Of a DNA stretch of 64,000 bases, positions 1-64,000 are shown in pieces. The translations under genes and the position numbers were made by a program. How positions within the stretch are numbered: position 1 is the stretch's first letter; every line of letters begins with the position of its first letter. The notes beneath the pieces are model-generated. The model was not told where the DNA came from, ran no database searches, and worked only from the letters and a program-made list of their open reading frames with translations. The stretch comes from a virus (Duplodnaviria; Caudoviricetes), in the IMG/VR virus record IMGVR_UViG_2751185671_000004, positions 1-64,000 of that record; one strand, given 5' to 3'.

Positions 1-243
1 TCAAGTTTCATAAACAGCATCTACGGCTGCCTGAGATACCGGACGCTGTTGTTGGCTATGGTAACTTTCTTCGTTCGGATGAGAAAAAGTAGTATCAGTA
101 TTCATATGCCATTCTCTATCCGCTTTTTCCACATCAATGGAACCATCACCTTCTTTTGTAATACGACCAGCCTTGATAGCTTTACGTACCGCCGTATCAG
201 AAATACCCCGATGGCGGGCATAGGCACGAATAGAGATTCCCAT
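1..243 (-). CDS. Terminase small subunit-like HTH protein (runs off the window edge)
   Basis: MGISIRAYARHRGISDTAVRKAIKAGRIT N-terminal HTH typical of genes preceding gpA-type terminases in this phage group. Confidence 0.7.
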   Translation of the reverse strand: MGISIRAYARHRGISDTAVRKAIKAGRITKEGDGSIDVEKADREWHMNTDTTFSHPNEESYHSQQQRPVSQAAVDAVYET

Positions 244-362
244 AAAGGTGCTCCGATAATTAATAGGGCCATCGCTCAGATAGCAGAAAAAATCAAGCAG
301 TATTTAACAAAAAACTCATAAACAAATAAATAAAAAACACCTTAAAAAATCAGCTAAAAACC

Positions 363-394
363 ACTTGATGTAACGCTCAAACGAAGGGTTAATG
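363..394 (+). promoter_or_regulatory. Repeated promoter-like motif, copy 1 (ACTTGATGT-N14-G(G/C)GTTAATG)
   Basis: Near-identical copies at 1706, 2238 and 3784, mostly upstream of small + strand genes. Confidence 0.65.
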
Positions 395-432
395 CTCCTA
401 CAAATACACAATAAGCGAGATAGAAAAATATT

Positions 433-672
433 ATGTTTAACCCTGATGACCCCAAAAGCCCAACAGCAGAATTTATAGCTAAAAAGCAACAGATTGATAA
501 GGCGCTACAACGCCTGCAGCAGAAAAGCGATGAATTCTTTAACGTTAACCAAAACAAGATACATTGGGGGCATGTTACCGACATTACCGATTATGCCGAA
601 TTACTAAATCATCTTACCGATAAAGTATTTAAAGAAGGCGAATATGCGCCAGGAAACACAGCTAAACGTTAA
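433..672 (+). CDS. Conserved small phage protein
   Basis: FIAKKQQID..LQQKSDEFF..IHWGHV..EGEYA resembles a small protein found next to DUF3489; hairpin at about 682-706. Confidence 0.7.
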   Translation: MFNPDDPKSPTAEFIAKKQQIDKALQRLQQKSDEFFNVNQNKIHWGHVTDITDYAELLNHLTDKVFKEGEYAPGNTAKR

Positions 673-759
673 AAATAAAAAGAGAGGCTACATTTTTTAG
701 TCTCTCGACTACCCCACGACGCCAATAAAAATCATCCAGTAAATACCGAGACAATCATT

Positions 760-1185
760 ATGATAAAACTCACGAATACACAAACCACCATTTTAGCGAA
801 CGCGGCACAAAGAGAAACAGGCTCGATTTATCCGCTGCCGAACACTATCAATAAAGGCATCGAGTCGCGTGTTATTAACAGCCTTCTCAAAAAACAATTT
901 ATCGACGAGAAGAACGGTGACTACACTATTAACGCCAACGGATTTAAAGCTATTGGCCTTGCACCTAGGGAGAAAAGCAAAACGAGCAAGAATGATATTA
1001 TTCTCCAGCTTGTGAGCGCCAAGGAAGGGGCAACGCTTGAGGCTTTATGCGAGGCTACCTCTTGGCAGAAACATAGCGTAAGGGGCGCTATAAGTACTTT
1101 AAAAACTAAAGGACATACTATTGTTTCCTCTAGAGATAGCGATGGATCGCGTAAATACACATTAAAAAAAGACAACACGCATTAG
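760..1185 (+). CDS. DUF3489 domain protein
   Basis: SKNDIILQL..EGATLEALCEATSWQKHSVRGAIS signature. Confidence 0.85.
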   Translation: MIKLTNTQTTILANAAQRETGSIYPLPNTINKGIESRVINSLLKKQFIDEKNGDYTINANGFKAIGLAPREKSKTSKNDIILQLVSAKEGATLEALCEATSWQKHSVRGAISTLKTKGHTIVSSRDSDGSRKYTLKKDNTH

Positions 1186-1266
1186 ATATTACCCCGTCAT
1201 TAACCTGTCCAAAAAAATATAAAACAGCGCTTTATTGAATTGACCTTGTCAGTAAGTGACGCCTGA

Positions 1267-1680
1267 ATGGAACACAACACCCTACAATCCGCCAAAGGAA
1301 CTCCGATAATGACAGCAAAAAATCCAGAGGTAAAAATAGATACAAGCAAAGCCATGTTGCTAGTAAAAAACAAAAGCACTTATCACGCCGTCTATTGTTT
1401 TTATAACCATCATAATAATAATCATAAGGGCGGCCTGGGTGATATTTTGCATCAACACTACAACACATTAGATAGCATCTATCAACTTATCCAAGGTGGC
1501 AATATTCATACCCTATATGCCGACAGTATTCGTCTTTTTACGATTGGCCACAAAAACCACCACCCTAATACCACATATAAAGATATCGGCATTGCACTAG
1601 ACGAAGGTGTTAAAGCTAACGTCCATCATATTTATATCTATGCTAATGATCTCTGGCGGCACACGCTGCTTGCTATTTAG
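1267..1680 (+). CDS. Hypothetical phage protein (start probably 1309)
   Basis: ORF with AAGGA RBS before ATG 1309; divergent promoter-like motif at 1238-1269. Confidence 0.55.
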   Translation: MEHNTLQSAKGTPIMTAKNPEVKIDTSKAMLLVKNKSTYHAVYCFYNHHNNNHKGGLGDILHQHYNTLDSIYQLIQGGNIHTLYADSIRLFTIGHKNHHPNTTYKDIGIALDEGVKANVHHIYIYANDLWRHTLLAI

Positions 1681-1705
1681 CTAAGTTTAAAAATCTACAT
1701 CATTG

Positions 1706-1737
1706 ACTTGATGTAATCGTCGAAGAGAGCGTTAATG
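1706..1737 (+). promoter_or_regulatory. Repeated promoter-like motif, copy 2
   Basis: ACTTGATGTAATCGTCGAAGAGAGCGTTAATG. Confidence 0.65.
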
Positions 1738-1772
1738 TAACAACATAAAAAACAACTCAAGGAGTTATTGCC

Positions 1773-2144
1773 ATGACTGAATTACGATTAGCGCTTACTA
1801 ATAAAGTACTAGAGATTATTTACCCAGAAGACCGCAAACATTTTAAAGAATATATTGACTATTTTACCGATGATGACCTTAAAAATATTAACAATGCAGA
1901 ACAATACAATGAAACCTATAAACATAAAGCTGAAATTAAAGTAACGTTAAAAGGTTTTGTCGGGTCAGATGTATTTAAAGCGGAATATATTGCTAATACC
2001 AACAATTGGGCAACTCAAGCCCATTTGTTAATAATTAAGAGGATGACAGCAATGCTCGATTGTTTTGATATTCATACACTCAATGCTATTGCGAATCGTA
2101 GTGTTGATATACCTAGCATCGTTAAAGAAATGGACGATATCTAA
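1773..2144 (+). CDS. Hypothetical phage protein
   Basis: AAGGAG RBS, promoter-like motif upstream, hairpin downstream. Confidence 0.65.
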   Translation: MTELRLALTNKVLEIIYPEDRKHFKEYIDYFTDDDLKNINNAEQYNETYKHKAEIKVTLKGFVGSDVFKAEYIANTNNWATQAHLLIIKRMTAMLDCFDIHTLNAIANRSVDIPSIVKEMDDI

Positions 2145-2158
2145 CGATACAGATATTG

Positions 2159-2179
2159 GGAGGCTAACATTTAGCCTCC
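2159..2179. terminator. Hairpin, probable terminator
   Basis: GGAGGCTAA-cat-TTAGCCTCC. Confidence 0.55.
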
Positions 2180-2398
2180 ATCAATAAATAATTAAAAATA
2201 TAATAGCACTTCCTACCTCAATATTTATCCATCATTGACTTGATGTGTCTCACAAAAGCGTCAATGTCCGGACTTAAACACGAAACGCAACGTAGAGAAA
2301 ATGAGTGCGCCAACATTTTAAAATATGTGGCACACCTTCGTATAGTAAATCAATAGTCTTATTACAACGTAATTTCAGCGTTTTATATTTAATATTTT

Positions 2399-3445
2399 TT
2401 ATTTATCAAGAATTCTGACTCCATCTCCATCAGCGACTTTTTTCACGAATGCTATTCTCAAATCTGTACTATTTCTAAAAGCTAAGTCAGATTGCCCAGG
2501 GATACGAAAAGAAGAATGGAGTGTTTTGCCTGTGTCGAAAATAATGCTATCACCAATAGACATATTGGATAACCAATATGCTTTATTAGATTCTTTTTTA
2601 TCAATAATTCCGGCAGGAAAAAACTTATCTTTATATTTTCGAGACGCTGTCACACCCATCACATCTTGATCTTTAACAGTATTATTATCATATACAAATA
2701 ATGGGTTAGATTCATTTACTTCATCCTGCAGTGTCCAGACATTAATCATTTTAACTAATTCATAGTCACTTTTACCAATTTTATCTGCAAAATTTTTATC
2801 CCAACTCGAATGGAAAGCTGTAAAAACCTGTTTAACGTCGGCTTTTCTTTCTAACGTAAAGTCGACATGAGGGATAACTGAAGGTTTTCTTTTTTTAACT
2901 CCACCGACAACATCAGCTTTTCCTGATGGGCCTCTTGGTTTACTAGAACGAGATACCATCCCGAGAGGAACAGCGATAACATCCTCGCCTAAATCATCTA
3001 GATATTTTTCCGTGAGTTTTGTTATCTCGTGTTTTAACTTATCCATGTCGCCTTCACTATGCTTTCCATCTCGAATAGATCGTATCAGGTCATGAAGCCT
3101 ACTTGGTAGCTGCCTAAATTCAAATCCATGTTGGAAAAGCTTAAAGTCTTCAACCCTACCACGAATATCAATAATCTCTTGAGATACTTCTTTTAATTTA
3201 CCGCCTTTTATCTGTTGAGCAATATTTAATCCCACTGGAGACATGTGGTCAAAAGCTTTGAGCTTTGGCCCGGCACTAAAAATATTGGCAGGCATAGCTA
3301 GATTTAAAGTGGGTGCTCTATAAATAGGCTCTGAATGCCTTACGTGACTAAGCGTAAGTGCATTCGAAAGATTTGTTTTCTTTGAATCTTCTGTGTGCGT
3401 GAAATTCGGGGTTCTTAAGTGAATAGATGCAGATGGTATTGTCAT
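2399..3445 (-). CDS. CmcJ/NvfI (AsaB-like) Fe(II)/2OG oxygenase with low-complexity N-terminal extension (moron)
   Basis: DIRG..F.L..HGFEF, PHVDFT (HxD), INVW, NPL, YWLSNM..DSIIFD, TLHSSF (distal His), RNSTDLR. Confidence 0.7.
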   Translation of the reverse strand: MTIPSASIHLRTPNFTHTEDSKKTNLSNALTLSHVRHSEPIYRAPTLNLAMPANIFSAGPKLKAFDHMSPVGLNIAQQIKGGKLKEVSQEIIDIRGRVEDFKLFQHGFEFRQLPSRLHDLIRSIRDGKHSEGDMDKLKHEITKLTEKYLDDLGEDVIAVPLGMVSRSSKPRGPSGKADVVGGVKKRKPSVIPHVDFTLERKADVKQVFTAFHSSWDKNFADKIGKSDYELVKMINVWTLQDEVNESNPLFVYDNNTVKDQDVMGVTASRKYKDKFFPAGIIDKKESNKAYWLSNMSIGDSIIFDTGKTLHSSFRIPGQSDLAFRNSTDLRIAFVKKVADGDGVRILDK

Positions 3446-3783
3446 AGAAACTCTTACATATCTTAAAAATTACAAACCTTTGTAGGATATAGATTCAAAC
3501 AGTTTGCTTTTTTTAATGCAATTTACACTATGAGAATAAAATAATGTCACAACAACTATTACTAATAGAACGGTTTTTATAGAATAAATTATAAATACAT
3601 ATAATGTGCCCCCCTCTAAACTATTACTTTTGTCACATGTTAATTCACAATGGCGGGATAGTCACAATTATCAGATACTTCTTATGTACCGAGATAAAAA
3701 TAAAAATTTTTTCTAAGTATAATAATAAACATTCTTCCTATTATAAAATAGTTTCAGCTTCCGATAAAATATATGCACCAATG

Positions 3784-3815
3784 ACTTGATGTAGTCGTCG
3801 AAACGAGCGTTAATG
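3784..3815 (+). promoter_or_regulatory. Repeated promoter-like motif, copy 4
   Basis: ACTTGATGTAGTCGTCGAAACGAGCGTTAATG. Confidence 0.65.
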
Positions 3816-3849
3816 TCCCTACAGAAACACATCAAGCGAGGAAATTAAA

Positions 3850-4128
3850 ATGGGCACATGGGCATTACCTAAAACAAAAAAAATCGCAAACGACTTGCAA
3901 GTATTGATGAAAAAGCCAATACCGTGCAACCAAGCGACTCATCATTTAGTCGACATTATCGGCGACGATGATTTATACGATCTTCTCGAAGCATTGGAGG
4001 GTGATTTTGATATACGCCCCATCATTCGAGACTTTTTAAGCGAAGTCATCACACAGCGCATCGACTACAACAATAATGACTGGGATAAGGAAGCCCTCCG
4101 TATTTGCACACGGCTAACCTCACCCTAG
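3850..4128 (+). CDS. Hypothetical phage protein
   Basis: GAGGA RBS and promoter-like motif upstream. Confidence 0.6.
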   Translation: MGTWALPKTKKIANDLQVLMKKPIPCNQATHHLVDIIGDDDLYDLLEALEGDFDIRPIIRDFLSEVITQRIDYNNNDWDKEALRICTRLTSP

Positions 4129-4131
4129 AGG

Positions 4132-5388
4132 TTAAGCCGATGTTACCTCCAGGCTGTTAAAGGTAAGAGAATCCAACAGCCTTGTCGCTTCCCCCCCTGA
4201 ATATTCTTGCCAACGACGAATAATAACGTCCACATATTTAGGATCAAGCTCTACTAGCCTTGCACGGCGGTTCGCTTTCTCACAGGCAATTAAGGTACTG
4301 CCAGAGCCACCAAACGGGTCTAATACAATATCCCGACTTTTACTGGAATTTCTTATTGCTTTCTCCACAAGCTCGACCGGCTTCATCGTAGGATGTAAGT
4401 CACTCTTATTAGGCTTATTAAAAAACCATAGATCGGTTTGATTTCTATCACCGCACCAGAAGTGGTCGCTGCCCTGTTTCCATCCATAGAGAATCGATTC
4501 GTATTGCCGCTGATAATCGGAATGGCCTAATGTAAAATGATTTTTCGCCCAAATAATAAATGTCGACCAACGGCCACCGGCATCGCGAAATGCCTTTTGT
4601 AAGGTATCCAGCTCGCTGGAGGACATACAGATATAACACGCGCCTTTAGTTTTATCGAGGATATGCGTTAGCGCGTCTTTTAAAAATGTGTAAAAGCCCT
4701 CGCCTAGATTATCATTGAGTATAGGGCGACTATTAAAGCGTATTTTATCGCGCTGGTTGCTCCCATAATCCACATTATAAGGCGGATCGGTAAAGGTCAT
4801 ATCGACCAACTCATCCCCCAGTAGCGTATTAATATCCTCACGGCTAGTGGCATCTCCACATAATAATTTATGATCGCCTAGCAACCATATATCACCGACT
4901 TGACTGATCACACTTTCTTCTGGCTCAGGCACCTCATCCTCGTTACCCTGGCTATCCGATGCGCTATCAAAATCCAGTAATTCATCTAGCTCGTCATCCG
5001 AAAAGCCAATGATATCGAGATTAAACCCTAGGTCTTTTAAATCATCAAGTTCCAAGGCAAGTAGTTCGTCGTTCCATCCAGCGTTTTCTGCGAGTTTATT
5101 ATCTGCAATAACCAGCGCCCGTCTCTGTGATTCTGTTAGATGATCTAGAATAATCACAGGGGCTTTTTCAAGTTGTAATTGTTGTGCGGCTAGTAGGCGG
5201 CCATGGCCTGCGATAATCGTTCCGTCACTCGAGACTAGGATAGGATTAACAAAACCAAACTCGACAATACTGGCAGCGATTTGAGAGACTTGGGTATCGT
5301 CATGAGTGCGAGCGTTACGGGCATAGGGAATAAGTTTTTTGAGTGGCCGGTGCACCACCGAATCTACAGCGATGTGCGCCATATACAA
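4132..5388 (-). CDS. ParB-like domain + N6/N4 DNA methyltransferase
   Basis: PYARNARTH, IIAGHGRL (ParB); TDPPY, HPTMKP, LDPFGGSGST. Confidence 0.95.
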   Translation of the reverse strand: MYMAHIAVDSVVHRPLKKLIPYARNARTHDDTQVSQIAASIVEFGFVNPILVSSDGTIIAGHGRLLAAQQLQLEKAPVIILDHLTESQRRALVIADNKLAENAGWNDELLALELDDLKDLGFNLDIIGFSDDELDELLDFDSASDSQGNEDEVPEPEESVISQVGDIWLLGDHKLLCGDATSREDINTLLGDELVDMTFTDPPYNVDYGSNQRDKIRFNSRPILNDNLGEGFYTFLKDALTHILDKTKGACYICMSSSELDTLQKAFRDAGGRWSTFIIWAKNHFTLGHSDYQRQYESILYGWKQGSDHFWCGDRNQTDLWFFNKPNKSDLHPTMKPVELVEKAIRNSSKSRDIVLDPFGGSGSTLIACEKANRRARLVELDPKYVDVIIRRWQEYSGGEATRLLDSLTFNSLEVTSA

Positions 5389-5477
5389 ACCTTAGTAAAA
5401 TAATAAAAACAGGAAAAAACAAAGATATAAAAAAATACGAAACAAAAGCGAATGAAAGGATCATGTAATGCAAAGGG

Positions 5478-5594
5478 TGCGAACTTGAATGTAAGAGTGC
5501 GAACCTGCGAACTGCGAACCACTTAACAACATCTATCGCTAGCGGAATTCGGCGGTGTGGAGGCCCGCTTGGCGCTTATCTCCACCAAGTACCT
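5478..5594 (-). other. Candidate cos/packaging site with TGCGAAC x4 repeats
   Basis: Minus strand AGGTACT-N21-GGGCCTCCACAC-CGCCG-AATTCCGCTA loosely parallels lambda cosQ-cosN-I2; GTTCGCA repeats follow. Confidence 0.45.
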
Positions 5595-6140
5595 TTTTGA
5601 TATTTTCGAAGGAGATCGCAGACGTTCGGCGAAGTTTTTTAAGTGTTATGAGCTGGTTTACAAATAAGACTGTGTTAATTAATAAAAGTTTCAATCAAAT
5701 TAATTTTTTTTCAAAGCTAATATTAATGTAAGAGAATAATCAATAAATGACAGTAAAAAATAACGCGAGAAAAATATTCCACTAAACACAAATGTTACAT
5801 ATGTTTAATCCCATCGTAAATAATAAATCCCGCTCCTCCAATCACCGCGATAAAGAATAAAATTAATAACGTGAAAAATGTTTGTTTAATCATGAGGAAG
5901 ACCCCTGTGTGTGATTAACTAGATTACCCCGTAAGTCCGAATTTATCACCCCGCTGAAGCCTGGAAAGTGCCAGTATAACGTGGGTTAAATAATTTAATC
6001 GCCTTGACCTAAGCTACCCTACTGCTTAGGTCGCTAACATTTTAAATCCCTCACATGAGCAGTTTTCAAGACATAAAAAATCGCAGCGATAGTCTCGACT
6101 GGGGTCTAATAAAAGACTCTAGGTAAATATTTTTATAAAG

Positions 6141-6683
6141 CTAATCTAAAGCTCTTTGCATGTTATCTCTCTTTAGTTTAAGGGTTTCAAGCTTATCTTT
6201 CTGTTTGCTCGTCATAGCTTCTCTTGGAATGCTATCAATCTGCCTAATCTCGTTCTTTAATGTATTAAGACGCATTTTAGCAGTACGATCATCATAGCTA
6301 TTAAAAGCATCAGTTATTAAAGTGCTAGTCACACCTGCATGTCTTATTGCTGAATCTATCTGATTTTTATGCTGTGCTCTTAACGCACTTAAGGAATTAT
6401 CTCTACCAACAAAAATAATATCCTTTCCGTTTATATGTGTCGACTCATGGTCTAACAAGCTTGCTGACTCATGTGGCATTACGGAACTTCTGGCATCTAG
6501 AAGACTTGTTTGTTGTTGAACTGGACTATGATTTCTCGCATCTAATATCGCCGGGGCAGTAGCACGAGCGCCTACGAAAAAGCTTGGTTGTCTTTCATCT
6601 CTGTTTTCTCTTGCGATACCGAAGCTGTTTGAAAGAGGATTCATAGCGTAAGAACCAGCAAAGGCTGGAGTATGTAGTGTCAT
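6141..6683 (-). CDS. Hypothetical moron protein (S/P/A-rich N-terminus, helical C-terminus)
   Basis: 180-aa ORF with AGGA RBS, flanked by duplicated terminator sequence. Confidence 0.6.
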   Translation of the reverse strand: MTLHTPAFAGSYAMNPLSNSFGIARENRDERQPSFFVGARATAPAILDARNHSPVQQQTSLLDARSSVMPHESASLLDHESTHINGKDIIFVGRDNSLSALRAQHKNQIDSAIRHAGVTSTLITDAFNSYDDRTAKMRLNTLKNEIRQIDSIPREAMTSKQKDKLETLKLKRDNMQRALD

Positions 6684-6960
6684 ATATGTTTCCTAAAAGA
6701 TTTCATCATAGATAAATTAATTAAATTTAATAGCTTTGTATCGTTATAGTATCGATTTAAACAATTTGGTTCACTTTTTAAAAATCGATAATTATCACAG
6801 TAATATCTTAGTGCTTAGGAAAATATAGACTTAAAAATCAATAATTTGGTATCGAATAGTCTGAACTTAGAACCAAGTTTATACTATCAGGTTTAAGGAT
6901 TCGAATAGCTGTTGTGACGCTTGGTAATACTTAATTACACCATCCGTTATTTTTTCAGGC

Positions 6961-6996
6961 ATAAAAAAACCGCAGCGATAGTCTCAACTGCGGTTT
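6961..6996 (-). terminator. Intrinsic terminator (degenerate copy at 6072-6112)
   Basis: AAACCGCAG-12 nt-CTGCGGTTT followed by a T tract on the minus strand. Confidence 0.75.
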
Positions 6997-7058
6997 AATA
7001 ATTTGTTAAATAAATATTACGTACCGTATTGGTTGGTACTTGTCTCAGGATAGGGCAA

Positions 7059-7087
7059 ACTATACGCCCAAACGCGGAATTTGTCCC
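7059..7087 (-). promoter_or_regulatory. Candidate late promoter
   Basis: GGGACA-N17-TATAGT directly downstream of the DUF6362 gene, about 60 nt before a terminator. Confidence 0.5.
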
Positions 7088-7106
7088 ACCCGTTTTTTAA
7101 GACTTC

Positions 7107-7550
7107 TTACCGGGAATTACCGCCACTTACCGGTACTTCTAAATTATCACTAATTGTACTAAGCGCTTCATTCCAATAACGCTGTGCCGTTGTTTTCGGA
7201 TAGCCCACCTCTCGCGCAATGGCTCGCCATGACATGCGCTGTGCTCTAAGCCAAATTAATTTACGCCGCTCTGGCTGATCGACTAACGTAATCCAAGCTA
7301 AGGTTTCTTCAGCGCGATCAATGGCATCGGGGAGTGGTTGTAATATCGTGTATTGTTTTGTTTTTTCCATCCGAGCAATTTCTCGTGGTGTGTATTTAAT
7401 TTCAGGCCAATAATTTCTATGGCCCAGTGATATATTTCCTGGTAACTTGCTTAACACGCTAACACACTCCTCAAAACGCCGTGCTACGGTTTTATTATCC
7501 CAGCTATGCCGATGCATTAGTGTCTCCCAGTTTGTTGATCCTGCGCCCAC
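7107..7550 (-). CDS. DUF6362 family protein with C-terminal HTH (probable late regulator)
   Basis: W..VARRFEE..L..LP, AIDRAEETLAWI, LIWLRA..SWRAIAREVG...TAQRYW. Confidence 0.75.
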   Translation of the reverse strand: MGAGSTNWETLMHRHSWDNKTVARRFEECVSVLSKLPGNISLGHRNYWPEIKYTPREIARMEKTKQYTILQPLPDAIDRAEETLAWITLVDQPERRKLIWLRAQRMSWRAIAREVGYPKTTAQRYWNEALSTISDNLEVPVSGGNSR

Positions 7551-7987
7551 ATGAGCAGTCCTAGCGCATCTGCCTCGTTATCGTCAGCAGGTTCATAGCC
7601 TAAACGTCTCACCGAATCGATCATAGCCTGTTTGCTCGCATTACCTTTGCCCGTGATATGTTTTTTAATCGTACCAACAGGCACACCTTGGTAAGGAATA
7701 TTTTCCTGCTCACCAAACGCGGTAAGTGTTGCTAAAAATCCGCCGTACACATGCGCTGCGTCTGTCCCTATGTGCCGCCTAACCTCCTCGAAATAAATTA
7801 CGTCTATGCCATCGATGGATGTATGTAAATCTCGTAGCCAAGCATTAAATTTTAAAAATCGCATCCCACCCCCGTCGTAACGACTATGCTTGAAATTAGC
7901 GATGCCGCTGATAATTAATTCTTTTGATCTCATCGCCCATCCAGTCGTTGTTCCTAGATCCAGTGATAATACGTTTAAATTATCCAT
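7517..7987 (-). CDS. RuvC-like Holliday junction resolvase
   Basis: LSLDLGTTTGWA, YFEEV, GKGNASK, DDNEADA. Confidence 0.9.
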   Translation of the reverse strand: MDNLNVLSLDLGTTTGWAMRSKELIISGIANFKHSRYDGGGMRFLKFNAWLRDLHTSIDGIDVIYFEEVRRHIGTDAAHVYGGFLATLTAFGEQENIPYQGVPVGTIKKHITGKGNASKQAMIDSVRRLGYEPADDNEADALGLLMWAQDQQTGRH

Positions 7988-8265
7988 TATTTTTTTCTCC
8001 TTTGCGTGACGGTTTTTTTAGGGGCAATACGTTTTCCTCGTGCCCGGTGTTTTTCGCACCGACGTGTTAACGACCTAATTTTAAATGGTGTGGCTGTTTG
8101 AAATGATGCACCGCATTCAGGACACCGACTATCCCACACCAATAACATCGTCTCCCTCCCATTGGATTTTCGTGTATAAAATTCTACCCTTTTGAACTCA
8201 TAGGCCTGTCCGTCATACATCAAGATCATTCCTGGTCGAGGGGGCATATTAAATTCATGTATCAT
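7987..8265 (-). CDS. Small Zn-finger-like phage protein
   Basis: CPECG..RRCEKH; start/stop coupled to the resolvase. Confidence 0.55.
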   Translation of the reverse strand: MIHEFNMPPRPGMILMYDGQAYEFKRVEFYTRKSNGRETMLLVWDSRCPECGASFQTATPFKIRSLTRRCEKHRARGKRIAPKKTVTQRRKK

Positions 8266-8307
8266 CGTCTCATCTCCGCCGTGAAAAAAAACCTATCCGA
8301 CGAGGTG

Positions 8308-8344
8308 ATATTAACCCTACTAGTTCACTAAGTAGGGTTAATAT
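8308..8344. repeat. 14-bp perfect inverted repeat downstream of the primase
   Basis: ATATTAACCCTACT-9 nt-AGTAGGGTTAATAT. Confidence 0.8.
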
Positions 8345-8560
8345 ACCCGTAGGGGATATAGTCTGTGTTACATCCTTAAAAAAGCTCAAAAAGTCACGCA
8401 GCACTAAGGCTAGAAGCAGGTGCGCAAGACTTTTTAAACCGAAGGAATGTAAAAGTTCGATATTTTTTATAAGCTACTGATTTTATTAGTAAATATGTCA
8501 ACAAGAGGAATGTAGTTCGCAAAAAAAACTAGAAAACCTCTTAAGTATGCAAATGAATTT

Positions 8561-10756
8561 TTAGTCGCATTTTTCATCTTTTTTATCTTCAGATCTCACC
8601 CATATATCAGGGTTTTCAACCGGTAACACAGCCCCTGATTGCGCACATTTATAGTGGGTAGGTTTAACCCTAAAGAGCACATCATCGACCTCTTTACCGG
8701 CATCATCGCGGGCGACTTTTTTGGGTAGTTGCATCTCTTCGATACACACATAACCAAACTTACTTCCGATAGGTTTTCTTAACCCGTATTTATCTGAGTC
8801 TTTAAAAAACTTAATATCTCCTTTTGTTGCATGGACATTGAGACGCTCAACAATAGTTCTATTCCCTCCTAAACCTTCAGTGCCTTCAAATTTTTCAGCA
8901 AATTGAGCGATAGTATAGGCACGGCCTTGTAACGCTTCATCGTAGAGTAGTTGTAAAATTTGATCACCTTTACGGCGCCGTTCCGCATCAAGTTTTTCAC
9001 CATAATCTTGATTAATAAGACGTTCACTTTCTGGATCTATTTCTACCCATTGTCCATTTTTTTTGTCGATATATTTATCTGCGATAGCCGGGCCATTACG
9101 TAATTCAAAGGTCAGTGCTCGTTCAGAACGATCTTCATAAGGTTTATATAACAGTGCACCCGTGGAATAATACCCGCGTAAACTACTGGCTCCTGAGAAC
9201 GATAAAAAAGGATCTTCAATAAGCTGACGTTTTTGTATTTTCTTGGTGTGATGGATGATAATCACCCCCGCTTTTGGATTGATTTCATTGCGTAATTTTT
9301 TAACACGCTCTTTTAAAAAATACAGCATGGCATTATTGTCATTTTCACCTGCGCCCTCTTCACCCCCATCAAAAACATTACGCAAAGGATCGATCACAAT
9401 AACGTCGATAGGTTCCTTTTCTGAGGCTTTTCGCAACATTTTTTTAACTTCAAGCATCCCCTCATCATTTAAAATAAAATCTAATTCTGGAGTGATAAAT
9501 AAATTATCAGAGGCACGCCAAAGCATGAGTTCTTTCATATTCATATTTTTAATACGCTCTCGCAAATAGTGGTATTGCACCTCCGCTTGTAAATAAAATA
9601 TACGTAATCGTTTTGTTGGCTTCAGTCCGATAAAAGGCTCGCCTGCAGCCATATGCATTAACAACGATAAAATAAAATCGGATTTACCCACCTTGGGAGC
9701 ACCCCCTAACACCATCATACCGCCGGGGGTGAGTACGCGAGGCTCAATTAAATCATCGGGGATAGGTGTGTCATCTGCCAGAATTTCTGTGAGTGTGTAG
9801 GCCCGCATAGGCTCAGGCACGTCTATGTTTGTTTTAGACGTATTTTTAATAAACTCGTTAACGTCGACACCGTCATCAATAGCGTCTGCCACATCCCACT
9901 TTTCCGGTTTGTCTTTAGGGATGTCCAAAATACTTACTGAAAGCGCCCCTACAGCAGCTATAGCACGTGCCGCATTGTTAGCATAGGTGCGTCCTGGCTC
10001 ATCGTTATCTGGCCATATCATGACGTGTTTATTTTTTAGTGGTGACCAGTCCGTCTTATCCACTAATGTATTCGCCCCTCCCATCGCTGTTGTTGCAATA
10101 TTACCGGTAGCGGATAAGGCATCCGCACACTTTTCACCTTCCACAAAAATAATAGTGTTATTTATCGCTATGGCAGGCTGTTGGTAGAGCGGTCTTATTT
10201 TGGGGGCTTGCTGCTTGCGAGCTTTAACATCCCAAGGTCTAAACTCTTTCCCGCCAGGGGGATCGTAGCGGTAGACGCAAGCAATTAAATTACCCTCACT
10301 ATCATGGTAATCCCATTTCGCTGTTACTGGACCTAAGTCATCCATTGGGGGCACTTTTTTTCTTTTAGGTATTGGTGAGGGGGATACCGGTGCAGTACCC
10401 AACCACTGTGACACGGATTCAATGACACGTGAAAAATCCCGACGAATATCAAAGCCTTTATGATGCGCCCATAAATCAAAGATATCACCGCTCTCGTTAG
10501 TAGCGAAGTCATGCCATACGCCTGCTTTACTTCCGTGCAGCTCGATGACAAGGCTTTTGCCTTTGTTACCGTCAATATCGCCGACAATAAATTGTTTTTG
10601 TTTCTCTTTACCTTCAGGGAATAAATAGTTCAACACATGAGGCAATTGATCCAGTAAACGTGACTTGACCTCATGAGTCGAGAGTTGTGTGTCTTGCTCA
10701 TCCGGATCGATTTGGTCATTCGCCGAACTAAAATCTAAAAAGTTATTAATGGTCAT
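8561..10756 (-). CDS. Primase-helicase (TOPRIM + AAA_25/RepA-like)
   Basis: FVEGEKCAD, WPDNDEPG (TOPRIM); GAPKVGKS Walker A, VIVIDP Walker B, IIHHTKK. Confidence 0.9.
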   Translation of the reverse strand: MTINNFLDFSSANDQIDPDEQDTQLSTHEVKSRLLDQLPHVLNYLFPEGKEKQKQFIVGDIDGNKGKSLVIELHGSKAGVWHDFATNESGDIFDLWAHHKGFDIRRDFSRVIESVSQWLGTAPVSPSPIPKRKKVPPMDDLGPVTAKWDYHDSEGNLIACVYRYDPPGGKEFRPWDVKARKQQAPKIRPLYQQPAIAINNTIIFVEGEKCADALSATGNIATTAMGGANTLVDKTDWSPLKNKHVMIWPDNDEPGRTYANNAARAIAAVGALSVSILDIPKDKPEKWDVADAIDDGVDVNEFIKNTSKTNIDVPEPMRAYTLTEILADDTPIPDDLIEPRVLTPGGMMVLGGAPKVGKSDFILSLLMHMAAGEPFIGLKPTKRLRIFYLQAEVQYHYLRERIKNMNMKELMLWRASDNLFITPELDFILNDEGMLEVKKMLRKASEKEPIDVIVIDPLRNVFDGGEEGAGENDNNAMLYFLKERVKKLRNEINPKAGVIIIHHTKKIQKRQLIEDPFLSFSGASSLRGYYSTGALLYKPYEDRSERALTFELRNGPAIADKYIDKKNGQWVEIDPESERLINQDYGEKLDAERRRKGDQILQLLYDEALQGRAYTIAQFAEKFEGTEGLGGNRTIVERLNVHATKGDIKFFKDSDKYGLRKPIGSKFGYVCIEEMQLPKKVARDDAGKEVDDVLFRVKPTHYKCAQSGAVLPVENPDIWVRSEDKKDEKCD

Positions 10757-10784
10757 AATAAAATGTGTGCTCCTTAAGTCTCAT

Positions 10785-11171
10785 TTAGAATGGAATGTCA
10801 TCAGAATATAAATTCTGTAATCGTGTGGTGTAGTTATGAATAATCGTATGTATCAGCCCGTGTATTTCTTCTTTGGTATAGTCGAACAATGCTTTCTCTG
10901 AACCAACGTTACACACGTAGGTAGCAAGTGGATTAATAACAGCTTCTCTTGCTATTTTTTCAAAGTCGTTTTTTTCACTTTCTGTCACGATGATGCCTTG
11001 TGTAAAGTAGTAGTAATGAATATCTTGGCAACGCTTTGAACAAAAGCGTAAGTGTTTTTTTTGCTGGTTTTTCTCCTCTGGATAACGCGTAGTATTGGTG
11101 TGATGATTCTGTGGATTTGACCAACCAAACCCACGCGATCGGGCGTAGCAAATAGCGCAGCAATAGGACAA
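10785..11171 (-). CDS. DUF6511-like Zn-binding phage protein
   Basis: CAIC..RGFGW..FCSKRCQ, C-terminal DDIPF. Confidence 0.7.
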   Translation of the reverse strand: MSYCCAICYARSRGFGWSNPQNHHTNTTRYPEEKNQQKKHLRFCSKRCQDIHYYYFTQGIIVTESEKNDFEKIAREAVINPLATYVCNVGSEKALFDYTKEEIHGLIHTIIHNYTTRLQNLYSDDIPF

Positions 11172-13664
11172 CTACACCACCTGCTCTTTTTGCTTAGCGG
11201 CAGTAAAAATAATGCGTTGAATATCGTTTTTATTAAAATTAAACGCAATTAAACAACTGGCGTGATAACGCGTTAAGCTGAAGTTATAGGTGTACGTTGC
11301 CGGTAAATACTTGAGCTGTTGTGGTGTCGCGGTTTCATTGAGCCATTGACGAGATTTTTCAGCCCCCCCTTCGGTTTCGTTAAGATTAAGCCAGTCGTCA
11401 CACGCAGCGATACATAACGTTCTCTCGCCAACGGACAGCAGTCGTGTGTGTTGTTGTCGAGCACCCGCTACCGCATACCAATGGCCATATAAATAAAAGG
11501 CGCCTGCCCACGCAGCAAACCCTGTGGCCATCATGGCTGTACTATCGTGGTAAAGATCCACCCATTTAAAACTAGAGCGTGAAAGTAAGTCGACCTCTGT
11601 CATGACAAAGTCACTTAACTCTGCACGGCTATCATTAGCGGCGGCAGCGCTACCAACGGGAACATTGAAGGAATAGCCACATAAGGGACACAGTCGACAC
11701 CCCGCAGGTATAGCAGCATCACACTCAGGGCACGACTTTTGAGGGGCATCCTCACCCACCCCCTCGCCTTCCAAGTTGACTTCTTGTTCAAGCTTGCCAT
11801 GAATAAGCGAGCTAGTCCCAAAGTCCAAGATAATGCAATCTGTTTTGATAATGTTAGGGTACTCATTGGGATCGACCGTGCGGAGTCCTCGACCCACCAT
11901 TTGAATCATGGTGCCTTGATAACTGTTCGGGCGTAATAGCACCACACAACTGGTGGGGGTGTAATCATAGCCTTCGGTTAAGACATCCACATTAACCACC
12001 ACTTGAGATTCCCCTGACTCGTAGCGTTCGAGCCTTTCTTTGCGTTCCTCTTTGGTTAAGCCCCCATAAATAACTTCTGTATTAACACCTCCTTTTTGAA
12101 ACGTTGACGCCACATTCTTAGCGTGGCTGACGGTGGAACAAAAAATAATCGTAGGCCTGTCTGACGATTTTTCTTTCCAATGTTTTAGAACAGACTCATT
12201 AATTAATGTTTTATTCATGATGGCGTTAACGGCATTCATGTCAAAATCATTGGCCGTTTTTTTCACTTGGGACAATTCACCTTGCGTACCCACATCAATC
12301 ACATAAGTAACAGGCTTCACAAGATGGCCTGCCTGAATTAATTCACCTAACGTAATTTGATCGGCCACATTAGAAAACGTCTCCACGAGTCCTTTTTTAT
12401 CGCCACGGTTGGGGGTGGCGGTCACACCATACAAGGCAAGCTCGGGATTCTTCTTACGTGCCGCATCAATGATTTTTTGATAACTGTCTGCTGCCGCATG
12501 ATGAGCCTCATCGATGACCAATAAATCCAATGCGGGTATTTGCTGAAGATTACTTTCTCTTGATAGCGTTTGAACCATGGAGAAAGTGGTATCGCCTTGC
12601 CAGGATTTTTCGTTCGCATCAAATACGGAGGTTGTGAGCGTCGGATTCACACGTAAGAATTTGGCATTATTTTGCTGGGTTAATTCATCGCGATGAGCCA
12701 GCACGCACGCTTTAGCGCCTTGATTTTTTTTAGCCCACTGCCCAACCACCCCCGATAGCATGATCGTTTTACCGCTGTTATGAGTGACAGTGAAATCACC
12801 CATTATATATAGGTGATCCTGATCAACAGAAAAACCATAGTAATCACCCAACCCCACTTTGTGTACGGCAAAGCCTGTGTGTAAGACATTCTCCTTATGG
12901 GTACTTTTGGATATCATCAAACCATAGTACCTCATCCCATTGACGGTTTTGGACTTAGACAATGGATATAACCCTAAACTACGCGCAATAAACGCCACAT
13001 CGTCAACGAGTTCTTTCGATGCTGTAGAAAACGCCATGATATTTTGTGCATAGCTATTTTTATGACCGTCAGAGTCAAGTAATCCTGATAGCAGTGCTTC
13101 ACGCGTTTCTCTTGATCCCGTTTTATAGTGGTGTGGAATCAGCGGTGGACAATGCATTAAGTGTTTGTCACCTAACAATAACCCGAATAAATACGGATCG
13201 ACAGAAGGTGCTTCTTGTTGAGGAAAATCAATTGCTGTTCGGTAAAGTTTGTGTTCACGTTTAAAATTGGTGCTTTGTTCCAGATAAGCGCTCACACTAA
13301 TGTTTACAATATTATTAGTAACATTATCCGCTCGTTTATTATCGGGGATAACGTTCCCAGTTTTGACTAACGAAAGAATATGATCTTTATTGACAGTAAA
13401 CGGTTCGCCTTTTGATGGACGTATCTCATACATCCTATCGGTTCCCTGATATAAACGTTGGACATGACGAGGGCGGCTATCGGGTCCCATGAGGGTATCG
13501 CCAACCTGAATGTCTTCGACTGGCTTTATTGTGCCGTTATACATTAACAGTAATGTGCCTGGTGCATGACACCCCGTAGGTGCCACACCCAACGTATTTT
13601 TGTATTTATCGAGCGCAGCAAGGCTCCGCTCGACAAACGTGGTTTGTCGAGGTCTTAGTAACAT
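11172..13664 (-). CDS. SF2 (DEAH) helicase with C-terminal Zn ribbon, contains an intein
   Basis: APTG|SGKT split Walker A, DEAHH, TAT, QMVGRGLR, CPEC..CPLC. Confidence 0.92.
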   Translation of the reverse strand: MLLRPRQTTFVERSLAALDKYKNTLGVAPTGCHAPGTLLLMYNGTIKPVEDIQVGDTLMGPDSRPRHVQRLYQGTDRMYEIRPSKGEPFTVNKDHILSLVKTGNVIPDNKRADNVTNNIVNISVSAYLEQSTNFKREHKLYRTAIDFPQQEAPSVDPYLFGLLLGDKHLMHCPPLIPHHYKTGSRETREALLSGLLDSDGHKNSYAQNIMAFSTASKELVDDVAFIARSLGLYPLSKSKTVNGMRYYGLMISKSTHKENVLHTGFAVHKVGLGDYYGFSVDQDHLYIMGDFTVTHNSGKTIMLSGVVGQWAKKNQGAKACVLAHRDELTQQNNAKFLRVNPTLTTSVFDANEKSWQGDTTFSMVQTLSRESNLQQIPALDLLVIDEAHHAAADSYQKIIDAARKKNPELALYGVTATPNRGDKKGLVETFSNVADQITLGELIQAGHLVKPVTYVIDVGTQGELSQVKKTANDFDMNAVNAIMNKTLINESVLKHWKEKSSDRPTIIFCSTVSHAKNVASTFQKGGVNTEVIYGGLTKEERKERLERYESGESQVVVNVDVLTEGYDYTPTSCVVLLRPNSYQGTMIQMVGRGLRTVDPNEYPNIIKTDCIILDFGTSSLIHGKLEQEVNLEGEGVGEDAPQKSCPECDAAIPAGCRLCPLCGYSFNVPVGSAAAANDSRAELSDFVMTEVDLLSRSSFKWVDLYHDSTAMMATGFAAWAGAFYLYGHWYAVAGARQQHTRLLSVGERTLCIAACDDWLNLNETEGGAEKSRQWLNETATPQQLKYLPATYTYNFSLTRYHASCLIAFNFNKNDIQRIIFTAAKQKEQVV
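12777..13571 (-). mobile_element. Intein (265 aa) with partial LAGLIDADG endonuclease
   Basis: Begins CHAPGT, block B VNKDHIL, ends VTHN followed by Ser; LSGLLDSDG motif. Confidence 0.92.
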
Positions 13665-13691
13665 GATTAAAATCCGTCGTGTGTTAGGTGA

Positions 13692-14414
13692 TTAACCTGC
13701 CCAAGGAGGACGGCCTGTGGATGTTGTCGTCTTTTGCTGACTCATCACTTGTGGCGGTACAGTAGTATGGTGTTGTGGTAGAGCGTTCGTGTGCGATGAT
13801 ACGTGTTGTTGCTCCTGTAGTGTTTGCTGCTGACCATAACCTACGTGAGATGTATTCACCGGCATAGTATTGTGCTGAGGCATAGAGAAAGTAACTGGCA
13901 CATTCCCCATGATTGAAGCGTAGTGTTTATTCTCTGGCGTCACTGCCACATGAATAATATTACGCGGCTCATTATTTTTATCTCCCTTATCAATACCAAT
14001 TTTCGCCACAAACTCAAGACCGTCTAAGTCCGCAAAACCCGTAATGGAAAGTGCTTGCATCGCATGATTTGAGAAATCGTCTTTCTTTATTCCACGGGCA
14101 GAGCATAAGATCGCTTTCACAAAGGCGCGTCCCATCTGCGACCATTTTTCGCCTTTCGGACTATGCAACCCCACGAGCGACCAAATTTTTCGGCGAGCAT
14201 ATTCACCTTCTAAAATAATAAATTCACAATTTAAATATACGGCGCCCGTATCTTCGCTCAGTGTGGCATAGCCGCCCGTCCAACCCATGTCAGGATTATC
14301 ATAACCGCCGGGTTTTATGGCGATTCTCACTTTGGCTAAGGTGCCTTTGGGAATAATGTCAAAGTCCACTTGATCGTCGGCATCATTAAAGTTTGTCCAG
14401 TTCGTATTCATCAA
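13692..14414 (-). CDS. Putative phage ssDNA-binding protein
   Basis: IPKGT..IKPGG..YLNCEF..GEYARRKIW, Q/T/P-rich tail ending RPPWA. Confidence 0.65.
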   Translation of the reverse strand: MMNTNWTNFNDADDQVDFDIIPKGTLAKVRIAIKPGGYDNPDMGWTGGYATLSEDTGAVYLNCEFIILEGEYARRKIWSLVGLHSPKGEKWSQMGRAFVKAILCSARGIKKDDFSNHAMQALSITGFADLDGLEFVAKIGIDKGDKNNEPRNIIHVAVTPENKHYASIMGNVPVTFSMPQHNTMPVNTSHVGYGQQQTLQEQQHVSSHTNALPQHHTTVPPQVMSQQKTTTSTGRPPWAG

Positions 14415-14435
14415 ATAATCTGTTCCTTCAATAAA

Positions 14436-15344
14436 TTAGTGTGTGGTGTTGTCGTGTGTGGTGTTGCGTGTATTTTTAGATTGTAACGGTGGTTGCGTGT
14501 CTGTTTGTAAAGGCTCTCTAAGACCGTAGTCGAGATGGTGAACCATCATGTCTGAAGGCCGTTTTATTTTTTCCATGAGACGACCCAAATGTGGCTCTTC
14601 AATGACATCTAATTTGCGACTTCTATCCTTCGCCGGATAACCATAAGGATTTAATGTATGATTAATAAAGGCACGATAGGGGGTGCCATCTTCTGAAGGC
14701 AGGTCTGCCATAGTAATGACCTGATCGACAATCCCAGGCAATTCTAATCCGGTTTTAGACCCTTCGATTTGTGGCTCAAAAACACGGCGATTAAATTCAT
14801 CCACCTTTTCATCGAGTATTCCAACAAACCAGACACTTTTATTGCGTGTATGTTGTAGGTGCGTTAACCACGCAATCATTTCTTGCCCATGTAAGCCATA
14901 GGCGCCACGAGTATCGGGTTTGCCTGTGCGCTCACTAAACGCTTGTGGCTGGCCTTTACACCACTGAAAACACAAACGACCGGCAACAGTAATAGAATCA
15001 ATAAAAATAATATCGTAGGTATTTAATTGTTCAGGGTTACCATACTTTTTACACACAGCATTAAAGTGCGCTTCGCTATAGGATTGTTCGTCACGCAGCG
15101 CGTAATTAGGCCCACCAATAAACACAGCAAAATCTCGGCACTCTTGCCATGTCTTGGGCCTAAAGGTATCACCATTCCAATCCTCCACGGCGAGATCACC
15201 GGCTTCGATATCAAAAAATAATGTCGACGATGTCGGGAGCGTTAACAGTAAAGACGTTTTACCGATACCACTTTTACCGAAAATACAACCTTTAATACCT
15301 CGGTTCTGTGATCGCCGTTGTTCTGCTGTGATAAGAGGAAACAT
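14436..15344 (-). CDS. AAA_24 (Sak4-like) ATPase
   Basis: GKSGIGKT, FDIEAG, FIDSIT, AKDRS, EEPHLG. Confidence 0.88.
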   Translation of the reverse strand: MFPLITAEQRRSQNRGIKGCIFGKSGIGKTSLLLTLPTSSTLFFDIEAGDLAVEDWNGDTFRPKTWQECRDFAVFIGGPNYALRDEQSYSEAHFNAVCKKYGNPEQLNTYDIIFIDSITVAGRLCFQWCKGQPQAFSERTGKPDTRGAYGLHGQEMIAWLTHLQHTRNKSVWFVGILDEKVDEFNRRVFEPQIEGSKTGLELPGIVDQVITMADLPSEDGTPYRAFINHTLNPYGYPAKDRSRKLDVIEEPHLGRLMEKIKRPSDMMVHHLDYGLREPLQTDTQPPLQSKNTRNTTHDNTTH

Positions 15345-15556
15345 TATGCACGCACCTCCTGAGCTTTTTCACCGGTACTTTTACGCAAAGACTGTGCTTC
15401 ATACGCGATAATATCTTCTTCGCGATATACCACACGGTTATGTAATTTTAAAAAGGCAGGGCCAATACCTTTTGAGCGCCAATTAGCGATCGTGCTTTCA
15501 CTTAAATTCCAACGAAGGGCAAGTTGTTCTTGATTAAGATGTGAGGCTAATGTCAT
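15344..15556 (-). CDS. AlpA/Xis-like HTH DNA-binding protein
   Basis: LNQEQLALRW..SESTIANWR..GIGPAF.KL..RVVY. Confidence 0.85.
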   Translation of the reverse strand: MTLASHLNQEQLALRWNLSESTIANWRSKGIGPAFLKLHNRVVYREEDIIAYEAQSLRKSTGEKAQEVRA

Positions 15557-15596
15557 AAAATCTCCTAACGTATTCAGAAGATATTATGAAGAAGCG

Positions 15597-15651
15597 TTTG
15601 TACTCGCGTCTAGTGGGCTTTGTACTCGCGTTTGTACTCGCGATGTACTCG
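15597..15651. repeat. Four direct repeats TGTACTCG(CG), probable operator array
   Basis: Copies at 15599, 15621, 15633 and 15644 upstream of the replication operon. Confidence 0.75.
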
Positions 15652-15728
15652 GACACAATTTTTTTTCAAAAAAAAGATTTCACTGGAAAAATGAAACCTT
15701 TTTGAACAAAGAAAGGGAACTGAAAAAA

Positions 15729-16883
15729 TTACAACGTGATATTGAAACTATAAAAACCACGCTTAGGACTAACAATATAATCTCGCCAATCTGAAGAGCT
15801 ACTAAATAAAGATTGTATCCTCCTAGCCCCACCTTTCTGTCCTGGTATTTTAGTGTACTCAAGTATTTCTTTCGCTGGCAGCTCCCAACGTCCCTTTTTA
15901 GCTTGTTCATACATATGCTGAACAGCTAAGGAACGACGCTCGCCAGTAATATACCAATCTGGCTTCCCTTTTATTTTTAAGATACGTCTCGCTACATCAT
16001 AGTGCACGGGGAGATAAGAGGCGTCTGATGTAACGTAGTGAAGTTTAAGGGGGGGTTGTACGTGATTAACCTGAAATAGTGCCTGACTATCCACCGACGC
16101 TTGGTGAGAGTTACCCGTCAACAATTGATAACGATAGGGCTTAGGGTATTGTATTTTTCCTACGTCGCTAATATTTAGAAGATAACGGGCAAAAAATACC
16201 GTATTCATTTTACGTGTATATAGCGTACTGGCCGTCACATCCGTTATCCCTGTTCTAGGATCGTAGACGATACTGACGGCTTTCGACCATGATTTAGAAA
16301 GTAATGCCGTGCGCCCATCAATGGGATAGTCATTGGCTTTGGGTAAGCGATTAAGGTACACAAGAATTTTAAAATTATAAGAATACTCTGAGAGTAAGCG
16401 CTTGACGACTTTTATATCAATATCTTCTTCAGGGTATCTCAGCATACCCGCTAAATTGCGTTTATAATGTACGAGCGGATGCTGGCCCTCGTTTAGAGTC
16501 AGCAATGGCGGCAACTGAAATACCGTGGTATTAGGGTCAGAAAGATGATCCTCTGCTAACAATACAGCGACGACTTCATGAAACAGCTGTTGATGGTGTA
16601 CATAGAGCCAAAGGCTTTGCTCATGTTCGTTGTCGATAGAATAAAATGTCTGCCGTTCTCCGTAAGACATCGCAGAATTTACTGAGGTAAGATCAAAGCG
16701 CCTAATGCTTTGAGCCACTAAAAAAATCGAGTCTGCCCACATATTCGCGGTATTCACACCGCCTTGAGTATCATGAGAGGCAGCGGCTATTTTAGAATGG
16801 ATAAGTGAATGATAAGTATCGGTGTTAACAGCATGTAACAAACGCGTACACGGATCAAGAGACATAGGCATACTATCGTCCAT
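15729..16883 (-). CDS. Hypothetical protein, possible C-terminal winged-HTH regulator
   Basis: 384-aa ORF; C-terminal ELPAKEILE..RIQSLF..WRDYI..RGFY. Confidence 0.55.
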   Translation of the reverse strand: MDDSMPMSLDPCTRLLHAVNTDTYHSLIHSKIAAASHDTQGGVNTANMWADSIFLVAQSIRRFDLTSVNSAMSYGERQTFYSIDNEHEQSLWLYVHHQQLFHEVVAVLLAEDHLSDPNTTVFQLPPLLTLNEGQHPLVHYKRNLAGMLRYPEEDIDIKVVKRLLSEYSYNFKILVYLNRLPKANDYPIDGRTALLSKSWSKAVSIVYDPRTGITDVTASTLYTRKMNTVFFARYLLNISDVGKIQYPKPYRYQLLTGNSHQASVDSQALFQVNHVQPPLKLHYVTSDASYLPVHYDVARRILKIKGKPDWYITGERRSLAVQHMYEQAKKGRWELPAKEILEYTKIPGQKGGARRIQSLFSSSSDWRDYIVSPKRGFYSFNITL

Positions 16884-17236
16884 GGTAAAAAAACGAATCT
16901 AATAAAGCGTAAAAATTTAAAAACCAACTACTGAAAAGCTACCACGACGTGATATCAGTATTATGCAAACAAAAAATAAATAATAAGGATCAAAGCCAAA
17001 TCGCTTTTATTTCACTTGTTAAGTTTATTTATAATTAACAATGGAAAAATAAAAGCTTTAAAAAAACCTCCCTAGAATTACTTTCTCTTACCAGCAGTTA
17101 TATGTTCTTATAGTGCAATACAAAGAGTTACTAATTGTCCTATCGCATCCCCCTTCATTTATTTTCTACAATAAGAACATCTGTTAATAACAAAGGTTCC
17201 TCACAAGTGACAAACAACAAGCGATTAGCTCATGAC

Positions 17237-17371
17237 ATGACAGCCGAAGAGCGGATAAAAGAAATTGCTGAAATACTATCAAATGGATTAATACGTAAAC
17301 GATTTCAAGCATTATATCAAAAAGACAAGCGGATTCATGCAGACAAAAAAGCTTTAAACGCCAAAATATAG
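17237..17371 (+). CDS. Small protein preceding DUF2924
   Basis: MTAEERIKEIAEILSNGLIR motif typical of this position; start uncertain. Confidence 0.5.
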   Translation: MTAEERIKEIAEILSNGLIRKRFQALYQKDKRIHADKKALNAKI

Positions 17372-17451
17372 CGAAGACTAACTAACAGCTTGCTTCGTCT
17401 GCCTACCTGAGCGTACATGGAAAACCTATTATCAACATACAAAGGACAGCC

Positions 17452-17934
17452 ATGCCGATAACAGAAACACCCCCTTCTACACTGACGCAGATCATGCAGT
17501 TTGAAAGTATGACAATGAAAGAACTGTTAGTCATGTGGCAGAAATTCAACCCGACACCACCCCCAGTGCGAGCACGAAGCTATATTGAACGACGTCTGGC
17601 TTATGCATTACAAGTTAACGCGTTAACTGCTGAAGATAAGAAAATAGTCGCTAAAAATACACAACGTATCAGGGAGATTAGCCAAACATACGCACCCAAC
17701 AAAAGCAAAAATAAACAAGGCACCTATATTCCAGTACCGGGCACCATTTTGAAGCGGCTTTACAACGATGTGGAATACGAAGTGATTGTTCTATCAGATG
17801 GACAGTTTGAATTTCAAAAACGTCTTTACAAAAGTTTATCCAAAATTGCGAAAGAGATTACCGGTACACATTGGTCTGGGCCTACGTTTTTTGGTTTGCG
17901 TAAGCCTAACACCCCATCGAAAAAGAAAAAGTGA
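17452..17934 (+). CDS. DUF2924 domain protein
   Basis: PGTILKRLY..YKSLSKIAKEITGTHWSGPTFFGL. Confidence 0.9.
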   Translation: MPITETPPSTLTQIMQFESMTMKELLVMWQKFNPTPPPVRARSYIERRLAYALQVNALTAEDKKIVAKNTQRIREISQTYAPNKSKNKQGTYIPVPGTILKRLYNDVEYEVIVLSDGQFEFQKRLYKSLSKIAKEITGTHWSGPTFFGLRKPNTPSKKKK

Positions 17935-17949
17935 GGGAAAGAAAAATAG

Positions 17950-19308
17950 ATGAGCAAACATGTTATACCTAAACGCCGATGTGCTGTCTATACACGAAAA
18001 TCCCACGAAGAAGGACTCGACCAAGATTACAACTCTATTGATGCTCAAAAAGATGCCGGACACGCGTATATTGCTGCGCACAGAAGTGAAGGCTGGATTT
18101 CAGTGAACGATGACTATGATGATGCCGCCTATTCTGGTGGGACACTGGAACGCCCTGCCCTAAAACGCTTAATGAAAGATATTGAAGAAAATAAAATTGA
18201 TACGGTAGTGGTATATAAAATAGATCGCCTGACCAGAAGCCTCCATGACTTTTCGCAGCTTGTGGCGATATTTGAGCGCATGAACGTATCCTTTGTTTCT
18301 GTGACGCAGGAATTTAACACGACTAGCTCCATGGGGCGTCTAATGTTAAATATCTTATTATCCTTTGCGCAATTTGAGCGTGAGGTCACGGCAGAGCGCA
18401 TACGAGATAAAGTGGCCTCGAGTAAAAGAAAAGGCTTATGGATGGGAGGTATTCCACCGCTCGGCTATGACGTTAAAGATAGGCTATTAGTGGTTAACAG
18501 CAATGAGGCTAAGACAGTCCGCCACATATTTTCTCGCTTTTTAGAGATAGGATCAGCCACACAACTGGTAAAAGAATTACGCCTCGATGGGATAACAACA
18601 AAATCGTGGACAACGAAGGATAATAAACACCGTCCTGGGAAACTCATCGATAAAGGCTTTATTTACAAGCTTTTTCAGAATCGAACGTACTTGGGTGAGA
18701 TTGGACACAAGGGCCAATGGTATGAAGGTAAGCACGATGCCATTATCGATAAGACACTCTGGGAAGCCGTCCATAAAAAGCTCGCCGACAGCTATAAGGC
18801 CAAAGGTAACAATACGCGTGCTAAGGTTCCCTTTTTGTTAAAGGGATTGCTATTTGATGCAGAAGGTCGTGCCCTCACTACTTCATTTGCCAATAGTCGG
18901 CACAAAAATGGTAAACGCTATCGTTATTATCTCAGTATACGTGACGCGAAAGAAGGGGCTGGCACTTCCGATTTAACCCGGTTTCCAGCCAGTGAACTAG
19001 AAACGGCTGTGACAACACAAGTCATGACACTATTAAAGTCGTCAGAGATCGTCAAGGAGGTGACCACTATCGCTCAGGTTCACGATGATGAATTAGACGA
19101 AGCCATGGTAGCAGTCGCGCTGACAAAAATGACAACCTTATGGGAGCAACTCTTTCCTGATGAGCAAGCGCGATTGATTCATCTAATGATTGAAAAAATT
19201 ATTATCACCCCCAATGCCATGGATCTACGACTAAGAAAAAATGGACTCGAACAACTGGCACAAGAAATAACCCCGAAAACCTCTAAAAAGAAAGTGGTCA
19301 ATGGATAA
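17950..19308 (+). CDS. Large serine recombinase (integrase)
   Basis: CAVYTRKS catalytic Ser, RPALKRL, KIDRLTRS, FAQFERE, PPLGY, YLG recombinase domain. Confidence 0.95.
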   Translation: MSKHVIPKRRCAVYTRKSHEEGLDQDYNSIDAQKDAGHAYIAAHRSEGWISVNDDYDDAAYSGGTLERPALKRLMKDIEENKIDTVVVYKIDRLTRSLHDFSQLVAIFERMNVSFVSVTQEFNTTSSMGRLMLNILLSFAQFEREVTAERIRDKVASSKRKGLWMGGIPPLGYDVKDRLLVVNSNEAKTVRHIFSRFLEIGSATQLVKELRLDGITTKSWTTKDNKHRPGKLIDKGFIYKLFQNRTYLGEIGHKGQWYEGKHDAIIDKTLWEAVHKKLADSYKAKGNNTRAKVPFLLKGLLFDAEGRALTTSFANSRHKNGKRYRYYLSIRDAKEGAGTSDLTRFPASELETAVTTQVMTLLKSSEIVKEVTTIAQVHDDELDEAMVAVALTKMTTLWEQLFPDEQARLIHLMIEKIIITPNAMDLRLRKNGLEQLAQEITPKTSKKKVVNG

Positions 19309-19735
19309 TCAAACAACACCTATGTCTCATATAATTGAAAGTAGCAACGGTTCCCTCTCTATAAAAATACCGTTAAAACCTAAAGTGCGCAGTGGCCGTA
19401 AAATTATTACACTACCCGGTAACACAGATAGCAACTACCGCCCCTGGGATAGCCAGCCCACGCCGCTCCAGTTAGCGCTAGCAAGGGCTTATGAATGGGA
19501 GCAAAAGCTAAACAGCGGCACCTATGGGTCTATAAAAGAGTTAGCCAACAAAGAGGGTGTGGATAATAGTTACGTCAGTCGTATCTTAAATCTTAATGTA
19601 TTGGCACCCGATATTATTCAGGCGATTCTTGATGAAAATATATCCGAGGGGGTGACGCTCTTTACTCTAGGTGCGGATACACCCAAACTTTGGGATGATC
19701 AGTGGATCAAGCTCGGGTTTAAGGCAAACAAATAA
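19301..19735 (+). CDS. Recombinase-associated HTH protein
   Basis: ALARAYEW..SIKELANKEGVDNSYVSRILNL..LAPDI. Confidence 0.8.
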   Translation: MDNQTTPMSHIIESSNGSLSIKIPLKPKVRSGRKIITLPGNTDSNYRPWDSQPTPLQLALARAYEWEQKLNSGTYGSIKELANKEGVDNSYVSRILNLNVLAPDIIQAILDENISEGVTLFTLGADTPKLWDDQWIKLGFKANK

Positions 19736-20034
19736 AAGGTTGCGTTTTCCACTATGATACTCTCATTTAAAATTACTGGAATAAATTTTCATCATCATCT
19801 GCTATTTAAAGACAAGTTAGAGAATCAAGCGTAAATGTACCTGGGCTAACCATCAGCAATAATATAAGAATCAGTGATTAATAGAGCTTCATATAGAGTG
19901 ACTTATATTTTTAATTGAAATTAAGTCCAATTTTTTGGCACATATGTTTTTATAAAAATTCAGTTTTTTATGTATCATTTTTTAAACGATATAAACAATA
20001 TTTGGATTTCAAAATTGATATAAAGAGGTTATAT

Positions 20035-20538
20035 ATGAAGAGTTTCAGTTTAGTTCAAGTAATCATATTATCTTTAATATTATTTGCAAATTACTCTCAC
20101 TCATCGAGCTTTAACGTTGGCCCTGTTGGTGGATTATTAGGTAAGGAGTTTGTTGATAAATTACCGGATAGCCAACGAATATGTGGCATTAACATTCGTT
20201 ATGGCAATAGAATAGATGCAATACAATTAAAAGTATTAGATGATTTTGGCAATACATTTTTTAAAAATAAACATGGAGGGAATAGAGGATCATTAAGTTT
20301 TTTTTCATTAGGACCAACTGAGTATATAAAAAAAATTGAAGGGTTTTATAATAGAAGGAGAAGCAATAGGATATTTGGTTTAAGGTTTCACACAAATTTA
20401 AAAATTTCGCCTTGGTATGGCACTCAAAGTGGTAGGTATTTTGTTTTCGATGCACCTACAGGATATTCTATTCAAGGAATAGGAGGGTATTCAGGCGATG
20501 AGCTGGATGCCTTATCTGCTTTTATAAGAAAAAATTAG
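20035..20538 (+). CDS. Secreted jacalin-like lectin
   Basis: GAGG RBS, signal peptide; GPVGG, IDAIQ, KHGG, EYIKKIEG, L.F.TN..SPWYG, GYSGDELDAL. Confidence 0.8.
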   Translation: MKSFSLVQVIILSLILFANYSHSSSFNVGPVGGLLGKEFVDKLPDSQRICGINIRYGNRIDAIQLKVLDDFGNTFFKNKHGGNRGSLSFFSLGPTEYIKKIEGFYNRRRSNRIFGLRFHTNLKISPWYGTQSGRYFVFDAPTGYSIQGIGGYSGDELDALSAFIRKN

Positions 20539-20721
20539 CTTTGATTTTTTGGAGTTAAGTTATTGTAACGTGGATTAAAACTCGAAGCGCTACTGTTGTT
20601 GGTAATATCTCATCATCATTCTATTTTTGACTGGGACTTACCTTCAAATAGCGCCTATTTCCATTTTGTCAAATGATATATTTCGAATTTTAATCTACGA
20701 CAGTTAAAACTGAAATTTGAC

Positions 20722-21069
20722 TTATTTTACTACCTTTAGATTGCTATCTACAGGCAAACGATAACCGGTGATTATCTGTATTTGATTACAAGCTTGTCTT
20801 TTCGCCTCATTAAGTAAATTGTTACCCCATGGGGTCTCTAAAAGTAACTTCATTTCTAAATCATCATCCAACATTTCATCCAGAACTATTAATAGCCCCC
20901 AGTTCAAGAATGTTATACTCCCAGCTTCATTTCCAGCTAACCATGACTCAAACCTAGCAATATCTCTGCGAACACGCGATGAATCAACATAATGTTCATC
21001 TACTGACCAAATTAGTACTGATTCTTTTTGTAAGTTATTCATAATAAAATTTTTTCTTATAAGTTGCAC
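20722..21069 (-). CDS. Hypothetical protein, probable gene cassette (start probably at the internal Met)
   Basis: ORF directly downstream of the attC at 21154-21213. Confidence 0.5.
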   Translation of the reverse strand: MQLIRKNFIMNNLQKESVLIWSVDEHYVDSSRVRRDIARFESWLAGNEAGSITFLNWGLLIVLDEMLDDDLEMKLLLETPWGNNLLNEAKRQACNQIQIITGYRLPVDSNLKVVK

Positions 21070-21153
21070 TATAACCGAGCAGCATCTATTTTCACATTAC
21101 TACTGCACAAAAATCAAGCTATGGCATATTAGTCTCTACAAAGCGGTTATTCC

Positions 21154-21213
21154 ATGTAACGCCAAGCTAAACCGATTGCGCTCTTTGCGCGTCGGGTTCA
21201 GCTTTTGTTATCT
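21154..21213 (-). other. attC-like integron recombination site
   Basis: Minus strand AGATAAC-AAAAGCTGAACCCGA..TCGGTTTAGCTTGGC-GTTACAT imperfect palindrome that includes the stop codon of the upstream remnant. Confidence 0.7.
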
Positions 21214-21475
21214 TTGTGGTTTTGGACACTCTTTTACTTTTTAAGTGCTATTTTTGATAAATTGTTAACAAACTCATTTGTTATTTTTTTGCATCTGAAG
21301 TGCTTTCCTCTCCTGAGACTAGATCGAAAATTCCCTAGTAAGTTGCACTTTGCCGGCCCATAAAACCTGAACTCTTACCAATAATGAGTAAAGCCGGGAC
21401 AGCAATCTCAACATTATCTCCGGTATATTCAATGGCTATACATAATTTTGGTGAACTTAATTTTTCCAAATGGCT
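21208..21475 (-). pseudogene. Decayed cassette ORF
   Basis: Reading frame ending ..KKVKECPKPQR* in the attC, with an internal stop and a frameshift. Confidence 0.4.
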
Positions 21476-21616
21476 CGCACTGTTAGCCGACATAGCCGCC
21501 GTTAGAAACTTTTAAATTAACAAAGACAGTTTTCGAAACAACAAGTTACTTACTTTCAGTTTACTAACTTATTAAAACAAATAAAGGACAACACTAATGA
21601 TTGTCAACCATCTGAA

Positions 21617-22201
21617 CTAATAGCTAGATATATTCTTTATATATATATCTGTAGAGTAACTTCCTACATAGCCAAAGTTCACATCAGCTCGCACAATAGG
21701 AATATCTGACTTCAAGGTTACCTCTCCAGCTTTTACATTATTAATATAGAGTTCAATCTGATAACCGGTTCGTATTATTTTGATTTTATTCCACTCATAC
21801 AGTATGCCAAAATCACTAAATCTTACGTCCAACATAGTTGTTCGATTCATGGAATAATTTCTTGTAATAAATCTCAAAACATCACCGTTGGAAGGAAAAT
21901 ACAACTTCCATTGAGCTATATCAGATTCGTAGGCTCCAAGGATATCGTTTTTATAGCTAGTCATAGGTTTCACATCAAATGAGATTGTAAAGTCTGACCG
22001 AAACTTCTTCTGAGGCCAACCGGAGAAGATATATCGGTTTTCTGATAGTTTATACTCGCCTTCTTTATCCAATGACATACCAATGATATCTTCAGTTACT
22101 ACTTTAATTCGACTCCCATCCGTGAGATGAAGATCAATTGCATCAGAAAAAGCTGCAGGCGAGTAAATATACATTAAAAAACAAAAAATATACTTAATCA
22201 T
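21617..22201 (-). CDS. Secreted ConA/LamG-like domain protein
   Basis: Signal peptide; DFTISFDVK..WNKIKIIRTG..IELYINN. Confidence 0.6.
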   Translation of the reverse strand: MIKYIFCFLMYIYSPAAFSDAIDLHLTDGSRIKVVTEDIIGMSLDKEGEYKLSENRYIFSGWPQKKFRSDFTISFDVKPMTSYKNDILGAYESDIAQWKLYFPSNGDVLRFITRNYSMNRTTMLDVRFSDFGILYEWNKIKIIRTGYQIELYINNVKAGEVTLKSDIPIVRADVNFGYVGSYSTDIYIKNISSY

Positions 22202-23248
22202 ACTTTCCTCTATTTTTTTATTTTACCCACATCCCATAGACAACTAGGTCAACCGCCAACACAAATAACAACATCTTGTTAGGCGATTTACCCCACTGTA
22301 TTAATCATCTCTAGTAAGCGGACATCCAACATTGAAACTAAATTCTCTATTCATTTTTTCTTGCTGACTGAGACCAAAAATTTCCTAGATCGCGACCAAA
22401 TAAATAGGGCCTCATATAAAAATTACCGACAGAATTTTCCTTACTTAATACAGTGTTATGTATTTTCAAGCAATGATATTTTGAAGAATTCGTCAGCCAT
22501 TTTTTCTGGCTTCATAGTATTAATACATTTACTTTTTAGCTCTCCCATTATTTCCTCATAGAAATTCTCAGCAAAAGATTTTCTGTTATCTAAATTAACT
22601 TTAACGTCTCTCTCCTTTCATAACATCTGAAAAAAAGCAAGAATCCCGATAACTTTTAAGCCAAAAATCAGTTTCTTTGCTAGAAAAATCATCTATAGGC
22701 TGTTTAGCAAAAGACACAATCCCTTAACAATATATTGCATATACATATTAGCGACCAACTCTACAGTATGCATATCAAAGATCGTAAAAGGGAAAAATGG
22801 ATAATAAATACTATATATTTTACTAAAGTTGATTATGAGAATATAGGGTTAGGTAACTATAAATATACAGCCTCCATATATATTTTATTTAATTATAAGA
22901 GTCTAATTTCTCTCATATAAAATCCTGACATCTATCTTCCATGAAAAATTACTTATTCTTTATTGCATGCCAAAAAAAACTCCAGAGTGTCACCTTAGGC
23001 ACCCGAAGGTATAAAAACCTAGATTTAGTAAGAGAAAATTTTATCACTAGTAATTTTTCATAGAATATATTTGAATATTTAGAATATAACTCTGATAAAG
23101 CAGTCGCATTTGTCAAGGATTGTATGATCTAATAGAATAGGTAGCGGATATATATTTACACTTAAAAAAGTTAAAGCATTTTTTTGTAAGGAAGTATTTA
23201 TAATATTCAACAAGGCATCTTATAGGATAATTAGATGAGTGAGCACTT

Positions 23249-24171
23249 ATGAAAGCTATTAGCGTATTTTTCATAATATCTTTTGCAAATATTGCCTTTT
23301 GTACAGATATACGTCTAGGTACATGGAATATTGAAAACCTCAATACAATATCCAAGCGTGGTTTTCCAGAGCTTAAAGGAGGCACTCAATTAAAACCTCG
23401 AACCAAAAGTCAGTTAAATAAAATAGCCAAATACCTTAACCAAGATGTGAATGCAGATGCATTGATATTAACTGAGGTCGGAGCTGAGAATGATAACAGC
23501 TTTAAACAGCTAAAACATATTATGAATCGCCTAAATGGTGATTGGCAATTCCACTTTGGAACTACAGGTGGCAAACAAAGGTTAGTGTTTGCATATAATT
23601 CAAAGAAAATTCAAGTTAAAAAATTTTCGAGCTAGAGGTAGAGAGACATCTAGTCAGAGATAAAGATATTTACGATCGAGATCCGCTTGTCGCCTGGGTT
23701 AGCGTGATCGAAGATGGCAATGAAGTTGAAGATATAATCATCATAGGCCTACACCTCAAAAGTCAACAAAAGTATGTTCATAATCACATGGCAGCAGTAG
23801 CGACACTATTGGGTTTTTTATCGGATAGTGCTTTACGAGAAGCATCTGGATTGCCAGAGGTTAGGAAAGAAAAAGATGTAGTAATTCTTGGAGATTTAAA
23901 TGATTCAGCCCACAAACGACATGGATTTAAATATTTATTTGATTACTTGGAGGGGGTAGATTACGTTCACTTACATCCAGATTCAGGGACATACCCTCTG
24001 ACACGAGTGGGAGGCAGCCAGATTGATCATATTTTTGTGTCCTCCGGTTTGGAAGATATTATTAACGGAGATTCATTCAAGGTGCATTATAAAGCTGGGA
24101 TATCTAATTCAAAATATCGCAAAGATTATTCAGACCATTATCCAGTGACAGTGAACTTGGTTTTTGATTAA
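23249..24171 (+). pseudogene. Secreted endonuclease/exonuclease/phosphatase (EEP) gene with a 1-nt frameshift at the A6 run 23618-23623
   Basis: TWNIENL, LTEV, then in the -1 frame IYDRDPL, HLKS, LGDLN, IDHIF, SDHYPV. Confidence 0.85.
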
Positions 24172-24339
24172 CTAAGATTTAGTAGTCAAATAATATACAT
24201 ATAAATTTTTTTAATGGATATTATTTTTAGTAACTTACGCAAAGTAATATATTTTCACAGAACATTTATCTATAGAATGAAGCTGGGTTTATCTCAAATT
24301 TTTCCGCCAAATATAAATCACTCTGAAAATGAGGTCATT

Positions 24340-25368
24340 ATGAAGGTATTTTTGGTAAACTTATTTCTACTGCTTAGTGCCGCATGTGCTGATGCAAAGG
24401 AGTATATTTTTGATGACAAGTTCGATGGTCGCGGAGGGATAGTGCCTTGGTTTACATATTATTACCCAGATCCAGTTGTCTGTGATTGGCCTGAAAGTCG
24501 TAGAAATTGGGGACTTGATACAACAATTTATGATTCTCCTAATAAGATAGGGGACACACAAGCAATGTCAATAGTTAGCCTTACAGGATGTAAGGTTGGT
24601 GAAATAACATTTGATTTTACCAAATACGAACCGGCAATAGATTTATCAGAATCCTTTGAACTATCATACATATGGTTTCAACAGTCATCACGTTCACCTG
24701 GCTTCTACAATGCAGAGGTCACAGTTTATTACGACAATGGAAAGATAGATAACTTCTTTATGAATCAGCAAACTCAAGTTTCGGGAGAATATTTTACTTT
24801 AGGAAGTTATAACAATATAGAAAAGGTCAGTTTTCATTATGAAGCACCAGATGATTACCAGAGACAAAGACAAATATACGGGTATTTCTATATTGATGGA
24901 GTAAAGCTAACTCAGCCAAACACAGATCCTCCAACTATCGTTATAGACTCTAATGTAGGAAAGGTAGATTTCTTTGTGAATACTTTCGCAATGGAAAATG
25001 CTGGTTACATCGCTCTAGATGGAAGCACAGTACATGTAGATGATTACCCGGAATTAGTATACATTCTTACGAATGGTGACAAATTTGCAAGTTCGGCATC
25101 TTTGCGAGATTGCAGAGGCGAGTTTTTACGTGGTCGTGATATGGGAAGAGGTGTTGATCCTGGCAGAGAAGGAGTACATCAACAAGACCAATTTCGGAAC
25201 CATAATCACACGTTCAATCACTCTGGTTATGCTGGAGTAGGCTCATTCGGTTTTGAGACTGGTACGGGGGCGTTTGTTTATGAAACAAACTATACCGGTG
25301 GGAGTGAAACAAGACCTAGAAACATAGACTTGGTTTGTGCTATTTATCCTGGTAAACGAGCGAAGTAG
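24340..25368 (+). CDS. Signal-peptide protein with C-terminal phage tail-collar domain
   Basis: GAGG RBS, MKVFLVNLFLLLSAACADA; GYIALDG..DYPEL..DCRGEFLRG.D.GRGVD..QDQFRNHNH..ETRPRNI. Confidence 0.75.
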   Translation: MKVFLVNLFLLLSAACADAKEYIFDDKFDGRGGIVPWFTYYYPDPVVCDWPESRRNWGLDTTIYDSPNKIGDTQAMSIVSLTGCKVGEITFDFTKYEPAIDLSESFELSYIWFQQSSRSPGFYNAEVTVYYDNGKIDNFFMNQQTQVSGEYFTLGSYNNIEKVSFHYEAPDDYQRQRQIYGYFYIDGVKLTQPNTDPPTIVIDSNVGKVDFFVNTFAMENAGYIALDGSTVHVDDYPELVYILTNGDKFASSASLRDCRGEFLRGRDMGRGVDPGREGVHQQDQFRNHNHTFNHSGYAGVGSFGFETGTGAFVYETNYTGGSETRPRNIDLVCAIYPGKRAK

Positions 25369-25956
25369 AAATAGAAGCTATATTCAATTAATTATGTTTT
25401 AAGTTATTCTATACATAAGACAGGAATAACCTCTCTCTTAGGTGATAATAGGTTTACACTAGGATACCCCTAACGGACATCAATATTGTTTTTCTTTTTT
25501 GATTAATGGTAGTTGCGTTCAAAAGTCTGCTTCGATAATTAATACCGCTAAGGACTGTAAAGGGCGATTTTTTGACGTTGATATTCAAAAATAATATGAC
25601 GCAGAATAGAAATGTAGCTGACATATAAAGCGATATTAATAAAGGCAAAAAATCGCTCTTTTCTGTCATTGATGTAATAACGTGTAATAGATTTTCTGGG
25701 TTGTAAGGCGGAGTATGCCTTGATGACGGCTCTTCGCCCAGAGTGGTCATTGATGATATGGAGTTAATCCAAGATCAGTAGAGCTATTCTCTTGATCTCA
25801 AAAGTATCAATAGATAATCACCATCTAACCATTTGTTTTTATTGAAAATAATAGACTTAAAGCCATTTAGAGCTTAATTTGATCAAGAGAAGAGTGATAA
25901 GTAGAACAAGTCTATTGATCAAACTGCTATGCACTAATTCAAGAGAGGGTTATTAA

Positions 25957-26901
25957 ATGAGCAGCGCTAAGGAGATGATTAAGCTGAAATCAGTAGTTAC
26001 ATTCTTGATAGGACTAATTGGTGTATTTGCATCAGCTTACTGGATGGAGGCTAGTCAGCCGTCACCAGGTTCACTCACTAATTCCGCGATAAGCTCGTTG
26101 ACTACTCTGTCAATCGCCTTGATGGGTATAGCAATCTTTGGGGTTTTATTGGATAGTAAAAATTGGAGAGAGTATTTTGGGGAGCGCTTGAAGGAAGTGG
26201 TTGTCGAAAATAGTTATTTAAAAACTCTAGATGACTCTGCTTTAAAGCAACTACAAACAAACATCCTAAAAATTCAATTTAAAAATTCTCAAATTGATAA
26301 AGATGGTAGCTTCCTAGAGTATTTTCATCTTCATTTACATAAATTTATTTCGGAGCCGTATAGAGAGGATGTTTCCACAGAAGTCCTCATGAGTCATGTG
26401 GAAAATGGCGAAGGCTACTTTGTGAAAGATAAAGTGAGGTATGTTTGCCGCGCATCGAGAGATAAAATCCAGAATGACGTTAGCTGGAAACCGGACGAAG
26501 AAGAGTTTTTAGAGGTTAAAAGCCTCAAAGTTAAAATACAGTATCCTGCAAACCATGAAAAAGCGGGAGAGGTCATTGATCTTTCAGTTGATCAACGTCA
26601 ACTATCTCAAGGCATAAAAGTATCTTTATCCGACTATGCTTCGATCGATGGACTAGTTGTAATAACAGAAGCTGAATATACAGTGGAGAAAAATAAATTT
26701 CAATATTGGCAAATGGCTCACCCCACTAAGAACTTTGATATAACTATCACATACCCAAAAGAGCTAAAAATACAATTTAAAACCCTGGTTCTCGAAGATG
26801 TCGTAAGTCAAGTGACTGAAAGTGAAGGGTATGTGAAGTTTAGCTATGGTACTTGGGCGCTCCCACAAAGTGGTTTAACTTGGCTAATCAAAGATGCATA
26901 A
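25957..26901 (+). CDS. Two-TM membrane protein of unknown function, gene cassette
   Basis: GAGG RBS, two N-terminal hydrophobic helices, stop codon inside the attC. Confidence 0.7.
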   Translation: MSSAKEMIKLKSVVTFLIGLIGVFASAYWMEASQPSPGSLTNSAISSLTTLSIALMGIAIFGVLLDSKNWREYFGERLKEVVVENSYLKTLDDSALKQLQTNILKIQFKNSQIDKDGSFLEYFHLHLHKFISEPYREDVSTEVLMSHVENGEGYFVKDKVRYVCRASRDKIQNDVSWKPDEEEFLEVKSLKVKIQYPANHEKAGEVIDLSVDQRQLSQGIKVSLSDYASIDGLVVITEAEYTVEKNKFQYWQMAHPTKNFDITITYPKELKIQFKTLVLEDVVSQVTESEGYVKFSYGTWALPQSGLTWLIKDA

Positions 26902-26970
26902 CAAAGCAAGCCAAAATCGCGCCTTCGGCTCTGGATTCGCTATCGCTCGCTTTTGCTTGCGGCGTTATGC
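26896..26970 (+). other. attC integron recombination site
   Basis: GCATAAC-AAAGCAAGCCAAA...TTTTGCTTGCGGC-GTTATGC; the two core ends are exact complements. Confidence 0.8.
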
Positions 26971-26986
26971 GTAAAAGAGATCGAGA

Positions 26987-27313
26987 ATGATCCTACTAAT
27001 TGAACAATTCTGGCCGATAATCTTATCTGCTTTTGGTGGGATAGTTGCTATTTCCAAGTTTTATCTTGATTGGCTTAGAATTAAAGAGCCAAAACTCAAG
27101 CTGGCAGAAGCAAAGAAAAATAATGACCGAGACTCTCAAAGCATAGTAATAGCCACCACTGAAGAAATCGAAAAGTACGGGTTTCAAAAATTCAGATCAA
27201 ATAGCGTTACTTCTATTTTGTTGGTCTGTTTCGTTTCCTTCGTTTTATTAGTTATCAACATTATCAAATTTCTGATAACGCGCCAGCCGATAACATTAAA
27301 TCAGAACCCTTAG
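26987..27313 (+). CDS. Membrane protein, gene cassette (possibly truncated)
   Basis: ATG 16 nt after the attC core; two TM segments. Confidence 0.55.
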   Translation: MILLIEQFWPIILSAFGGIVAISKFYLDWLRIKEPKLKLAEAKKNNDRDSQSIVIATTEEIEKYGFQKFRSNSVTSILLVCFVSFVLLVINIIKFLITRQPITLNQNP

Positions 27314-27372
27314 ATTTTGTTGTAAATATCCTTAGCTCAGATCTAGATTGGGGTTATTGGTCGGGGAGTGTA

Positions 27373-27618
27373 GTGAAAGAACAATTTGAAAAACTGCTTT
27401 CAGAGAATCAAACTCATATAGTGGTGGAAGAAGAAATACCGGTACTGATTAGTTTCACAGTAATTGATCAATATCACTATGAGGCCGAGTATATACTTAA
27501 TTCATCTGAATTAATCATCCAAGTCAAATATTTGTTGATTTGGGGGCCAAGCAGGTATTGGTTTACGATAGTGAACATGCAATCGCATACCAAAGCGTTA
27601 CAGAGGACAGGCCGGTGA
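27373..27618 (+). pseudogene. Cassette remnant reading through a mutated attC
   Basis: GCATACCAAAGCGTTACAGAGGAC at about 27584 resembles an attC start with TAA changed to TAC. Confidence 0.35.
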
Positions 27619-28192
27619 ACTCGACGTTAAAATTATACGAAGGTCTGCTTAGTGGAAGAAGCACGTGTTCATTATTCTTAACTGAGTGTCCGCTTGAGAC
27701 AAAAAACAATGCTAAACGCCAATTATAGATCCTAATACGTCCAATACTCACTCGTATTGGACGTTATAGCTATTCACAGAACGATTATAAAAAGAAAGAT
27801 GATGGCTGACACTAAAAGCATTATTTTGTCAGCGGCACTTTATTTCTATGATGGTTCTATACTGTACATACAATTGATATTCAAAACCAACCTGACGTCG
27901 TATAAAACTCAAACAGACACACAAAATGATAGAATTAGTGACGACGATTCGACAATAGTAGACATTGGAATGGGGTTATTAATACGTCAGAAGGCCGCCC
28001 TAAGAAGATATTTGTATACTTTGCCAACATAAGCTTGAATTCATCCCTTCAGAGATAACATACGACCCAAAGTGTACATTAATTAAAATAAACTGTCCGT
28101 GGAATTCGGTATGCCGGCTGATTGATATTTCAGGTGAATGAGCTGGAGCCTTGGAAAAAATATAAAGCGAAATAATAAATAGAGAATACTTT

Positions 28193-31100
28193 ATGAGCGA
28201 GGCAGGAATACGCTCCAACCGCGGTGATAGTTATCAAACCCTGGTTGCTTTTGATTGGGCATTGACTATTTTGTCTGACTCAGAGTATCAGTGGCTGGAA
28301 GTGGATTCGACCACCTATAAGGTGGATGATGTTGTAATTGGCAAGTCTGATGGTTCCTTGGTCTGCTGCCAGTGTAAAAAGAATCAGGCTAATTTCAGGG
28401 CTTGGTCCATAGCTGACCTCGGAGATGAGCTGGTCAAGGCCTTTGAGATGCTTGTTGAGACTTCAGATGCCAAAGTCCGTTTCTATTCGCGCAGTGATTT
28501 TGGCTCCATCGCCAAATTGCGTGAGTTCAGTACTCTCTATAGTAACGAGGCTGAATATCTTACAAATCTTACCAAAGAGCACGCAAAGACAGATAGTGAA
28601 TTAGCCACTCGCATTGCAGACCATACTCCGGGTCTCACCACCTATGAATTTCTCAGTCGAACTTCCTTTGAAGTCAGTCAGGACTTTGATCGCATGGAGA
28701 TGTTGTTGCATGAGCGCTTGCGCCAAATGGCAAGTAACTCAGATGCCGTATACAACGCTCTTTGGGTAAGGCTGGATAAAATTGGAGGGCGTATGGAAGT
28801 TAGCGACCTGACGATCTCCAGCCAGCACCGTCTAACCAAAGACGATCTTAAAGAGATTTTCCAAAGAGCGGGAGCAATGCTGGTTCCTATGATATCCGCG
28901 GCACATGTGCGCGCATCATTTGCCAGTACTTCGGCTATAGGTAGGGCTTGGCATCGAGATATTTCTGGTCAACGTATTGAGAGCGAGGTTGTAAATGAGC
29001 TGCTGTCTGCTATCGATGCCGGGGAACGAGCCATCTTACTGACGGGGCTTCCGGGGTCAGGAAAAACCTGTGTAATGCTTAGCATGCAAGAGATGCTTGA
29101 GCGGCGTATGCAAGCCCGAGGGGACTTGATTCCACTTTTCATTCAGTCAAGTGAATTCGCTGATATGGAAACGGCGAAGGAGCGTCAGGCACAAGGGTTG
29201 TCAGAGCAATGGGTAGAGCAGGCTGCTCGCCTGGCGGAAGAGACGCATGTGGTCACAGTCATTGATTCCCTGGATGTCCTGTCCATTGCTCGTGAGCACA
29301 ACGTCTTGACGTACTTCCTGGCGCAAATAGATAAATTACTGCTGATCCCCAACGTTACTGTTGTCACAGCTTGCCGCGACTTTGACCGCAAGTATGATCG
29401 ACGGATTGCCTCCCGGCAGTGGGACTGCGAATTGCAGTGTTTGCCATTGGATTGGGATACCAAAATTGTACCGTTGCTCGACACACTCGGAATTGATTCG
29501 ACGACTATCGATCAAGTTACGCACGAATTGATCCGTACCCCCCGCGAACTTGCCTTGTTTGTTGAACTCGCCCAGCGCGAAGGCAGCTTCAAAGTGGTAG
29601 CCAGCCAAGCGCTGGCACAGCGCTACCTCAAGACCATAGTGCAAGATGAACCTACATTGGGTGATGCTGCGATGCAGGCAATCGAAACTGTCGCGGATGA
29701 CATGTTGAAGTCTCGCAGCCTGTCAATTCCGCATCAGCGTTTCAATGCTTCACCGGACATCCAACGGCGACTGAATAGTCTCAATGTGCTGCAAGATACC
29801 CATGATGGGAGATTGACGTTTGGTCATCAGACTTTACTGGACGTATTGGTAATAAGTAGCGCCATACGTCAAGGGATCTCTCTCAATAATTTTATTCAAG
29901 GTCTGTCGCCCGTACCCTTTGTAAGGCCCAGCATACGCAGCTTCGTCGCCCAGTTGGCAGCAGGAGATCGGCGAGATTTCCGAAAGCAACTGAGAACAGT
30001 ATTGACAGGCAATGCTGCTTTTCATATCCGCCGCCTGGTTGCCGAATCGTTTGCACAGCAGGTACCTCAGGATGACGACTGGCCGCTGATACGGGATTTG
30101 AGAAACCAGCATCGTGAAGTATTTCAGGTAATCTACACCCAAGCTTCATTTGTAGAGTGGCACCACTTTTGGTTCTCTCATTTAGTTCCAGAGTTGAGGA
30201 ACTTGTATGATTCTGAGGGACTAACGATTCATGCGCATAGAGTTGCACGGTGGTGTAAAGAAGACACTGCGGGAGTGTTGGAGTTTTGGATAGATTTGTT
30301 GGCAATTGATTGGCTGGATAGCACAAGAGTTGCGGAGCAACTGATCTTTTCATTATCCGAATTTGAAACAGAAAATTTATCGCTGGCTGTGCCCTTGCTA
30401 GAGCGATTGCTCTGCATGCCTACGCTAAAACACCGGCATAGTTTTCTTGGGCGCACCGTTGCAAACTGCATAAAAGCTGGAATAGTCGATGACAAGCTCT
30501 TATGGCAGTACATTACTAGTGAAATAGGTGAAGAAGACGTAACAAAATTTCATTTCGATCATAAGTTGCATTGTAAGCCTCATAACTTTGGGGAAAAAAA
30601 CGATGATTTCTTGACACAAAGAATGGTCGAATCTACTGCCTTACTTGACTTGGCGCTGGAAGAAGTTGAGAGGTGGAGTCAAATCAAGTCCGCTCAATAT
30701 GGAGAAATTAGAGTAGGTTATCGATCTGGATTTCTTAATGAAACGTCATACCATGACGTTCACTCTAAGGATGATATTCATCATGTAGATAGTGAGCGGG
30801 TCCTGATGGGTGCAATCGAGGCCGCGATCCTTAATCATGCGCAAGAAAATTCTGATTGGTGGCAAAACAACAGAGAGCGTCTTTGCTTTAACCACGAAGG
30901 CGCGCTGTGTTACTTCGCAGTCCTCGCCCTTACAAATTCACCTATTCCGAACCTTGATGTGATCGAGCGTCTGTTGTGTGACAGAAACTTGCTGGAATTC
31001 GAGCTTTCTTTTGAGTTGGGTGAATTGATTCAGGTGGCATTTATATATCTTGATAAAGCCGCGCAAGATGCGATTATGGAGATGCTACAAACCATATGGG

Positions 31101-32767
31101 AAGAGCATGCAGAGGATAAAGATTCTCGACTCTGGGTATTGAAAAAAAGATCTGAGTATATATCTGCCATTCCTTGTTATCTGCGTTCAGAAAATATACA
31201 GGCGATTTTAGATGACTGCGGAAAAGTAGATGGCACATTTATTCGTCAGCCATACATTGGTATACGCGGTGGCATAGTGGCACCTCCATTTTCATATGAG
31301 GTATTTCTCGAAGCTAGTAATGATGGCGTGATTGACTTGTTAGCACATTATGCAGGGTATATTCGTGATTTCGATGAGTTTGTGGTCGGCGGGCAGAGGG
31401 AAGTCGGTCGGCAGCTGCGCGAAGCCTCTTCTCGAAATCCATCGCGCTTCCTAAATATACTGTCATCACGATGGAAAGATATATCGGGAGACTTTAGTGA
31501 TGAGATAATGGATGGAGTTGCCAGCTATCTCGCATATCGCCATGGCAACCTGCAAACAAATAGTTCTTGGAAGCCAATTGCGGAGCACGATGCTCCTCAA
31601 TTGGCTAATCAGATCCTTGATGAGCTTGATAGACACTCTTCCCATTGGCGACTAAGTCATTCCGCTGCAAATGCTTTGGAGTCATGCGCACATGTTATTC
31701 AGAGTGCCCAGGCTGCAGATCGGTTGGTATTTTTGGCATTAGGCTATTCCAGTTATAGAGAGGAGGCCAGCTATAAGGAAGAGTCGGGCGATTGGATTAA
31801 TAGGGGTATCAACATGACGAGCGGAAAAGTTACTGAAGCTCTGATGATATTAGCCTGCAACTTTTATAAGCGCAATATTGCACTGCCCGAATTACTGCCG
31901 AAAGCACTATATCTGTTTTCCGGCAACGAACATCCTGCAATTCGCGCACTGATTATGCGACGCTTGCCTTTTCTCCAAAGTAAAGATCCAGGATTGGGGT
32001 GGGCGTTGTTTTATCGTGCAACAGAGGACGCAAGAGGGCTTTGGAAGGAGGCAGAACGCTGTCTTTATTATGGCTATCGCGGCAATTTCGATAAGGTTAA
32101 GTCTGCTCTAGATTGTATCTATAGAAGTGGCAATGAGAGAGATTCAGAAACCTGGGGGCGGATTTCAGCTTTAGCTGCCCTAAGTGGGCATATTGATTTT
32201 GTCAGCCTACTTGGCGATTTGAATTCACTTAATGTCGCTGGAGCCTGGAGAGGGTCCGCAAGCGTTTGGACTCACACTGAGAATATCAAGCAGCATCGTT
32301 CACAGTGCTTGTCAGGCATCGAGGCAGGACTGAATTCAGGCAATTCTCTTGCAATAGAAGTCGCTAACAAAATGAGTGCGTTATTTAGTAATGACACGTC
32401 AACGATTATCATACCAATACACTTGATCAAACTTTACCTCAGCGTACTTGAAAGTGACCCGAAAGACAAAAGCCATCGCATACCTAGGTTTAATGAATGG
32501 CTCAACGCTACTGCGCAGCAAGATCCCGAAACAGCACTTGCCGCGCTGGAGATGTATTTGTCCTATATTAGTCGTGATCAATCCTATTTTTACGATCATG
32601 GTGATCATCTTGTTCAGCTGGTGACTCGCCTGTTTGCAGAAGCGGAAGAGAGAGAAGAGTCGGACAACGGTGAAATGCTATGTCGTGTGGTGTCAGTGCA
32701 GGATTTATTATTGTCATTGGGGGGAAGCTCTATCCTGGATTGGCTGAAAGCTGCAGAGAGACAATAG
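28193..32767 (+). CDS. Avs/AVAST-like anti-phage STAND NTPase with N-terminal PD-(D/E)xK nuclease
   Basis: RGDSYQ..VDDV..QCK nuclease; GLPGSGKT, VIDSLD, TACR, P..L, FGHQTLLD; long helical C-terminus; visibly higher GC than its flanks. Confidence 0.75.
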   Translation: MSEAGIRSNRGDSYQTLVAFDWALTILSDSEYQWLEVDSTTYKVDDVVIGKSDGSLVCCQCKKNQANFRAWSIADLGDELVKAFEMLVETSDAKVRFYSRSDFGSIAKLREFSTLYSNEAEYLTNLTKEHAKTDSELATRIADHTPGLTTYEFLSRTSFEVSQDFDRMEMLLHERLRQMASNSDAVYNALWVRLDKIGGRMEVSDLTISSQHRLTKDDLKEIFQRAGAMLVPMISAAHVRASFASTSAIGRAWHRDISGQRIESEVVNELLSAIDAGERAILLTGLPGSGKTCVMLSMQEMLERRMQARGDLIPLFIQSSEFADMETAKERQAQGLSEQWVEQAARLAEETHVVTVIDSLDVLSIAREHNVLTYFLAQIDKLLLIPNVTVVTACRDFDRKYDRRIASRQWDCELQCLPLDWDTKIVPLLDTLGIDSTTIDQVTHELIRTPRELALFVELAQREGSFKVVASQALAQRYLKTIVQDEPTLGDAAMQAIETVADDMLKSRSLSIPHQRFNASPDIQRRLNSLNVLQDTHDGRLTFGHQTLLDVLVISSAIRQGISLNNFIQGLSPVPFVRPSIRSFVAQLAAGDRRDFRKQLRTVLTGNAAFHIRRLVAESFAQQVPQDDDWPLIRDLRNQHREVFQVIYTQASFVEWHHFWFSHLVPELRNLYDSEGLTIHAHRVARWCKEDTAGVLEFWIDLLAIDWLDSTRVAEQLIFSLSEFETENLSLAVPLLERLLCMPTLKHRHSFLGRTVANCIKAGIVDDKLLWQYITSEIGEEDVTKFHFDHKLHCKPHNFGEKNDDFLTQRMVESTALLDLALEEVERWSQIKSAQYGEIRVGYRSGFLNETSYHDVHSKDDIHHVDSERVLMGAIEAAILNHAQENSDWWQNNRERLCFNHEGALCYFAVLALTNSPIPNLDVIERLLCDRNLLEFELSFELGELIQVAFIYLDKAAQDAIMEMLQTIWEEHAEDKDSRLWVLKKRSEYISAIPCYLRSENIQAILDDCGKVDGTFIRQPYIGIRGGIVAPPFSYEVFLEASNDGVIDLLAHYAGYIRDFDEFVVGGQREVGRQLREASSRNPSRFLNILSSRWKDISGDFSDEIMDGVASYLAYRHGNLQTNSSWKPIAEHDAPQLANQILDELDRHSSHWRLSHSAANALESCAHVIQSAQAADRLVFLALGYSSYREEASYKEESGDWINRGINMTSGKVTEALMILACNFYKRNIALPELLPKALYLFSGNEHPAIRALIMRRLPFLQSKDPGLGWALFYRATEDARGLWKEAERCLYYGYRGNFDKVKSALDCIYRSGNERDSETWGRISALAALSGHIDFVSLLGDLNSLNVAGAWRGSASVWTHTENIKQHRSQCLSGIEAGLNSGNSLAIEVANKMSALFSNDTSTIIIPIHLIKLYLSVLESDPKDKSHRIPRFNEWLNATAQQDPETALAALEMYLSYISRDQSYFYDHGDHLVQLVTRLFAEAEEREESDNGEMLCRVVSVQDLLLSLGGSSILDWLKAAERQ

Positions 32768-33446
32768 CTTGGTCTTTATAGAACGCATTCTTAATAGTCT
32801 CAAATAAAAATTCAATATCTTTAGTCAGAGTAAGGAATTAAATGCAGGAATTCAGAGGAAAATTTAATTAATGCAGCGTCCGTCATTGGCTATAAATGGG
32901 ATGGCTTTCAGCTATGGGTGACCGAGGTCACCCCGCCAAAGATTACTATAAAAGTAGAATTAAAAATGCTAATGCTTTAATAATTTTTGCCACATCAATG
33001 GTAACCTCATATTTAGAGTTTTTAAATGTGAACATATTGCTCTCCATAAAAACCCTAAGCCGGCTCAGGATGTTAGTAACATTTGAGCTTTACGTCGCAG
33101 GCCAGCGACGCCACTAAAAGTGATAGCTAATCAGTTTATAGTGGGTTTACTACTGGAGTATCATTCCAGCTAACAGAGCGTGATACCATATATAGGCTAG
33201 GACAGTTCAGAGTCTGCCTCGCAGTAGTTCTGAGTTCTTCCTATAAATGCACTCCTAGCGACCAGACCAACATTGGAACCTTTAGCTCCAAATATGGCTC
33301 AACCACATTATCCTGAATGTAGCATTTTATTTGCAAATAAGTCAATCTATATCATTAGATTACTGTTTTTTAATACACTTATTGATAACAACCTCAATAG
33401 TTCTAGATGAAATATAAGTACATATATTAAATCTGCATTCTTTAAC

Positions 33447-34337
33447 CTAATACTCAGTACCAATAGAAAACTCTGCTTCAGGCTTATAACTTTTTCTAGA
33501 TTTAACGGTTTCTTCATACCAGAGGCTAAATATATCCATACATGCTCTATCAGCGGCTCCAACTCGATGACACAAATTTACATCATAATAACATTTTTGC
33601 TCTAATTTCTCCCAGTCATCTTCAGTCGCGGTGAGAATAGGCACATGGTAATTAGAGATCCCTCTATCCAAAATTTCATTTATTAAATACTGAATATTCA
33701 TTCTACCTCCACCTGAAGACATAAATGAACCAATTAAGTCAGAAGAAATAATTCTTGTAAATTTATTTTCCACTTTATGCATAACTATATAACAAAGCAG
33801 ATCATCTCTATTATAAGGGCAACAAGCTATGGTAGCTGAAAAGCCTTTATCGAATAGTTTTGCGAGTTCTCGTTCACACAAATGAAACGAGCGAAATATA
33901 GATGATATATCCGAATCGATAAAGTCTGGTTTTAAAAAAAAGAAATCTTCTACTTTTTCAATTAAACTCATTGGCAGCTCAATATTTCCTAGCTCGTAAC
34001 TCTCTAACTGTGTTACTTCATCTAATCCATAAAAAATTGCCATATCTCTTAACTTAATATCAAGAATTTCCTCTCTAAGCCATCTATGTTTTTGACCAAC
34101 TGCCGTTCGATACGAACCTGACAATGCCCCCCCTTGTTCTGACTCATTATTGTTACTATCACTATCGTTTTTTTGGGGAACTAAAACTCTATTCCTGTTT
34201 TCATCGGTCTGTTTTTTCGATAAACGTCTGAGAAATAAGTAACTACATATCGGAACACCAATCCCGGAAAAAAACCACTGATAATGATTAAGCAATACAC
34301 CTAGTAGCGAACTCATACTTTCTAATAATACATGCAT
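33447..34337 (-). CDS. Membrane-anchored protein with XRE-like HTH
   Basis: N-terminal WFFSGIG TM; RWLREE..KLRDMAIFYG..QLESYELG. Confidence 0.5.
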   Translation of the reverse strand: MHVLLESMSSLLGVLLNHYQWFFSGIGVPICSYLFLRRLSKKQTDENRNRVLVPQKNDSDSNNNESEQGGALSGSYRTAVGQKHRWLREEILDIKLRDMAIFYGLDEVTQLESYELGNIELPMSLIEKVEDFFFLKPDFIDSDISSIFRSFHLCERELAKLFDKGFSATIACCPYNRDDLLCYIVMHKVENKFTRIISSDLIGSFMSSGGGRMNIQYLINEILDRGISNYHVPILTATEDDWEKLEQKCYYDVNLCHRVGAADRACMDIFSLWYEETVKSRKSYKPEAEFSIGTEY

Positions 34338-34930
34338 AACTACTATTAACCTCTGAACCTTATTTGATACATTAACTGCTGAAGATTTAGTGCTTTGATA
34401 TGTTTGTTAAACATTACTTCTTTAATATACTTTTTAAAAGGCCAACTACATCCGAAGGGCTTACTGTGTCTGGGCTTCCAACTGCAGTAGCCCAACAGCA
34501 CAAGATAATACACGTCAGCAGATACATTAGCCCTCCTCCTCGCTGTGCCCACTGAAGACAAAAACTGAAAATAAGGCTAAGAAAGGAGAAAAGAAAAAGT
34601 AATATCACCATTACAGATGACATTTGGGATAGGAATAATTGTGAATACAATATGAGCACGGCTGCCTCTCTATGACAGTTTTAAGCATCCATGCAAACCC
34701 GAAATGTTAGCTTTAAAGCATATTATCTCAAAGCTTGTCTCTCCAAGAGACGAGTTAAGTGATTTAGTTAAAAACAAGATACCAACAATTTCGAAGACTA
34801 GCAATAAATATTTCCATATCGCGATGTTCATTTATTGGTCAACTTAATAGATAGTGTATTTACAATCTTCGTTTTGTGTATAATGGATTGACACAGCATA
34901 TAGTCCATTTAGTCAACTTCTACCTTCTGT

Positions 34931-35125
34931 CTACGAATTTTGCTCTTCAGCCTTCCCCTCTCGAATTAAATGCCCTAATAATATTTTTGCTAGGCTTTCT
35001 TCTCTTATCCCATTGAGCTGACTAGACTTTGAAGTATTTACTCCGTAGACGGTAAGCATATTGCCATCTACCGTATATTCCGCTTCGTATGTTATACCAT
35101 CAACTTCTTTAAATATTATTTCCAA
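34931..35125 (-). CDS. Small hypothetical protein
   Basis: GAGG RBS, TTG start, 64 aa. Confidence 0.5.
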   Translation of the reverse strand: MEIIFKEVDGITYEAEYTVDGNMLTVYGVNTSKSSQLNGIREESLAKILLGHLIREGKAEEQNS

Positions 35126-35452
35126 TTTACTTCCTCATTTTTACTTCCGCTTGCTTACAACATTATTTTAGTTAATAAAATTTAGGATAAATTTTTCCTA
35201 ATTTATTGAAAGTTAGATTAAATATTTAATGCGGAGAATTATGAATTAACCATGACGCTTAAATTTTCATGGATTTTAGACGCATCAACACAAACTAAAA
35301 TTATACTATCTAATTAATTTAATAAAAGCAGATAAAAAACAAAAATACTGAGCATCTTATATTAAACAGTAAAGCGTGCCAAAACTTTTCTGTAAAATGA
35401 AGGTTGGTTGGATAATTAGAAATTTATTTTATAGGAAATGATTCAGCTATTG

Positions 35453-35881
35453 TTACAAAACAAAATTTGGCGATGGACGCTCATAATCTGAGTTATGTCC
35501 ATAATGACGAGTCTGAAAATGAGAAAGGTGTTCAAAGTATGGAGTCACATCATGTTTCAGTCCCCAGTCTGTCGCTAATTCATCCCTATATCGGTCGGGA
35601 GTAACGTAAGGCACACTAGAGGGCTTTAGCTTTTCAGAAAAGGATAATAGGTTTTCCCTTTCTTCATGGCAAAGTACATTAAAGCCTGCTAAAAACTCTA
35701 TCATGTAGCCGACAACTCTTTGACTTTCAGGGTTTAAATTCTTAGCCCAAGAAACGTCTGGCACAAAGCCTTCATGCCATACAGCGAGAGCGACTGCTAC
35801 CATGTCTTCCACTGACGTATTACGTAGACGACTTTCGGCAACTCGATCAAGAGCATCATAAACATCTTTATCGTTTAACAT
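35453..35881 (-). CDS. Hypothetical protein coupled to the nucleotidyltransferase
   Basis: Start overlaps the NTase stop. Confidence 0.65.
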   Translation of the reverse strand: MLNDKDVYDALDRVAESRLRNTSVEDMVAVALAVWHEGFVPDVSWAKNLNPESQRVVGYMIEFLAGFNVLCHEERENLLSFSEKLKPSSVPYVTPDRYRDELATDWGLKHDVTPYFEHLSHFQTRHYGHNSDYERPSPNFVL

Positions 35882-36474
35882 AGTTTCAAGCTCTCTGCTC
35901 GGCGTTGGATATGGCTCACATTATTCTTTATAGCGACGACATTACCAACATAATACTCAGCCGCTTCATTAGCTCTGCTTACAAACTCATCAATAGACAA
36001 TCTTTTCACTTTTATCAAAGTTAAGATATCGTCGATATCTCTCTCGCCAAAGCGTCCCAGTTTTGAGACAGCCAAATCGGCAGGTGTCACCACATAAAGC
36101 CACAATGGAGAAGCCACCATCCTAGTCTCTATCTGTATAGCATCATCCTGATAGTCTTCGTGAAGAGGGCCTAGTGTCGGCGAAAAGGTTTTATCATAAA
36201 GTAAACGTAGTTTTGTACCCTGAGAAGTATAGGTAATGGGGGAAACATTAAAGGTTAACTCAGAGCTTTTCACATGCCGTGCTGCCGAAAACTCCACATC
36301 AATATCACCACTACCACGAGAATTTGTCAATATATGCATCGCGCAGCCTCCAAAGATGTATGCTTTGATACTACCAGGTTGCTTTTGCACCTTCGAGAAG
36401 TCCTGCTCCGCCCGATTAAAAAAACTTAGCACGGCTTTGGATAGGGGCGTATTTAGGTGTAAGTCATGATTCAT
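35875..36474 (-). CDS. DUF6036-like (AbiEii/Pol-beta superfamily) nucleotidyltransferase
   Basis: YIFGGCAM..RGSGDIDV, DLAVSKLGRF.ERD..DI. Confidence 0.8.
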   Translation of the reverse strand: MNHDLHLNTPLSKAVLSFFNRAEQDFSKVQKQPGSIKAYIFGGCAMHILTNSRGSGDIDVEFSAARHVKSSELTFNVSPITYTSQGTKLRLLYDKTFSPTLGPLHEDYQDDAIQIETRMVASPLWLYVVTPADLAVSKLGRFGERDIDDILTLIKVKRLSIDEFVSRANEAAEYYVGNVVAIKNNVSHIQRRAESLKLC

Positions 36475-36830
36475 TCTGCGAACTTTCCCAATGATTTATC
36501 GACAATCGCCGTTCTCTACTTTAAAGACACTATATTCTTTAAATCGTTGACGCTTTAAGCAACCCTCATATCGTATTTGCACTCATACTGAACCTAGATA
36601 TCTATTGCCTTTATTCAAAATACAATATATCCGATATTCAAGGAGAGGTGTGTAATCTATCTCACTCTAAGCCAAATACAATAATTTAATTCTATCACTT
36701 AGTAGATAACGCTGCGCCAAAAACCACTTAACGAGCATATATCAAAAAGACATATACGAAGGTAGGAAGATAGCGTTTAATGAGCTTACCAATACTTACT
36801 GCTAGTTACCGCTAAGCCCAAATACATCAT

Positions 36831-36866
36831 AGAAGGGGTTTGAACCGAGTTCCCTCCCCTCCACCA
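36831..36866. other. Symmetric att-like site ending in tRNA/tmRNA-like CCACCA
   Basis: AGAAGGGGTTTGAAC-CGA-GTTCCCTCCCCTCCA (10/15 inverted match); no full tRNA/tmRNA body upstream. Confidence 0.55.
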
Positions 36867-36872
36867 ATAGAT

Positions 36873-36904
36873 AAAAGCCAACCCCTATCAGGTTGGCTTT
36901 TTTT
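36873..36904 (+). terminator. Intrinsic terminator
   Basis: AAAAGCCAACC-cctatca-GGTTGGCTTTT followed by a T run. Confidence 0.8.
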
Positions 36905-37407
36905 ATGCGCGACCACCGCGCTACAGCCTAGTAATGGCGTGGCTTAGCGGACTTCGGCTATTTTTTGATCCCGGACTTCATAGCATCAAATTCTCTCTTC
37001 TCCCCTATATTCTCTCTCACTCTACTAGGCACCACTTTCGAAGTCCGTCGATGTCGAAAAATTATTTCCTTATAAATCAGTAACTTAGCGACGGACTTTT
37101 ATAATGGTTTTTTGAGGGCAATGGCTACCCAGAAAGAAATACGCAAACCTTACTCAGAACGGAGAAAATTAGGGCTTTTTGGGATTAATTAAAATACAAA
37201 TAGAATACTAATCACACTAACTCGAAATTCACATAACTGAAAAAATATATACAATAAAATCAATATACTAGGAATATTTATCAGCTTTATTTTGCGTTTA
37301 AAAACTAAATATTGCATGAGTTTGTGATTAAAAAAGCGATAGGGGAAATATTAGCAGTAGACACCAGTTAGCAAGCAGCGATACGAATGCCACTCAACTA
37401 ACCTGCT

Positions 37408-37915
37408 ACTTTAAGCTGCCTATTCGGCAGTGAACAAAAAATTAAAACATGTAGGAGTTTTAATTATTTTCTAAGCTGCCTATACGGCGGTGAACTGCAG
37501 GTTGTTACTGTTTTAACTCTTTTCACTTTTCTAAGCTGCCTATTCGGCAGTGAACCATTTGGTGATCTTATTCGTGTTTTTGTGAATTTTCTAAGCTGCC
37601 TACACGGCAGTGAATATTACATGTGAATAACCGAGAAAACTCACAGCTCTCTAAGCTGCCTACACGACAGTGAATTGTCAAATTGTTGATTTTAAAGCCT
37701 TTAATTATTTCTAAGCTGCCTACACGACAGTGAATTTAAAATGTTTTCCTCAACACTTTTTGTTGATTTTCTAAGCTGCCTACACGACAGTGAACAACCT
37801 GTTTCTTCTACTACAACGACCACTAATTTTCTAAGCTGCCTACACGGCAGTGAACGCGGCGTACCTGTCAAGCTTACACTTGCAATATTTCTAAGCTGCC
37901 TACACGGCAGTGAAC
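37408..37915 (-). CRISPR. Type I-F CRISPR array, 9 repeats and 8 spacers, no cas genes in the window
   Basis: 28-nt repeat GTTCACTGCCGTGTAGGCAGCTTAGAAA on the minus strand, 32-nt spacers, 60-nt period, degenerate trailer repeat at 37408. Confidence 0.98.
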
Positions 37916-38050
37916 AATACAAAAACTATAATAAACATCTGATTATTAAAGAACTTTTATGCTTTTTAGCATAAATACGCTTTTTTATTTTCTTATATCA
38001 AACCCACGTAAAATGCGGGCTGTAGTGATACTCGAAAAAAAAGGGTAAAA
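37916..38050 (-). promoter_or_regulatory. Type I-F CRISPR leader
   Basis: Minus strand CCCTTTTTTT..AAAAAAAGCG..TTCTTTAA; IHF consensus AATCAGATGTTTA at 37932-37944. Confidence 0.8.
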
Positions 38051-38725
38051 CCGAATAATAATAGTGTAAATGAACATGTGCTCATCTCACGAAGACTAGG
38101 GTGACAATATTTGCACTACCAGCTTGGCACTTATGTTTTCATTTTAGGCACAACAAATCTTCATTGACACCAAAGGCTTTTTAAAAAAGTATCTTCTAGT
38201 TTCACTCAAGAACCAATATGAATGCGGGATAACAATAAATTAAGTTTTTCACAAAACATGTCATATGATTGACGCATACTCAAATATCTATGATAAAGGC
38301 GATAGCAATTTGCTGGTTTGGTATAAGACTCACTCTCTATATCAATTCAATTTAGTTGAAGCATTTTCAATCTATTGTGACTTACATAAAAACTTGATCA
38401 ACTTCACAGTCCAACATAAAAAACTTAACCTTAAGTCAAAAAAAGATCCTAAACACTAAAAATCATAACCTCAATTTTTAAACCTAAGCTTTAAGATATA
38501 TATAATATAGCTTTATGAAGCTTCGCCTAAATTAATTTTTTGTCGCATTTATTTTATTTTGAATAAATTAAGCTCTGTTTTAGCAACGATTTAAAGTTTT
38601 TTAGAGCAAAAAACAAGCTAAACATTTGGCATAACAAGTACTAGACTTCACCTTAAAATACAATAACAATGCTCGCCTCTAATTGATGAGAGAAGTGAAG
38701 TTATAAAGCATGAAGCTAAGGTTTT

Positions 38726-39634
38726 ATGATGATTAATAATTTATGGATGTATGCAGCTCTGCCAATGGTGCCGGCCGTATTATGTGTATTTATTTTAATC
38801 AGGCTATACAAAAGAAAAATGGGTAACCATTATATCAAACTGTTTTCAAATTTGGTATTAATGAATTTTTCCCAAGCAATAATGTACGTCTTATTTTCGT
38901 TTTCAGTTAAGGCAGCCGGATATGCAGCTGATGCCTACCTAATTGCTGCGTATTTCTTTTTCACACATTTAATGATGACAAGCATATTTCTTTCAGATCG
39001 AAAAAATATCTTTATAAACATTAGCTCAGATTGGCTTTACGCTTTCCCTTTATTGCTGACTTTTCTACATTTTAATGGTTTGATGGTAGAAAGCTATCGA
39101 GTAGAACAAAACTCTTTAATGCATAATGATGGATCTTTTGCATGGTGTTTTGACTTATACATAATGATATCTAACATACTTACGATATACTTTTTGCTGA
39201 GGAATGTTAAACATTGCAAAAAACAGCGAATGACTGTTTCAAAGAACTTAATCGCGATTATTTCATTTATACCTTTGATTATAGTATTTTTTATAGTTGT
39301 CGCCCTTTCTTCCACTAAATATGCTATTCCTGTCGCAGTTATTGGCCCTACTATTACATTTTATACGGCATTATCATTTTATTATATATCTCAAGAGAGA
39401 GTTATTGACCTTTCTATTGGAGGTAGATTTTTTTGGGATAGATTAAAATTAGCCTACAAATTACTCGAGACCGACAAGACAAAAGCTGATATGAGAACGT
39501 TCCATAAACATATAGATAAGCAGTTTATTAAGGAGGCCCTATATGAAAATGATCGACAAATACAAGCCACAGCTGATTATCTTCGGATAAATCACACGAC
39601 ATTGAGAAACAAAATAAAAGAATATAGTCTCTGA
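38726..39634 (+). CDS. Multi-TM (about 7, HisKA_7TM-like) sensor fused to a Fis-type HTH
   Basis: About seven hydrophobic helices; C-terminal FIKEALYEND.QIQATADYLRINHTTLRNKIKEY. Confidence 0.7.
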   Translation: MMINNLWMYAALPMVPAVLCVFILIRLYKRKMGNHYIKLFSNLVLMNFSQAIMYVLFSFSVKAAGYAADAYLIAAYFFFTHLMMTSIFLSDRKNIFINISSDWLYAFPLLLTFLHFNGLMVESYRVEQNSLMHNDGSFAWCFDLYIMISNILTIYFLLRNVKHCKKQRMTVSKNLIAIISFIPLIIVFFIVVALSSTKYAIPVAVIGPTITFYTALSFYYISQERVIDLSIGGRFFWDRLKLAYKLLETDKTKADMRTFHKHIDKQFIKEALYENDRQIQATADYLRINHTTLRNKIKEYSL

Positions 39635-39730
39635 AATACAGGCGGAGAACCATTACCTCAATACCATAAATAGCGGGTAAAACTATTTTATACCAAGATA
39701 ATGGTTTTATATTTTACTATTGTATTTACA

Positions 39731-40426
39731 TTACTTTATACATTCGCTAACGCAAGAGGCGAATTCTGTTGGCTTCTCATACATGGGACTATGGCCACAT
39801 TCATTGATTAAGCTAACAGGTATACCAAAGTTATCAAATGTTGTAATAGCTTGAGAAATAGGTGTTATTACATCATTTTCGCCCCATATTGCATGCACAG
39901 GGCACTTCACTTTAGTTAATAACTCCGTTGCATTTGCGGCATTACTTTCTCTCATCAAGCCTATAATATTGCGAAGGTTCTCTTTGAAGCTCTTAGCAGT
40001 CTTTTCTTTAACTTCTATAGACGCTTTACTTTTATCATAACAAATAAGATCAACAAACCTTTGTGCAATCTCCGAAGAGTTTTTACTATTAATTTTTATA
40101 TCTAATATAACTTCACCAAAGCCTGCTGAACCAGAGATTATTACTTTCTCCACTTTCTCAGGAATAAGTTTTGCTATATTCATACATATAAAACTACCTA
40201 AAGAGTTACCTACTAGAATAACCTTTTCATCTACTTTTTTTAATTCTTTGATGATGTGCTCCGAGATGACGCTTACAGTGCCACCTATCGCACACAATGG
40301 TTCTTCTAATAAGAGATGTTGGGTACCAGCAATAGACTTATGTGAGTCTTTCCACATCCATCCTCCTGCAAACATCCCACTTATGAAAAATAACGTTTTA
40401 GCATTGTTATATTTAATAATCTTCAT
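39731..40426 (-). CDS. Alpha/beta hydrolase
   Basis: GNSLG nucleophile, WGENDVITP (Asp), CGHSPMYEKP (His). Confidence 0.9.
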   Translation of the reverse strand: MKIIKYNNAKTLFFISGMFAGGWMWKDSHKSIAGTQHLLLEEPLCAIGGTVSVISEHIIKELKKVDEKVILVGNSLGSFICMNIAKLIPEKVEKVIISGSAGFGEVILDIKINSKNSSEIAQRFVDLICYDKSKASIEVKEKTAKSFKENLRNIIGLMRESNAANATELLTKVKCPVHAIWGENDVITPISQAITTFDNFGIPVSLINECGHSPMYEKPTEFASCVSECIK

Positions 40427-40739
40427 TTCGATTTCCTATGTAAATTGATTTGGCACATAAAAGTGCTTCGGTATTGTTCTACAAAATCACTTTGATAAAA
40501 ATCGAATGCCGTTAGGATGTATTTCACTGAATATTATGAAGTTCTTTAACCTATTGATTTTTAAAGTCTTATTTTTTCGAACTGTCTAGATTTAATTAGA
40601 AATAATTAGAATTTAATAGATGCTTGAAGTTGTACAAAGAAGTGTTAGTGTCGATTTCTGTTAGAGCAAACAAATCAAATAGATATTGAATCTAAAGAAA
40701 CAAATAAAATTTTTAATGTGGGAGCATGACGTTCTTATT

Positions 40740-40970
40740 ATGGATTTGGAAGTTGACAAGGCCGTTCAAATATTGGGTGGACAACGAGCAGCGGCTGAAA
40801 AACTAGGTGTGACAGACTCAGCAATATCTAGATGGGTTAAAAGTGGATGCATTCCACCTAGCAGAGTGTGGGAAGTTTACCTAGCTGTTGGTGATCAAAA
40901 AGCAAGCAGCGCTTTCTTTTCAATTGAGAATGCACTTAGGCAAGCATATGAAAAATGTAAAAAAACGTGA
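40740..40970 (+). CDS. Cro/YdaS-like HTH protein 1
   Basis: GGQRAAAEKLGVTDSAISRWVKSGCIP. Confidence 0.8.
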   Translation: MDLEVDKAVQILGGQRAAAEKLGVTDSAISRWVKSGCIPPSRVWEVYLAVGDQKASSAFFSIENALRQAYEKCKKT

Positions 40971-41490
40971 TGATAAAAAGATGTCTAAAAGTAAACCAGA
41001 AACAATTCACGGGAGCTTGACCGACCTTTCTCATCATGATGCGGCCATCTGTATGCTGGTGGAGCTAACGAATATAATTATAGATGAATTAAGTGACACA
41101 GATGCAGTTTTCCCTGTAGAACTGCACTTTGTTAAACCCAACAGGCACAAATATATTCTTGAAACGAAAAGTGCGACAAATGAGCCACTAGCATTAGACA
41201 GTCTATTTTACTCGAGTGAGAAGACAGCGTATTTCGATAAACGATTAGATATTTTGCAGGACTGCACTCGAATCAAACCCTTTAATCAAAAGTGGAATAA
41301 AGCACGTCTCATCATCCACGATGACCAACGCTATATCTTTCAATACAAGTTTGATCGCGATATACATGCCGCCTATAGCGTGATGCAAGGTCAGCAAGAA
41401 TTAAAGCACTTAGACGAAGAGACCTTCAAAAAAATACGCACATGGGAAGGTTTATCCAATAATCATCCCCGGCCTTGGTTATCCAGTTAG
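40888..41490 (+). CDS. Immunity-like protein (DUF600/YezG-like); start likely 40948 or 40981
   Basis: KWNKARLIIHDDQRYIFQYKFD pattern. Confidence 0.45.
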   Translation: MVIKKQAALSFQLRMHLGKHMKNVKKRDDKKMSKSKPETIHGSLTDLSHHDAAICMLVELTNIIIDELSDTDAVFPVELHFVKPNRHKYILETKSATNEPLALDSLFYSSEKTAYFDKRLDILQDCTRIKPFNQKWNKARLIIHDDQRYIFQYKFDRDIHAAYSVMQGQQELKHLDEETFKKIRTWEGLSNNHPRPWLSS

Positions 41491-41538
41491 TACGATAATC
41501 ACTGAGTTTTTACAGAGAACTACACACGGAGAATTTAT

Positions 41539-42027
41539 ATGCCAGCCGACTGTACAGAAACCCATTCCTTTACGGATCAACTTTATGAAGGGATGCAACA
41601 TGATTATACCAAAAGACTCGTCAATAAGATAATGACGCAGATCCTTCACGTATATAAAGACGATTTTTTTATGTTACATTTATATGTGCTTAAGACAGGA
41701 AAAAAAACGTTTAGTTGTCAGCTTTCTGTCGAAGCGTATCAAGGAGAGACTTTACTCCCTGTAGAGATAGGTAATGATTCCGCTCAGTATATATCGACGC
41801 TCTGTACTATTTTACACGCCTACAATGGTTACTATGCTGATATCTTTCAATGGAACACAATGACAATCACTCTACACTTTGAAGGTAGATATAAGATTCA
41901 TAGAGCATTTGATACCGCCCTAGAAAAACAACATGGTTGTCGTAATAGCAAGATATTGAGCAACATCGTCCAATTAAAAAATAGTAGAAGTTTGACAGCG
42001 AGTAAAACAAATGGCAGTCCACTATAG
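41539..42027 (+). CDS. Immunity-like protein (DUF600/YezG-like)
   Basis: QWNTMTITLHFEGRYKIHRAFD pattern. Confidence 0.45.
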   Translation: MPADCTETHSFTDQLYEGMQHDYTKRLVNKIMTQILHVYKDDFFMLHLYVLKTGKKTFSCQLSVEAYQGETLLPVEIGNDSAQYISTLCTILHAYNGYYADIFQWNTMTITLHFEGRYKIHRAFDTALEKQHGCRNSKILSNIVQLKNSRSLTASKTNGSPL

Positions 42028-42310
42028 CATTGCACATCACTCTAAAACCCTAACACCTGGAATTAAAAAGGTCTTACGTATTTTTGGTAATCAAGCGGCG
42101 TTAGCAAAAGCGATGAATGTCTCGGTGAGTGCTGTCGCACGATGGGTAAAATCGGGGTATATCCCTTGCGATAAAGTATGGGAAGTGATGCTGCTTGTGG
42201 AAGGCAAAAAAACCTATGCCGGTGAGACAGTGTCTATTAACGAGCTATTGGAAGAAGCTTACAACAAGCACATGGAAAGACGAGGACTACAAGAAAAAAT
42301 GCCAACATAA
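42011..42310 (+). CDS. Cro/YdaS-like HTH protein 2
   Basis: FGNQAALAKAMNVSVSAVARWVKSGYIP..VWEV; paralog of protein 1. Confidence 0.8.
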   Translation: MAVHYSIAHHSKTLTPGIKKVLRIFGNQAALAKAMNVSVSAVARWVKSGYIPCDKVWEVMLLVEGKKTYAGETVSINELLEEAYNKHMERRGLQEKMPT

Positions 42311-42392
42311 CATAAAAAATAGCACACTAGTTTAAAGAATCTAACACTTTTATGCGCTAGCCATAGCGTAGGGTCATGTATTTTTTTTCATT

Positions 42393-42887
42393 ATGTTCTA
42401 TAGCATCCACCAGGATAGGCCAACTCCTATCCAATATTCGCTGCGTAGTGACTGGCTACTCGGCCTTAGTATTATAACATGGGAGAGCGATATGTCACAG
42501 CATGCACATATTACATTTTCATCCGCTAACAAAGGCGTAATCAATGCCCCGTTACCGGATATTATTGTCCACCAGCATTCGATGTATCTCAGTCTTCATG
42601 CCTACCCTTGTATCGCCAGTGCGCTTGAGAAATACGGGACGTTTATTCGTGTCTATGCAGGCGACCATATTGGCTATGTGTTCTGCCCTTCCCTATTTCT
42701 TAAACGGGCCACAAAAAAAACGCTCATTTCTACCACTAAAAATACCTTGATCTTTAAAGATATCCAAGAAAAAACATCCGCGCTTGTCTGTCACCAGCGA
42801 TTTAAAAACATTATTGAAACAATGCCGTTAACCGGGCTGAGATTTTGTCGAGAGCAAACACAGCAATGGTCCAGAGTTGCCAACTGA
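42393..42887 (+). CDS. Imm11-like immunity protein (divergent, shortened)
   Basis: PLPDI..MYLS..LEKYGTFI..IFK..FKNII..LTGLRF, homologous to the next ORF. Confidence 0.45.
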   Translation: MFYSIHQDRPTPIQYSLRSDWLLGLSIITWESDMSQHAHITFSSANKGVINAPLPDIIVHQHSMYLSLHAYPCIASALEKYGTFIRVYAGDHIGYVFCPSLFLKRATKKTLISTTKNTLIFKDIQEKTSALVCHQRFKNIIETMPLTGLRFCREQTQQWSRVAN

Positions 42888-42923
42888 CCGGATTGATATT
42901 ATTTCCATAAGGACATCATTCAC

Positions 42924-43514
42924 ATGATTTACAGAATTCATCCTAACTTTTATCGTTATGCTACCTATCAATTGGATAGCGACGATCTGTTGAAAAAGTT
43001 AGGCCGTTACAGTGTTTTTGGTATCGAGATTAATGCCGTACATTATACCCATCAATGGCAACCCATTAAGTTCCGTTTTCATAATTCTCTTGAGGAAGGG
43101 CCACTGCTGCCCATTCCCGATCTTATCGTCGACTACGGGTGTATGCTGTTGAGTGAAAAGTCTTACCGTATTTTTTACGCAATGCTGGCAGAGCATGGAG
43201 AATTCTTACCCATCTATTCCGGCGATACACGAGCTTATCTTTATAACCCGTTAAAAATTGCTGAACAATTTAATGGGCTAGATACAAAATACTCTACAAA
43301 AAATGAATATGACTACGTTACCACACTGCATTTTATTGAGGAGAAGCTGACACATTTACCCCTGTTTAAATGTGAATACGATAACTATCTCGGGATCTAT
43401 TGCCGACACGATTTTAGAGACACGTTTATGCGTCATAACTTGCGCGGCATTGTTTTTGAAGAAAACATTGCGTTGTCATTTCCAGCAGACCCGGCAGTCC
43501 TGGCCGAAGACTAA
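42924..43514 (+). CDS. Imm11-like immunity protein
   Basis: PIPDL..LLSEK..GEFLP..LFK..IYC..F...NLRGIVF. Confidence 0.55.
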   Translation: MIYRIHPNFYRYATYQLDSDDLLKKLGRYSVFGIEINAVHYTHQWQPIKFRFHNSLEEGPLLPIPDLIVDYGCMLLSEKSYRIFYAMLAEHGEFLPIYSGDTRAYLYNPLKIAEQFNGLDTKYSTKNEYDYVTTLHFIEEKLTHLPLFKCEYDNYLGIYCRHDFRDTFMRHNLRGIVFEENIALSFPADPAVLAED

Positions 43515-43694
43515 TTGACAATAATCAATAATCTATGGGGGAGCAAGACCAAGGAAGACGAACACTCAGCAAGGACGCTTTTTTTATCTGTTACACATTA
43601 CTACTAAAGTCGCATACGCGGCACGAATCATCACAACCTACACTTATAGTTAACATCAACATTATTCACATGTTCATGATGTATTCATGTTCTT

Positions 43695-46600
43695 GTGTGT
43701 AAGGAGCCATGTTGTATGAAAAAAAATCATATAGGCAATATGTCATCTAAAACACTGTGTTTTAATACACCTTATGCTAAGATTTTGGACAGGAATATGC
43801 TCACAAGGCGTTATATTTATTATTTACGGATTCTATTGGAAATGATATTTTCTATGGACTTTTACTCTTCTCGTCTCTCTCAATTATTTAACACACTTTT
43901 TACTAAAACTTCTTCCTCTCACACCTTAACCTATGCACTATGTCTGGGGTGTTTGTGTTTATTTTCGGGGCAAGCATTGGCCACCATTAACGGGCCTACG
44001 TTGCGATCGATTGAAAGCGTGACGTTAACATTTAGTCCCCAAGTGTCGAATCGGGCACCGTTGATAAGACATTATATTCGGGCTTATCACAACGACACTT
44101 ACGTCACGCAATATAATTTAAGACGTGTGCAGCGCTCTATAGATACCGTCTTAACTCGTGATGGGCGTTGGCGGTTTGACTACTACCATATCACTGAATT
44201 TTGCCGTGAATATGACCATGGGCCAGGTACTAATTGTATTGACGCCGATGAAATCACACGTATCGATAAGCATACAGTAACGGTAAATGCTACTCCGACA
44301 ACCCCCATATCCGTGAGCGGGCCTTCTGCACACGGGACCACATTACTACCTATCCAATGGGGGGAGTCAGAACGTATTGTTCATGAGTTTGTGGTGCAAT
44401 ATAAAAAAACCACGGATATAAAATGGCAAAGCCGTCATGTATCGCCTTCTGGTCGCAGTACCAGTCTCCCTGTTAGCGAAGGCATCTATCAAGTGCGCGT
44501 ATCTGCGTGTAATACCTTAAGCACATCACGCCGTTGTTCTGCCCCTCGTTCTTTATCTCCTAATGTGGCGGTAGCGCGGCCAGCAGTACCGAATATTACT
44601 CTACCGTCAACCAGTGGTAATGGTAGCTATACTGTTTCATGGAACACTGTGAACATTTCAACACGTTATACTTTGCAAGAAAGCGTGAACGGTGCGACAT
44701 GGACATCAGTACAAGACAACTCAGCGCGGTCAAAAGCCTATACTAATCAAATTAATGCGTCGATTCGTTATCGCGTTCGAGCATGTAATGCTATTGGCTG
44801 CTCAAATTTTTCTTCTGCAAAAACCATTAATATAGCGCGTAAGCCGGGTGTACCGTCTTCTATTTCCGTGCCTGGTTTATATGGCAGTGGTAGCTACACT
44901 ATTTCTTGGGGAGCAAGCAGTGACGATATTACATATTATGACCTCATACAAACGCCTAATCGCACTCTTTATCAAGGTCTTAATTTACGTTACGACATTA
45001 GTGGCCAAGGTATTGGTGAGCATCGCCATGGTGTTCGAGCATGTAAAACCGTCGGCAGTTTTACCAATTGCTCCGATTGGCGGCTTTCTAGTATTGTGAC
45101 ATTGGCAAAGCCTGCCGCGACACCCACGCTATCCCTCTTAGCGAGCGATAATGATGGTGAATTTGGCCTGCGTTGGACTGCGATAGACAACACCTTGCGC
45201 TATATACTGCAAGAAATTTCTCCCAGCAGCAGTACATGGACAACGGTTGAAAGCCCCTCTGAGGCTCGTATCCAATTATCAGGACGCACCAGCGGCACCT
45301 ACAGCTATCGGGTGCAAGCGTGTAACGATTTGGGCTGTAGTGACTTTTCAACGGCGAAAAGTATTGAGGTCGCGATTAGCCCCGGTATCCCTCCCTCTAT
45401 TTCACCACCAACTAACGCTAACTTTACTATTCAATGGGGCGCTTCAAGCGGGCGTGTATCGTCGTATCAACTGGAACAGCGTATTGGTAGTGGTGCATGG
45501 GAAAATATTTACCGTGGTGATGCCTTAACACGTGAATTAAACCTCACACAAAGTGGTGAGCATGCTTTCCGTGTTCGTGCGTGTAATACACAAAATGCTT
45601 ACACCAGTTGTTCCGCATGGCGCAGTTCGAATGCTGTCACAATAAGCGCTCCAAACGCGCCGAGTGACATCACCGTTCCCAATGAAGCGGGAGATGCCTT
45701 GACCATTACCTGGACAGCAACGACGTCTAATGCCACTTTATTCAGTCACTATGAATTAGAAGAGCAAAAAGATAATGGTGCATGGGCATTAATTGAATCC
45801 ACACAAGAGACCCGTCTTGGACATGTACTATATGAAAAAGGCGATTATCACTACCGCGTGCGTACCTGCCAATTAAGTTTATGTTCACCTTGGGTGGTAT
45901 CTAATACAGTCACCGTTGTGGGAGCACCCGACGCGCCACAAGCGCCAGTACTCGCCACTGTCCCGAACCTCTCTGCGGCTGAAGAAAGTACCGGCAGTAT
46001 TAATAGTAATGTGGATGTGAGTGCGGGCGGTGCGGCCACATGGTCTATAGATTTGGATGTACCGCGTGGTATCGGTGGTTTTACACCAAGTGTGATGCTG
46101 AGCTATTCCAGCCGAGGGGGTAACGGAGTACTGGGTGTGGGTTGGTCGCTTTCTGGAGCTTCTGAAATTCGCCGTTGTCGTCGTTACTATGAAGAAGACG
46201 GCTTTTACAGAGAGGTGTTGTTTACTAATCAGGACGCCGTATGTTTAAACGGACAACGTTTAATTCCTGTCAACAATGCGTATTTTATTGAGGGAACAGA
46301 ATACCGCCTGCAATTTGATCCGAGCACACGTATTGTCTATAGCGGCGGTAATTTTGAAGTGAGCAAGCCTAACGGTGAAACCTGGTGGTTTGGCACCACG
46401 AGTGATAGTCGTATGAAAAAAGGCAATGCCACTTACAGCTGGAAACTTTCTCAAAAAGTCGACCCGTTTAATAACACCATCGATTACAGTTACACCGGTG
46501 ATAACAGCCATACCCGCCGTTTATCAACAATAAGTTATTCCGGAAACACGATTGAATTTATTTACAGTGAACGAGAAGATCAATCCCAGTATTTTTATCA

Positions 46601-49600
46601 TGGCTTGTCCATTGTCGATAATCAATTACTTACGGATATTGTGATTTCCAATCACAATAATATCGCGGTGAATTCTTATCACTTTGATCATCGTTTAAGT
46701 CAGGTATCTAAGCGTTATTTATTGCGAACCATGACCCGCTGCGACGGTGCAGAAACAGGCGCGTGTTTACAACCCACCACTTTTGAATATGAAGATACGA
46801 GCGGCATAGGTTTTGTCTCTCCCTCTGAAGAAATTATCGTGAACTTACGAGATTTTATGACCGTTGATGGGGATGTGGCGTCCGATTATTGTGATCAATC
46901 CTTCCCAATTCCCGATACCCACTGTCAGTCGCAAGATCTTAAATTGATGGATGCCAATGGGGATGGGGTTCGAGAATTACTACTGGTCAGTAATCAAGGT
47001 TCTACATACCGCTATCAAAATATTGTCGTCACTCCTGACAGTTATACATTAGGGAATGTTAGCGGCAGTGGCGAATCTTTTAGAGCAGGTTTTCCAGCGG
47101 GATCGAACGGCACCATTAGTGCGTGGAGCGTGCAAGCGGTGGTGAATGATATGAATGGCGATGGTCATGACACCGTAGAATTTATGGCGAATTTCCCTAG
47201 CATCAATACGGCGCCGTCTTTATATGCTGATTTAGATGGTAATGGCATTGTGGAATTTGCTGGAGGCTTTAACAGTGATGCCGAAAATCACGCAGAAAAC
47301 TACACCAACTTCCCAGGCCGAGCCAAATGCCCTGAAAATGCCACCACGACTTTTGAAGTCGAGAGTCAAGCCGCCGATGTTTTCGATTTTAACGGTGATG
47401 GTTTAGTGGATCGTCTTTATCGTGTGAATGGTATTTGTGAAAATGAATTAGCGCAGCAACGTGGGCAAGTGGGCACACTGTATTATTTGCTAAAAAATAC
47501 CACCCAAGGCGCTGTTCACAGTGAATCCGCTCAACCATTGCTTGCCGCCAATGATGATGACTTTAGATTGCGCGGTGATATTAATGGCGATGGCTATATG
47601 GATTTTAGGGGGGCGGGATGTGCCACCGGGTCTGGCTTTAATGATTGCTTTGGTGACCACTTTGGTACACAGGTGCTGTCATCACTAGGACTTTCCCAGC
47701 TAAGCGATGTCAATCGCGATGGTCGAGACGACTATATTTTCTTAGATGGCAGTACATTAAAAGTCGCACTGTCCTACTATGGGTTCGCTACACATGTTGT
47801 AAACCTTGGCCAAGTGAATTGGACAAATATGTCCAGAACACCACGCGTAATGTTGGTGGATCTCGATGGGGACGGTTTACCTGCCCTTGTTTATTTTGAT
47901 ATTGGCAAACATCGTGTGCATATTCGTCATGATGCCAACACTGAAAATAAGCCCGTCGATGTCTTGCGCTCGGTGAATAATGGCTTAGGCCGTGAGCATA
48001 CATTTAAGTACGGTACGCTGGCCTACAGTGATCATTACACGCCTTTAGATAATGCTCATACCTTAAATTGGGGATCACCCGTCTTTGATGGCAAAGGTAG
48101 CATGGCCATTGTCGAGCAGATGACGATGCGCACCGGGAAATTGCTTAATAACTCAAAACCTTACGACTTTTATTACACAAAATCCTACGATTACCATTAC
48201 GAAGGTCTGCGCTATCAAGCCGGTGGTCGCGGATCGTTAGGCTTTAGCACGTTCATTAAAAAAGATAATGACTTAAAGCAAACGACGACGACCTATTATC
48301 GCCAAGACTATCCTTTTAATGGCCAAGTGAAACGTCAAACGCGTGCGGTTAAAAATCGTGATGGTACGGACGTGATCGTGTATGAGCGTAATGTGAATGT
48401 GTGGGAACACCGCCAGTTTTTAAGTAATAAAGCGCACTTTATTCGGGCTAAAGAGGAAGAAGAAAAGCACTTTAATATAAATAGTGGTAATGGTGAATTA
48501 ATCGCAGGGCAAAAAGACTTAAATACCATCGTGACAGAACGACAATGGTCATCCAGTCCCGAACATTATCCTTTACTCGATGTTGTGACCGTCACGACTT
48601 ACAATCATGTCAGTACGAGTAATGAAAATTTAGTCGTCACCACAACCAATACCTATGGTGATGAAAATCATAATGATTGGTTCATTCAGCGTCCTACGGT
48701 GATCGATACGGTAAGAACGTTAGCACGCAGCCCTAGTGATATCGATAGTGCTACGCAAAAACGTACGCTCGTATATCACAGCTCTGGCCGTGTCAAAAGT
48801 GATGAGCGAGGCGATATCACCAATGTGAGTGAATACAGTAAAACCGCCACCGTTTACGATAGTTACGGCAACCCCACTGACGTGACACAGTGCAGTAGCC
48901 ATTACGCAGACGCCTGTGCAACACGTGCGTTACCCACCGATACAGATACCGATAACATGCGTTTTTTCCGTCGGGTCACCAGCACCTTTGATACGGAAGG
49001 TCGTTATTTAACAGCAACAGGCAATGGGCAATTTACTATCGCTGCGTATAGCGACTTTAATGCCCTAGGCTTACCGCAGACTCATGTTAATGCCACAGGC
49101 TTCACTACCGAAAGTTTTTACGATGCTTTTGGGCGCGTCTATTTTACCCGTGCGGTGGATGGTAGTTCTGCGCAAACAATACGTAGTCGTTGTAGTAATA
49201 ATTGCCCAAGGCACGCAGAATACTTCACACGTGTACTATCACCTTCCACGCCTGATAGTATTCACTATTTTGATCTCACTGGAACCGAAGTCGCCACACG
49301 TACCCAAACCTTAACCGGCGAGTGGTCACAAGTATTACGTGAGTTTGACAAGCATGGCCGTTTAATTCGTCAAAGTCAGCCGTACCTGACAACAGATACA
49401 CCGCATTTTGCGGAGTACAGCTATGATGATTTAGGACGTCGTTGGAAAGATGTTGCAGCAGATGGCACAACAAAGACAATAGGCAGAATTGCTGGCCTAG
49501 TCTCTACTACGGTGTCAACAAGCTATATTAGCAGTTACGAAACGCCCGTATCCAATGCCAATATCTTTCAAAGAACAACTAAGATTGTGAATGGCTTTGG

Positions 49601-52169
49601 GCAAACAACATCGACCAATGATGCCGAGCGTAAGGTGACGTATTACCAATACAGCGTCTTTGGCAGTTTATCTTTAGCGACCAATATCGATGGCAGCACC
49701 GTCTCCATTACCTACGATGATTACGGTCGCCGCACTCGCATGGTTGATCCTGATAAAGGGGATATTACGTTTAAACCCAATGGCTTGGGCCAAGAAGTGG
49801 GACGTATTGCACCAGGTAATGTCACACAAAAAACCTTCTTCGATGCGTTGGGGCGTTCTGTTAAAGTCGAAACCAATGCGCCTGGCGGCAATCATGTAGG
49901 TACGTTTGACTATAAGGGGCCATTACTCGATATAGAGACCAGCTCTGAAGGCGTAAGTAATGAAGGCATTAGTAGAACCTTCTCTTACGATGCCTGGGGA
50001 CGCTCTAGAGGGATACAACACCGTGCGGATGGACATACATGGAATACGGCCACCACTTATGATCAGTATGGGCGCGTGTTCCAAGCGTTCGATATGTCCC
50101 AGAATTTCCGGGGTGTGCAATACACCTATACCAACGGCTACGCCACGCAATTAAAAGAAAGCCAAAATAGTAGCAAAGTCTATTATGAAGCCACCGATAT
50201 GGACGCCTACGGTAATGTCACTGATTGGGTGCTGGGCAACGGTCATAGTGGTCATGCTCGTTACGATGCGAAAACCGGTTATTTACAAACGGTGTATAGT
50301 GGCAACGGTATCGAAGCGGTGCAAAATAATTTATTTGAGTATGACGGCATCGGCAATTTACGAACCCGTACCGATCGTAGCGGCGGTTTAGCTTTTAATG
50401 AATTACAAGAGACCTTCGATTATGACAAATTGTTTCGATTAAAAACTGCGACCTTGCATACCACTAGCACACCTCAAGTGTTAGAGATGAGCTATTTTGA
50501 TAACGGCAATATTCAATCAAAATCGGATATTGGTAATGGCGGTATCTACGCTTATGGCACACAAAACAGTCAGTGTTCTATCACGCCTGGAGCGCATGCC
50601 TTAACGGGTATTGGTAGCCAACTACTTTACTGTTATGACGCACGCGGAAACCAAACCCATTCTTACGAGAGTGGCTCCTTAACACGTGAAGTGAATTACA
50701 CGGGTTACGATAAACCTAGTTTAATTTCTTCCGGCACTATCACCACCGCGTTTTTCTACGATGCTAACTTTAGTCGTTTTAAACGAGTGGATACCGGTGA
50801 CGGTGATGATCGAACGACTTACTATATTGGCAGTAATGAAGTGATCCATCATGACTCCGGTAAAATCGAGTACAAACGCTATATTGGCGATATGGTGCTC
50901 AATACCGTGGACAGTGATAATAACAACGAGACCCACTATTTTTACCGCGATCACTTAGGCTCTCTTGTCGCCATTGCCGATGCTGCAGGTACTGTATTAG
51001 AGAGGTTAAGTTACGACGCTTTCGGGCAACGCCGTGAAGGGGAAAGCTGGAACCCACTCTTCGATCCTTTTAATGATATGAGTGTGCAAACCGTAATGGA
51101 CATTACCACGCGGGGCTTTACTCAACATGAACACGTGGATCACGCCAATATTATCCATATGGGCGGACGTATTTACGATCCCGTCACTGGCCGCTTTGTC
51201 CAAGCTGATCCGATAGTTCAGGCGCCAGAAAACGGTCAGAGCTTGAACCGTTACAGCTATGTGTTTAATAATCCCTTAAGTTACACCGACCCTACCGGCT
51301 ACAGCGCACAAGGGACCATTTGTGAGCAAAAAGACCTGAACGGTGGCGTAGAAGATTTATGTACCATGGGCGGCTCCGGTGATGAGATTCAAGCGGTAAA
51401 CGCGGATATTCCCGCTGCCCCCACTACGGAAGGCGATGCGCAAACGGAAGAGAAAGCCACGGAAGAGGCGAATAATTCCACGGCTACGGAGACAGATACG
51501 GCTTCGGAGGGAGCTTTTGATTCTGATGGAGGTGGGGGAAACGAGGAAGATGAAAGCAATCCAGATATTGCAACCGCTGATGGAACTTACTTCTTTGGTG
51601 GTGCAGGTATAGACGGAAGTTATATAGATGATATGGCAAAATCGCTCGAAGAGTCAGGGATTTCAGATGTACATGCCATGGATAAAGATGTATGGTCTGA
51701 AAGTACCCCTGTTGATGCGAGCGCTGGTGTCTTTGCTCTTAGGGGAGGAGCGGACTTCTCCGGCCAGATTGAAGAGAAGTTTAAAAATAAAGGTGACGGG
51801 AAAGGCCAGTTTAATCTAATAGGATATTCCTATGGATCTCTAGTTGCAGCCCAAGCAGCAATGGCTAGAGTAAAAAATGGAGGGACAGTTGATAATTTGG
51901 TGCTGATTGGATCACCTATTAGTTCAGGGTTTTTGCGGACACTTAGGGAGACTGATAGTATCAGTAACATAATAGTAAAGGACTTGACTAACCGTGGAGA
52001 TCCAATAAATGCAGGGATGAGCGGAGGACAACTAATTATTAATGCGCCTAAATTGGCATATCAGATGACACAAGGGGCTGGACATTTTTATTATGCGCCT
52101 AGTGGTCAAAGCGGTAAAGAGCGGAGAAGAGAATTGGCTAAAGAATTGTATGAAGGAGGTCTAAGGTAA
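43695..52169 (+). CDS. Giant RHS/YD toxin: signal peptide, FN3 repeats, SpvB, FG-GAP, TcdB-mid-like, RHS core, lipase-like C-terminus (start likely 43842/43854)
   Basis: Y.YRVRACN..GCS.FS FN3 repeats; GGAATWSI..PRG..GGNGVLGVGWSL; DFNGDGLVD; YD repeats; DHLGS, HMGGRIYDP, NPLSYTDPTG; GYSYG. Confidence 0.92.
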   Translation: MCKEPCCMKKNHIGNMSSKTLCFNTPYAKILDRNMLTRRYIYYLRILLEMIFSMDFYSSRLSQLFNTLFTKTSSSHTLTYALCLGCLCLFSGQALATINGPTLRSIESVTLTFSPQVSNRAPLIRHYIRAYHNDTYVTQYNLRRVQRSIDTVLTRDGRWRFDYYHITEFCREYDHGPGTNCIDADEITRIDKHTVTVNATPTTPISVSGPSAHGTTLLPIQWGESERIVHEFVVQYKKTTDIKWQSRHVSPSGRSTSLPVSEGIYQVRVSACNTLSTSRRCSAPRSLSPNVAVARPAVPNITLPSTSGNGSYTVSWNTVNISTRYTLQESVNGATWTSVQDNSARSKAYTNQINASIRYRVRACNAIGCSNFSSAKTINIARKPGVPSSISVPGLYGSGSYTISWGASSDDITYYDLIQTPNRTLYQGLNLRYDISGQGIGEHRHGVRACKTVGSFTNCSDWRLSSIVTLAKPAATPTLSLLASDNDGEFGLRWTAIDNTLRYILQEISPSSSTWTTVESPSEARIQLSGRTSGTYSYRVQACNDLGCSDFSTAKSIEVAISPGIPPSISPPTNANFTIQWGASSGRVSSYQLEQRIGSGAWENIYRGDALTRELNLTQSGEHAFRVRACNTQNAYTSCSAWRSSNAVTISAPNAPSDITVPNEAGDALTITWTATTSNATLFSHYELEEQKDNGAWALIESTQETRLGHVLYEKGDYHYRVRTCQLSLCSPWVVSNTVTVVGAPDAPQAPVLATVPNLSAAEESTGSINSNVDVSAGGAATWSIDLDVPRGIGGFTPSVMLSYSSRGGNGVLGVGWSLSGASEIRRCRRYYEEDGFYREVLFTNQDAVCLNGQRLIPVNNAYFIEGTEYRLQFDPSTRIVYSGGNFEVSKPNGETWWFGTTSDSRMKKGNATYSWKLSQKVDPFNNTIDYSYTGDNSHTRRLSTISYSGNTIEFIYSEREDQSQYFYHGLSIVDNQLLTDIVISNHNNIAVNSYHFDHRLSQVSKRYLLRTMTRCDGAETGACLQPTTFEYEDTSGIGFVSPSEEIIVNLRDFMTVDGDVASDYCDQSFPIPDTHCQSQDLKLMDANGDGVRELLLVSNQGSTYRYQNIVVTPDSYTLGNVSGSGESFRAGFPAGSNGTISAWSVQAVVNDMNGDGHDTVEFMANFPSINTAPSLYADLDGNGIVEFAGGFNSDAENHAENYTNFPGRAKCPENATTTFEVESQAADVFDFNGDGLVDRLYRVNGICENELAQQRGQVGTLYYLLKNTTQGAVHSESAQPLLAANDDDFRLRGDINGDGYMDFRGAGCATGSGFNDCFGDHFGTQVLSSLGLSQLSDVNRDGRDDYIFLDGSTLKVALSYYGFATHVVNLGQVNWTNMSRTPRVMLVDLDGDGLPALVYFDIGKHRVHIRHDANTENKPVDVLRSVNNGLGREHTFKYGTLAYSDHYTPLDNAHTLNWGSPVFDGKGSMAIVEQMTMRTGKLLNNSKPYDFYYTKSYDYHYEGLRYQAGGRGSLGFSTFIKKDNDLKQTTTTYYRQDYPFNGQVKRQTRAVKNRDGTDVIVYERNVNVWEHRQFLSNKAHFIRAKEEEEKHFNINSGNGELIAGQKDLNTIVTERQWSSSPEHYPLLDVVTVTTYNHVSTSNENLVVTTTNTYGDENHNDWFIQRPTVIDTVRTLARSPSDIDSATQKRTLVYHSSGRVKSDERGDITNVSEYSKTATVYDSYGNPTDVTQCSSHYADACATRALPTDTDTDNMRFFRRVTSTFDTEGRYLTATGNGQFTIAAYSDFNALGLPQTHVNATGFTTESFYDAFGRVYFTRAVDGSSAQTIRSRCSNNCPRHAEYFTRVLSPSTPDSIHYFDLTGTEVATRTQTLTGEWSQVLREFDKHGRLIRQSQPYLTTDTPHFAEYSYDDLGRRWKDVAADGTTKTIGRIAGLVSTTVSTSYISSYETPVSNANIFQRTTKIVNGFGQTTSTNDAERKVTYYQYSVFGSLSLATNIDGSTVSITYDDYGRRTRMVDPDKGDITFKPNGLGQEVGRIAPGNVTQKTFFDALGRSVKVETNAPGGNHVGTFDYKGPLLDIETSSEGVSNEGISRTFSYDAWGRSRGIQHRADGHTWNTATTYDQYGRVFQAFDMSQNFRGVQYTYTNGYATQLKESQNSSKVYYEATDMDAYGNVTDWVLGNGHSGHARYDAKTGYLQTVYSGNGIEAVQNNLFEYDGIGNLRTRTDRSGGLAFNELQETFDYDKLFRLKTATLHTTSTPQVLEMSYFDNGNIQSKSDIGNGGIYAYGTQNSQCSITPGAHALTGIGSQLLYCYDARGNQTHSYESGSLTREVNYTGYDKPSLISSGTITTAFFYDANFSRFKRVDTGDGDDRTTYYIGSNEVIHHDSGKIEYKRYIGDMVLNTVDSDNNNETHYFYRDHLGSLVAIADAAGTVLERLSYDAFGQRREGESWNPLFDPFNDMSVQTVMDITTRGFTQHEHVDHANIIHMGGRIYDPVTGRFVQADPIVQAPENGQSLNRYSYVFNNPLSYTDPTGYSAQGTICEQKDLNGGVEDLCTMGGSGDEIQAVNADIPAAPTTEGDAQTEEKATEEANNSTATETDTASEGAFDSDGGGGNEEDESNPDIATADGTYFFGGAGIDGSYIDDMAKSLEESGISDVHAMDKDVWSESTPVDASAGVFALRGGADFSGQIEEKFKNKGDGKGQFNLIGYSYGSLVAAQAAMARVKNGGTVDNLVLIGSPISSGFLRTLRETDSISNIIVKDLTNRGDPINAGMSGGQLIINAPKLAYQMTQGAGHFYYAPSGQSGKERRRELAKELYEGGLR

Positions 52170-52465
52170 TGTCAGTAAATGTTAAGTTATCGATACCGTT
52201 TATTTTGTACTTAATAGCTTCATTTTTTAGTATTGGCAATTTATTTGCAATTGTACTCATGCATTGGAATTTTATCATTTCGGGTAAGGGGCTAGGTTCA
52301 TTTACTATCCTTTGGTTTATAGGATACTTTATCTTGTCGGTTGTCCTATGGGGAATAGCTTTTCTAATGGAAAGAAACTGGCAATGGACTATAGTTTTTT
52401 GGATTAGCGTTCTAGTTCCGATATTATTATTTACTTTTTTACCAGTAAGATTCTATATAGAATAG
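52169..52465 (+). CDS. Putative cognate immunity protein (3 TM)
   Basis: TAATG stop/start overlap with the toxin; hydrophobic 98 aa. Confidence 0.7.
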   Translation: MSVNVKLSIPFILYLIASFFSIGNLFAIVLMHWNFIISGKGLGSFTILWFIGYFILSVVLWGIAFLMERNWQWTIVFWISVLVPILLFTFLPVRFYIE

Positions 52466-52580
52466 TATGCCCCATTTAATATTTGACCCGGAGTATATAC
52501 GTGAATGTTGTAACATTGCTAAATAGTTCTTAGTTACATAAATCGAAATATACTCCTACTCAATTATTTTTACTCCAAAA

Positions 52581-53279
52581 ATGAAAAGAAAGAAATTAAT
52601 TCTTTTGCCCGGACTAGATGGGACGGGCAAATTGTTTAATGAGTTTTTAAATTATGCTGTAGATGTTGAAGTTATAGCTATTAGTTATCCCTACAACAAA
52701 ATACTATCATTTAGTCAGTACATTAAATTTATAGAATCAAGATTACCAAAAGACTCGGAAATCTTCTTACTCGCTGAATCCTTTTCAGGCCCATTAGCTG
52801 TTAATATTTTACTTAATAAGCAAATTAATATTTCTAGAGTTATATTCTGTGCGTCTTTTTCTGTATCTCCGTTTATCTATTTACTGAAGGCATTAAACTA
52901 TTATAGAAACATACTTCCAAACCCACATAATATACCGGACTCTCTAATTAAGCTATTCTGTGTTAACGGTGCTGAGCATTTAGTCAAAGAAGTTAAACAA
53001 GCTATACGATGTGTTGATCCGAAAGTTTTATTAAGTCGAGTAGCTCTACTATCAAAATTCGAAAAGAAAAAAATATTTATTGATAGTGATATAAGCCATG
53101 TTAAAGCATGTTATCTCATGGGGAAAAAAGACCGGTTGGTTTCAAGAAAATATGCTTTAAAGCTTAGTAAGTTTTTTTCTGATTTTGATATTTATGAAAT
53201 TAATGGCCCCCATTTTTTACTACAAAGCAACCCGTATGAATGCTGGAAATCAATCGAGTCCTTCATAAGTGATAATTGA
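52581..53279 (+). CDS. Alpha/beta hydrolase
   Basis: LLPGLDGTG, AESFSG, KKDRLV, GPHFLL. Confidence 0.85.
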   Translation: MKRKKLILLPGLDGTGKLFNEFLNYAVDVEVIAISYPYNKILSFSQYIKFIESRLPKDSEIFLLAESFSGPLAVNILLNKQINISRVIFCASFSVSPFIYLLKALNYYRNILPNPHNIPDSLIKLFCVNGAEHLVKEVKQAIRCVDPKVLLSRVALLSKFEKKKIFIDSDISHVKACYLMGKKDRLVSRKYALKLSKFFSDFDIYEINGPHFLLQSNPYECWKSIESFISDN

Positions 53280-53283
53280 TTTC

Positions 53284-53718
53284 TCAAGATATAAAAAATT
53301 CGACTTCTTCTTGTCGACGTTTCATTAACCCTTTCAGCTTTTTTCCGCCAGCCCACACCCATTTTTTTAGCTCATATGGAACACTATCATAGTCACTACG
53401 GTTTAGTTTTCTTCGTAGTGTAGAGCGCTGTAATGCACCTGATCCTAAATTAAAAGTAAAGGATACAAGGGCGTCAAATTGACCATCCGTTAAAGGTACA
53501 TTAATCAATTGGGTGACCGCTCTCTCTGCTGTTATTAAATCCTTTTTTAGTAGTTGCATGGCTTCTTCTTCAGTAACACCGTTACTAAAATCTTCATGAT
53601 CTCTGACTAAGTGGCCATAACCGATGGTCGGATAATTTGCGGGGCAAATATACACCGTTTTACTAAAGCCTTCATATTTTGTGATAAGGTCGATACCGGC
53701 TTGATTGGTTTTTCTCAT
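53284..53718 (-). CDS. Phage lysozyme (GH24 endolysin)
   Basis: YEG..YICPA..PTIGYGH, QFDALVSFTFNLG, GLMKRR. Confidence 0.95.
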   Translation of the reverse strand: MRKTNQAGIDLITKYEGFSKTVYICPANYPTIGYGHLVRDHEDFSNGVTEEEAMQLLKKDLITAERAVTQLINVPLTDGQFDALVSFTFNLGSGALQRSTLRRKLNRSDYDSVPYELKKWVWAGGKKLKGLMKRRQEEVEFFIS

Positions 53719-53729
53719 AAGTTTTTTTC

Positions 53730-54191
53730 TTAATGTGACTGTCTAAATTTTGATAGCGCACGCTGACCGAACCAAAAACTAATCACTGCCGCGAATAGTG
53801 CTTGTGTCTCTGCATCCCAGATTTGGGGGAGCGCTTGATATAGGTGAATGTTGTGATCGGTAATGAGGATATAAAGTGTGCACGCTTTGACAGACGCGAA
53901 CAGGGTGAAAAATAAATAAGTAATTACTGGCCGCACGGATGCACGTAGTTGCCCTACCCATCCCGCATTAGATAAACTGGCATCATGTTTATGCAGCGCA
54001 AGGCTTTCGTGAATATCAGCTTGTACGGCAATCTCCTCCATTCGCTGTGAATGATTTCGCTGCATCTGTCTTAGTTGAAGAGCAAGGATTTTGAGTTCAT
54101 GCTGCCGGTCATGCTTATCTTGTATTAAGTCAAAAAACTTCGGTAGAGTACTAGAGATAAACCCTAAGAGGCTCGCGAAAAGTGTCAGCAT
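53730..54191 (-). CDS. Putative holin
   Basis: LRASVRPVITY, SFWFGQR; next to the endolysin. Confidence 0.7.
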   Translation of the reverse strand: MLTLFASLLGFISSTLPKFFDLIQDKHDRQHELKILALQLRQMQRNHSQRMEEIAVQADIHESLALHKHDASLSNAGWVGQLRASVRPVITYLFFTLFASVKACTLYILITDHNIHLYQALPQIWDAETQALFAAVISFWFGQRALSKFRQSH

Positions 54192-54197
54192 TATTTT

Positions 54198-54470
54198 TTA
54201 TTCTCCAAATAATTTAAATTTAAGCGCAGTACCTGCAATCAAGGCGGCTAATATACTGGCAGTTAATAATCGGATTGTCGTTTGAAACGCTGTCTTTTTA
54301 GCAAGATTAAAAGCTCTTAAAAACGAACGCAGCTCTTTAATATCCTCAGCAGAGTTTTCATTATCGAGACCTATCGTATCCAGTGCATTTAATGCACCTT
54401 GTTCCGCTGCTTTACTGAGCAACATATCGAGTTCATGCTCTGTGAGGGTCTTTGTTTTTTGTTCAATCAT
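54198..54470 (-). CDS. DUF6127-like lysis-region membrane protein
   Basis: AAEQGA..AL..IGL..DIKELR, C-terminal TM. Confidence 0.65.
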   Translation of the reverse strand: MIEQKTKTLTEHELDMLLSKAAEQGALNALDTIGLDNENSAEDIKELRSFLRAFNLAKKTAFQTTIRLLTASILAALIAGTALKFKLFGE

Positions 54471-54536
54471 AAGGGATTCTCTTTCATTAAAAAGATATTA
54501 TTGAGATAAAAATGAAGGTGTGTAGAGTAAGAGTCG

Positions 54537-55508
54537 TTATGAGTTAGGCGTTTCTGCATCAAGCCGTGTTGTAAAACCGCTATTATTGAGTTGATGTTCG
54601 ACGTGTTTAATCAACCATTCACTATTAATCGGCTCCCGAAAATTATCGAGCTGTAGTTTCCCCTCTGCTTGTAATCGAGTGTCACCGATTAATGTAAGTG
54701 ATAGTGTGGCTGAGCCTCGATTTAACGCCTTTAACTTAGCCTCTACTGCCCGTCGTGCTTCTTCCGCATTAGCGTAGCTATGCCGTAGAGTAAATGCAGG
54801 CTTTCCTTCACCGGCTGTTATAGGAATTTTTTGAGCCGCTTGCGTATCGTGCCAATGAGCAATAACTGTTTTGTATTTCCCTCGCTCAGCTTGTGTCAGT
54901 CGATGCTGTATCACATTTTTTTTATTGAGGTTAATGATGGGTAAATTTTTACCTGAAATAGCTTTTGAATCGCCTTCAACAACTATGATAAGACTTTTAT
55001 TAGCAAGCTTAGCTATAGCGCCATTCTTTTTTGCGAGCCGTGTTAAAAAATGAAGATCTGATTCTTCAGTCTGATCTTCATGGCTAATGTTTATGTTTGA
55101 AAGGACTTCTGCAATACGCGGAATGACATCATGCTCAGTGGCAATAGTTTTAACGATATCGCCCAGTAATACATTATCCCAACTTCGCGTTTTAGGGGCC
55201 TTAATACTTTTAATTGTATCCGTAGCCTTACCGCGTATTGTTAAGGTATCGGGCGGGCCTGCATGTGATATTTCATCAATAATGTAACGGCCAACATTCG
55301 TGAGTCGTGCATTGTTATATCCTAAGAATACAGTAAGCTCTTCCCCAATGACTGGCCATTGAATACGGTTATCTCGATCATCTAATTGAATCTCGACAGT
55401 ATCTGATTTTATACCGGCTTCGTCTGTTACTCTTAAGGAGATTAATCGATCTTTAAGTATTGCTGTGATATCTATTGTGTTTGTAATGACTTTAAAATCT
55501 GGTGTCAT
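54537..55508 (-). CDS. Phage late control/tail hub protein GpD
   Basis: DRLISL.VTDEAG..SD..LDDRD, QTEESDLHFLTRLA. Confidence 0.92.
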   Translation of the reverse strand: MTPDFKVITNTIDITAILKDRLISLRVTDEAGIKSDTVEIQLDDRDNRIQWPVIGEELTVFLGYNNARLTNVGRYIIDEISHAGPPDTLTIRGKATDTIKSIKAPKTRSWDNVLLGDIVKTIATEHDVIPRIAEVLSNINISHEDQTEESDLHFLTRLAKKNGAIAKLANKSLIIVVEGDSKAISGKNLPIINLNKKNVIQHRLTQAERGKYKTVIAHWHDTQAAQKIPITAGEGKPAFTLRHSYANAEEARRAVEAKLKALNRGSATLSLTLIGDTRLQAEGKLQLDNFREPINSEWLIKHVEHQLNNSGFTTRLDAETPNS

Positions 55509-55526
55509 AATTAATTTTTGACTGTA

Positions 55527-55736
55527 TTAATCCCACAAGCGAATATCACCTGTCTTTTGATTAAGCTCTGGAAAGTCAGGTAATGTTATTATTATCCCTG
55601 CCGGCAATAACGCCGGTTGTTGAGATAATTTAGGATTAACATCGAGTACAGCTTCAACATAACGCGATGTTTCACCATAGTATTGATAGCAAATAGTATC
55701 TAATCGATCACCGTCTTTTGTCCTATAGTGAGTCAT
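55527..55736 (-). CDS. Tail protein X
   Basis: YRTKDGDRLDTICYQYYG..NP.L..LPAG..ITLP..LWD. Confidence 0.92.
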   Translation of the reverse strand: MTHYRTKDGDRLDTICYQYYGETSRYVEAVLDVNPKLSQQPALLPAGIIITLPDFPELNQKTGDIRLWD

Positions 55737-56118
55737 CGCCGTATCGTCCTAGATTAATCGTGAATGTTATTTTCCTTGGTAACCCATTAGCAGTAAAAAA
55801 TGTCTGTGTTTCCTCAATGCTTAATGCCACCCAATTTCCCCAGGCGATACCTTTTCCATCGACCATAATCAGTGGTTCACCATTACCCGCTAATGCTTTC
55901 AATTTCTCTATTTGATTTAATCCGCCTTTGTAGTGAGGCAAGATCATGCCTGTTAAATTTATTGTTTCTTCACCAAGGCCGATAAACTGCCTTGCTGGTC
56001 GGGCGTCTAGTCGCTCAACACTTGACCATCGATAGGCACAATTTCTTTTAAGCTCGCTGTAAGCCGCAGTATCTAGAGAAAATCTAAAATTACCCAGCGC
56101 TAACATTGTTTCACTCAT
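55723..56118 (-). CDS. Tail protein GpU
   Basis: MLALGNFRF..QFIG.GEETI.L.G..PRKI.FTI.L. Confidence 0.92.
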   Translation of the reverse strand: MSETMLALGNFRFSLDTAAYSELKRNCAYRWSSVERLDARPARQFIGLGEETINLTGMILPHYKGGLNQIEKLKALAGNGEPLIMVDGKGIAWGNWVALSIEETQTFFTANGLPRKITFTINLGRYGDDSL

Positions 56119-56120
56119 TA

Positions 56121-58451
56121 TTATTCTACTCCATCAAAAAGGTTTCCTCGGCGTTCTGCTTCGGCTCTGGCTTGCCGTTCATCTAACACTCGTTGTACTT
56201 CATTACCGACAGCCACAGCATCCATGTTAGGTGTTGTGTTAATTGTGATAGGCGCGTCTATACGCACCGCCTGTGTATTCTGAATACTAGCCGGACTTAG
56301 ATTATCGGGAAGTTCTGTTGTCGATAGTGGCGCTACTAGTGCGGTCGTAGTGGTAATCGCTGTACCAAGGGCAGCGGTTTTAACAGCATTATTTGTTTTC
56401 GCAATTTTATCTTGTAGCTCATTATTCTCATCACTACCGAAAACGAAAGATGCCACTTGGCCGAGTAGTTCAAACGGCAGCATTAATAAGGAAATTTTAT
56501 CAATTAGCCATGTAACCGCTTCAACCGTATTTTCTTTAATGCTTTCCCATATACTACTAAAAAAATTACTTACAGTGTCCCAGTGAGAGACGAGTAGTAC
56601 ACCGGCTGTGATTAATGAACCTATGCCTATAACGATTAAGCTAATCGGGTTAGCTGAGAGTGCAAGGTTCCAAGCCCATTGCGCGGCAGTGATAATCTTT
56701 GTTTTTAGTGCGGCTAATGTTGCTATTGTATTGAATCGAATAAACCCTAGCTGAGCCAAAGTAAACGCGGCTGAGAGTGTCCTATACGCAGTAACAAGCG
56801 ATAAAACACCCCCGTGTAAAAAAGTAAAGGCAAAAGCCCCAGCAATGGTCACAACTTTTAGAGTAGCAAGACCCACAGTTATTCCGACCACCCATTTTGT
56901 TAATGTCGGGAATGCTTGTGCGAAAGACGATACACCCCTGGCAACGGTGGCGAATCCCTTTGCCAATGATGCAATAGTCGGTAGTAAGACACTGCCGACA
57001 CTAATCGCCACACTCTCTAAAGCGCTACCCAGTGTTTTTAACGCCCCTGCCGTCGTGTCATTCATTTTTTGAGCAACGGCTTGTGCCGTGACTTGTTGAT
57101 TAACGAGATCTTGTATTTTTTGTTCTAAATTATTATTGGTTCCATCGTTAGCCTCATCAAACGTTTGCACTTGTTTGATAAGTTCAATCATTGCTGCCGA
57201 CGCTTCTTTACCAAATATTTTTGATATGATTTCTGCTTGTTCACCAGTGCCTAAATTCTGCGTAGCTTGTGCGACCTCTTCCAATATTTCGGGCATTGAG
57301 CGTAAATCGCCATTGGCGTTCTTAGTTTCAACGCCTAACTCTGCTAAAGCATCAGCAGCCATCCTTGGTGGAGCGGCTAATCGCAGGAAAGCAGAACGTA
57401 GAGCCGTGCCTGCCAGTGATCCGTGTAAGCCGACATCGCCTAATAATGCCGATATCGCGGCAACTTCTTCAATACTTGCACCAACACTGCTCGCGACAGG
57501 TGCTACAAATTTCATGGTTTCGCCAAGGCTTTCCAGTGTTGTATTCGATGTTGTAAATGTCCCAACTAATACATTCCCTACACGGTTCATCTCACTCGCC
57601 TCAAGGGCAAACCCACTCAGAATATTCGAGGCAATATCAGCAGATTGGCCAAGATCCGTCCCTGCCGCTTGGGCTAAATCTAAAACACCCGCTGTTGCCT
57701 GTAAGATTTGACCAGCGTTAAACCCTGACATCGCCAAGAATTTCATGGCAGAGGCAGATTCGGTGGCAGAAAAAGAGGTACTCGCCCCTAGGCGTTCCGC
57801 TTCGTCAGATAACCCTTGTAACACTTGTCCTTCAGTTCTTGAAATAGCCCCTAAGGTAGCAATAGATTGTTCAAAATCAATGGCGACATTTAAGGGCGTA
57901 GCAACGGTTGCCCCTATAGCCGCTGCATCAAATAGCTGCCCTCGTAACTCTGAACGTCTATTCGCATTTTGTTGCTGCGCTCGTATTGCTTGGCCAAGAC
58001 GTTGGTACTGCGCTGTTAATCGTGTAACAGAAGCACCTAAACGTGTATTATCCCGCGTTAAATCATTGGCAGAGAGTCCCGCCTGATCAAGGCTTTGTCG
58101 TGCACGCTGTAACCTTTCACGCTGTGTTTGTAAACGTTGGGATAAACGATTAGCCCGTTCTTGGGCTCGATTAAATTCACGGGTAAGTGAAGCGGTGGGT
58201 GCATCCGTTTGCGCTATTTCTCGACGAAGACGTGTGACATCACGTGCAGCCCGTTGATACTCGACCCGCGCTCCACCAACATTGGCCTCCGCCAATTGAA
58301 ACCGGCTAATAGCGCGTTGCTTCCCTTGTAAGTTATCCAGTGCAGAGCCGAGCAAGTTTAATTGGGTACGACTGCCTCTCACTGATGAACTCAACGAACC
58401 TGACACCGTTGCACCAATGTGCATAGCGAGTTTAAATACCGATGTAGCCAT
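56121..58451 (-). CDS. Tail tape measure protein (TP901-family core)
   Basis: FSATESASAMKFLAMSG, LGETMKFVAP, GS.AGTALR. Confidence 0.93.
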   Translation of the reverse strand: MATSVFKLAMHIGATVSGSLSSSVRGSRTQLNLLGSALDNLQGKQRAISRFQLAEANVGGARVEYQRAARDVTRLRREIAQTDAPTASLTREFNRAQERANRLSQRLQTQRERLQRARQSLDQAGLSANDLTRDNTRLGASVTRLTAQYQRLGQAIRAQQQNANRRSELRGQLFDAAAIGATVATPLNVAIDFEQSIATLGAISRTEGQVLQGLSDEAERLGASTSFSATESASAMKFLAMSGFNAGQILQATAGVLDLAQAAGTDLGQSADIASNILSGFALEASEMNRVGNVLVGTFTTSNTTLESLGETMKFVAPVASSVGASIEEVAAISALLGDVGLHGSLAGTALRSAFLRLAAPPRMAADALAELGVETKNANGDLRSMPEILEEVAQATQNLGTGEQAEIISKIFGKEASAAMIELIKQVQTFDEANDGTNNNLEQKIQDLVNQQVTAQAVAQKMNDTTAGALKTLGSALESVAISVGSVLLPTIASLAKGFATVARGVSSFAQAFPTLTKWVVGITVGLATLKVVTIAGAFAFTFLHGGVLSLVTAYRTLSAAFTLAQLGFIRFNTIATLAALKTKIITAAQWAWNLALSANPISLIVIGIGSLITAGVLLVSHWDTVSNFFSSIWESIKENTVEAVTWLIDKISLLMLPFELLGQVASFVFGSDENNELQDKIAKTNNAVKTAALGTAITTTTALVAPLSTTELPDNLSPASIQNTQAVRIDAPITINTTPNMDAVAVGNEVQRVLDERQARAEAERRGNLFDGVE

Positions 58452-58519
58452 GTGTTTTTGTATCTTCTTCGTGTATTTTTGTTTTTACTTTTTTTGTTTT
58501 TTTATTCTTTTTATTTTTT

Positions 58520-58660
58520 TTATCTTTGCTGAGGTAAAACATCGAGCCATTGCATCAGCTCGCTTATGTCAAGTTCGAGAAGTTCAGAGAGTGGCCAGCT
58601 AGTATGGCTTGCCAAGATGACGCAAGCGCGCCGGGTATCATGAGGGCTTAAGACAAAAAA
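58520..58660 (-). CDS. GpE' extension reached by programmed -1 frameshift
   Basis: T TTT TTG slippery site 58654-58660; -1 frame ..LASHTSWPLSELLELDISELMQWL..*. Confidence 0.8.
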   Translation of the reverse strand, partial: FFVLSPHDTRRACVILASHTSWPLSELLELDISELMQWLDVLPQQR

Positions 58661-58911
58661 TCTTGGTAGGCAGTTTGTAATTTAGAATAATCAGGGAGAT
58701 CTAATTCATGAGTCGCATCTGGGGGGATCTCACAAAGATTGGCCAGTAAAAAGATTTCTCTTTCGGCATCGCTCGTCGCGATCTTATCCGCTGCCAACAT
58801 ATCTTTGACTTTCGGACAACGCATACTCAGCGCTGCGACCTTAACGCCGTCAATCTCAATGGGGTCAGTCAATGGAATAGATTTTTTACTACGATCCGTT
58901 TTTTTTGCCAT
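58648..58911 (-). CDS. Tail assembly chaperone GpE
   Basis: L.MRCPKVKD..EREI.LLANLC..LDL.DY..LQ. Confidence 0.9.
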   Translation of the reverse strand: MAKKTDRSKKSIPLTDPIEIDGVKVAALSMRCPKVKDMLAADKIATSDAEREIFLLANLCEIPPDATHELDLPDYSKLQTAYQDFLS

Positions 58912-58913
58912 CG

Positions 58914-59213
58914 TTATAATGCCTCCTTTTTAGTTGTGGTTCGTGTTTTGGGTATGGGGGATAAAATACGTTTAAGCTCGTCGATTTCCTTCGATATCAC
59001 ATCAATGCGATCGCGAATAAGCGTGTCAGCACGATTTTTATCAAGCGTTAGAAAACCACCATTAACATAGGGGCGTGCCATGTGTTTATTCAATTGCATT
59101 TCACTCCCAATTTTCTTTCTTACATTACCGATAAAAAAGGGTTTAATAACATAATAAGTGTTTTCTATGTTTTCTATACGTTCTTTTTTTTCTGTATTTT
59201 CTGTTTCTTTCAT
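58914..59213 (-). CDS. Hypothetical protein between tube and chaperone
   Basis: 99-aa ORF coupled to gpE. Confidence 0.5.
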   Translation of the reverse strand: MKETENTEKKERIENIENTYYVIKPFFIGNVRKKIGSEMQLNKHMARPYVNGGFLTLDKNRADTLIRDRIDVISKEIDELKRILSPIPKTRTTTKKEAL

Positions 59214-59329
59214 CGATATAAAAACTCCAGTGTGTTTGTGATGAATTAAAAAGTTAAGAAAGGAATTAAAGTTTTAACAATAAAAAGGAAAGGGTTAATA
59301 GGTTAGGATTAAAATCAAACGATATAGGA

Positions 59330-59833
59330 TTATTGTCCGAGAATACCGCGTATTTGAGCGAGTTGATCCACGCCGTTCACAATACGAATCATATTAGGGA
59401 TGTCAATTTGGTGAACGATGGCGGCACCGTGGGTCAATTTGTAAAACCGAACAGAGACCATACATTTTAATGTGGTTTTCTCACCCGGTTTCCATGTACC
59501 GTAATCCAGCTCTTTAATCTGTCCATGTAAATTAACGATAACCGGTTGTGTAGCTCCATTGTCAGACACTACCGCCCCGCGAATGGTGAGCGGAATAATT
59601 TGCCCAGGAGCGAGACCAAATAGCGTTAACAGGTTACGGTCAAAGCGCGTGAGCGTAAATTCCGCTTCGAGCTTTTCCATTCCCATTTCAATATCTATGG
59701 GGGAATCCATCCCGCCGTTTCTATATTCCTCCATTTTCATAGTAAGCTTAGGTAATACAAGTTCTTCCACATTACCCGCGTAACCACGGCCATCGACATA
59801 GAGCGCCATGTTTTTTAAAATATCATCTAACAT
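59330..59833 (-). CDS. Major tail tube protein (FII)
   Basis: LPKL..KMEEYR.GGMD..MGMEKLE, WKPG, IVNGVDQL. Confidence 0.95.
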   Translation of the reverse strand: MLDDILKNMALYVDGRGYAGNVEELVLPKLTMKMEEYRNGGMDSPIDIEMGMEKLEAEFTLTRFDRNLLTLFGLAPGQIIPLTIRGAVVSDNGATQPVIVNLHGQIKELDYGTWKPGEKTTLKCMVSVRFYKLTHGAAIVHQIDIPNMIRIVNGVDQLAQIRGILGQ

Positions 59834-59888
59834 TTTTTATTTTCTTAATAAGATTCTTTTTAATAAAAAGAGGAATTTATGTGTGCAC

Positions 59889-61043
59889 TTAAATCAGTGG
59901 TAAAACTTCAACGAGATAATCATTCACTAATTGGCTGCGGAACGTAATACGCTCGGCGGGGTAGGGTGGCGTAAAATCAAAATCGATCTGTACATGACCT
60001 TCGGCGATTCGCTCAGGTGTATTACGCTCAGGATCGGCCCACGCTTGGCCGTTAATAATCGCGCCCTGCGTTTTTAAATTACGTAGGAATGCGTTAACAC
60101 CCTCTACTACATCATCCAGATAGGTTTTTGTAATGCCGCGATCTACCGCCCAAAGATGTGCTCGCAGTAGAGATTCATTAATAATATCGGCAGTTCTACG
60201 CACACTTAAAAATGCCCACTTAGGATCAGAAGAGCAAGAACGATTACCCCACAACCGAAAGCCGGTTTTTCGAATGATGGTGGCCACTTCATTTTCATTT
60301 AAACGATTCGCTCGTGAATTAATATCCCCAAACTCAAAATCTACCGCACGGGCAGGCCCCACAATACCCCGTATTTCTTGATTAGATGGTGAATTCCAAA
60401 AGCCGCGTTCATCATCCGACTTTGCGATTAATCCTGCTACGCGGGCACTCGCCGGTCTCAGTATCTCTGTTAATGTCGCTGTATCAAATACACGTACCCA
60501 GGGGTCTATAATATACAGTCGTGGACTACCAAATAAATTTCTATAGTCAATAACATCGGTATCCGTAGTATTAGGGCCATCAGCAATGACTACAGCGCGT
60601 AAACGCTCTGCCACAGTTAATAGTGATTCTACATTCGTTTGAATATGCGTAAATTCAGGCGCGACTAAAATTCTTGGTGTAATACTAAGTTCACTTTCTG
60701 AGGATAAAAACGCAGATACACCAATATATTGGCCCGTAGTATCATCCACACCGTCAGGTAAGGTGGGCGGTGATCCTGCCGTAGACTCAGGAACACGTAT
60801 CACCACAATCATTGCGCCTGTTTGGTCAAAGATATCATCGATAGCAGCAGGTAAAGTACCTGTAGTCCCTAGCCCTATAGTATCGCCTCTGCGGCCTGCG
60901 ATGAGCTTAGGTGTATGTAAGGGCCATCGTTCGTCAGCGTCAGGCGCTGTACCAATTAAGCCAATAATAGAAGAGCGTGCGGTACGTATAGGCCGTGGCC
61001 CTGTATCAATCTCTACGACCTCCACACCATGTAAAAAAGGCAT
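59889..61043 (-). CDS. Tail sheath protein (FI)
   Basis: FLHGVEV..IIGLIGTAP, SPSN, GFRLWGNR, VRRT, PYPAERITF. Confidence 0.95.
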   Translation of the reverse strand: MPFLHGVEVVEIDTGPRPIRTARSSIIGLIGTAPDADERWPLHTPKLIAGRRGDTIGLGTTGTLPAAIDDIFDQTGAMIVVIRVPESTAGSPPTLPDGVDDTTGQYIGVSAFLSSESELSITPRILVAPEFTHIQTNVESLLTVAERLRAVVIADGPNTTDTDVIDYRNLFGSPRLYIIDPWVRVFDTATLTEILRPASARVAGLIAKSDDERGFWNSPSNQEIRGIVGPARAVDFEFGDINSRANRLNENEVATIIRKTGFRLWGNRSCSSDPKWAFLSVRRTADIINESLLRAHLWAVDRGITKTYLDDVVEGVNAFLRNLKTQGAIINGQAWADPERNTPERIAEGHVQIDFDFTPPYPAERITFRSQLVNDYLVEVLPLI

Positions 61044-61172
61044 TGTTAAGCCTCCCTAGTAAAATAGAAATAACTATAAAAATAAATAATGGGTTAAAAA
61101 TAAGACGATGGATGTAAAAGAACAAAAGGTATAAAAGAACTAAAAACTATCTAAGGTCTGTGAATCTCACAA

Positions 61173-61529
61173 CTAAGGGGTGATGGAATGAAGGACTGAT
61201 AATTCTTGTTTGCGACTATTTACCCAGTCTTCACAATGCTCAATAAAAGCATTCATTTTTTGAACGTCAGAATCGCTCCCTTTACGTAGGAGGCTCACTT
61301 GTTTTGTGAGTGGGTAATACTTTTTGATATGTTGTTCACATAAGCGAATTCTCACATCTTTATTTTTGATGTCTTGCTTATCATTTGCCGGAACAACCTT
61401 ACCCTTAATATAATAATCCCCGGGTATGATATGCTTATCGCCCTCGTATTCTACCCACGTATTACTAGAGGAACATTGATGGCTATGTATACCTTCAATC
61501 CTATTATCGTTGTTAATTTCTAACCACAT
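61173..61529 (-). CDS. Probable tail fiber assembly protein
   Basis: Directly follows the fiber gene; YPLTKQ motif. Confidence 0.45.
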   Translation of the reverse strand: MWLEINNDNRIEGIHSHQCSSSNTWVEYEGDKHIIPGDYYIKGKVVPANDKQDIKNKDVRIRLCEQHIKKYYPLTKQVSLLRKGSDSDVQKMNAFIEHCEDWVNSRKQELSVLHSITP

Positions 61530-61535
61530 GTGTAT

Positions 61536-62702
61536 TTATCGTCTCCATATTGCTAAATAATTAATATAAGAACCAGCGCCCGCGCCGTCCGCTCGGTTTT
61601 CTGAGTTCGCACAGATTACACGCATACTGTCTCGCCGTTGTGTCCAGCGGCACCATAAAATGTCATTGCCGTCGACGGTTCCCCCGAATAAGATAATGCC
61701 GATACTGGCTATAAATCCTTGTAGATTTGCCATCGTAAATCCGGCAGGTGGGAATACATCCGCAAAATTAGCATTAAAGTTATTTAAATCGTTTGGGTCT
61801 CCTGATTTTCTGGCAATAGTCCTCACAAACCCTTGTGTCATGATCGTATCCGAGCGTTGTAAATATCGACTGTCATGATGGTGATTAATAAGGCTATAGC
61901 GCTGGTTGTTGCGGCTATCGTGATTATGATTGATATCACTGTATTGGTTATTATGATTGTGCCCTATACGACTATAACGTCCATCATTACGTGTATCGTG
62001 ATTATGATTAATGGCACTGTATTGAGTATTGTGGTTGTGATTAATTAGACTGTACTGCCCGTTATGATTATGACTAAGGGCACTGTAGCGTTGATCATTT
62101 CGCGTATCGTGATTGTGATCGATGGAGCTATAAATAGTATTGTGATTATGGTTACTTAACGCATAACGGGCATCACCATGTGCTCTGGTAACAGCAGGAG
62201 ACATAACAACCGTCTCTAATGTTCCGGCAATCGCTTCTGCTTGCGTCGCAAAACGTACTACGCCAATCACCGTCTCCGTAGCTGGGGGTAAATTAATGCC
62301 CCCCGTGCCTACCACTTCCACACTATCTTCAGGGAGTGCAGACAACACAAAATCAAGCGCTAACAAAAGATCCACATCGGCAGCTTTAAACGCTAACGCT
62401 TGCGTGGGATGGCTCCATACGGCTAATACAGTGCCATCATCTAAAATAAAGGCGATTTCTCTCACCCAATATTCCACAGCCCCATTTTCAATAGCTGTCA
62501 CATGAATTTGTGTCGGGCTAATGCGGCTACCGTTACTTATCGGTACGCGTGTGCGTTCATTTTGTAAAGCCGTTGCGGTGTTATCGGGCTGCCAGCCGGT
62601 ATCGCCGAAAGCGACATGCGTTAGCCTAGCGGATAGTCCATCATTAGTAGCATTAAATACAGCGCTTAATCCGGCAGTCGTAATAATAGGAATTAAATTC
62701 AT
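61536..62702 (-). CDS. Tail fiber protein with HxH repeats
   Basis: IT.AGL..THVAFGD..AL.NE..VREI N-terminus, ATET..GVVRFAT, eight H(N/H)H..Y repeats. Confidence 0.85.
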   Translation of the reverse strand: MNLIPIITTAGLSAVFNATNDGLSARLTHVAFGDTGWQPDNTATALQNERTRVPISNGSRISPTQIHVTAIENGAVEYWVREIAFILDDGTVLAVWSHPTQALAFKAADVDLLLALDFVLSALPEDSVEVVGTGGINLPPATETVIGVVRFATQAEAIAGTLETVVMSPAVTRAHGDARYALSNHNHNTIYSSIDHNHDTRNDQRYSALSHNHNGQYSLINHNHNTQYSAINHNHDTRNDGRYSRIGHNHNNQYSDINHNHDSRNNQRYSLINHHHDSRYLQRSDTIMTQGFVRTIARKSGDPNDLNNFNANFADVFPPAGFTMANLQGFIASIGIILFGGTVDGNDILWCRWTQRRDSMRVICANSENRADGAGAGSYINYLAIWRR

Positions 62703-62811
62703 ACAGTGAAAATCTTGAAAGTAAAAAAGAAGAATAAAAAAGAAAAAGGAGTAAAATAAGAAAGAGTAAGATAATAAAAAATAAATAAAAGTTATCAGTA
62801 GTAGATAGAAG

Positions 62812-63444
62812 TTAACTGTCTAGCTTTACACGCACAATAGATACAATATTCGTTGCAAGTATTGTATTTGTTTGTGTGATTAATGACGTTTCAACAATGG
62901 GTATTAATGTTATGCGTTTATATATTGTTGTTGACGATACCGCCGCTAGACCAAGGTTTAATTCAAACCGAGCGGCAACTCTAAAATCGTAATGGCTTCT
63001 AACAGGTTTTACATTATCGATAGCCCTAATAACATTGTTATAAAGAACTGGATCTAAAATGACGTCTCTATCTGGTGCTGTATTATCATTCACATAAGCA
63101 GTGACGTTAAATGTGTGCGATGGCGAATTCGTTTCAAACCATTCCTGTATCTCAACAATAATACCAATATCATTAAGCACACGTTTTAAGGCACCCAGTG
63201 TCCCTTTTTTTCTATGCACCGAGACACTATTAGCAATAACCGTTCTTTTTACTGACTCCGGCCAATCACTATCCCAGGTATCGACAGAAAATGTCCATGC
63301 GAGCCAGGGTAATAGTGGCTCGGGACATAAATTAGGGTTCCATAGTGTATCGATGAGTACAGGAAGATTAAAAGCGCGGTTTATTGATTTTTCTAATGCT
63401 CGTTCAAGTGGACTGGCATTACAGGGTAAAAGAGATTTTTCCAT
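62812..63444 (-). CDS. Tail protein I (P2 gpI-like)
   Basis: LLP.NAS.LE, CPEPLLPWLAW..SVD.W, HRKKGT, KPVRSH. Confidence 0.93.
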   Translation of the reverse strand: MEKSLLPCNASPLERALEKSINRAFNLPVLIDTLWNPNLCPEPLLPWLAWTFSVDTWDSDWPESVKRTVIANSVSVHRKKGTLGALKRVLNDIGIIVEIQEWFETNSPSHTFNVTAYVNDNTAPDRDVILDPVLYNNVIRAIDNVKPVRSHYDFRVAARFELNLGLAAVSSTTIYKRITLIPIVETSLITQTNTILATNIVSIVRVKLDS

Positions 63445-63468
63445 AGATGATTGTATTTACACTATCAT

Positions 63469-64000
63469 TTAGTTATCGCGACCTCCGAAAGTAATTTCGA
63501 TACTATCTGGCCATGGTGCTTGATGAGATTGAACTACGATATCACTCGTCGGCTCTACTAAATTAACACGCTGAACGCCGGGCTGATGTAGCGCGGAATA
63601 AATACCCGACAATGTAATGTCTCGACCTAACTGATGCTGGGCTTCAATATAAGTATTCAATGCTTTATTTGCGGCATCACTCACTACGGTACTGTCTGGG
63701 CCTGAGAACAAAATCAGTTCAGCAACAACGTTGTAACGCACGATTGTCGCCGCTTGCATAGTTACATGATCCGTTAAGGGCCTCACATCTTCCGAGTTGA
63801 GCTGTGACTCGACCAGCATTAAAACTTCACTAGTAGGAACGCCAATGTTTTCCGTTGATAAAACTGTAACTACGACTTCACCAGGGGTAGGACTGGCAAT
63901 ATCCACATCTTTTACTCGTGGATCAGCAGCTAGCGCATGAAAGGTATAGCTCCCGATAGGCCCGGCTGTACTATGGCCCTCTAAGCTAAGTTGTGTCCTT
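63469..64000 (-). CDS. Baseplate J protein (5' end outside the window)
   Basis: STAGP..SY.FHAL.AD.RVKD, VRPLTD.V, SGIYSALHQPGV. Confidence 0.93.
   Translation of the reverse strand, partial: RTQLSLEGHSTAGPIGSYTFHALAADPRVKDVDIASPTPGEVVVTVLSTENIGVPTSEVLMLVESQLNSEDVRPLTDHVTMQAATIVRYNVVAELILFSGPDSTVVSDAANKALNTYIEAQHQLGRDITLSGIYSALHQPGVQRVNLVEPTSDIVVQSHQAPWPDSIEITFGGRDN

Follow-up and report, generated by a model that had tools for sequence, protein, structure and literature searches.

The window analysed here is a stretch of 64,000 nucleotides (positions 1 to 64,000 of IMG/VR virus record IMGVR_UViG_2751185671_000004) from the chromosome, contig C1 of 6.88 Mb, of a free-standing 7.1-Mb marine gammaproteobacterium that has a type III secretion system. 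Its left part holds early and replication genes and an integration operon (Table 1). At the right are lysis genes and a contractile tail module (gpJ, gpI, fibre, sheath, tube, chaperone, tape measure, gpU and gpD) that goes on, past the window, to genes for baseplate, lambda-type head and terminase (C1:1804716-1818352). Between the two parts, at 19736-53283, lie some 33 kb of cargo in which Pfam, NCBIfam and PADLOC searches found no housekeeping genes, as an earlier note on this DNA had said. The same note described a minus-strand order of tail, lysozyme, cargo, recombinase, replication and terminase; the order stands, but there is no terminase in the window and the recombinase operon is on the plus strand. 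No family match was obtained for a 348-aa ORF at 2399-3445 or for about ten further ORFs in 19736-36782, and NCBIfam and PADLOC added almost nothing for the orphan cargo ORFs. A 94-aa candidate PAAR ORF between gpV and gpW had no Pfam match, and nor did the 234-aa and 124-aa ORFs beside it.

Table 1. Features of the window (units 2 and 3 are neighbouring phage-derived units, see text)
Feature	Position	Strand	Basis or remark
Early and replication module, unit 2	433..16883	-	Pfam; replication part 4132-16883
DUF3489 small-gene cassette	left end of window, within 433..16883	-	Pfam
ParB-N6 methylase	4132-5388	-	Pfam
Primase/helicase	8561-10756	-	Pfam
Intein-containing SF2 helicase	11172-13664	-	Pfam
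DUF6362, DUF6511 and AAA_24 genes	within 433..16883	-	Pfam
Integration operon, unit 2 (DUF2924, large serine recombinase, small subunit)	17452..19735	+	Domain searches
Large serine recombinase	17950-19308	+	Resolvase and Recombinase domains
P-side (recombinase-side) cargo, unit 2	19736..36782	mixed	17 kb
Jacalin lectin	19915-20538	+	Unit 2 cargo
Conserved 115-aa gene	20722-21069	-	Unit 2 cargo
Broken EEP-family nuclease	23249-24171	+	Unit 2 cargo
Avs-like STAND NTPase, LmuA/Cap4-like N-terminus	28193-32767	+	Unit 2 cargo
142-aa gene and DUF6036 nucleotidyltransferase (NTase pair)	35453-36474	-	Unit 2 cargo
P arm of attP-like junction	36783..36857	+	Pseudo T-arm imitating tmRNA 3' end
Core common to all junctions	36858..36907	+	50 nt; CCTCCACCAA first, then terminator hairpin
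Conserved non-coding P' arm and trailer side of CRISPR array	36908..37407	+	Conserved to about 37330
Cas-less type I-F CRISPR mini-array, unit 3	37408..38050	-	9 repeats of 28 nt, 8 spacers of 32 nt
302-aa protein with C-terminal Fis-type HTH (+) and convergent alpha/beta hydrolase (-)	38726..40426	mixed	Pfam
Cro-like HTH genes and four small genes	40686..43514	+	Pfam P22_Cro/YdaS; HTH genes at 40686-40970 and 42011-42310
SpvB/FG-GAP/RHS polymorphic toxin, 2824 aa	43695-52169	+	Pfam SpvB, RHS_repeat, FG-GAP_3, ChitinaseA_N
Two small genes downstream of RHS toxin, putative immunity	52169-52465, 52581-53279	+	Position
Lysis genes: GH24 lysozyme and holin	53284..54191	-	Pfam
P2-type contractile tail module, unit 3	54198..64000	-	Pfam

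The att-like site that the earlier note had seen in the middle of the interval proved to be a 50-nt core that recurs with 100% identity at three further chromosomal places, among which is the 3' end of the tmRNA gene (ssrA). Perfect matches are at C1:1995502-1995453 (ssrA 3' end), C1:1923308-1923259 and C1:1844963-1844914, and at C1:1771562-1771517 the identity extends over 46 nt; the core thus has four occurrences, spaced 72-78 kb apart, and the one in the window is 150 kb from ssrA. ARAGORN places the tmRNA gene at C1:1995494-1995878, so that its 3' end is itself one core copy. The native ssrA of relatives in the genus matches the core up to CCTCCACCAA only, about 10 nt. Alignments show that the P arm is kept in junctions 1/2, 2/3 and 3/4 and on the circular 71.7-kb contig C3, and that genuine tmRNA sequence takes its place at attL. 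The P' arm can be aligned across the five copies, that immediately after ssrA included, and related P' sequence follows ssrA in four relatives from other genera. In structure the junction at 36858-36907 is that of an intact attP (P-O-P').

Two other readings of the site were rejected. A permissive Rfam search of 36400-37400 gave no tmRNA match, the weak chance matches falling on the terminator only, and the site is a short mimic and not a fragment of a tmRNA gene. An attP directly after the recombinase operon had been considered on account of the homology break at ~19640-19740; the four-copy alignment shows divergence there inside the 3' end of the gene for the 144-aa small-subunit protein, and no common core. 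We propose recombination by the large serine recombinase between attP and the final ~10 nt of ssrA (CCTCCACCAA), the phage providing a replacement terminator for the gene. The specificity of the recombinase for ssrA is a prediction from homology and context.

Behind ssrA the chromosome carries a chain of phage-derived units, related to one another and at least four in number (units 1-4, of 72, 78, 73 and 50 kb), about 274 kb in total or ~4% of the genome. A full ORF comparison showed that the maps of the units are colinear. Reading from ssrA, each unit runs from the P' arm through variable cargo, a Cro-like module, a giant RHS-type toxin, lysis and tail to baseplate, head, terminase, a small-gene cassette and replication, and then through the DUF2924, serine recombinase and small-subunit genes and a second stretch of variable cargo to the P arm. 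The recombinase has four genomic copies, 94-97% identical and in one shared orientation, and no tyrosine integrase (PF00589) was found in the array or on C3. Units 1 and 3 and contig C3 have copies of the unit 2 replication module with 72-100% amino acid identity. C3 is a fifth, plasmid-like relative of the units, with an att site like those of the chromosomal units and cargo on either side. It shares 8.5 kb with unit 1 at 99.99% identity, a repeat of a size that could confuse an assembler. The probability that the array is an artefact, with one prophage and its episomal copies wrongly laid out as repeats, is nevertheless close to nil, given that shared modules differ by 5-25% in nucleotide sequence among the units, that each unit has 10-40 kb of unique cargo, and that the genome is in four contigs with 100% completeness.

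Up to position 36857 the window contains the last part of the defective unit 2; from 36908 to 64000 it contains the first part of unit 3. We are confident that the interval 19736-53283 is the joint of units 2 and 3 in a head-to-tail chain of temperate phages at the 3' end of ssrA. The earlier note had offered a junction between tandem prophages as one of two possibilities, and this is what the repeats and unit maps of the chromosome show. Ordinary chromosome between two complete and distinct prophages, which it had named as the outcome that would go against it, does not describe the locus: the two flanks are not both complete prophages of distinct kinds, and the interval is no syntenic chromosome. 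In 30 related genomes neither half of it was found, save for short repeats and those of CRISPR type.

No attR could be found at the distal end of the chain. The last att-like site, C1:1721760-1721803, has diverged, and phage remnants extend past it; C1:1650001-1690000 and C1:1710000-1722500 are mostly strain-specific. A search for the empty site in relatives of the genus showed a conserved ssrA side, with the DNA downstream of ssrA variable and mapping elsewhere in the genome studied here.

Is the 33-kb cargo nonetheless a single module of one prophage? It is not; two neighbouring copies meet there. The complete virion module is in unit 3 only, where the sole terminase and head module adjoins the unit 3 replication module and the tail module is unique in the genome and colinear with those of relatives. 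Units 1, 2 and 4 and C3 are without the head, tail and lysis set, and unit 2 has an RTX adhesin and an RHS protein in its place. For a single prophage with a contiguous WO-style module, in which the site at 36858 would be a relic or an internal recombination site, one can cite the uninterrupted order of lysis, cargo, recombinase and replication in the window, which is also the order expected of the circular form (C3). Such a prophage is extremely improbable: the replication module beside the window's recombinase borders adhesin and RHS genes and not head genes, which adjoin another replication copy; the ssrA junction and the site at 36858 match at 100% identity; and single-copy relatives begin at ssrA with lysis-side cargo and end after recombinase-side cargo. 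Nor is the contig a phage circle, as the earlier note had thought it might be; it is the chromosome, and the head genes, which the note had wanted checked as a link between the two ends of the window, lie with the terminase past its right end only, beside a different copy of the replication module.

Four single-copy relatives at ssrA were found in other genera (Aliikangiella marina, Pseudomaricurvus albidus and two MAGs). In each, 5-10 kb of variable DNA directly after ssrA is followed by the backbone from lysis to recombinase and then by a second variable stretch; variable DNA is confined to the gap between ssrA and lysozyme and to the region after the small-subunit gene. Backbone homology begins exactly at the lysis genes, which are 61-68% identical in amino acids to those of unit 3, and both ends of the interval, 19736 and 53283, are homology break points between related phages. 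In equivalent places these relatives carry restriction-type and metal-efflux genes. Their attR is a 10-11-nt match only, or could not be identified, in three of the four. Large accessory regions of variable content flank attP in each unit, and a circular genome has them as a single block from the lysis genes to the recombinase, as is seen for C3 and the single-copy relatives. To this extent the WO-style accessory module of the earlier note stands, for the cargo flanking attP is contiguous in the circular form; in the chromosome the interval is a tandem junction.

The recombinase-side 17 kb could also be an independent, integrase-less island at the ssrA site, each unit then consisting of a phage plus an island. 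The content of this region is wholly different from one unit to the next and on C3, homology among the units and among the foreign relatives ends exactly after the small-subunit gene, and integrase-less islands mobilised with their neighbours at ssrA are known in Dehalococcoides (PMC3146451). We regard an island as very unlikely, however. No second att-like core separates the recombinase operon from the 50-nt site, the cargo varies while the adjoining P arm is conserved, and on circular C3 the cargo region is contiguous with the att site. Furthermore, the prophages of a MAG and of Pseudomaricurvus have in common a 24-kb block, unbroken and 98% identical, which starts upstream of DUF2924 and takes in the recombinase and 19 kb of cargo. 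Two single-copy relatives share another 19.3 kb after the small-subunit gene, which in Pseudomaricurvus terminates at a CCACCA-plus-terminator remnant.

Taking the interval as the joint of two units, the DNA adjacent to attP would tolerate insertions, making both flanks hot spots for accessory genes that occupy about 40% of unit 3. Carriage of additional genes on either side of att is already known from temperate phages. A unit of 73 kb is large for a lambda-type capsid gene set, which may count against packaging of the cargo. The chain could have arisen by repeated integration, or by homologous recombination between incoming genomes and a resident copy; large serine integrases do not normally recombine attP with attL or attR, so that the route of its formation is uncertain. 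When viral contigs were searched for phage circles, the recombinase being the query, a single distant match (37%) was obtained.

The locus offers a well-mapped case of a serine-recombinase phage in which ~40% of the genome would be exchangeable cargo flanking attP, and as this cargo ranges over defence genes, a CRISPR mini-array and polymorphic toxins, it bears on the spread of defence and toxin genes by phages. It also holds a lesson for reading such regions: what looks like a single large island can be genes of separate units with differing prospects of mobility. The earlier note had put host-interaction proteins, anti-phage defence, a CRISPR array and a polymorphic toxin on one phage; the jacalin and Avs-like NTPase genes are in defective unit 2, the CRISPR array and RHS gene in complete unit 3. 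The Avs-like protein has an LmuA-like N-terminus (PADLOC, E 3e-8) and a Pfam AAA match above the cut-off, with AAA_16 and NACHT matches under theirs; no Avs model matched, and the C-terminal 1100 aa are without an assigned domain.

On the unit 3 side the lysis-side cargo comprises 16 kb; the recombinase-side cargo of that unit is at C1:1771563-1785105. The genes at 38726-40426 have no second copy in the genome and are variable P'-side cargo of this unit. The Cro-like module is kept in all units and on C3, always with the giant toxin gene downstream of it. The SpvB/RHS protein of the earlier note was confirmed (SpvB 42.5 bits, RHS_repeat 24.8 bits, plus FG-GAP). With its SpvB domain, RHS repeats and C-terminal tip, and with putative immunity genes downstream, it fits an RHS/Tc-BC-like polymorphic toxin; its C-terminal tip has a weak, sub-threshold hydrolase match only, and units 1 and 4 have different RHS proteins in the equivalent position.

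Among known phages Acidithiobacillus phage AcaML1 (JX507079; Tapia et al. 2012; PMC3826726) is the closest, and phage WO is only distantly related. AcaML1 can be induced and has the tmRNA gene as its integration site, with direct repeats of 10 nt. Its recombinase (Gp3) is the closest known, with 53% amino acid identity over 97% of the protein, and the operon is alike (DUF2924-like, recombinase, small subunit), the flanking genes being homologous to those for Gp4 and Gp2 (E 2e-31 and 1e-13). The order of modules is also alike: recombinase, replication, lambda-type head, P2-type tail, lysozyme and ~10 kb of cargo. AcaML1 is, however, a single-copy element of 59 kb, whereas the units here measure 72-78 kb in a chain of at least four, and its recombinase operon is ~0.3 kb from the genome ends (att), whereas 13-19 kb of cargo separate recombinase and attP here. 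Insertion is of the AcaML1 type, with attL at the tmRNA 3' end and the core again at each junction; a full head, tail and lysis set like that of AcaML1 is found in unit 3 only.

Phage WO (proposed family Symbioviridae; PMC9203015) was compared by protein-level searches, which gave 50-51% amino acid identity for terminase and 35-38% for recombinase; at ~50% amino acid identity, nucleotide homology to the prophage WO core is unlikely. WO has the same set of modules (serine recombinase, replication, head, baseplate, tail and lysis) and likewise an accessory region beside its lysis/tail end, ~40% of the genome, that includes an SpvB/RHS toxin. In contrast to WO, the lysozyme here is GH24 and cargo flanks attP on both sides. 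Ankyrin and patatin genes, markers of the WO eukaryotic association module (EAM), had no match in the window. Since cargo lies on both sides of attP and is of restriction and metal-efflux type in relatives, we take it to be accessory DNA of a general kind and not one directed specifically at eukaryotes. That the EAM is specific to WO, as has been published, is left standing by the chain, which adds a distant, free-living relative to the comparison with phage WO. Eukaryote-leaning domains are limited to jacalin and, beyond the window, a RING gene of the head module. That a WO-related marine phage lineage shuttles eukaryote-directed weapons (Tc-like SpvB/RHS toxin, jacalin lectin and RING E3-like gene) around attP, in a host that has a type III secretion system, is, in our view, unlikely. 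If true, such a shuttle would be a functional counterpart of the Wolbachia phage EAM outside Wolbachia, and the 274-kb chain at ssrA would be the host's means to accumulate eukaryote-directed modules.

Tandem elements at ssrA are known from the Dehalococcoides ssrA-GIs, which have the serine recombinase DsiB (PMC3146451), and from tandem prophages of M. abscessus (PMC9934374). As in the present chain, elements lie head-to-tail behind ssrA, are separated by repeats of the ssrA 3' end and have a serine recombinase as integrase, and some members are defective and may travel with their neighbours. The chain differs from that of Dehalococcoides in its paralogous units of 50-78 kb, whereas no single Dehalococcoides strain has duplicate islands; in a recombinase of AcaML1/WO and not CcrB-like type; and in internal junctions that are fully attP-like.

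The CRISPR array reported by the earlier note is real: its repeats span 37408-37915 with a period of 60 nt, beside a leader at ~37916-38050 that is common to other units, and eight of the nine reach the gathering score of Rfam CRISPR-DR4. No cas domain was found among the window ORFs. Two host arrays are made up of this same repeat, and one of these, with 50 repeats, is next to Cas6f (C1:3198541-3199182); the host is thus predicted to supply compatible Cas protein, as checked for Cas6f. The window's spacers had no match in the genome, and an IMG/VR search with the two leader-proximal ones gave no exact match. In unit 1, on the other hand, spacer 8 of the sister array perfectly matches the helicase gene of a resident lambdoid prophage, with a CC PAM, so that array and target coexist in one cell. 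The mini-array may feed crRNAs to the host's type I-F Cas proteins and so direct an attack on rival mobile elements. Virus-borne mini-CRISPR arrays without cas genes (PMC6858448) are similar in having a leader and host-type repeats on an element that lacks cas genes; those are archaeal and have 1-2 spacers, whereas the arrays here are of bacterial type I-F with 8-14 spacers.

The cargo at window 19736-53283 (hereafter the interval) had been explained in the earlier note as either a WO-style accessory module of one phage or a junction between tandem prophages. The att-like site that it placed in the middle was confirmed. A non-coding stretch of ~800 nt (window 36549-37363) is kept in all copies of the phage-derived unit, and alignment shows that the copy nearest C1:1995500 (C1 is the 6.88-Mb chromosome) departs from the others upstream and is a genuine tmRNA gene. 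ARAGORN places this gene, ssrA, at C1:1995494-1995878 with the tag ANDADYEGYRLQA; it found no tRNA in the window. The ssrA 3' end carries a 50-nt core, CCTCCACCAATAGATAAAAGCCAACCCCTATCAGGTTGGCTTTTTTTATG, to which the mid-interval site is 100% identical. The internal copies have no real ssrA sequence before the core but a common pseudo T-arm of ~75 nt. Because it stands where real ssrA would, the internal junctions have the structure of an intact attP, P-O-P' (phage arms around the core), and the ssrA copy that of attL, B-O-P' (B being the bacterial arm). In genus relatives ssrA is identical to the host's only as far as CCTCCACCAA and diverges thereafter, so that attB and attP have ~10 nt in common.

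Core repeats at ssrA and along C1 split the window (C1:1817821-1881820, reverse strand) between units 2 and 3 of a head-to-tail series in which unit 1 is nearest ssrA. Unit 2 closes with window 1-36857, which holds its replication genes, its recombinase and 17 kb of cargo on the recombinase side; unit 3 opens with window 36908-64000, which holds a CRISPR mini-array, the Cro module, the RHS toxin and the lysis and tail genes. Since the split falls at 36858-36907, the interval is a junction between tandem units that has the att site midway, and not a single module of an integrated phage; the one-module alternative holds for the circular form only, not for the form integrated in the chromosome.

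Features of the window and copies of the attachment core (window coordinates unless marked C1 or C3)
Feature	Position	Strand	Details
P2-type tail module	64000 down to 54198	minus	baseplate J and I, fibre, sheath, tube, chaperone, tape measure, gpU, gpD (Pfam)
Holin and GH24 lysozyme	53284-54191		after tail module (Pfam)
Replication module	4132-16883		ParB-methylase, primase/helicase, intein-bearing helicase, AAA_24 (Pfam)
Recombinase operon	to 19735	plus	DUF2924 protein, large serine recombinase (17950-19308), 144-aa protein
Jacalin lectin	in 19736-53283
Two adjacent ORFs	23249-24171		128 and 155 aa; match N- and C-terminal parts of EEP-family membrane/extracellular nucleases
NTPase, 1524 aa	in interval		LmuA/Cap4-like N-terminus, AAA/NACHT-like centre
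DUF6036 nucleotidyltransferase pair	in interval
Type I-F CRISPR array	in interval		9 repeats, 60-nt period; Rfam CRISPR-DR4
Fis-type-HTH protein and alpha/beta hydrolase	in interval
Two Cro-like genes	in interval		with small partner genes
SpvB/FG-GAP/RHS toxin	in interval		2824 aa
Core	C1:1995502-1995453		50 nt, 100%; ssrA 3' end
Core	C1:1923308-1923259		50 nt, 100%
Core	C1:1844963-1844914 = 36858-36907		50 nt, 100%
Core	C1:1771562-1771517		100% over 46 nt
Core	C3; C1:1721787-1721760		partial and diverged

Genes in the window were assigned by Pfam scans of all larger ORFs. These mostly bear out the proposed order of tail, lysozyme, cargo, recombinase and replication, but no terminase was found among the larger ORFs of the window (it lies outside) and the recombinase operon is on the plus strand. 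As the earlier note had stated, the interval proved free of housekeeping genes. The ORF pair is probably a single EEP-type nuclease gene split by a frameshift or stop, and the 1524-aa NTPase is read as a candidate Avs-like defence protein. Short sequences of 70-145 nt (window ~25784-25933 and 26894-26969) recur at several places in the host genome and in several related genomes at ≤93% identity, and resemble small dispersed repeats or MITE-like elements lying within the cargo. In the early region, pairs of 50-61-nt intergenic motifs (80-82% identity; window 1689-1749/3767-3827 and 6063-6112/6952-7001) lie upstream of small genes and may be promoters or operators that these genes have in common. 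The SF2 helicase (window 11172-13664) has a Hint and LAGLIDADG homing-endonuclease intein near its N-terminus that is missing from the unit 1 copy (564 aa) and from four foreign relatives.

The whole genome is 7.11 Mb in four contigs and has three further recombinase copies (94-97% identity): two on the chromosome, 72 and 77 kb off in the same orientation, and one on C3. Nucleotide and protein comparisons show a constant order in every copy: replication module, recombinase operon, Cro-like module, giant RHS-type gene. Unit lengths are 72.2, 78.3, 73.4 and 49.8 kb, a chain of ~274 kb, and phage remnants continue past its last att-like site. Only unit 3 has a full virion module. The window's tail module is the sole copy in the genome, with just lysozyme/holin and gpD fragments elsewhere. 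The earlier note had asked whether the contig is circular and whether head genes join the two window ends. The contig is the chromosome, and head genes lie only past the right end (C1:1804716-1818352), where baseplate, head and terminase genes (gpA terminase, lambda-type portal, S49 protease, capsid E, gpV, gpW) lead directly into a replication-module copy other than the window's. No head genes occur past the left end; where the virion module would be, unit 2 (C1:1886951-1909979) has an adhesin-like protein of 3548 aa (RTX/TSP3/cadherin/PKD) and an RHS protein of 3675 aa whose N-terminal domain is a matrixin protease. Outside the window, between its head protease and major capsid genes, unit 3 has a RING-finger gene (zf-RING_2; 124 aa; C1:1811105-1811479), seemingly without counterpart in the four foreign relatives (tblastn map).

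C3 (71672 bases) is circular, its end bases being adjacent in the homologous unit 1, with which it shares an 8.5-kb stretch at 99.99% identity. It carries replication genes, recombinase, att site and Cro module; where virion genes would be expected it has a porin, chemoreceptor, IS element, NYN, DUF1800/DUF1501, BLUF sensor, oxidoreductase and metabolic genes. C3 is read as a plasmid-like derivative of the phage.

Recombinase homologues (65% identity) occur in Aliikangiella marina, Pseudomaricurvus albidus, a Cellvibrionaceae MAG and a Gammaproteobacteria MAG. All four have a tmRNA gene on the same contig, 45-50 kb from the recombinase, and are colinear with unit 3: ssrA, 5-10 kb of variable DNA, lysozyme, tail, head, terminase, replication, recombinase operon. 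Their homology runs from the lysozyme to just past the small-subunit gene, which are the limits of the interval. Two of the four have another 19.3 kb in common beyond the small-subunit gene; the Pseudomaricurvus stretch stops at a remnant that ends in CCACCA and has its own terminator, giving a prophage of ~66 kb. The ssrA-side cargo is a methylase/PD-(D/E)XK pair, the recombinase-side cargo copper/silver efflux systems and a P-type ATPase. As these relatives too have cargo on both sides, variable accessory DNA flanking attP characterises the lineage, and this DNA is not specifically eukaryote-directed in content. The backbones (~45 kb) are 92-98% identical in nucleotides among themselves, which points to a spread that was unusually wide or very recent. 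The four genomes are assigned to different genera or families, each prophage behind a different ssrA sequence.

The array of units and C3 contain no tyrosine integrase. The nearest characterised recombinase (53% identity) is that of Acidithiobacillus phage AcaML1, which is inducible and sits in a tmRNA gene with 10-nt repeats (PMC3826726). AcaML1 has the identical module order, ~10 kb of cargo past the lysozyme and homologues of both recombinase-flanking genes, although its operon adjoins att whereas 13-19 kb of cargo intervenes here. From the lack of a tyrosine integrase and the AcaML1 homology, tmRNA-gene site and flanking genes, we infer that integration at ssrA is the work of the serine recombinase.

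The module set equals that of WO, and identities to WO proteins (terminase 50-51%, recombinase 35-38%) indicate a distant relative of WO-like phages. The Eukaryotic Association Module (EAM), stated to be so far unique to WO, is defined by ankyrin, patatin and eukaryote-like genes (PMC9203015). None of its hallmark families was found here, so the cargo is not classed as an EAM; the likeness is only the general one of a large att-adjacent accessory region. A PAAR domain was not detected in the one ORF tested.

Internal P-O-P' junctions would arise if an incoming genome recombined homologously with a resident copy, and equally if the integrase inserted it into attL or attR; work on tandem prophages considers both (PMC9934374). 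Dehalococcoides has tandem serine-recombinase islands at ssrA (PMC3146451). The earlier observation was largely right. The system is of already known kinds; what is notable is the chain size, the recombinase-attP distance and how large a part of the genome is cargo.

The unit 3 mini-array has the repeat of the host's type I-F system, which occurs in two long host arrays, one adjoining Cas6f. No target was found for its spacers in the host genome or, for two of them, in IMG/VR. Unit 1 has a sister array of 15 repeats at the equivalent position (C1:1994032-1994899), whose spacer 8 is a perfect match, next to a CC PAM, to the gene for a DnaB-type helicase in a lambdoid prophage at 3.03 Mb. This fits the proposal that virus-borne mini-arrays are used against rival elements (PMC6858448), though the target coexists in the cell. 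In the host array at C1:3199316-3202285, spacers 18 and 31 perfectly match resident prophage-like regions, each with a CC PAM, and spacer 19 matches with three mismatches, also with a CC PAM. These self-targets and that of unit 1 spacer 8 lie at C1:3030460-3033479 and C1:2845710-2848355; either interference is inactive or the cell has anti-CRISPRs.
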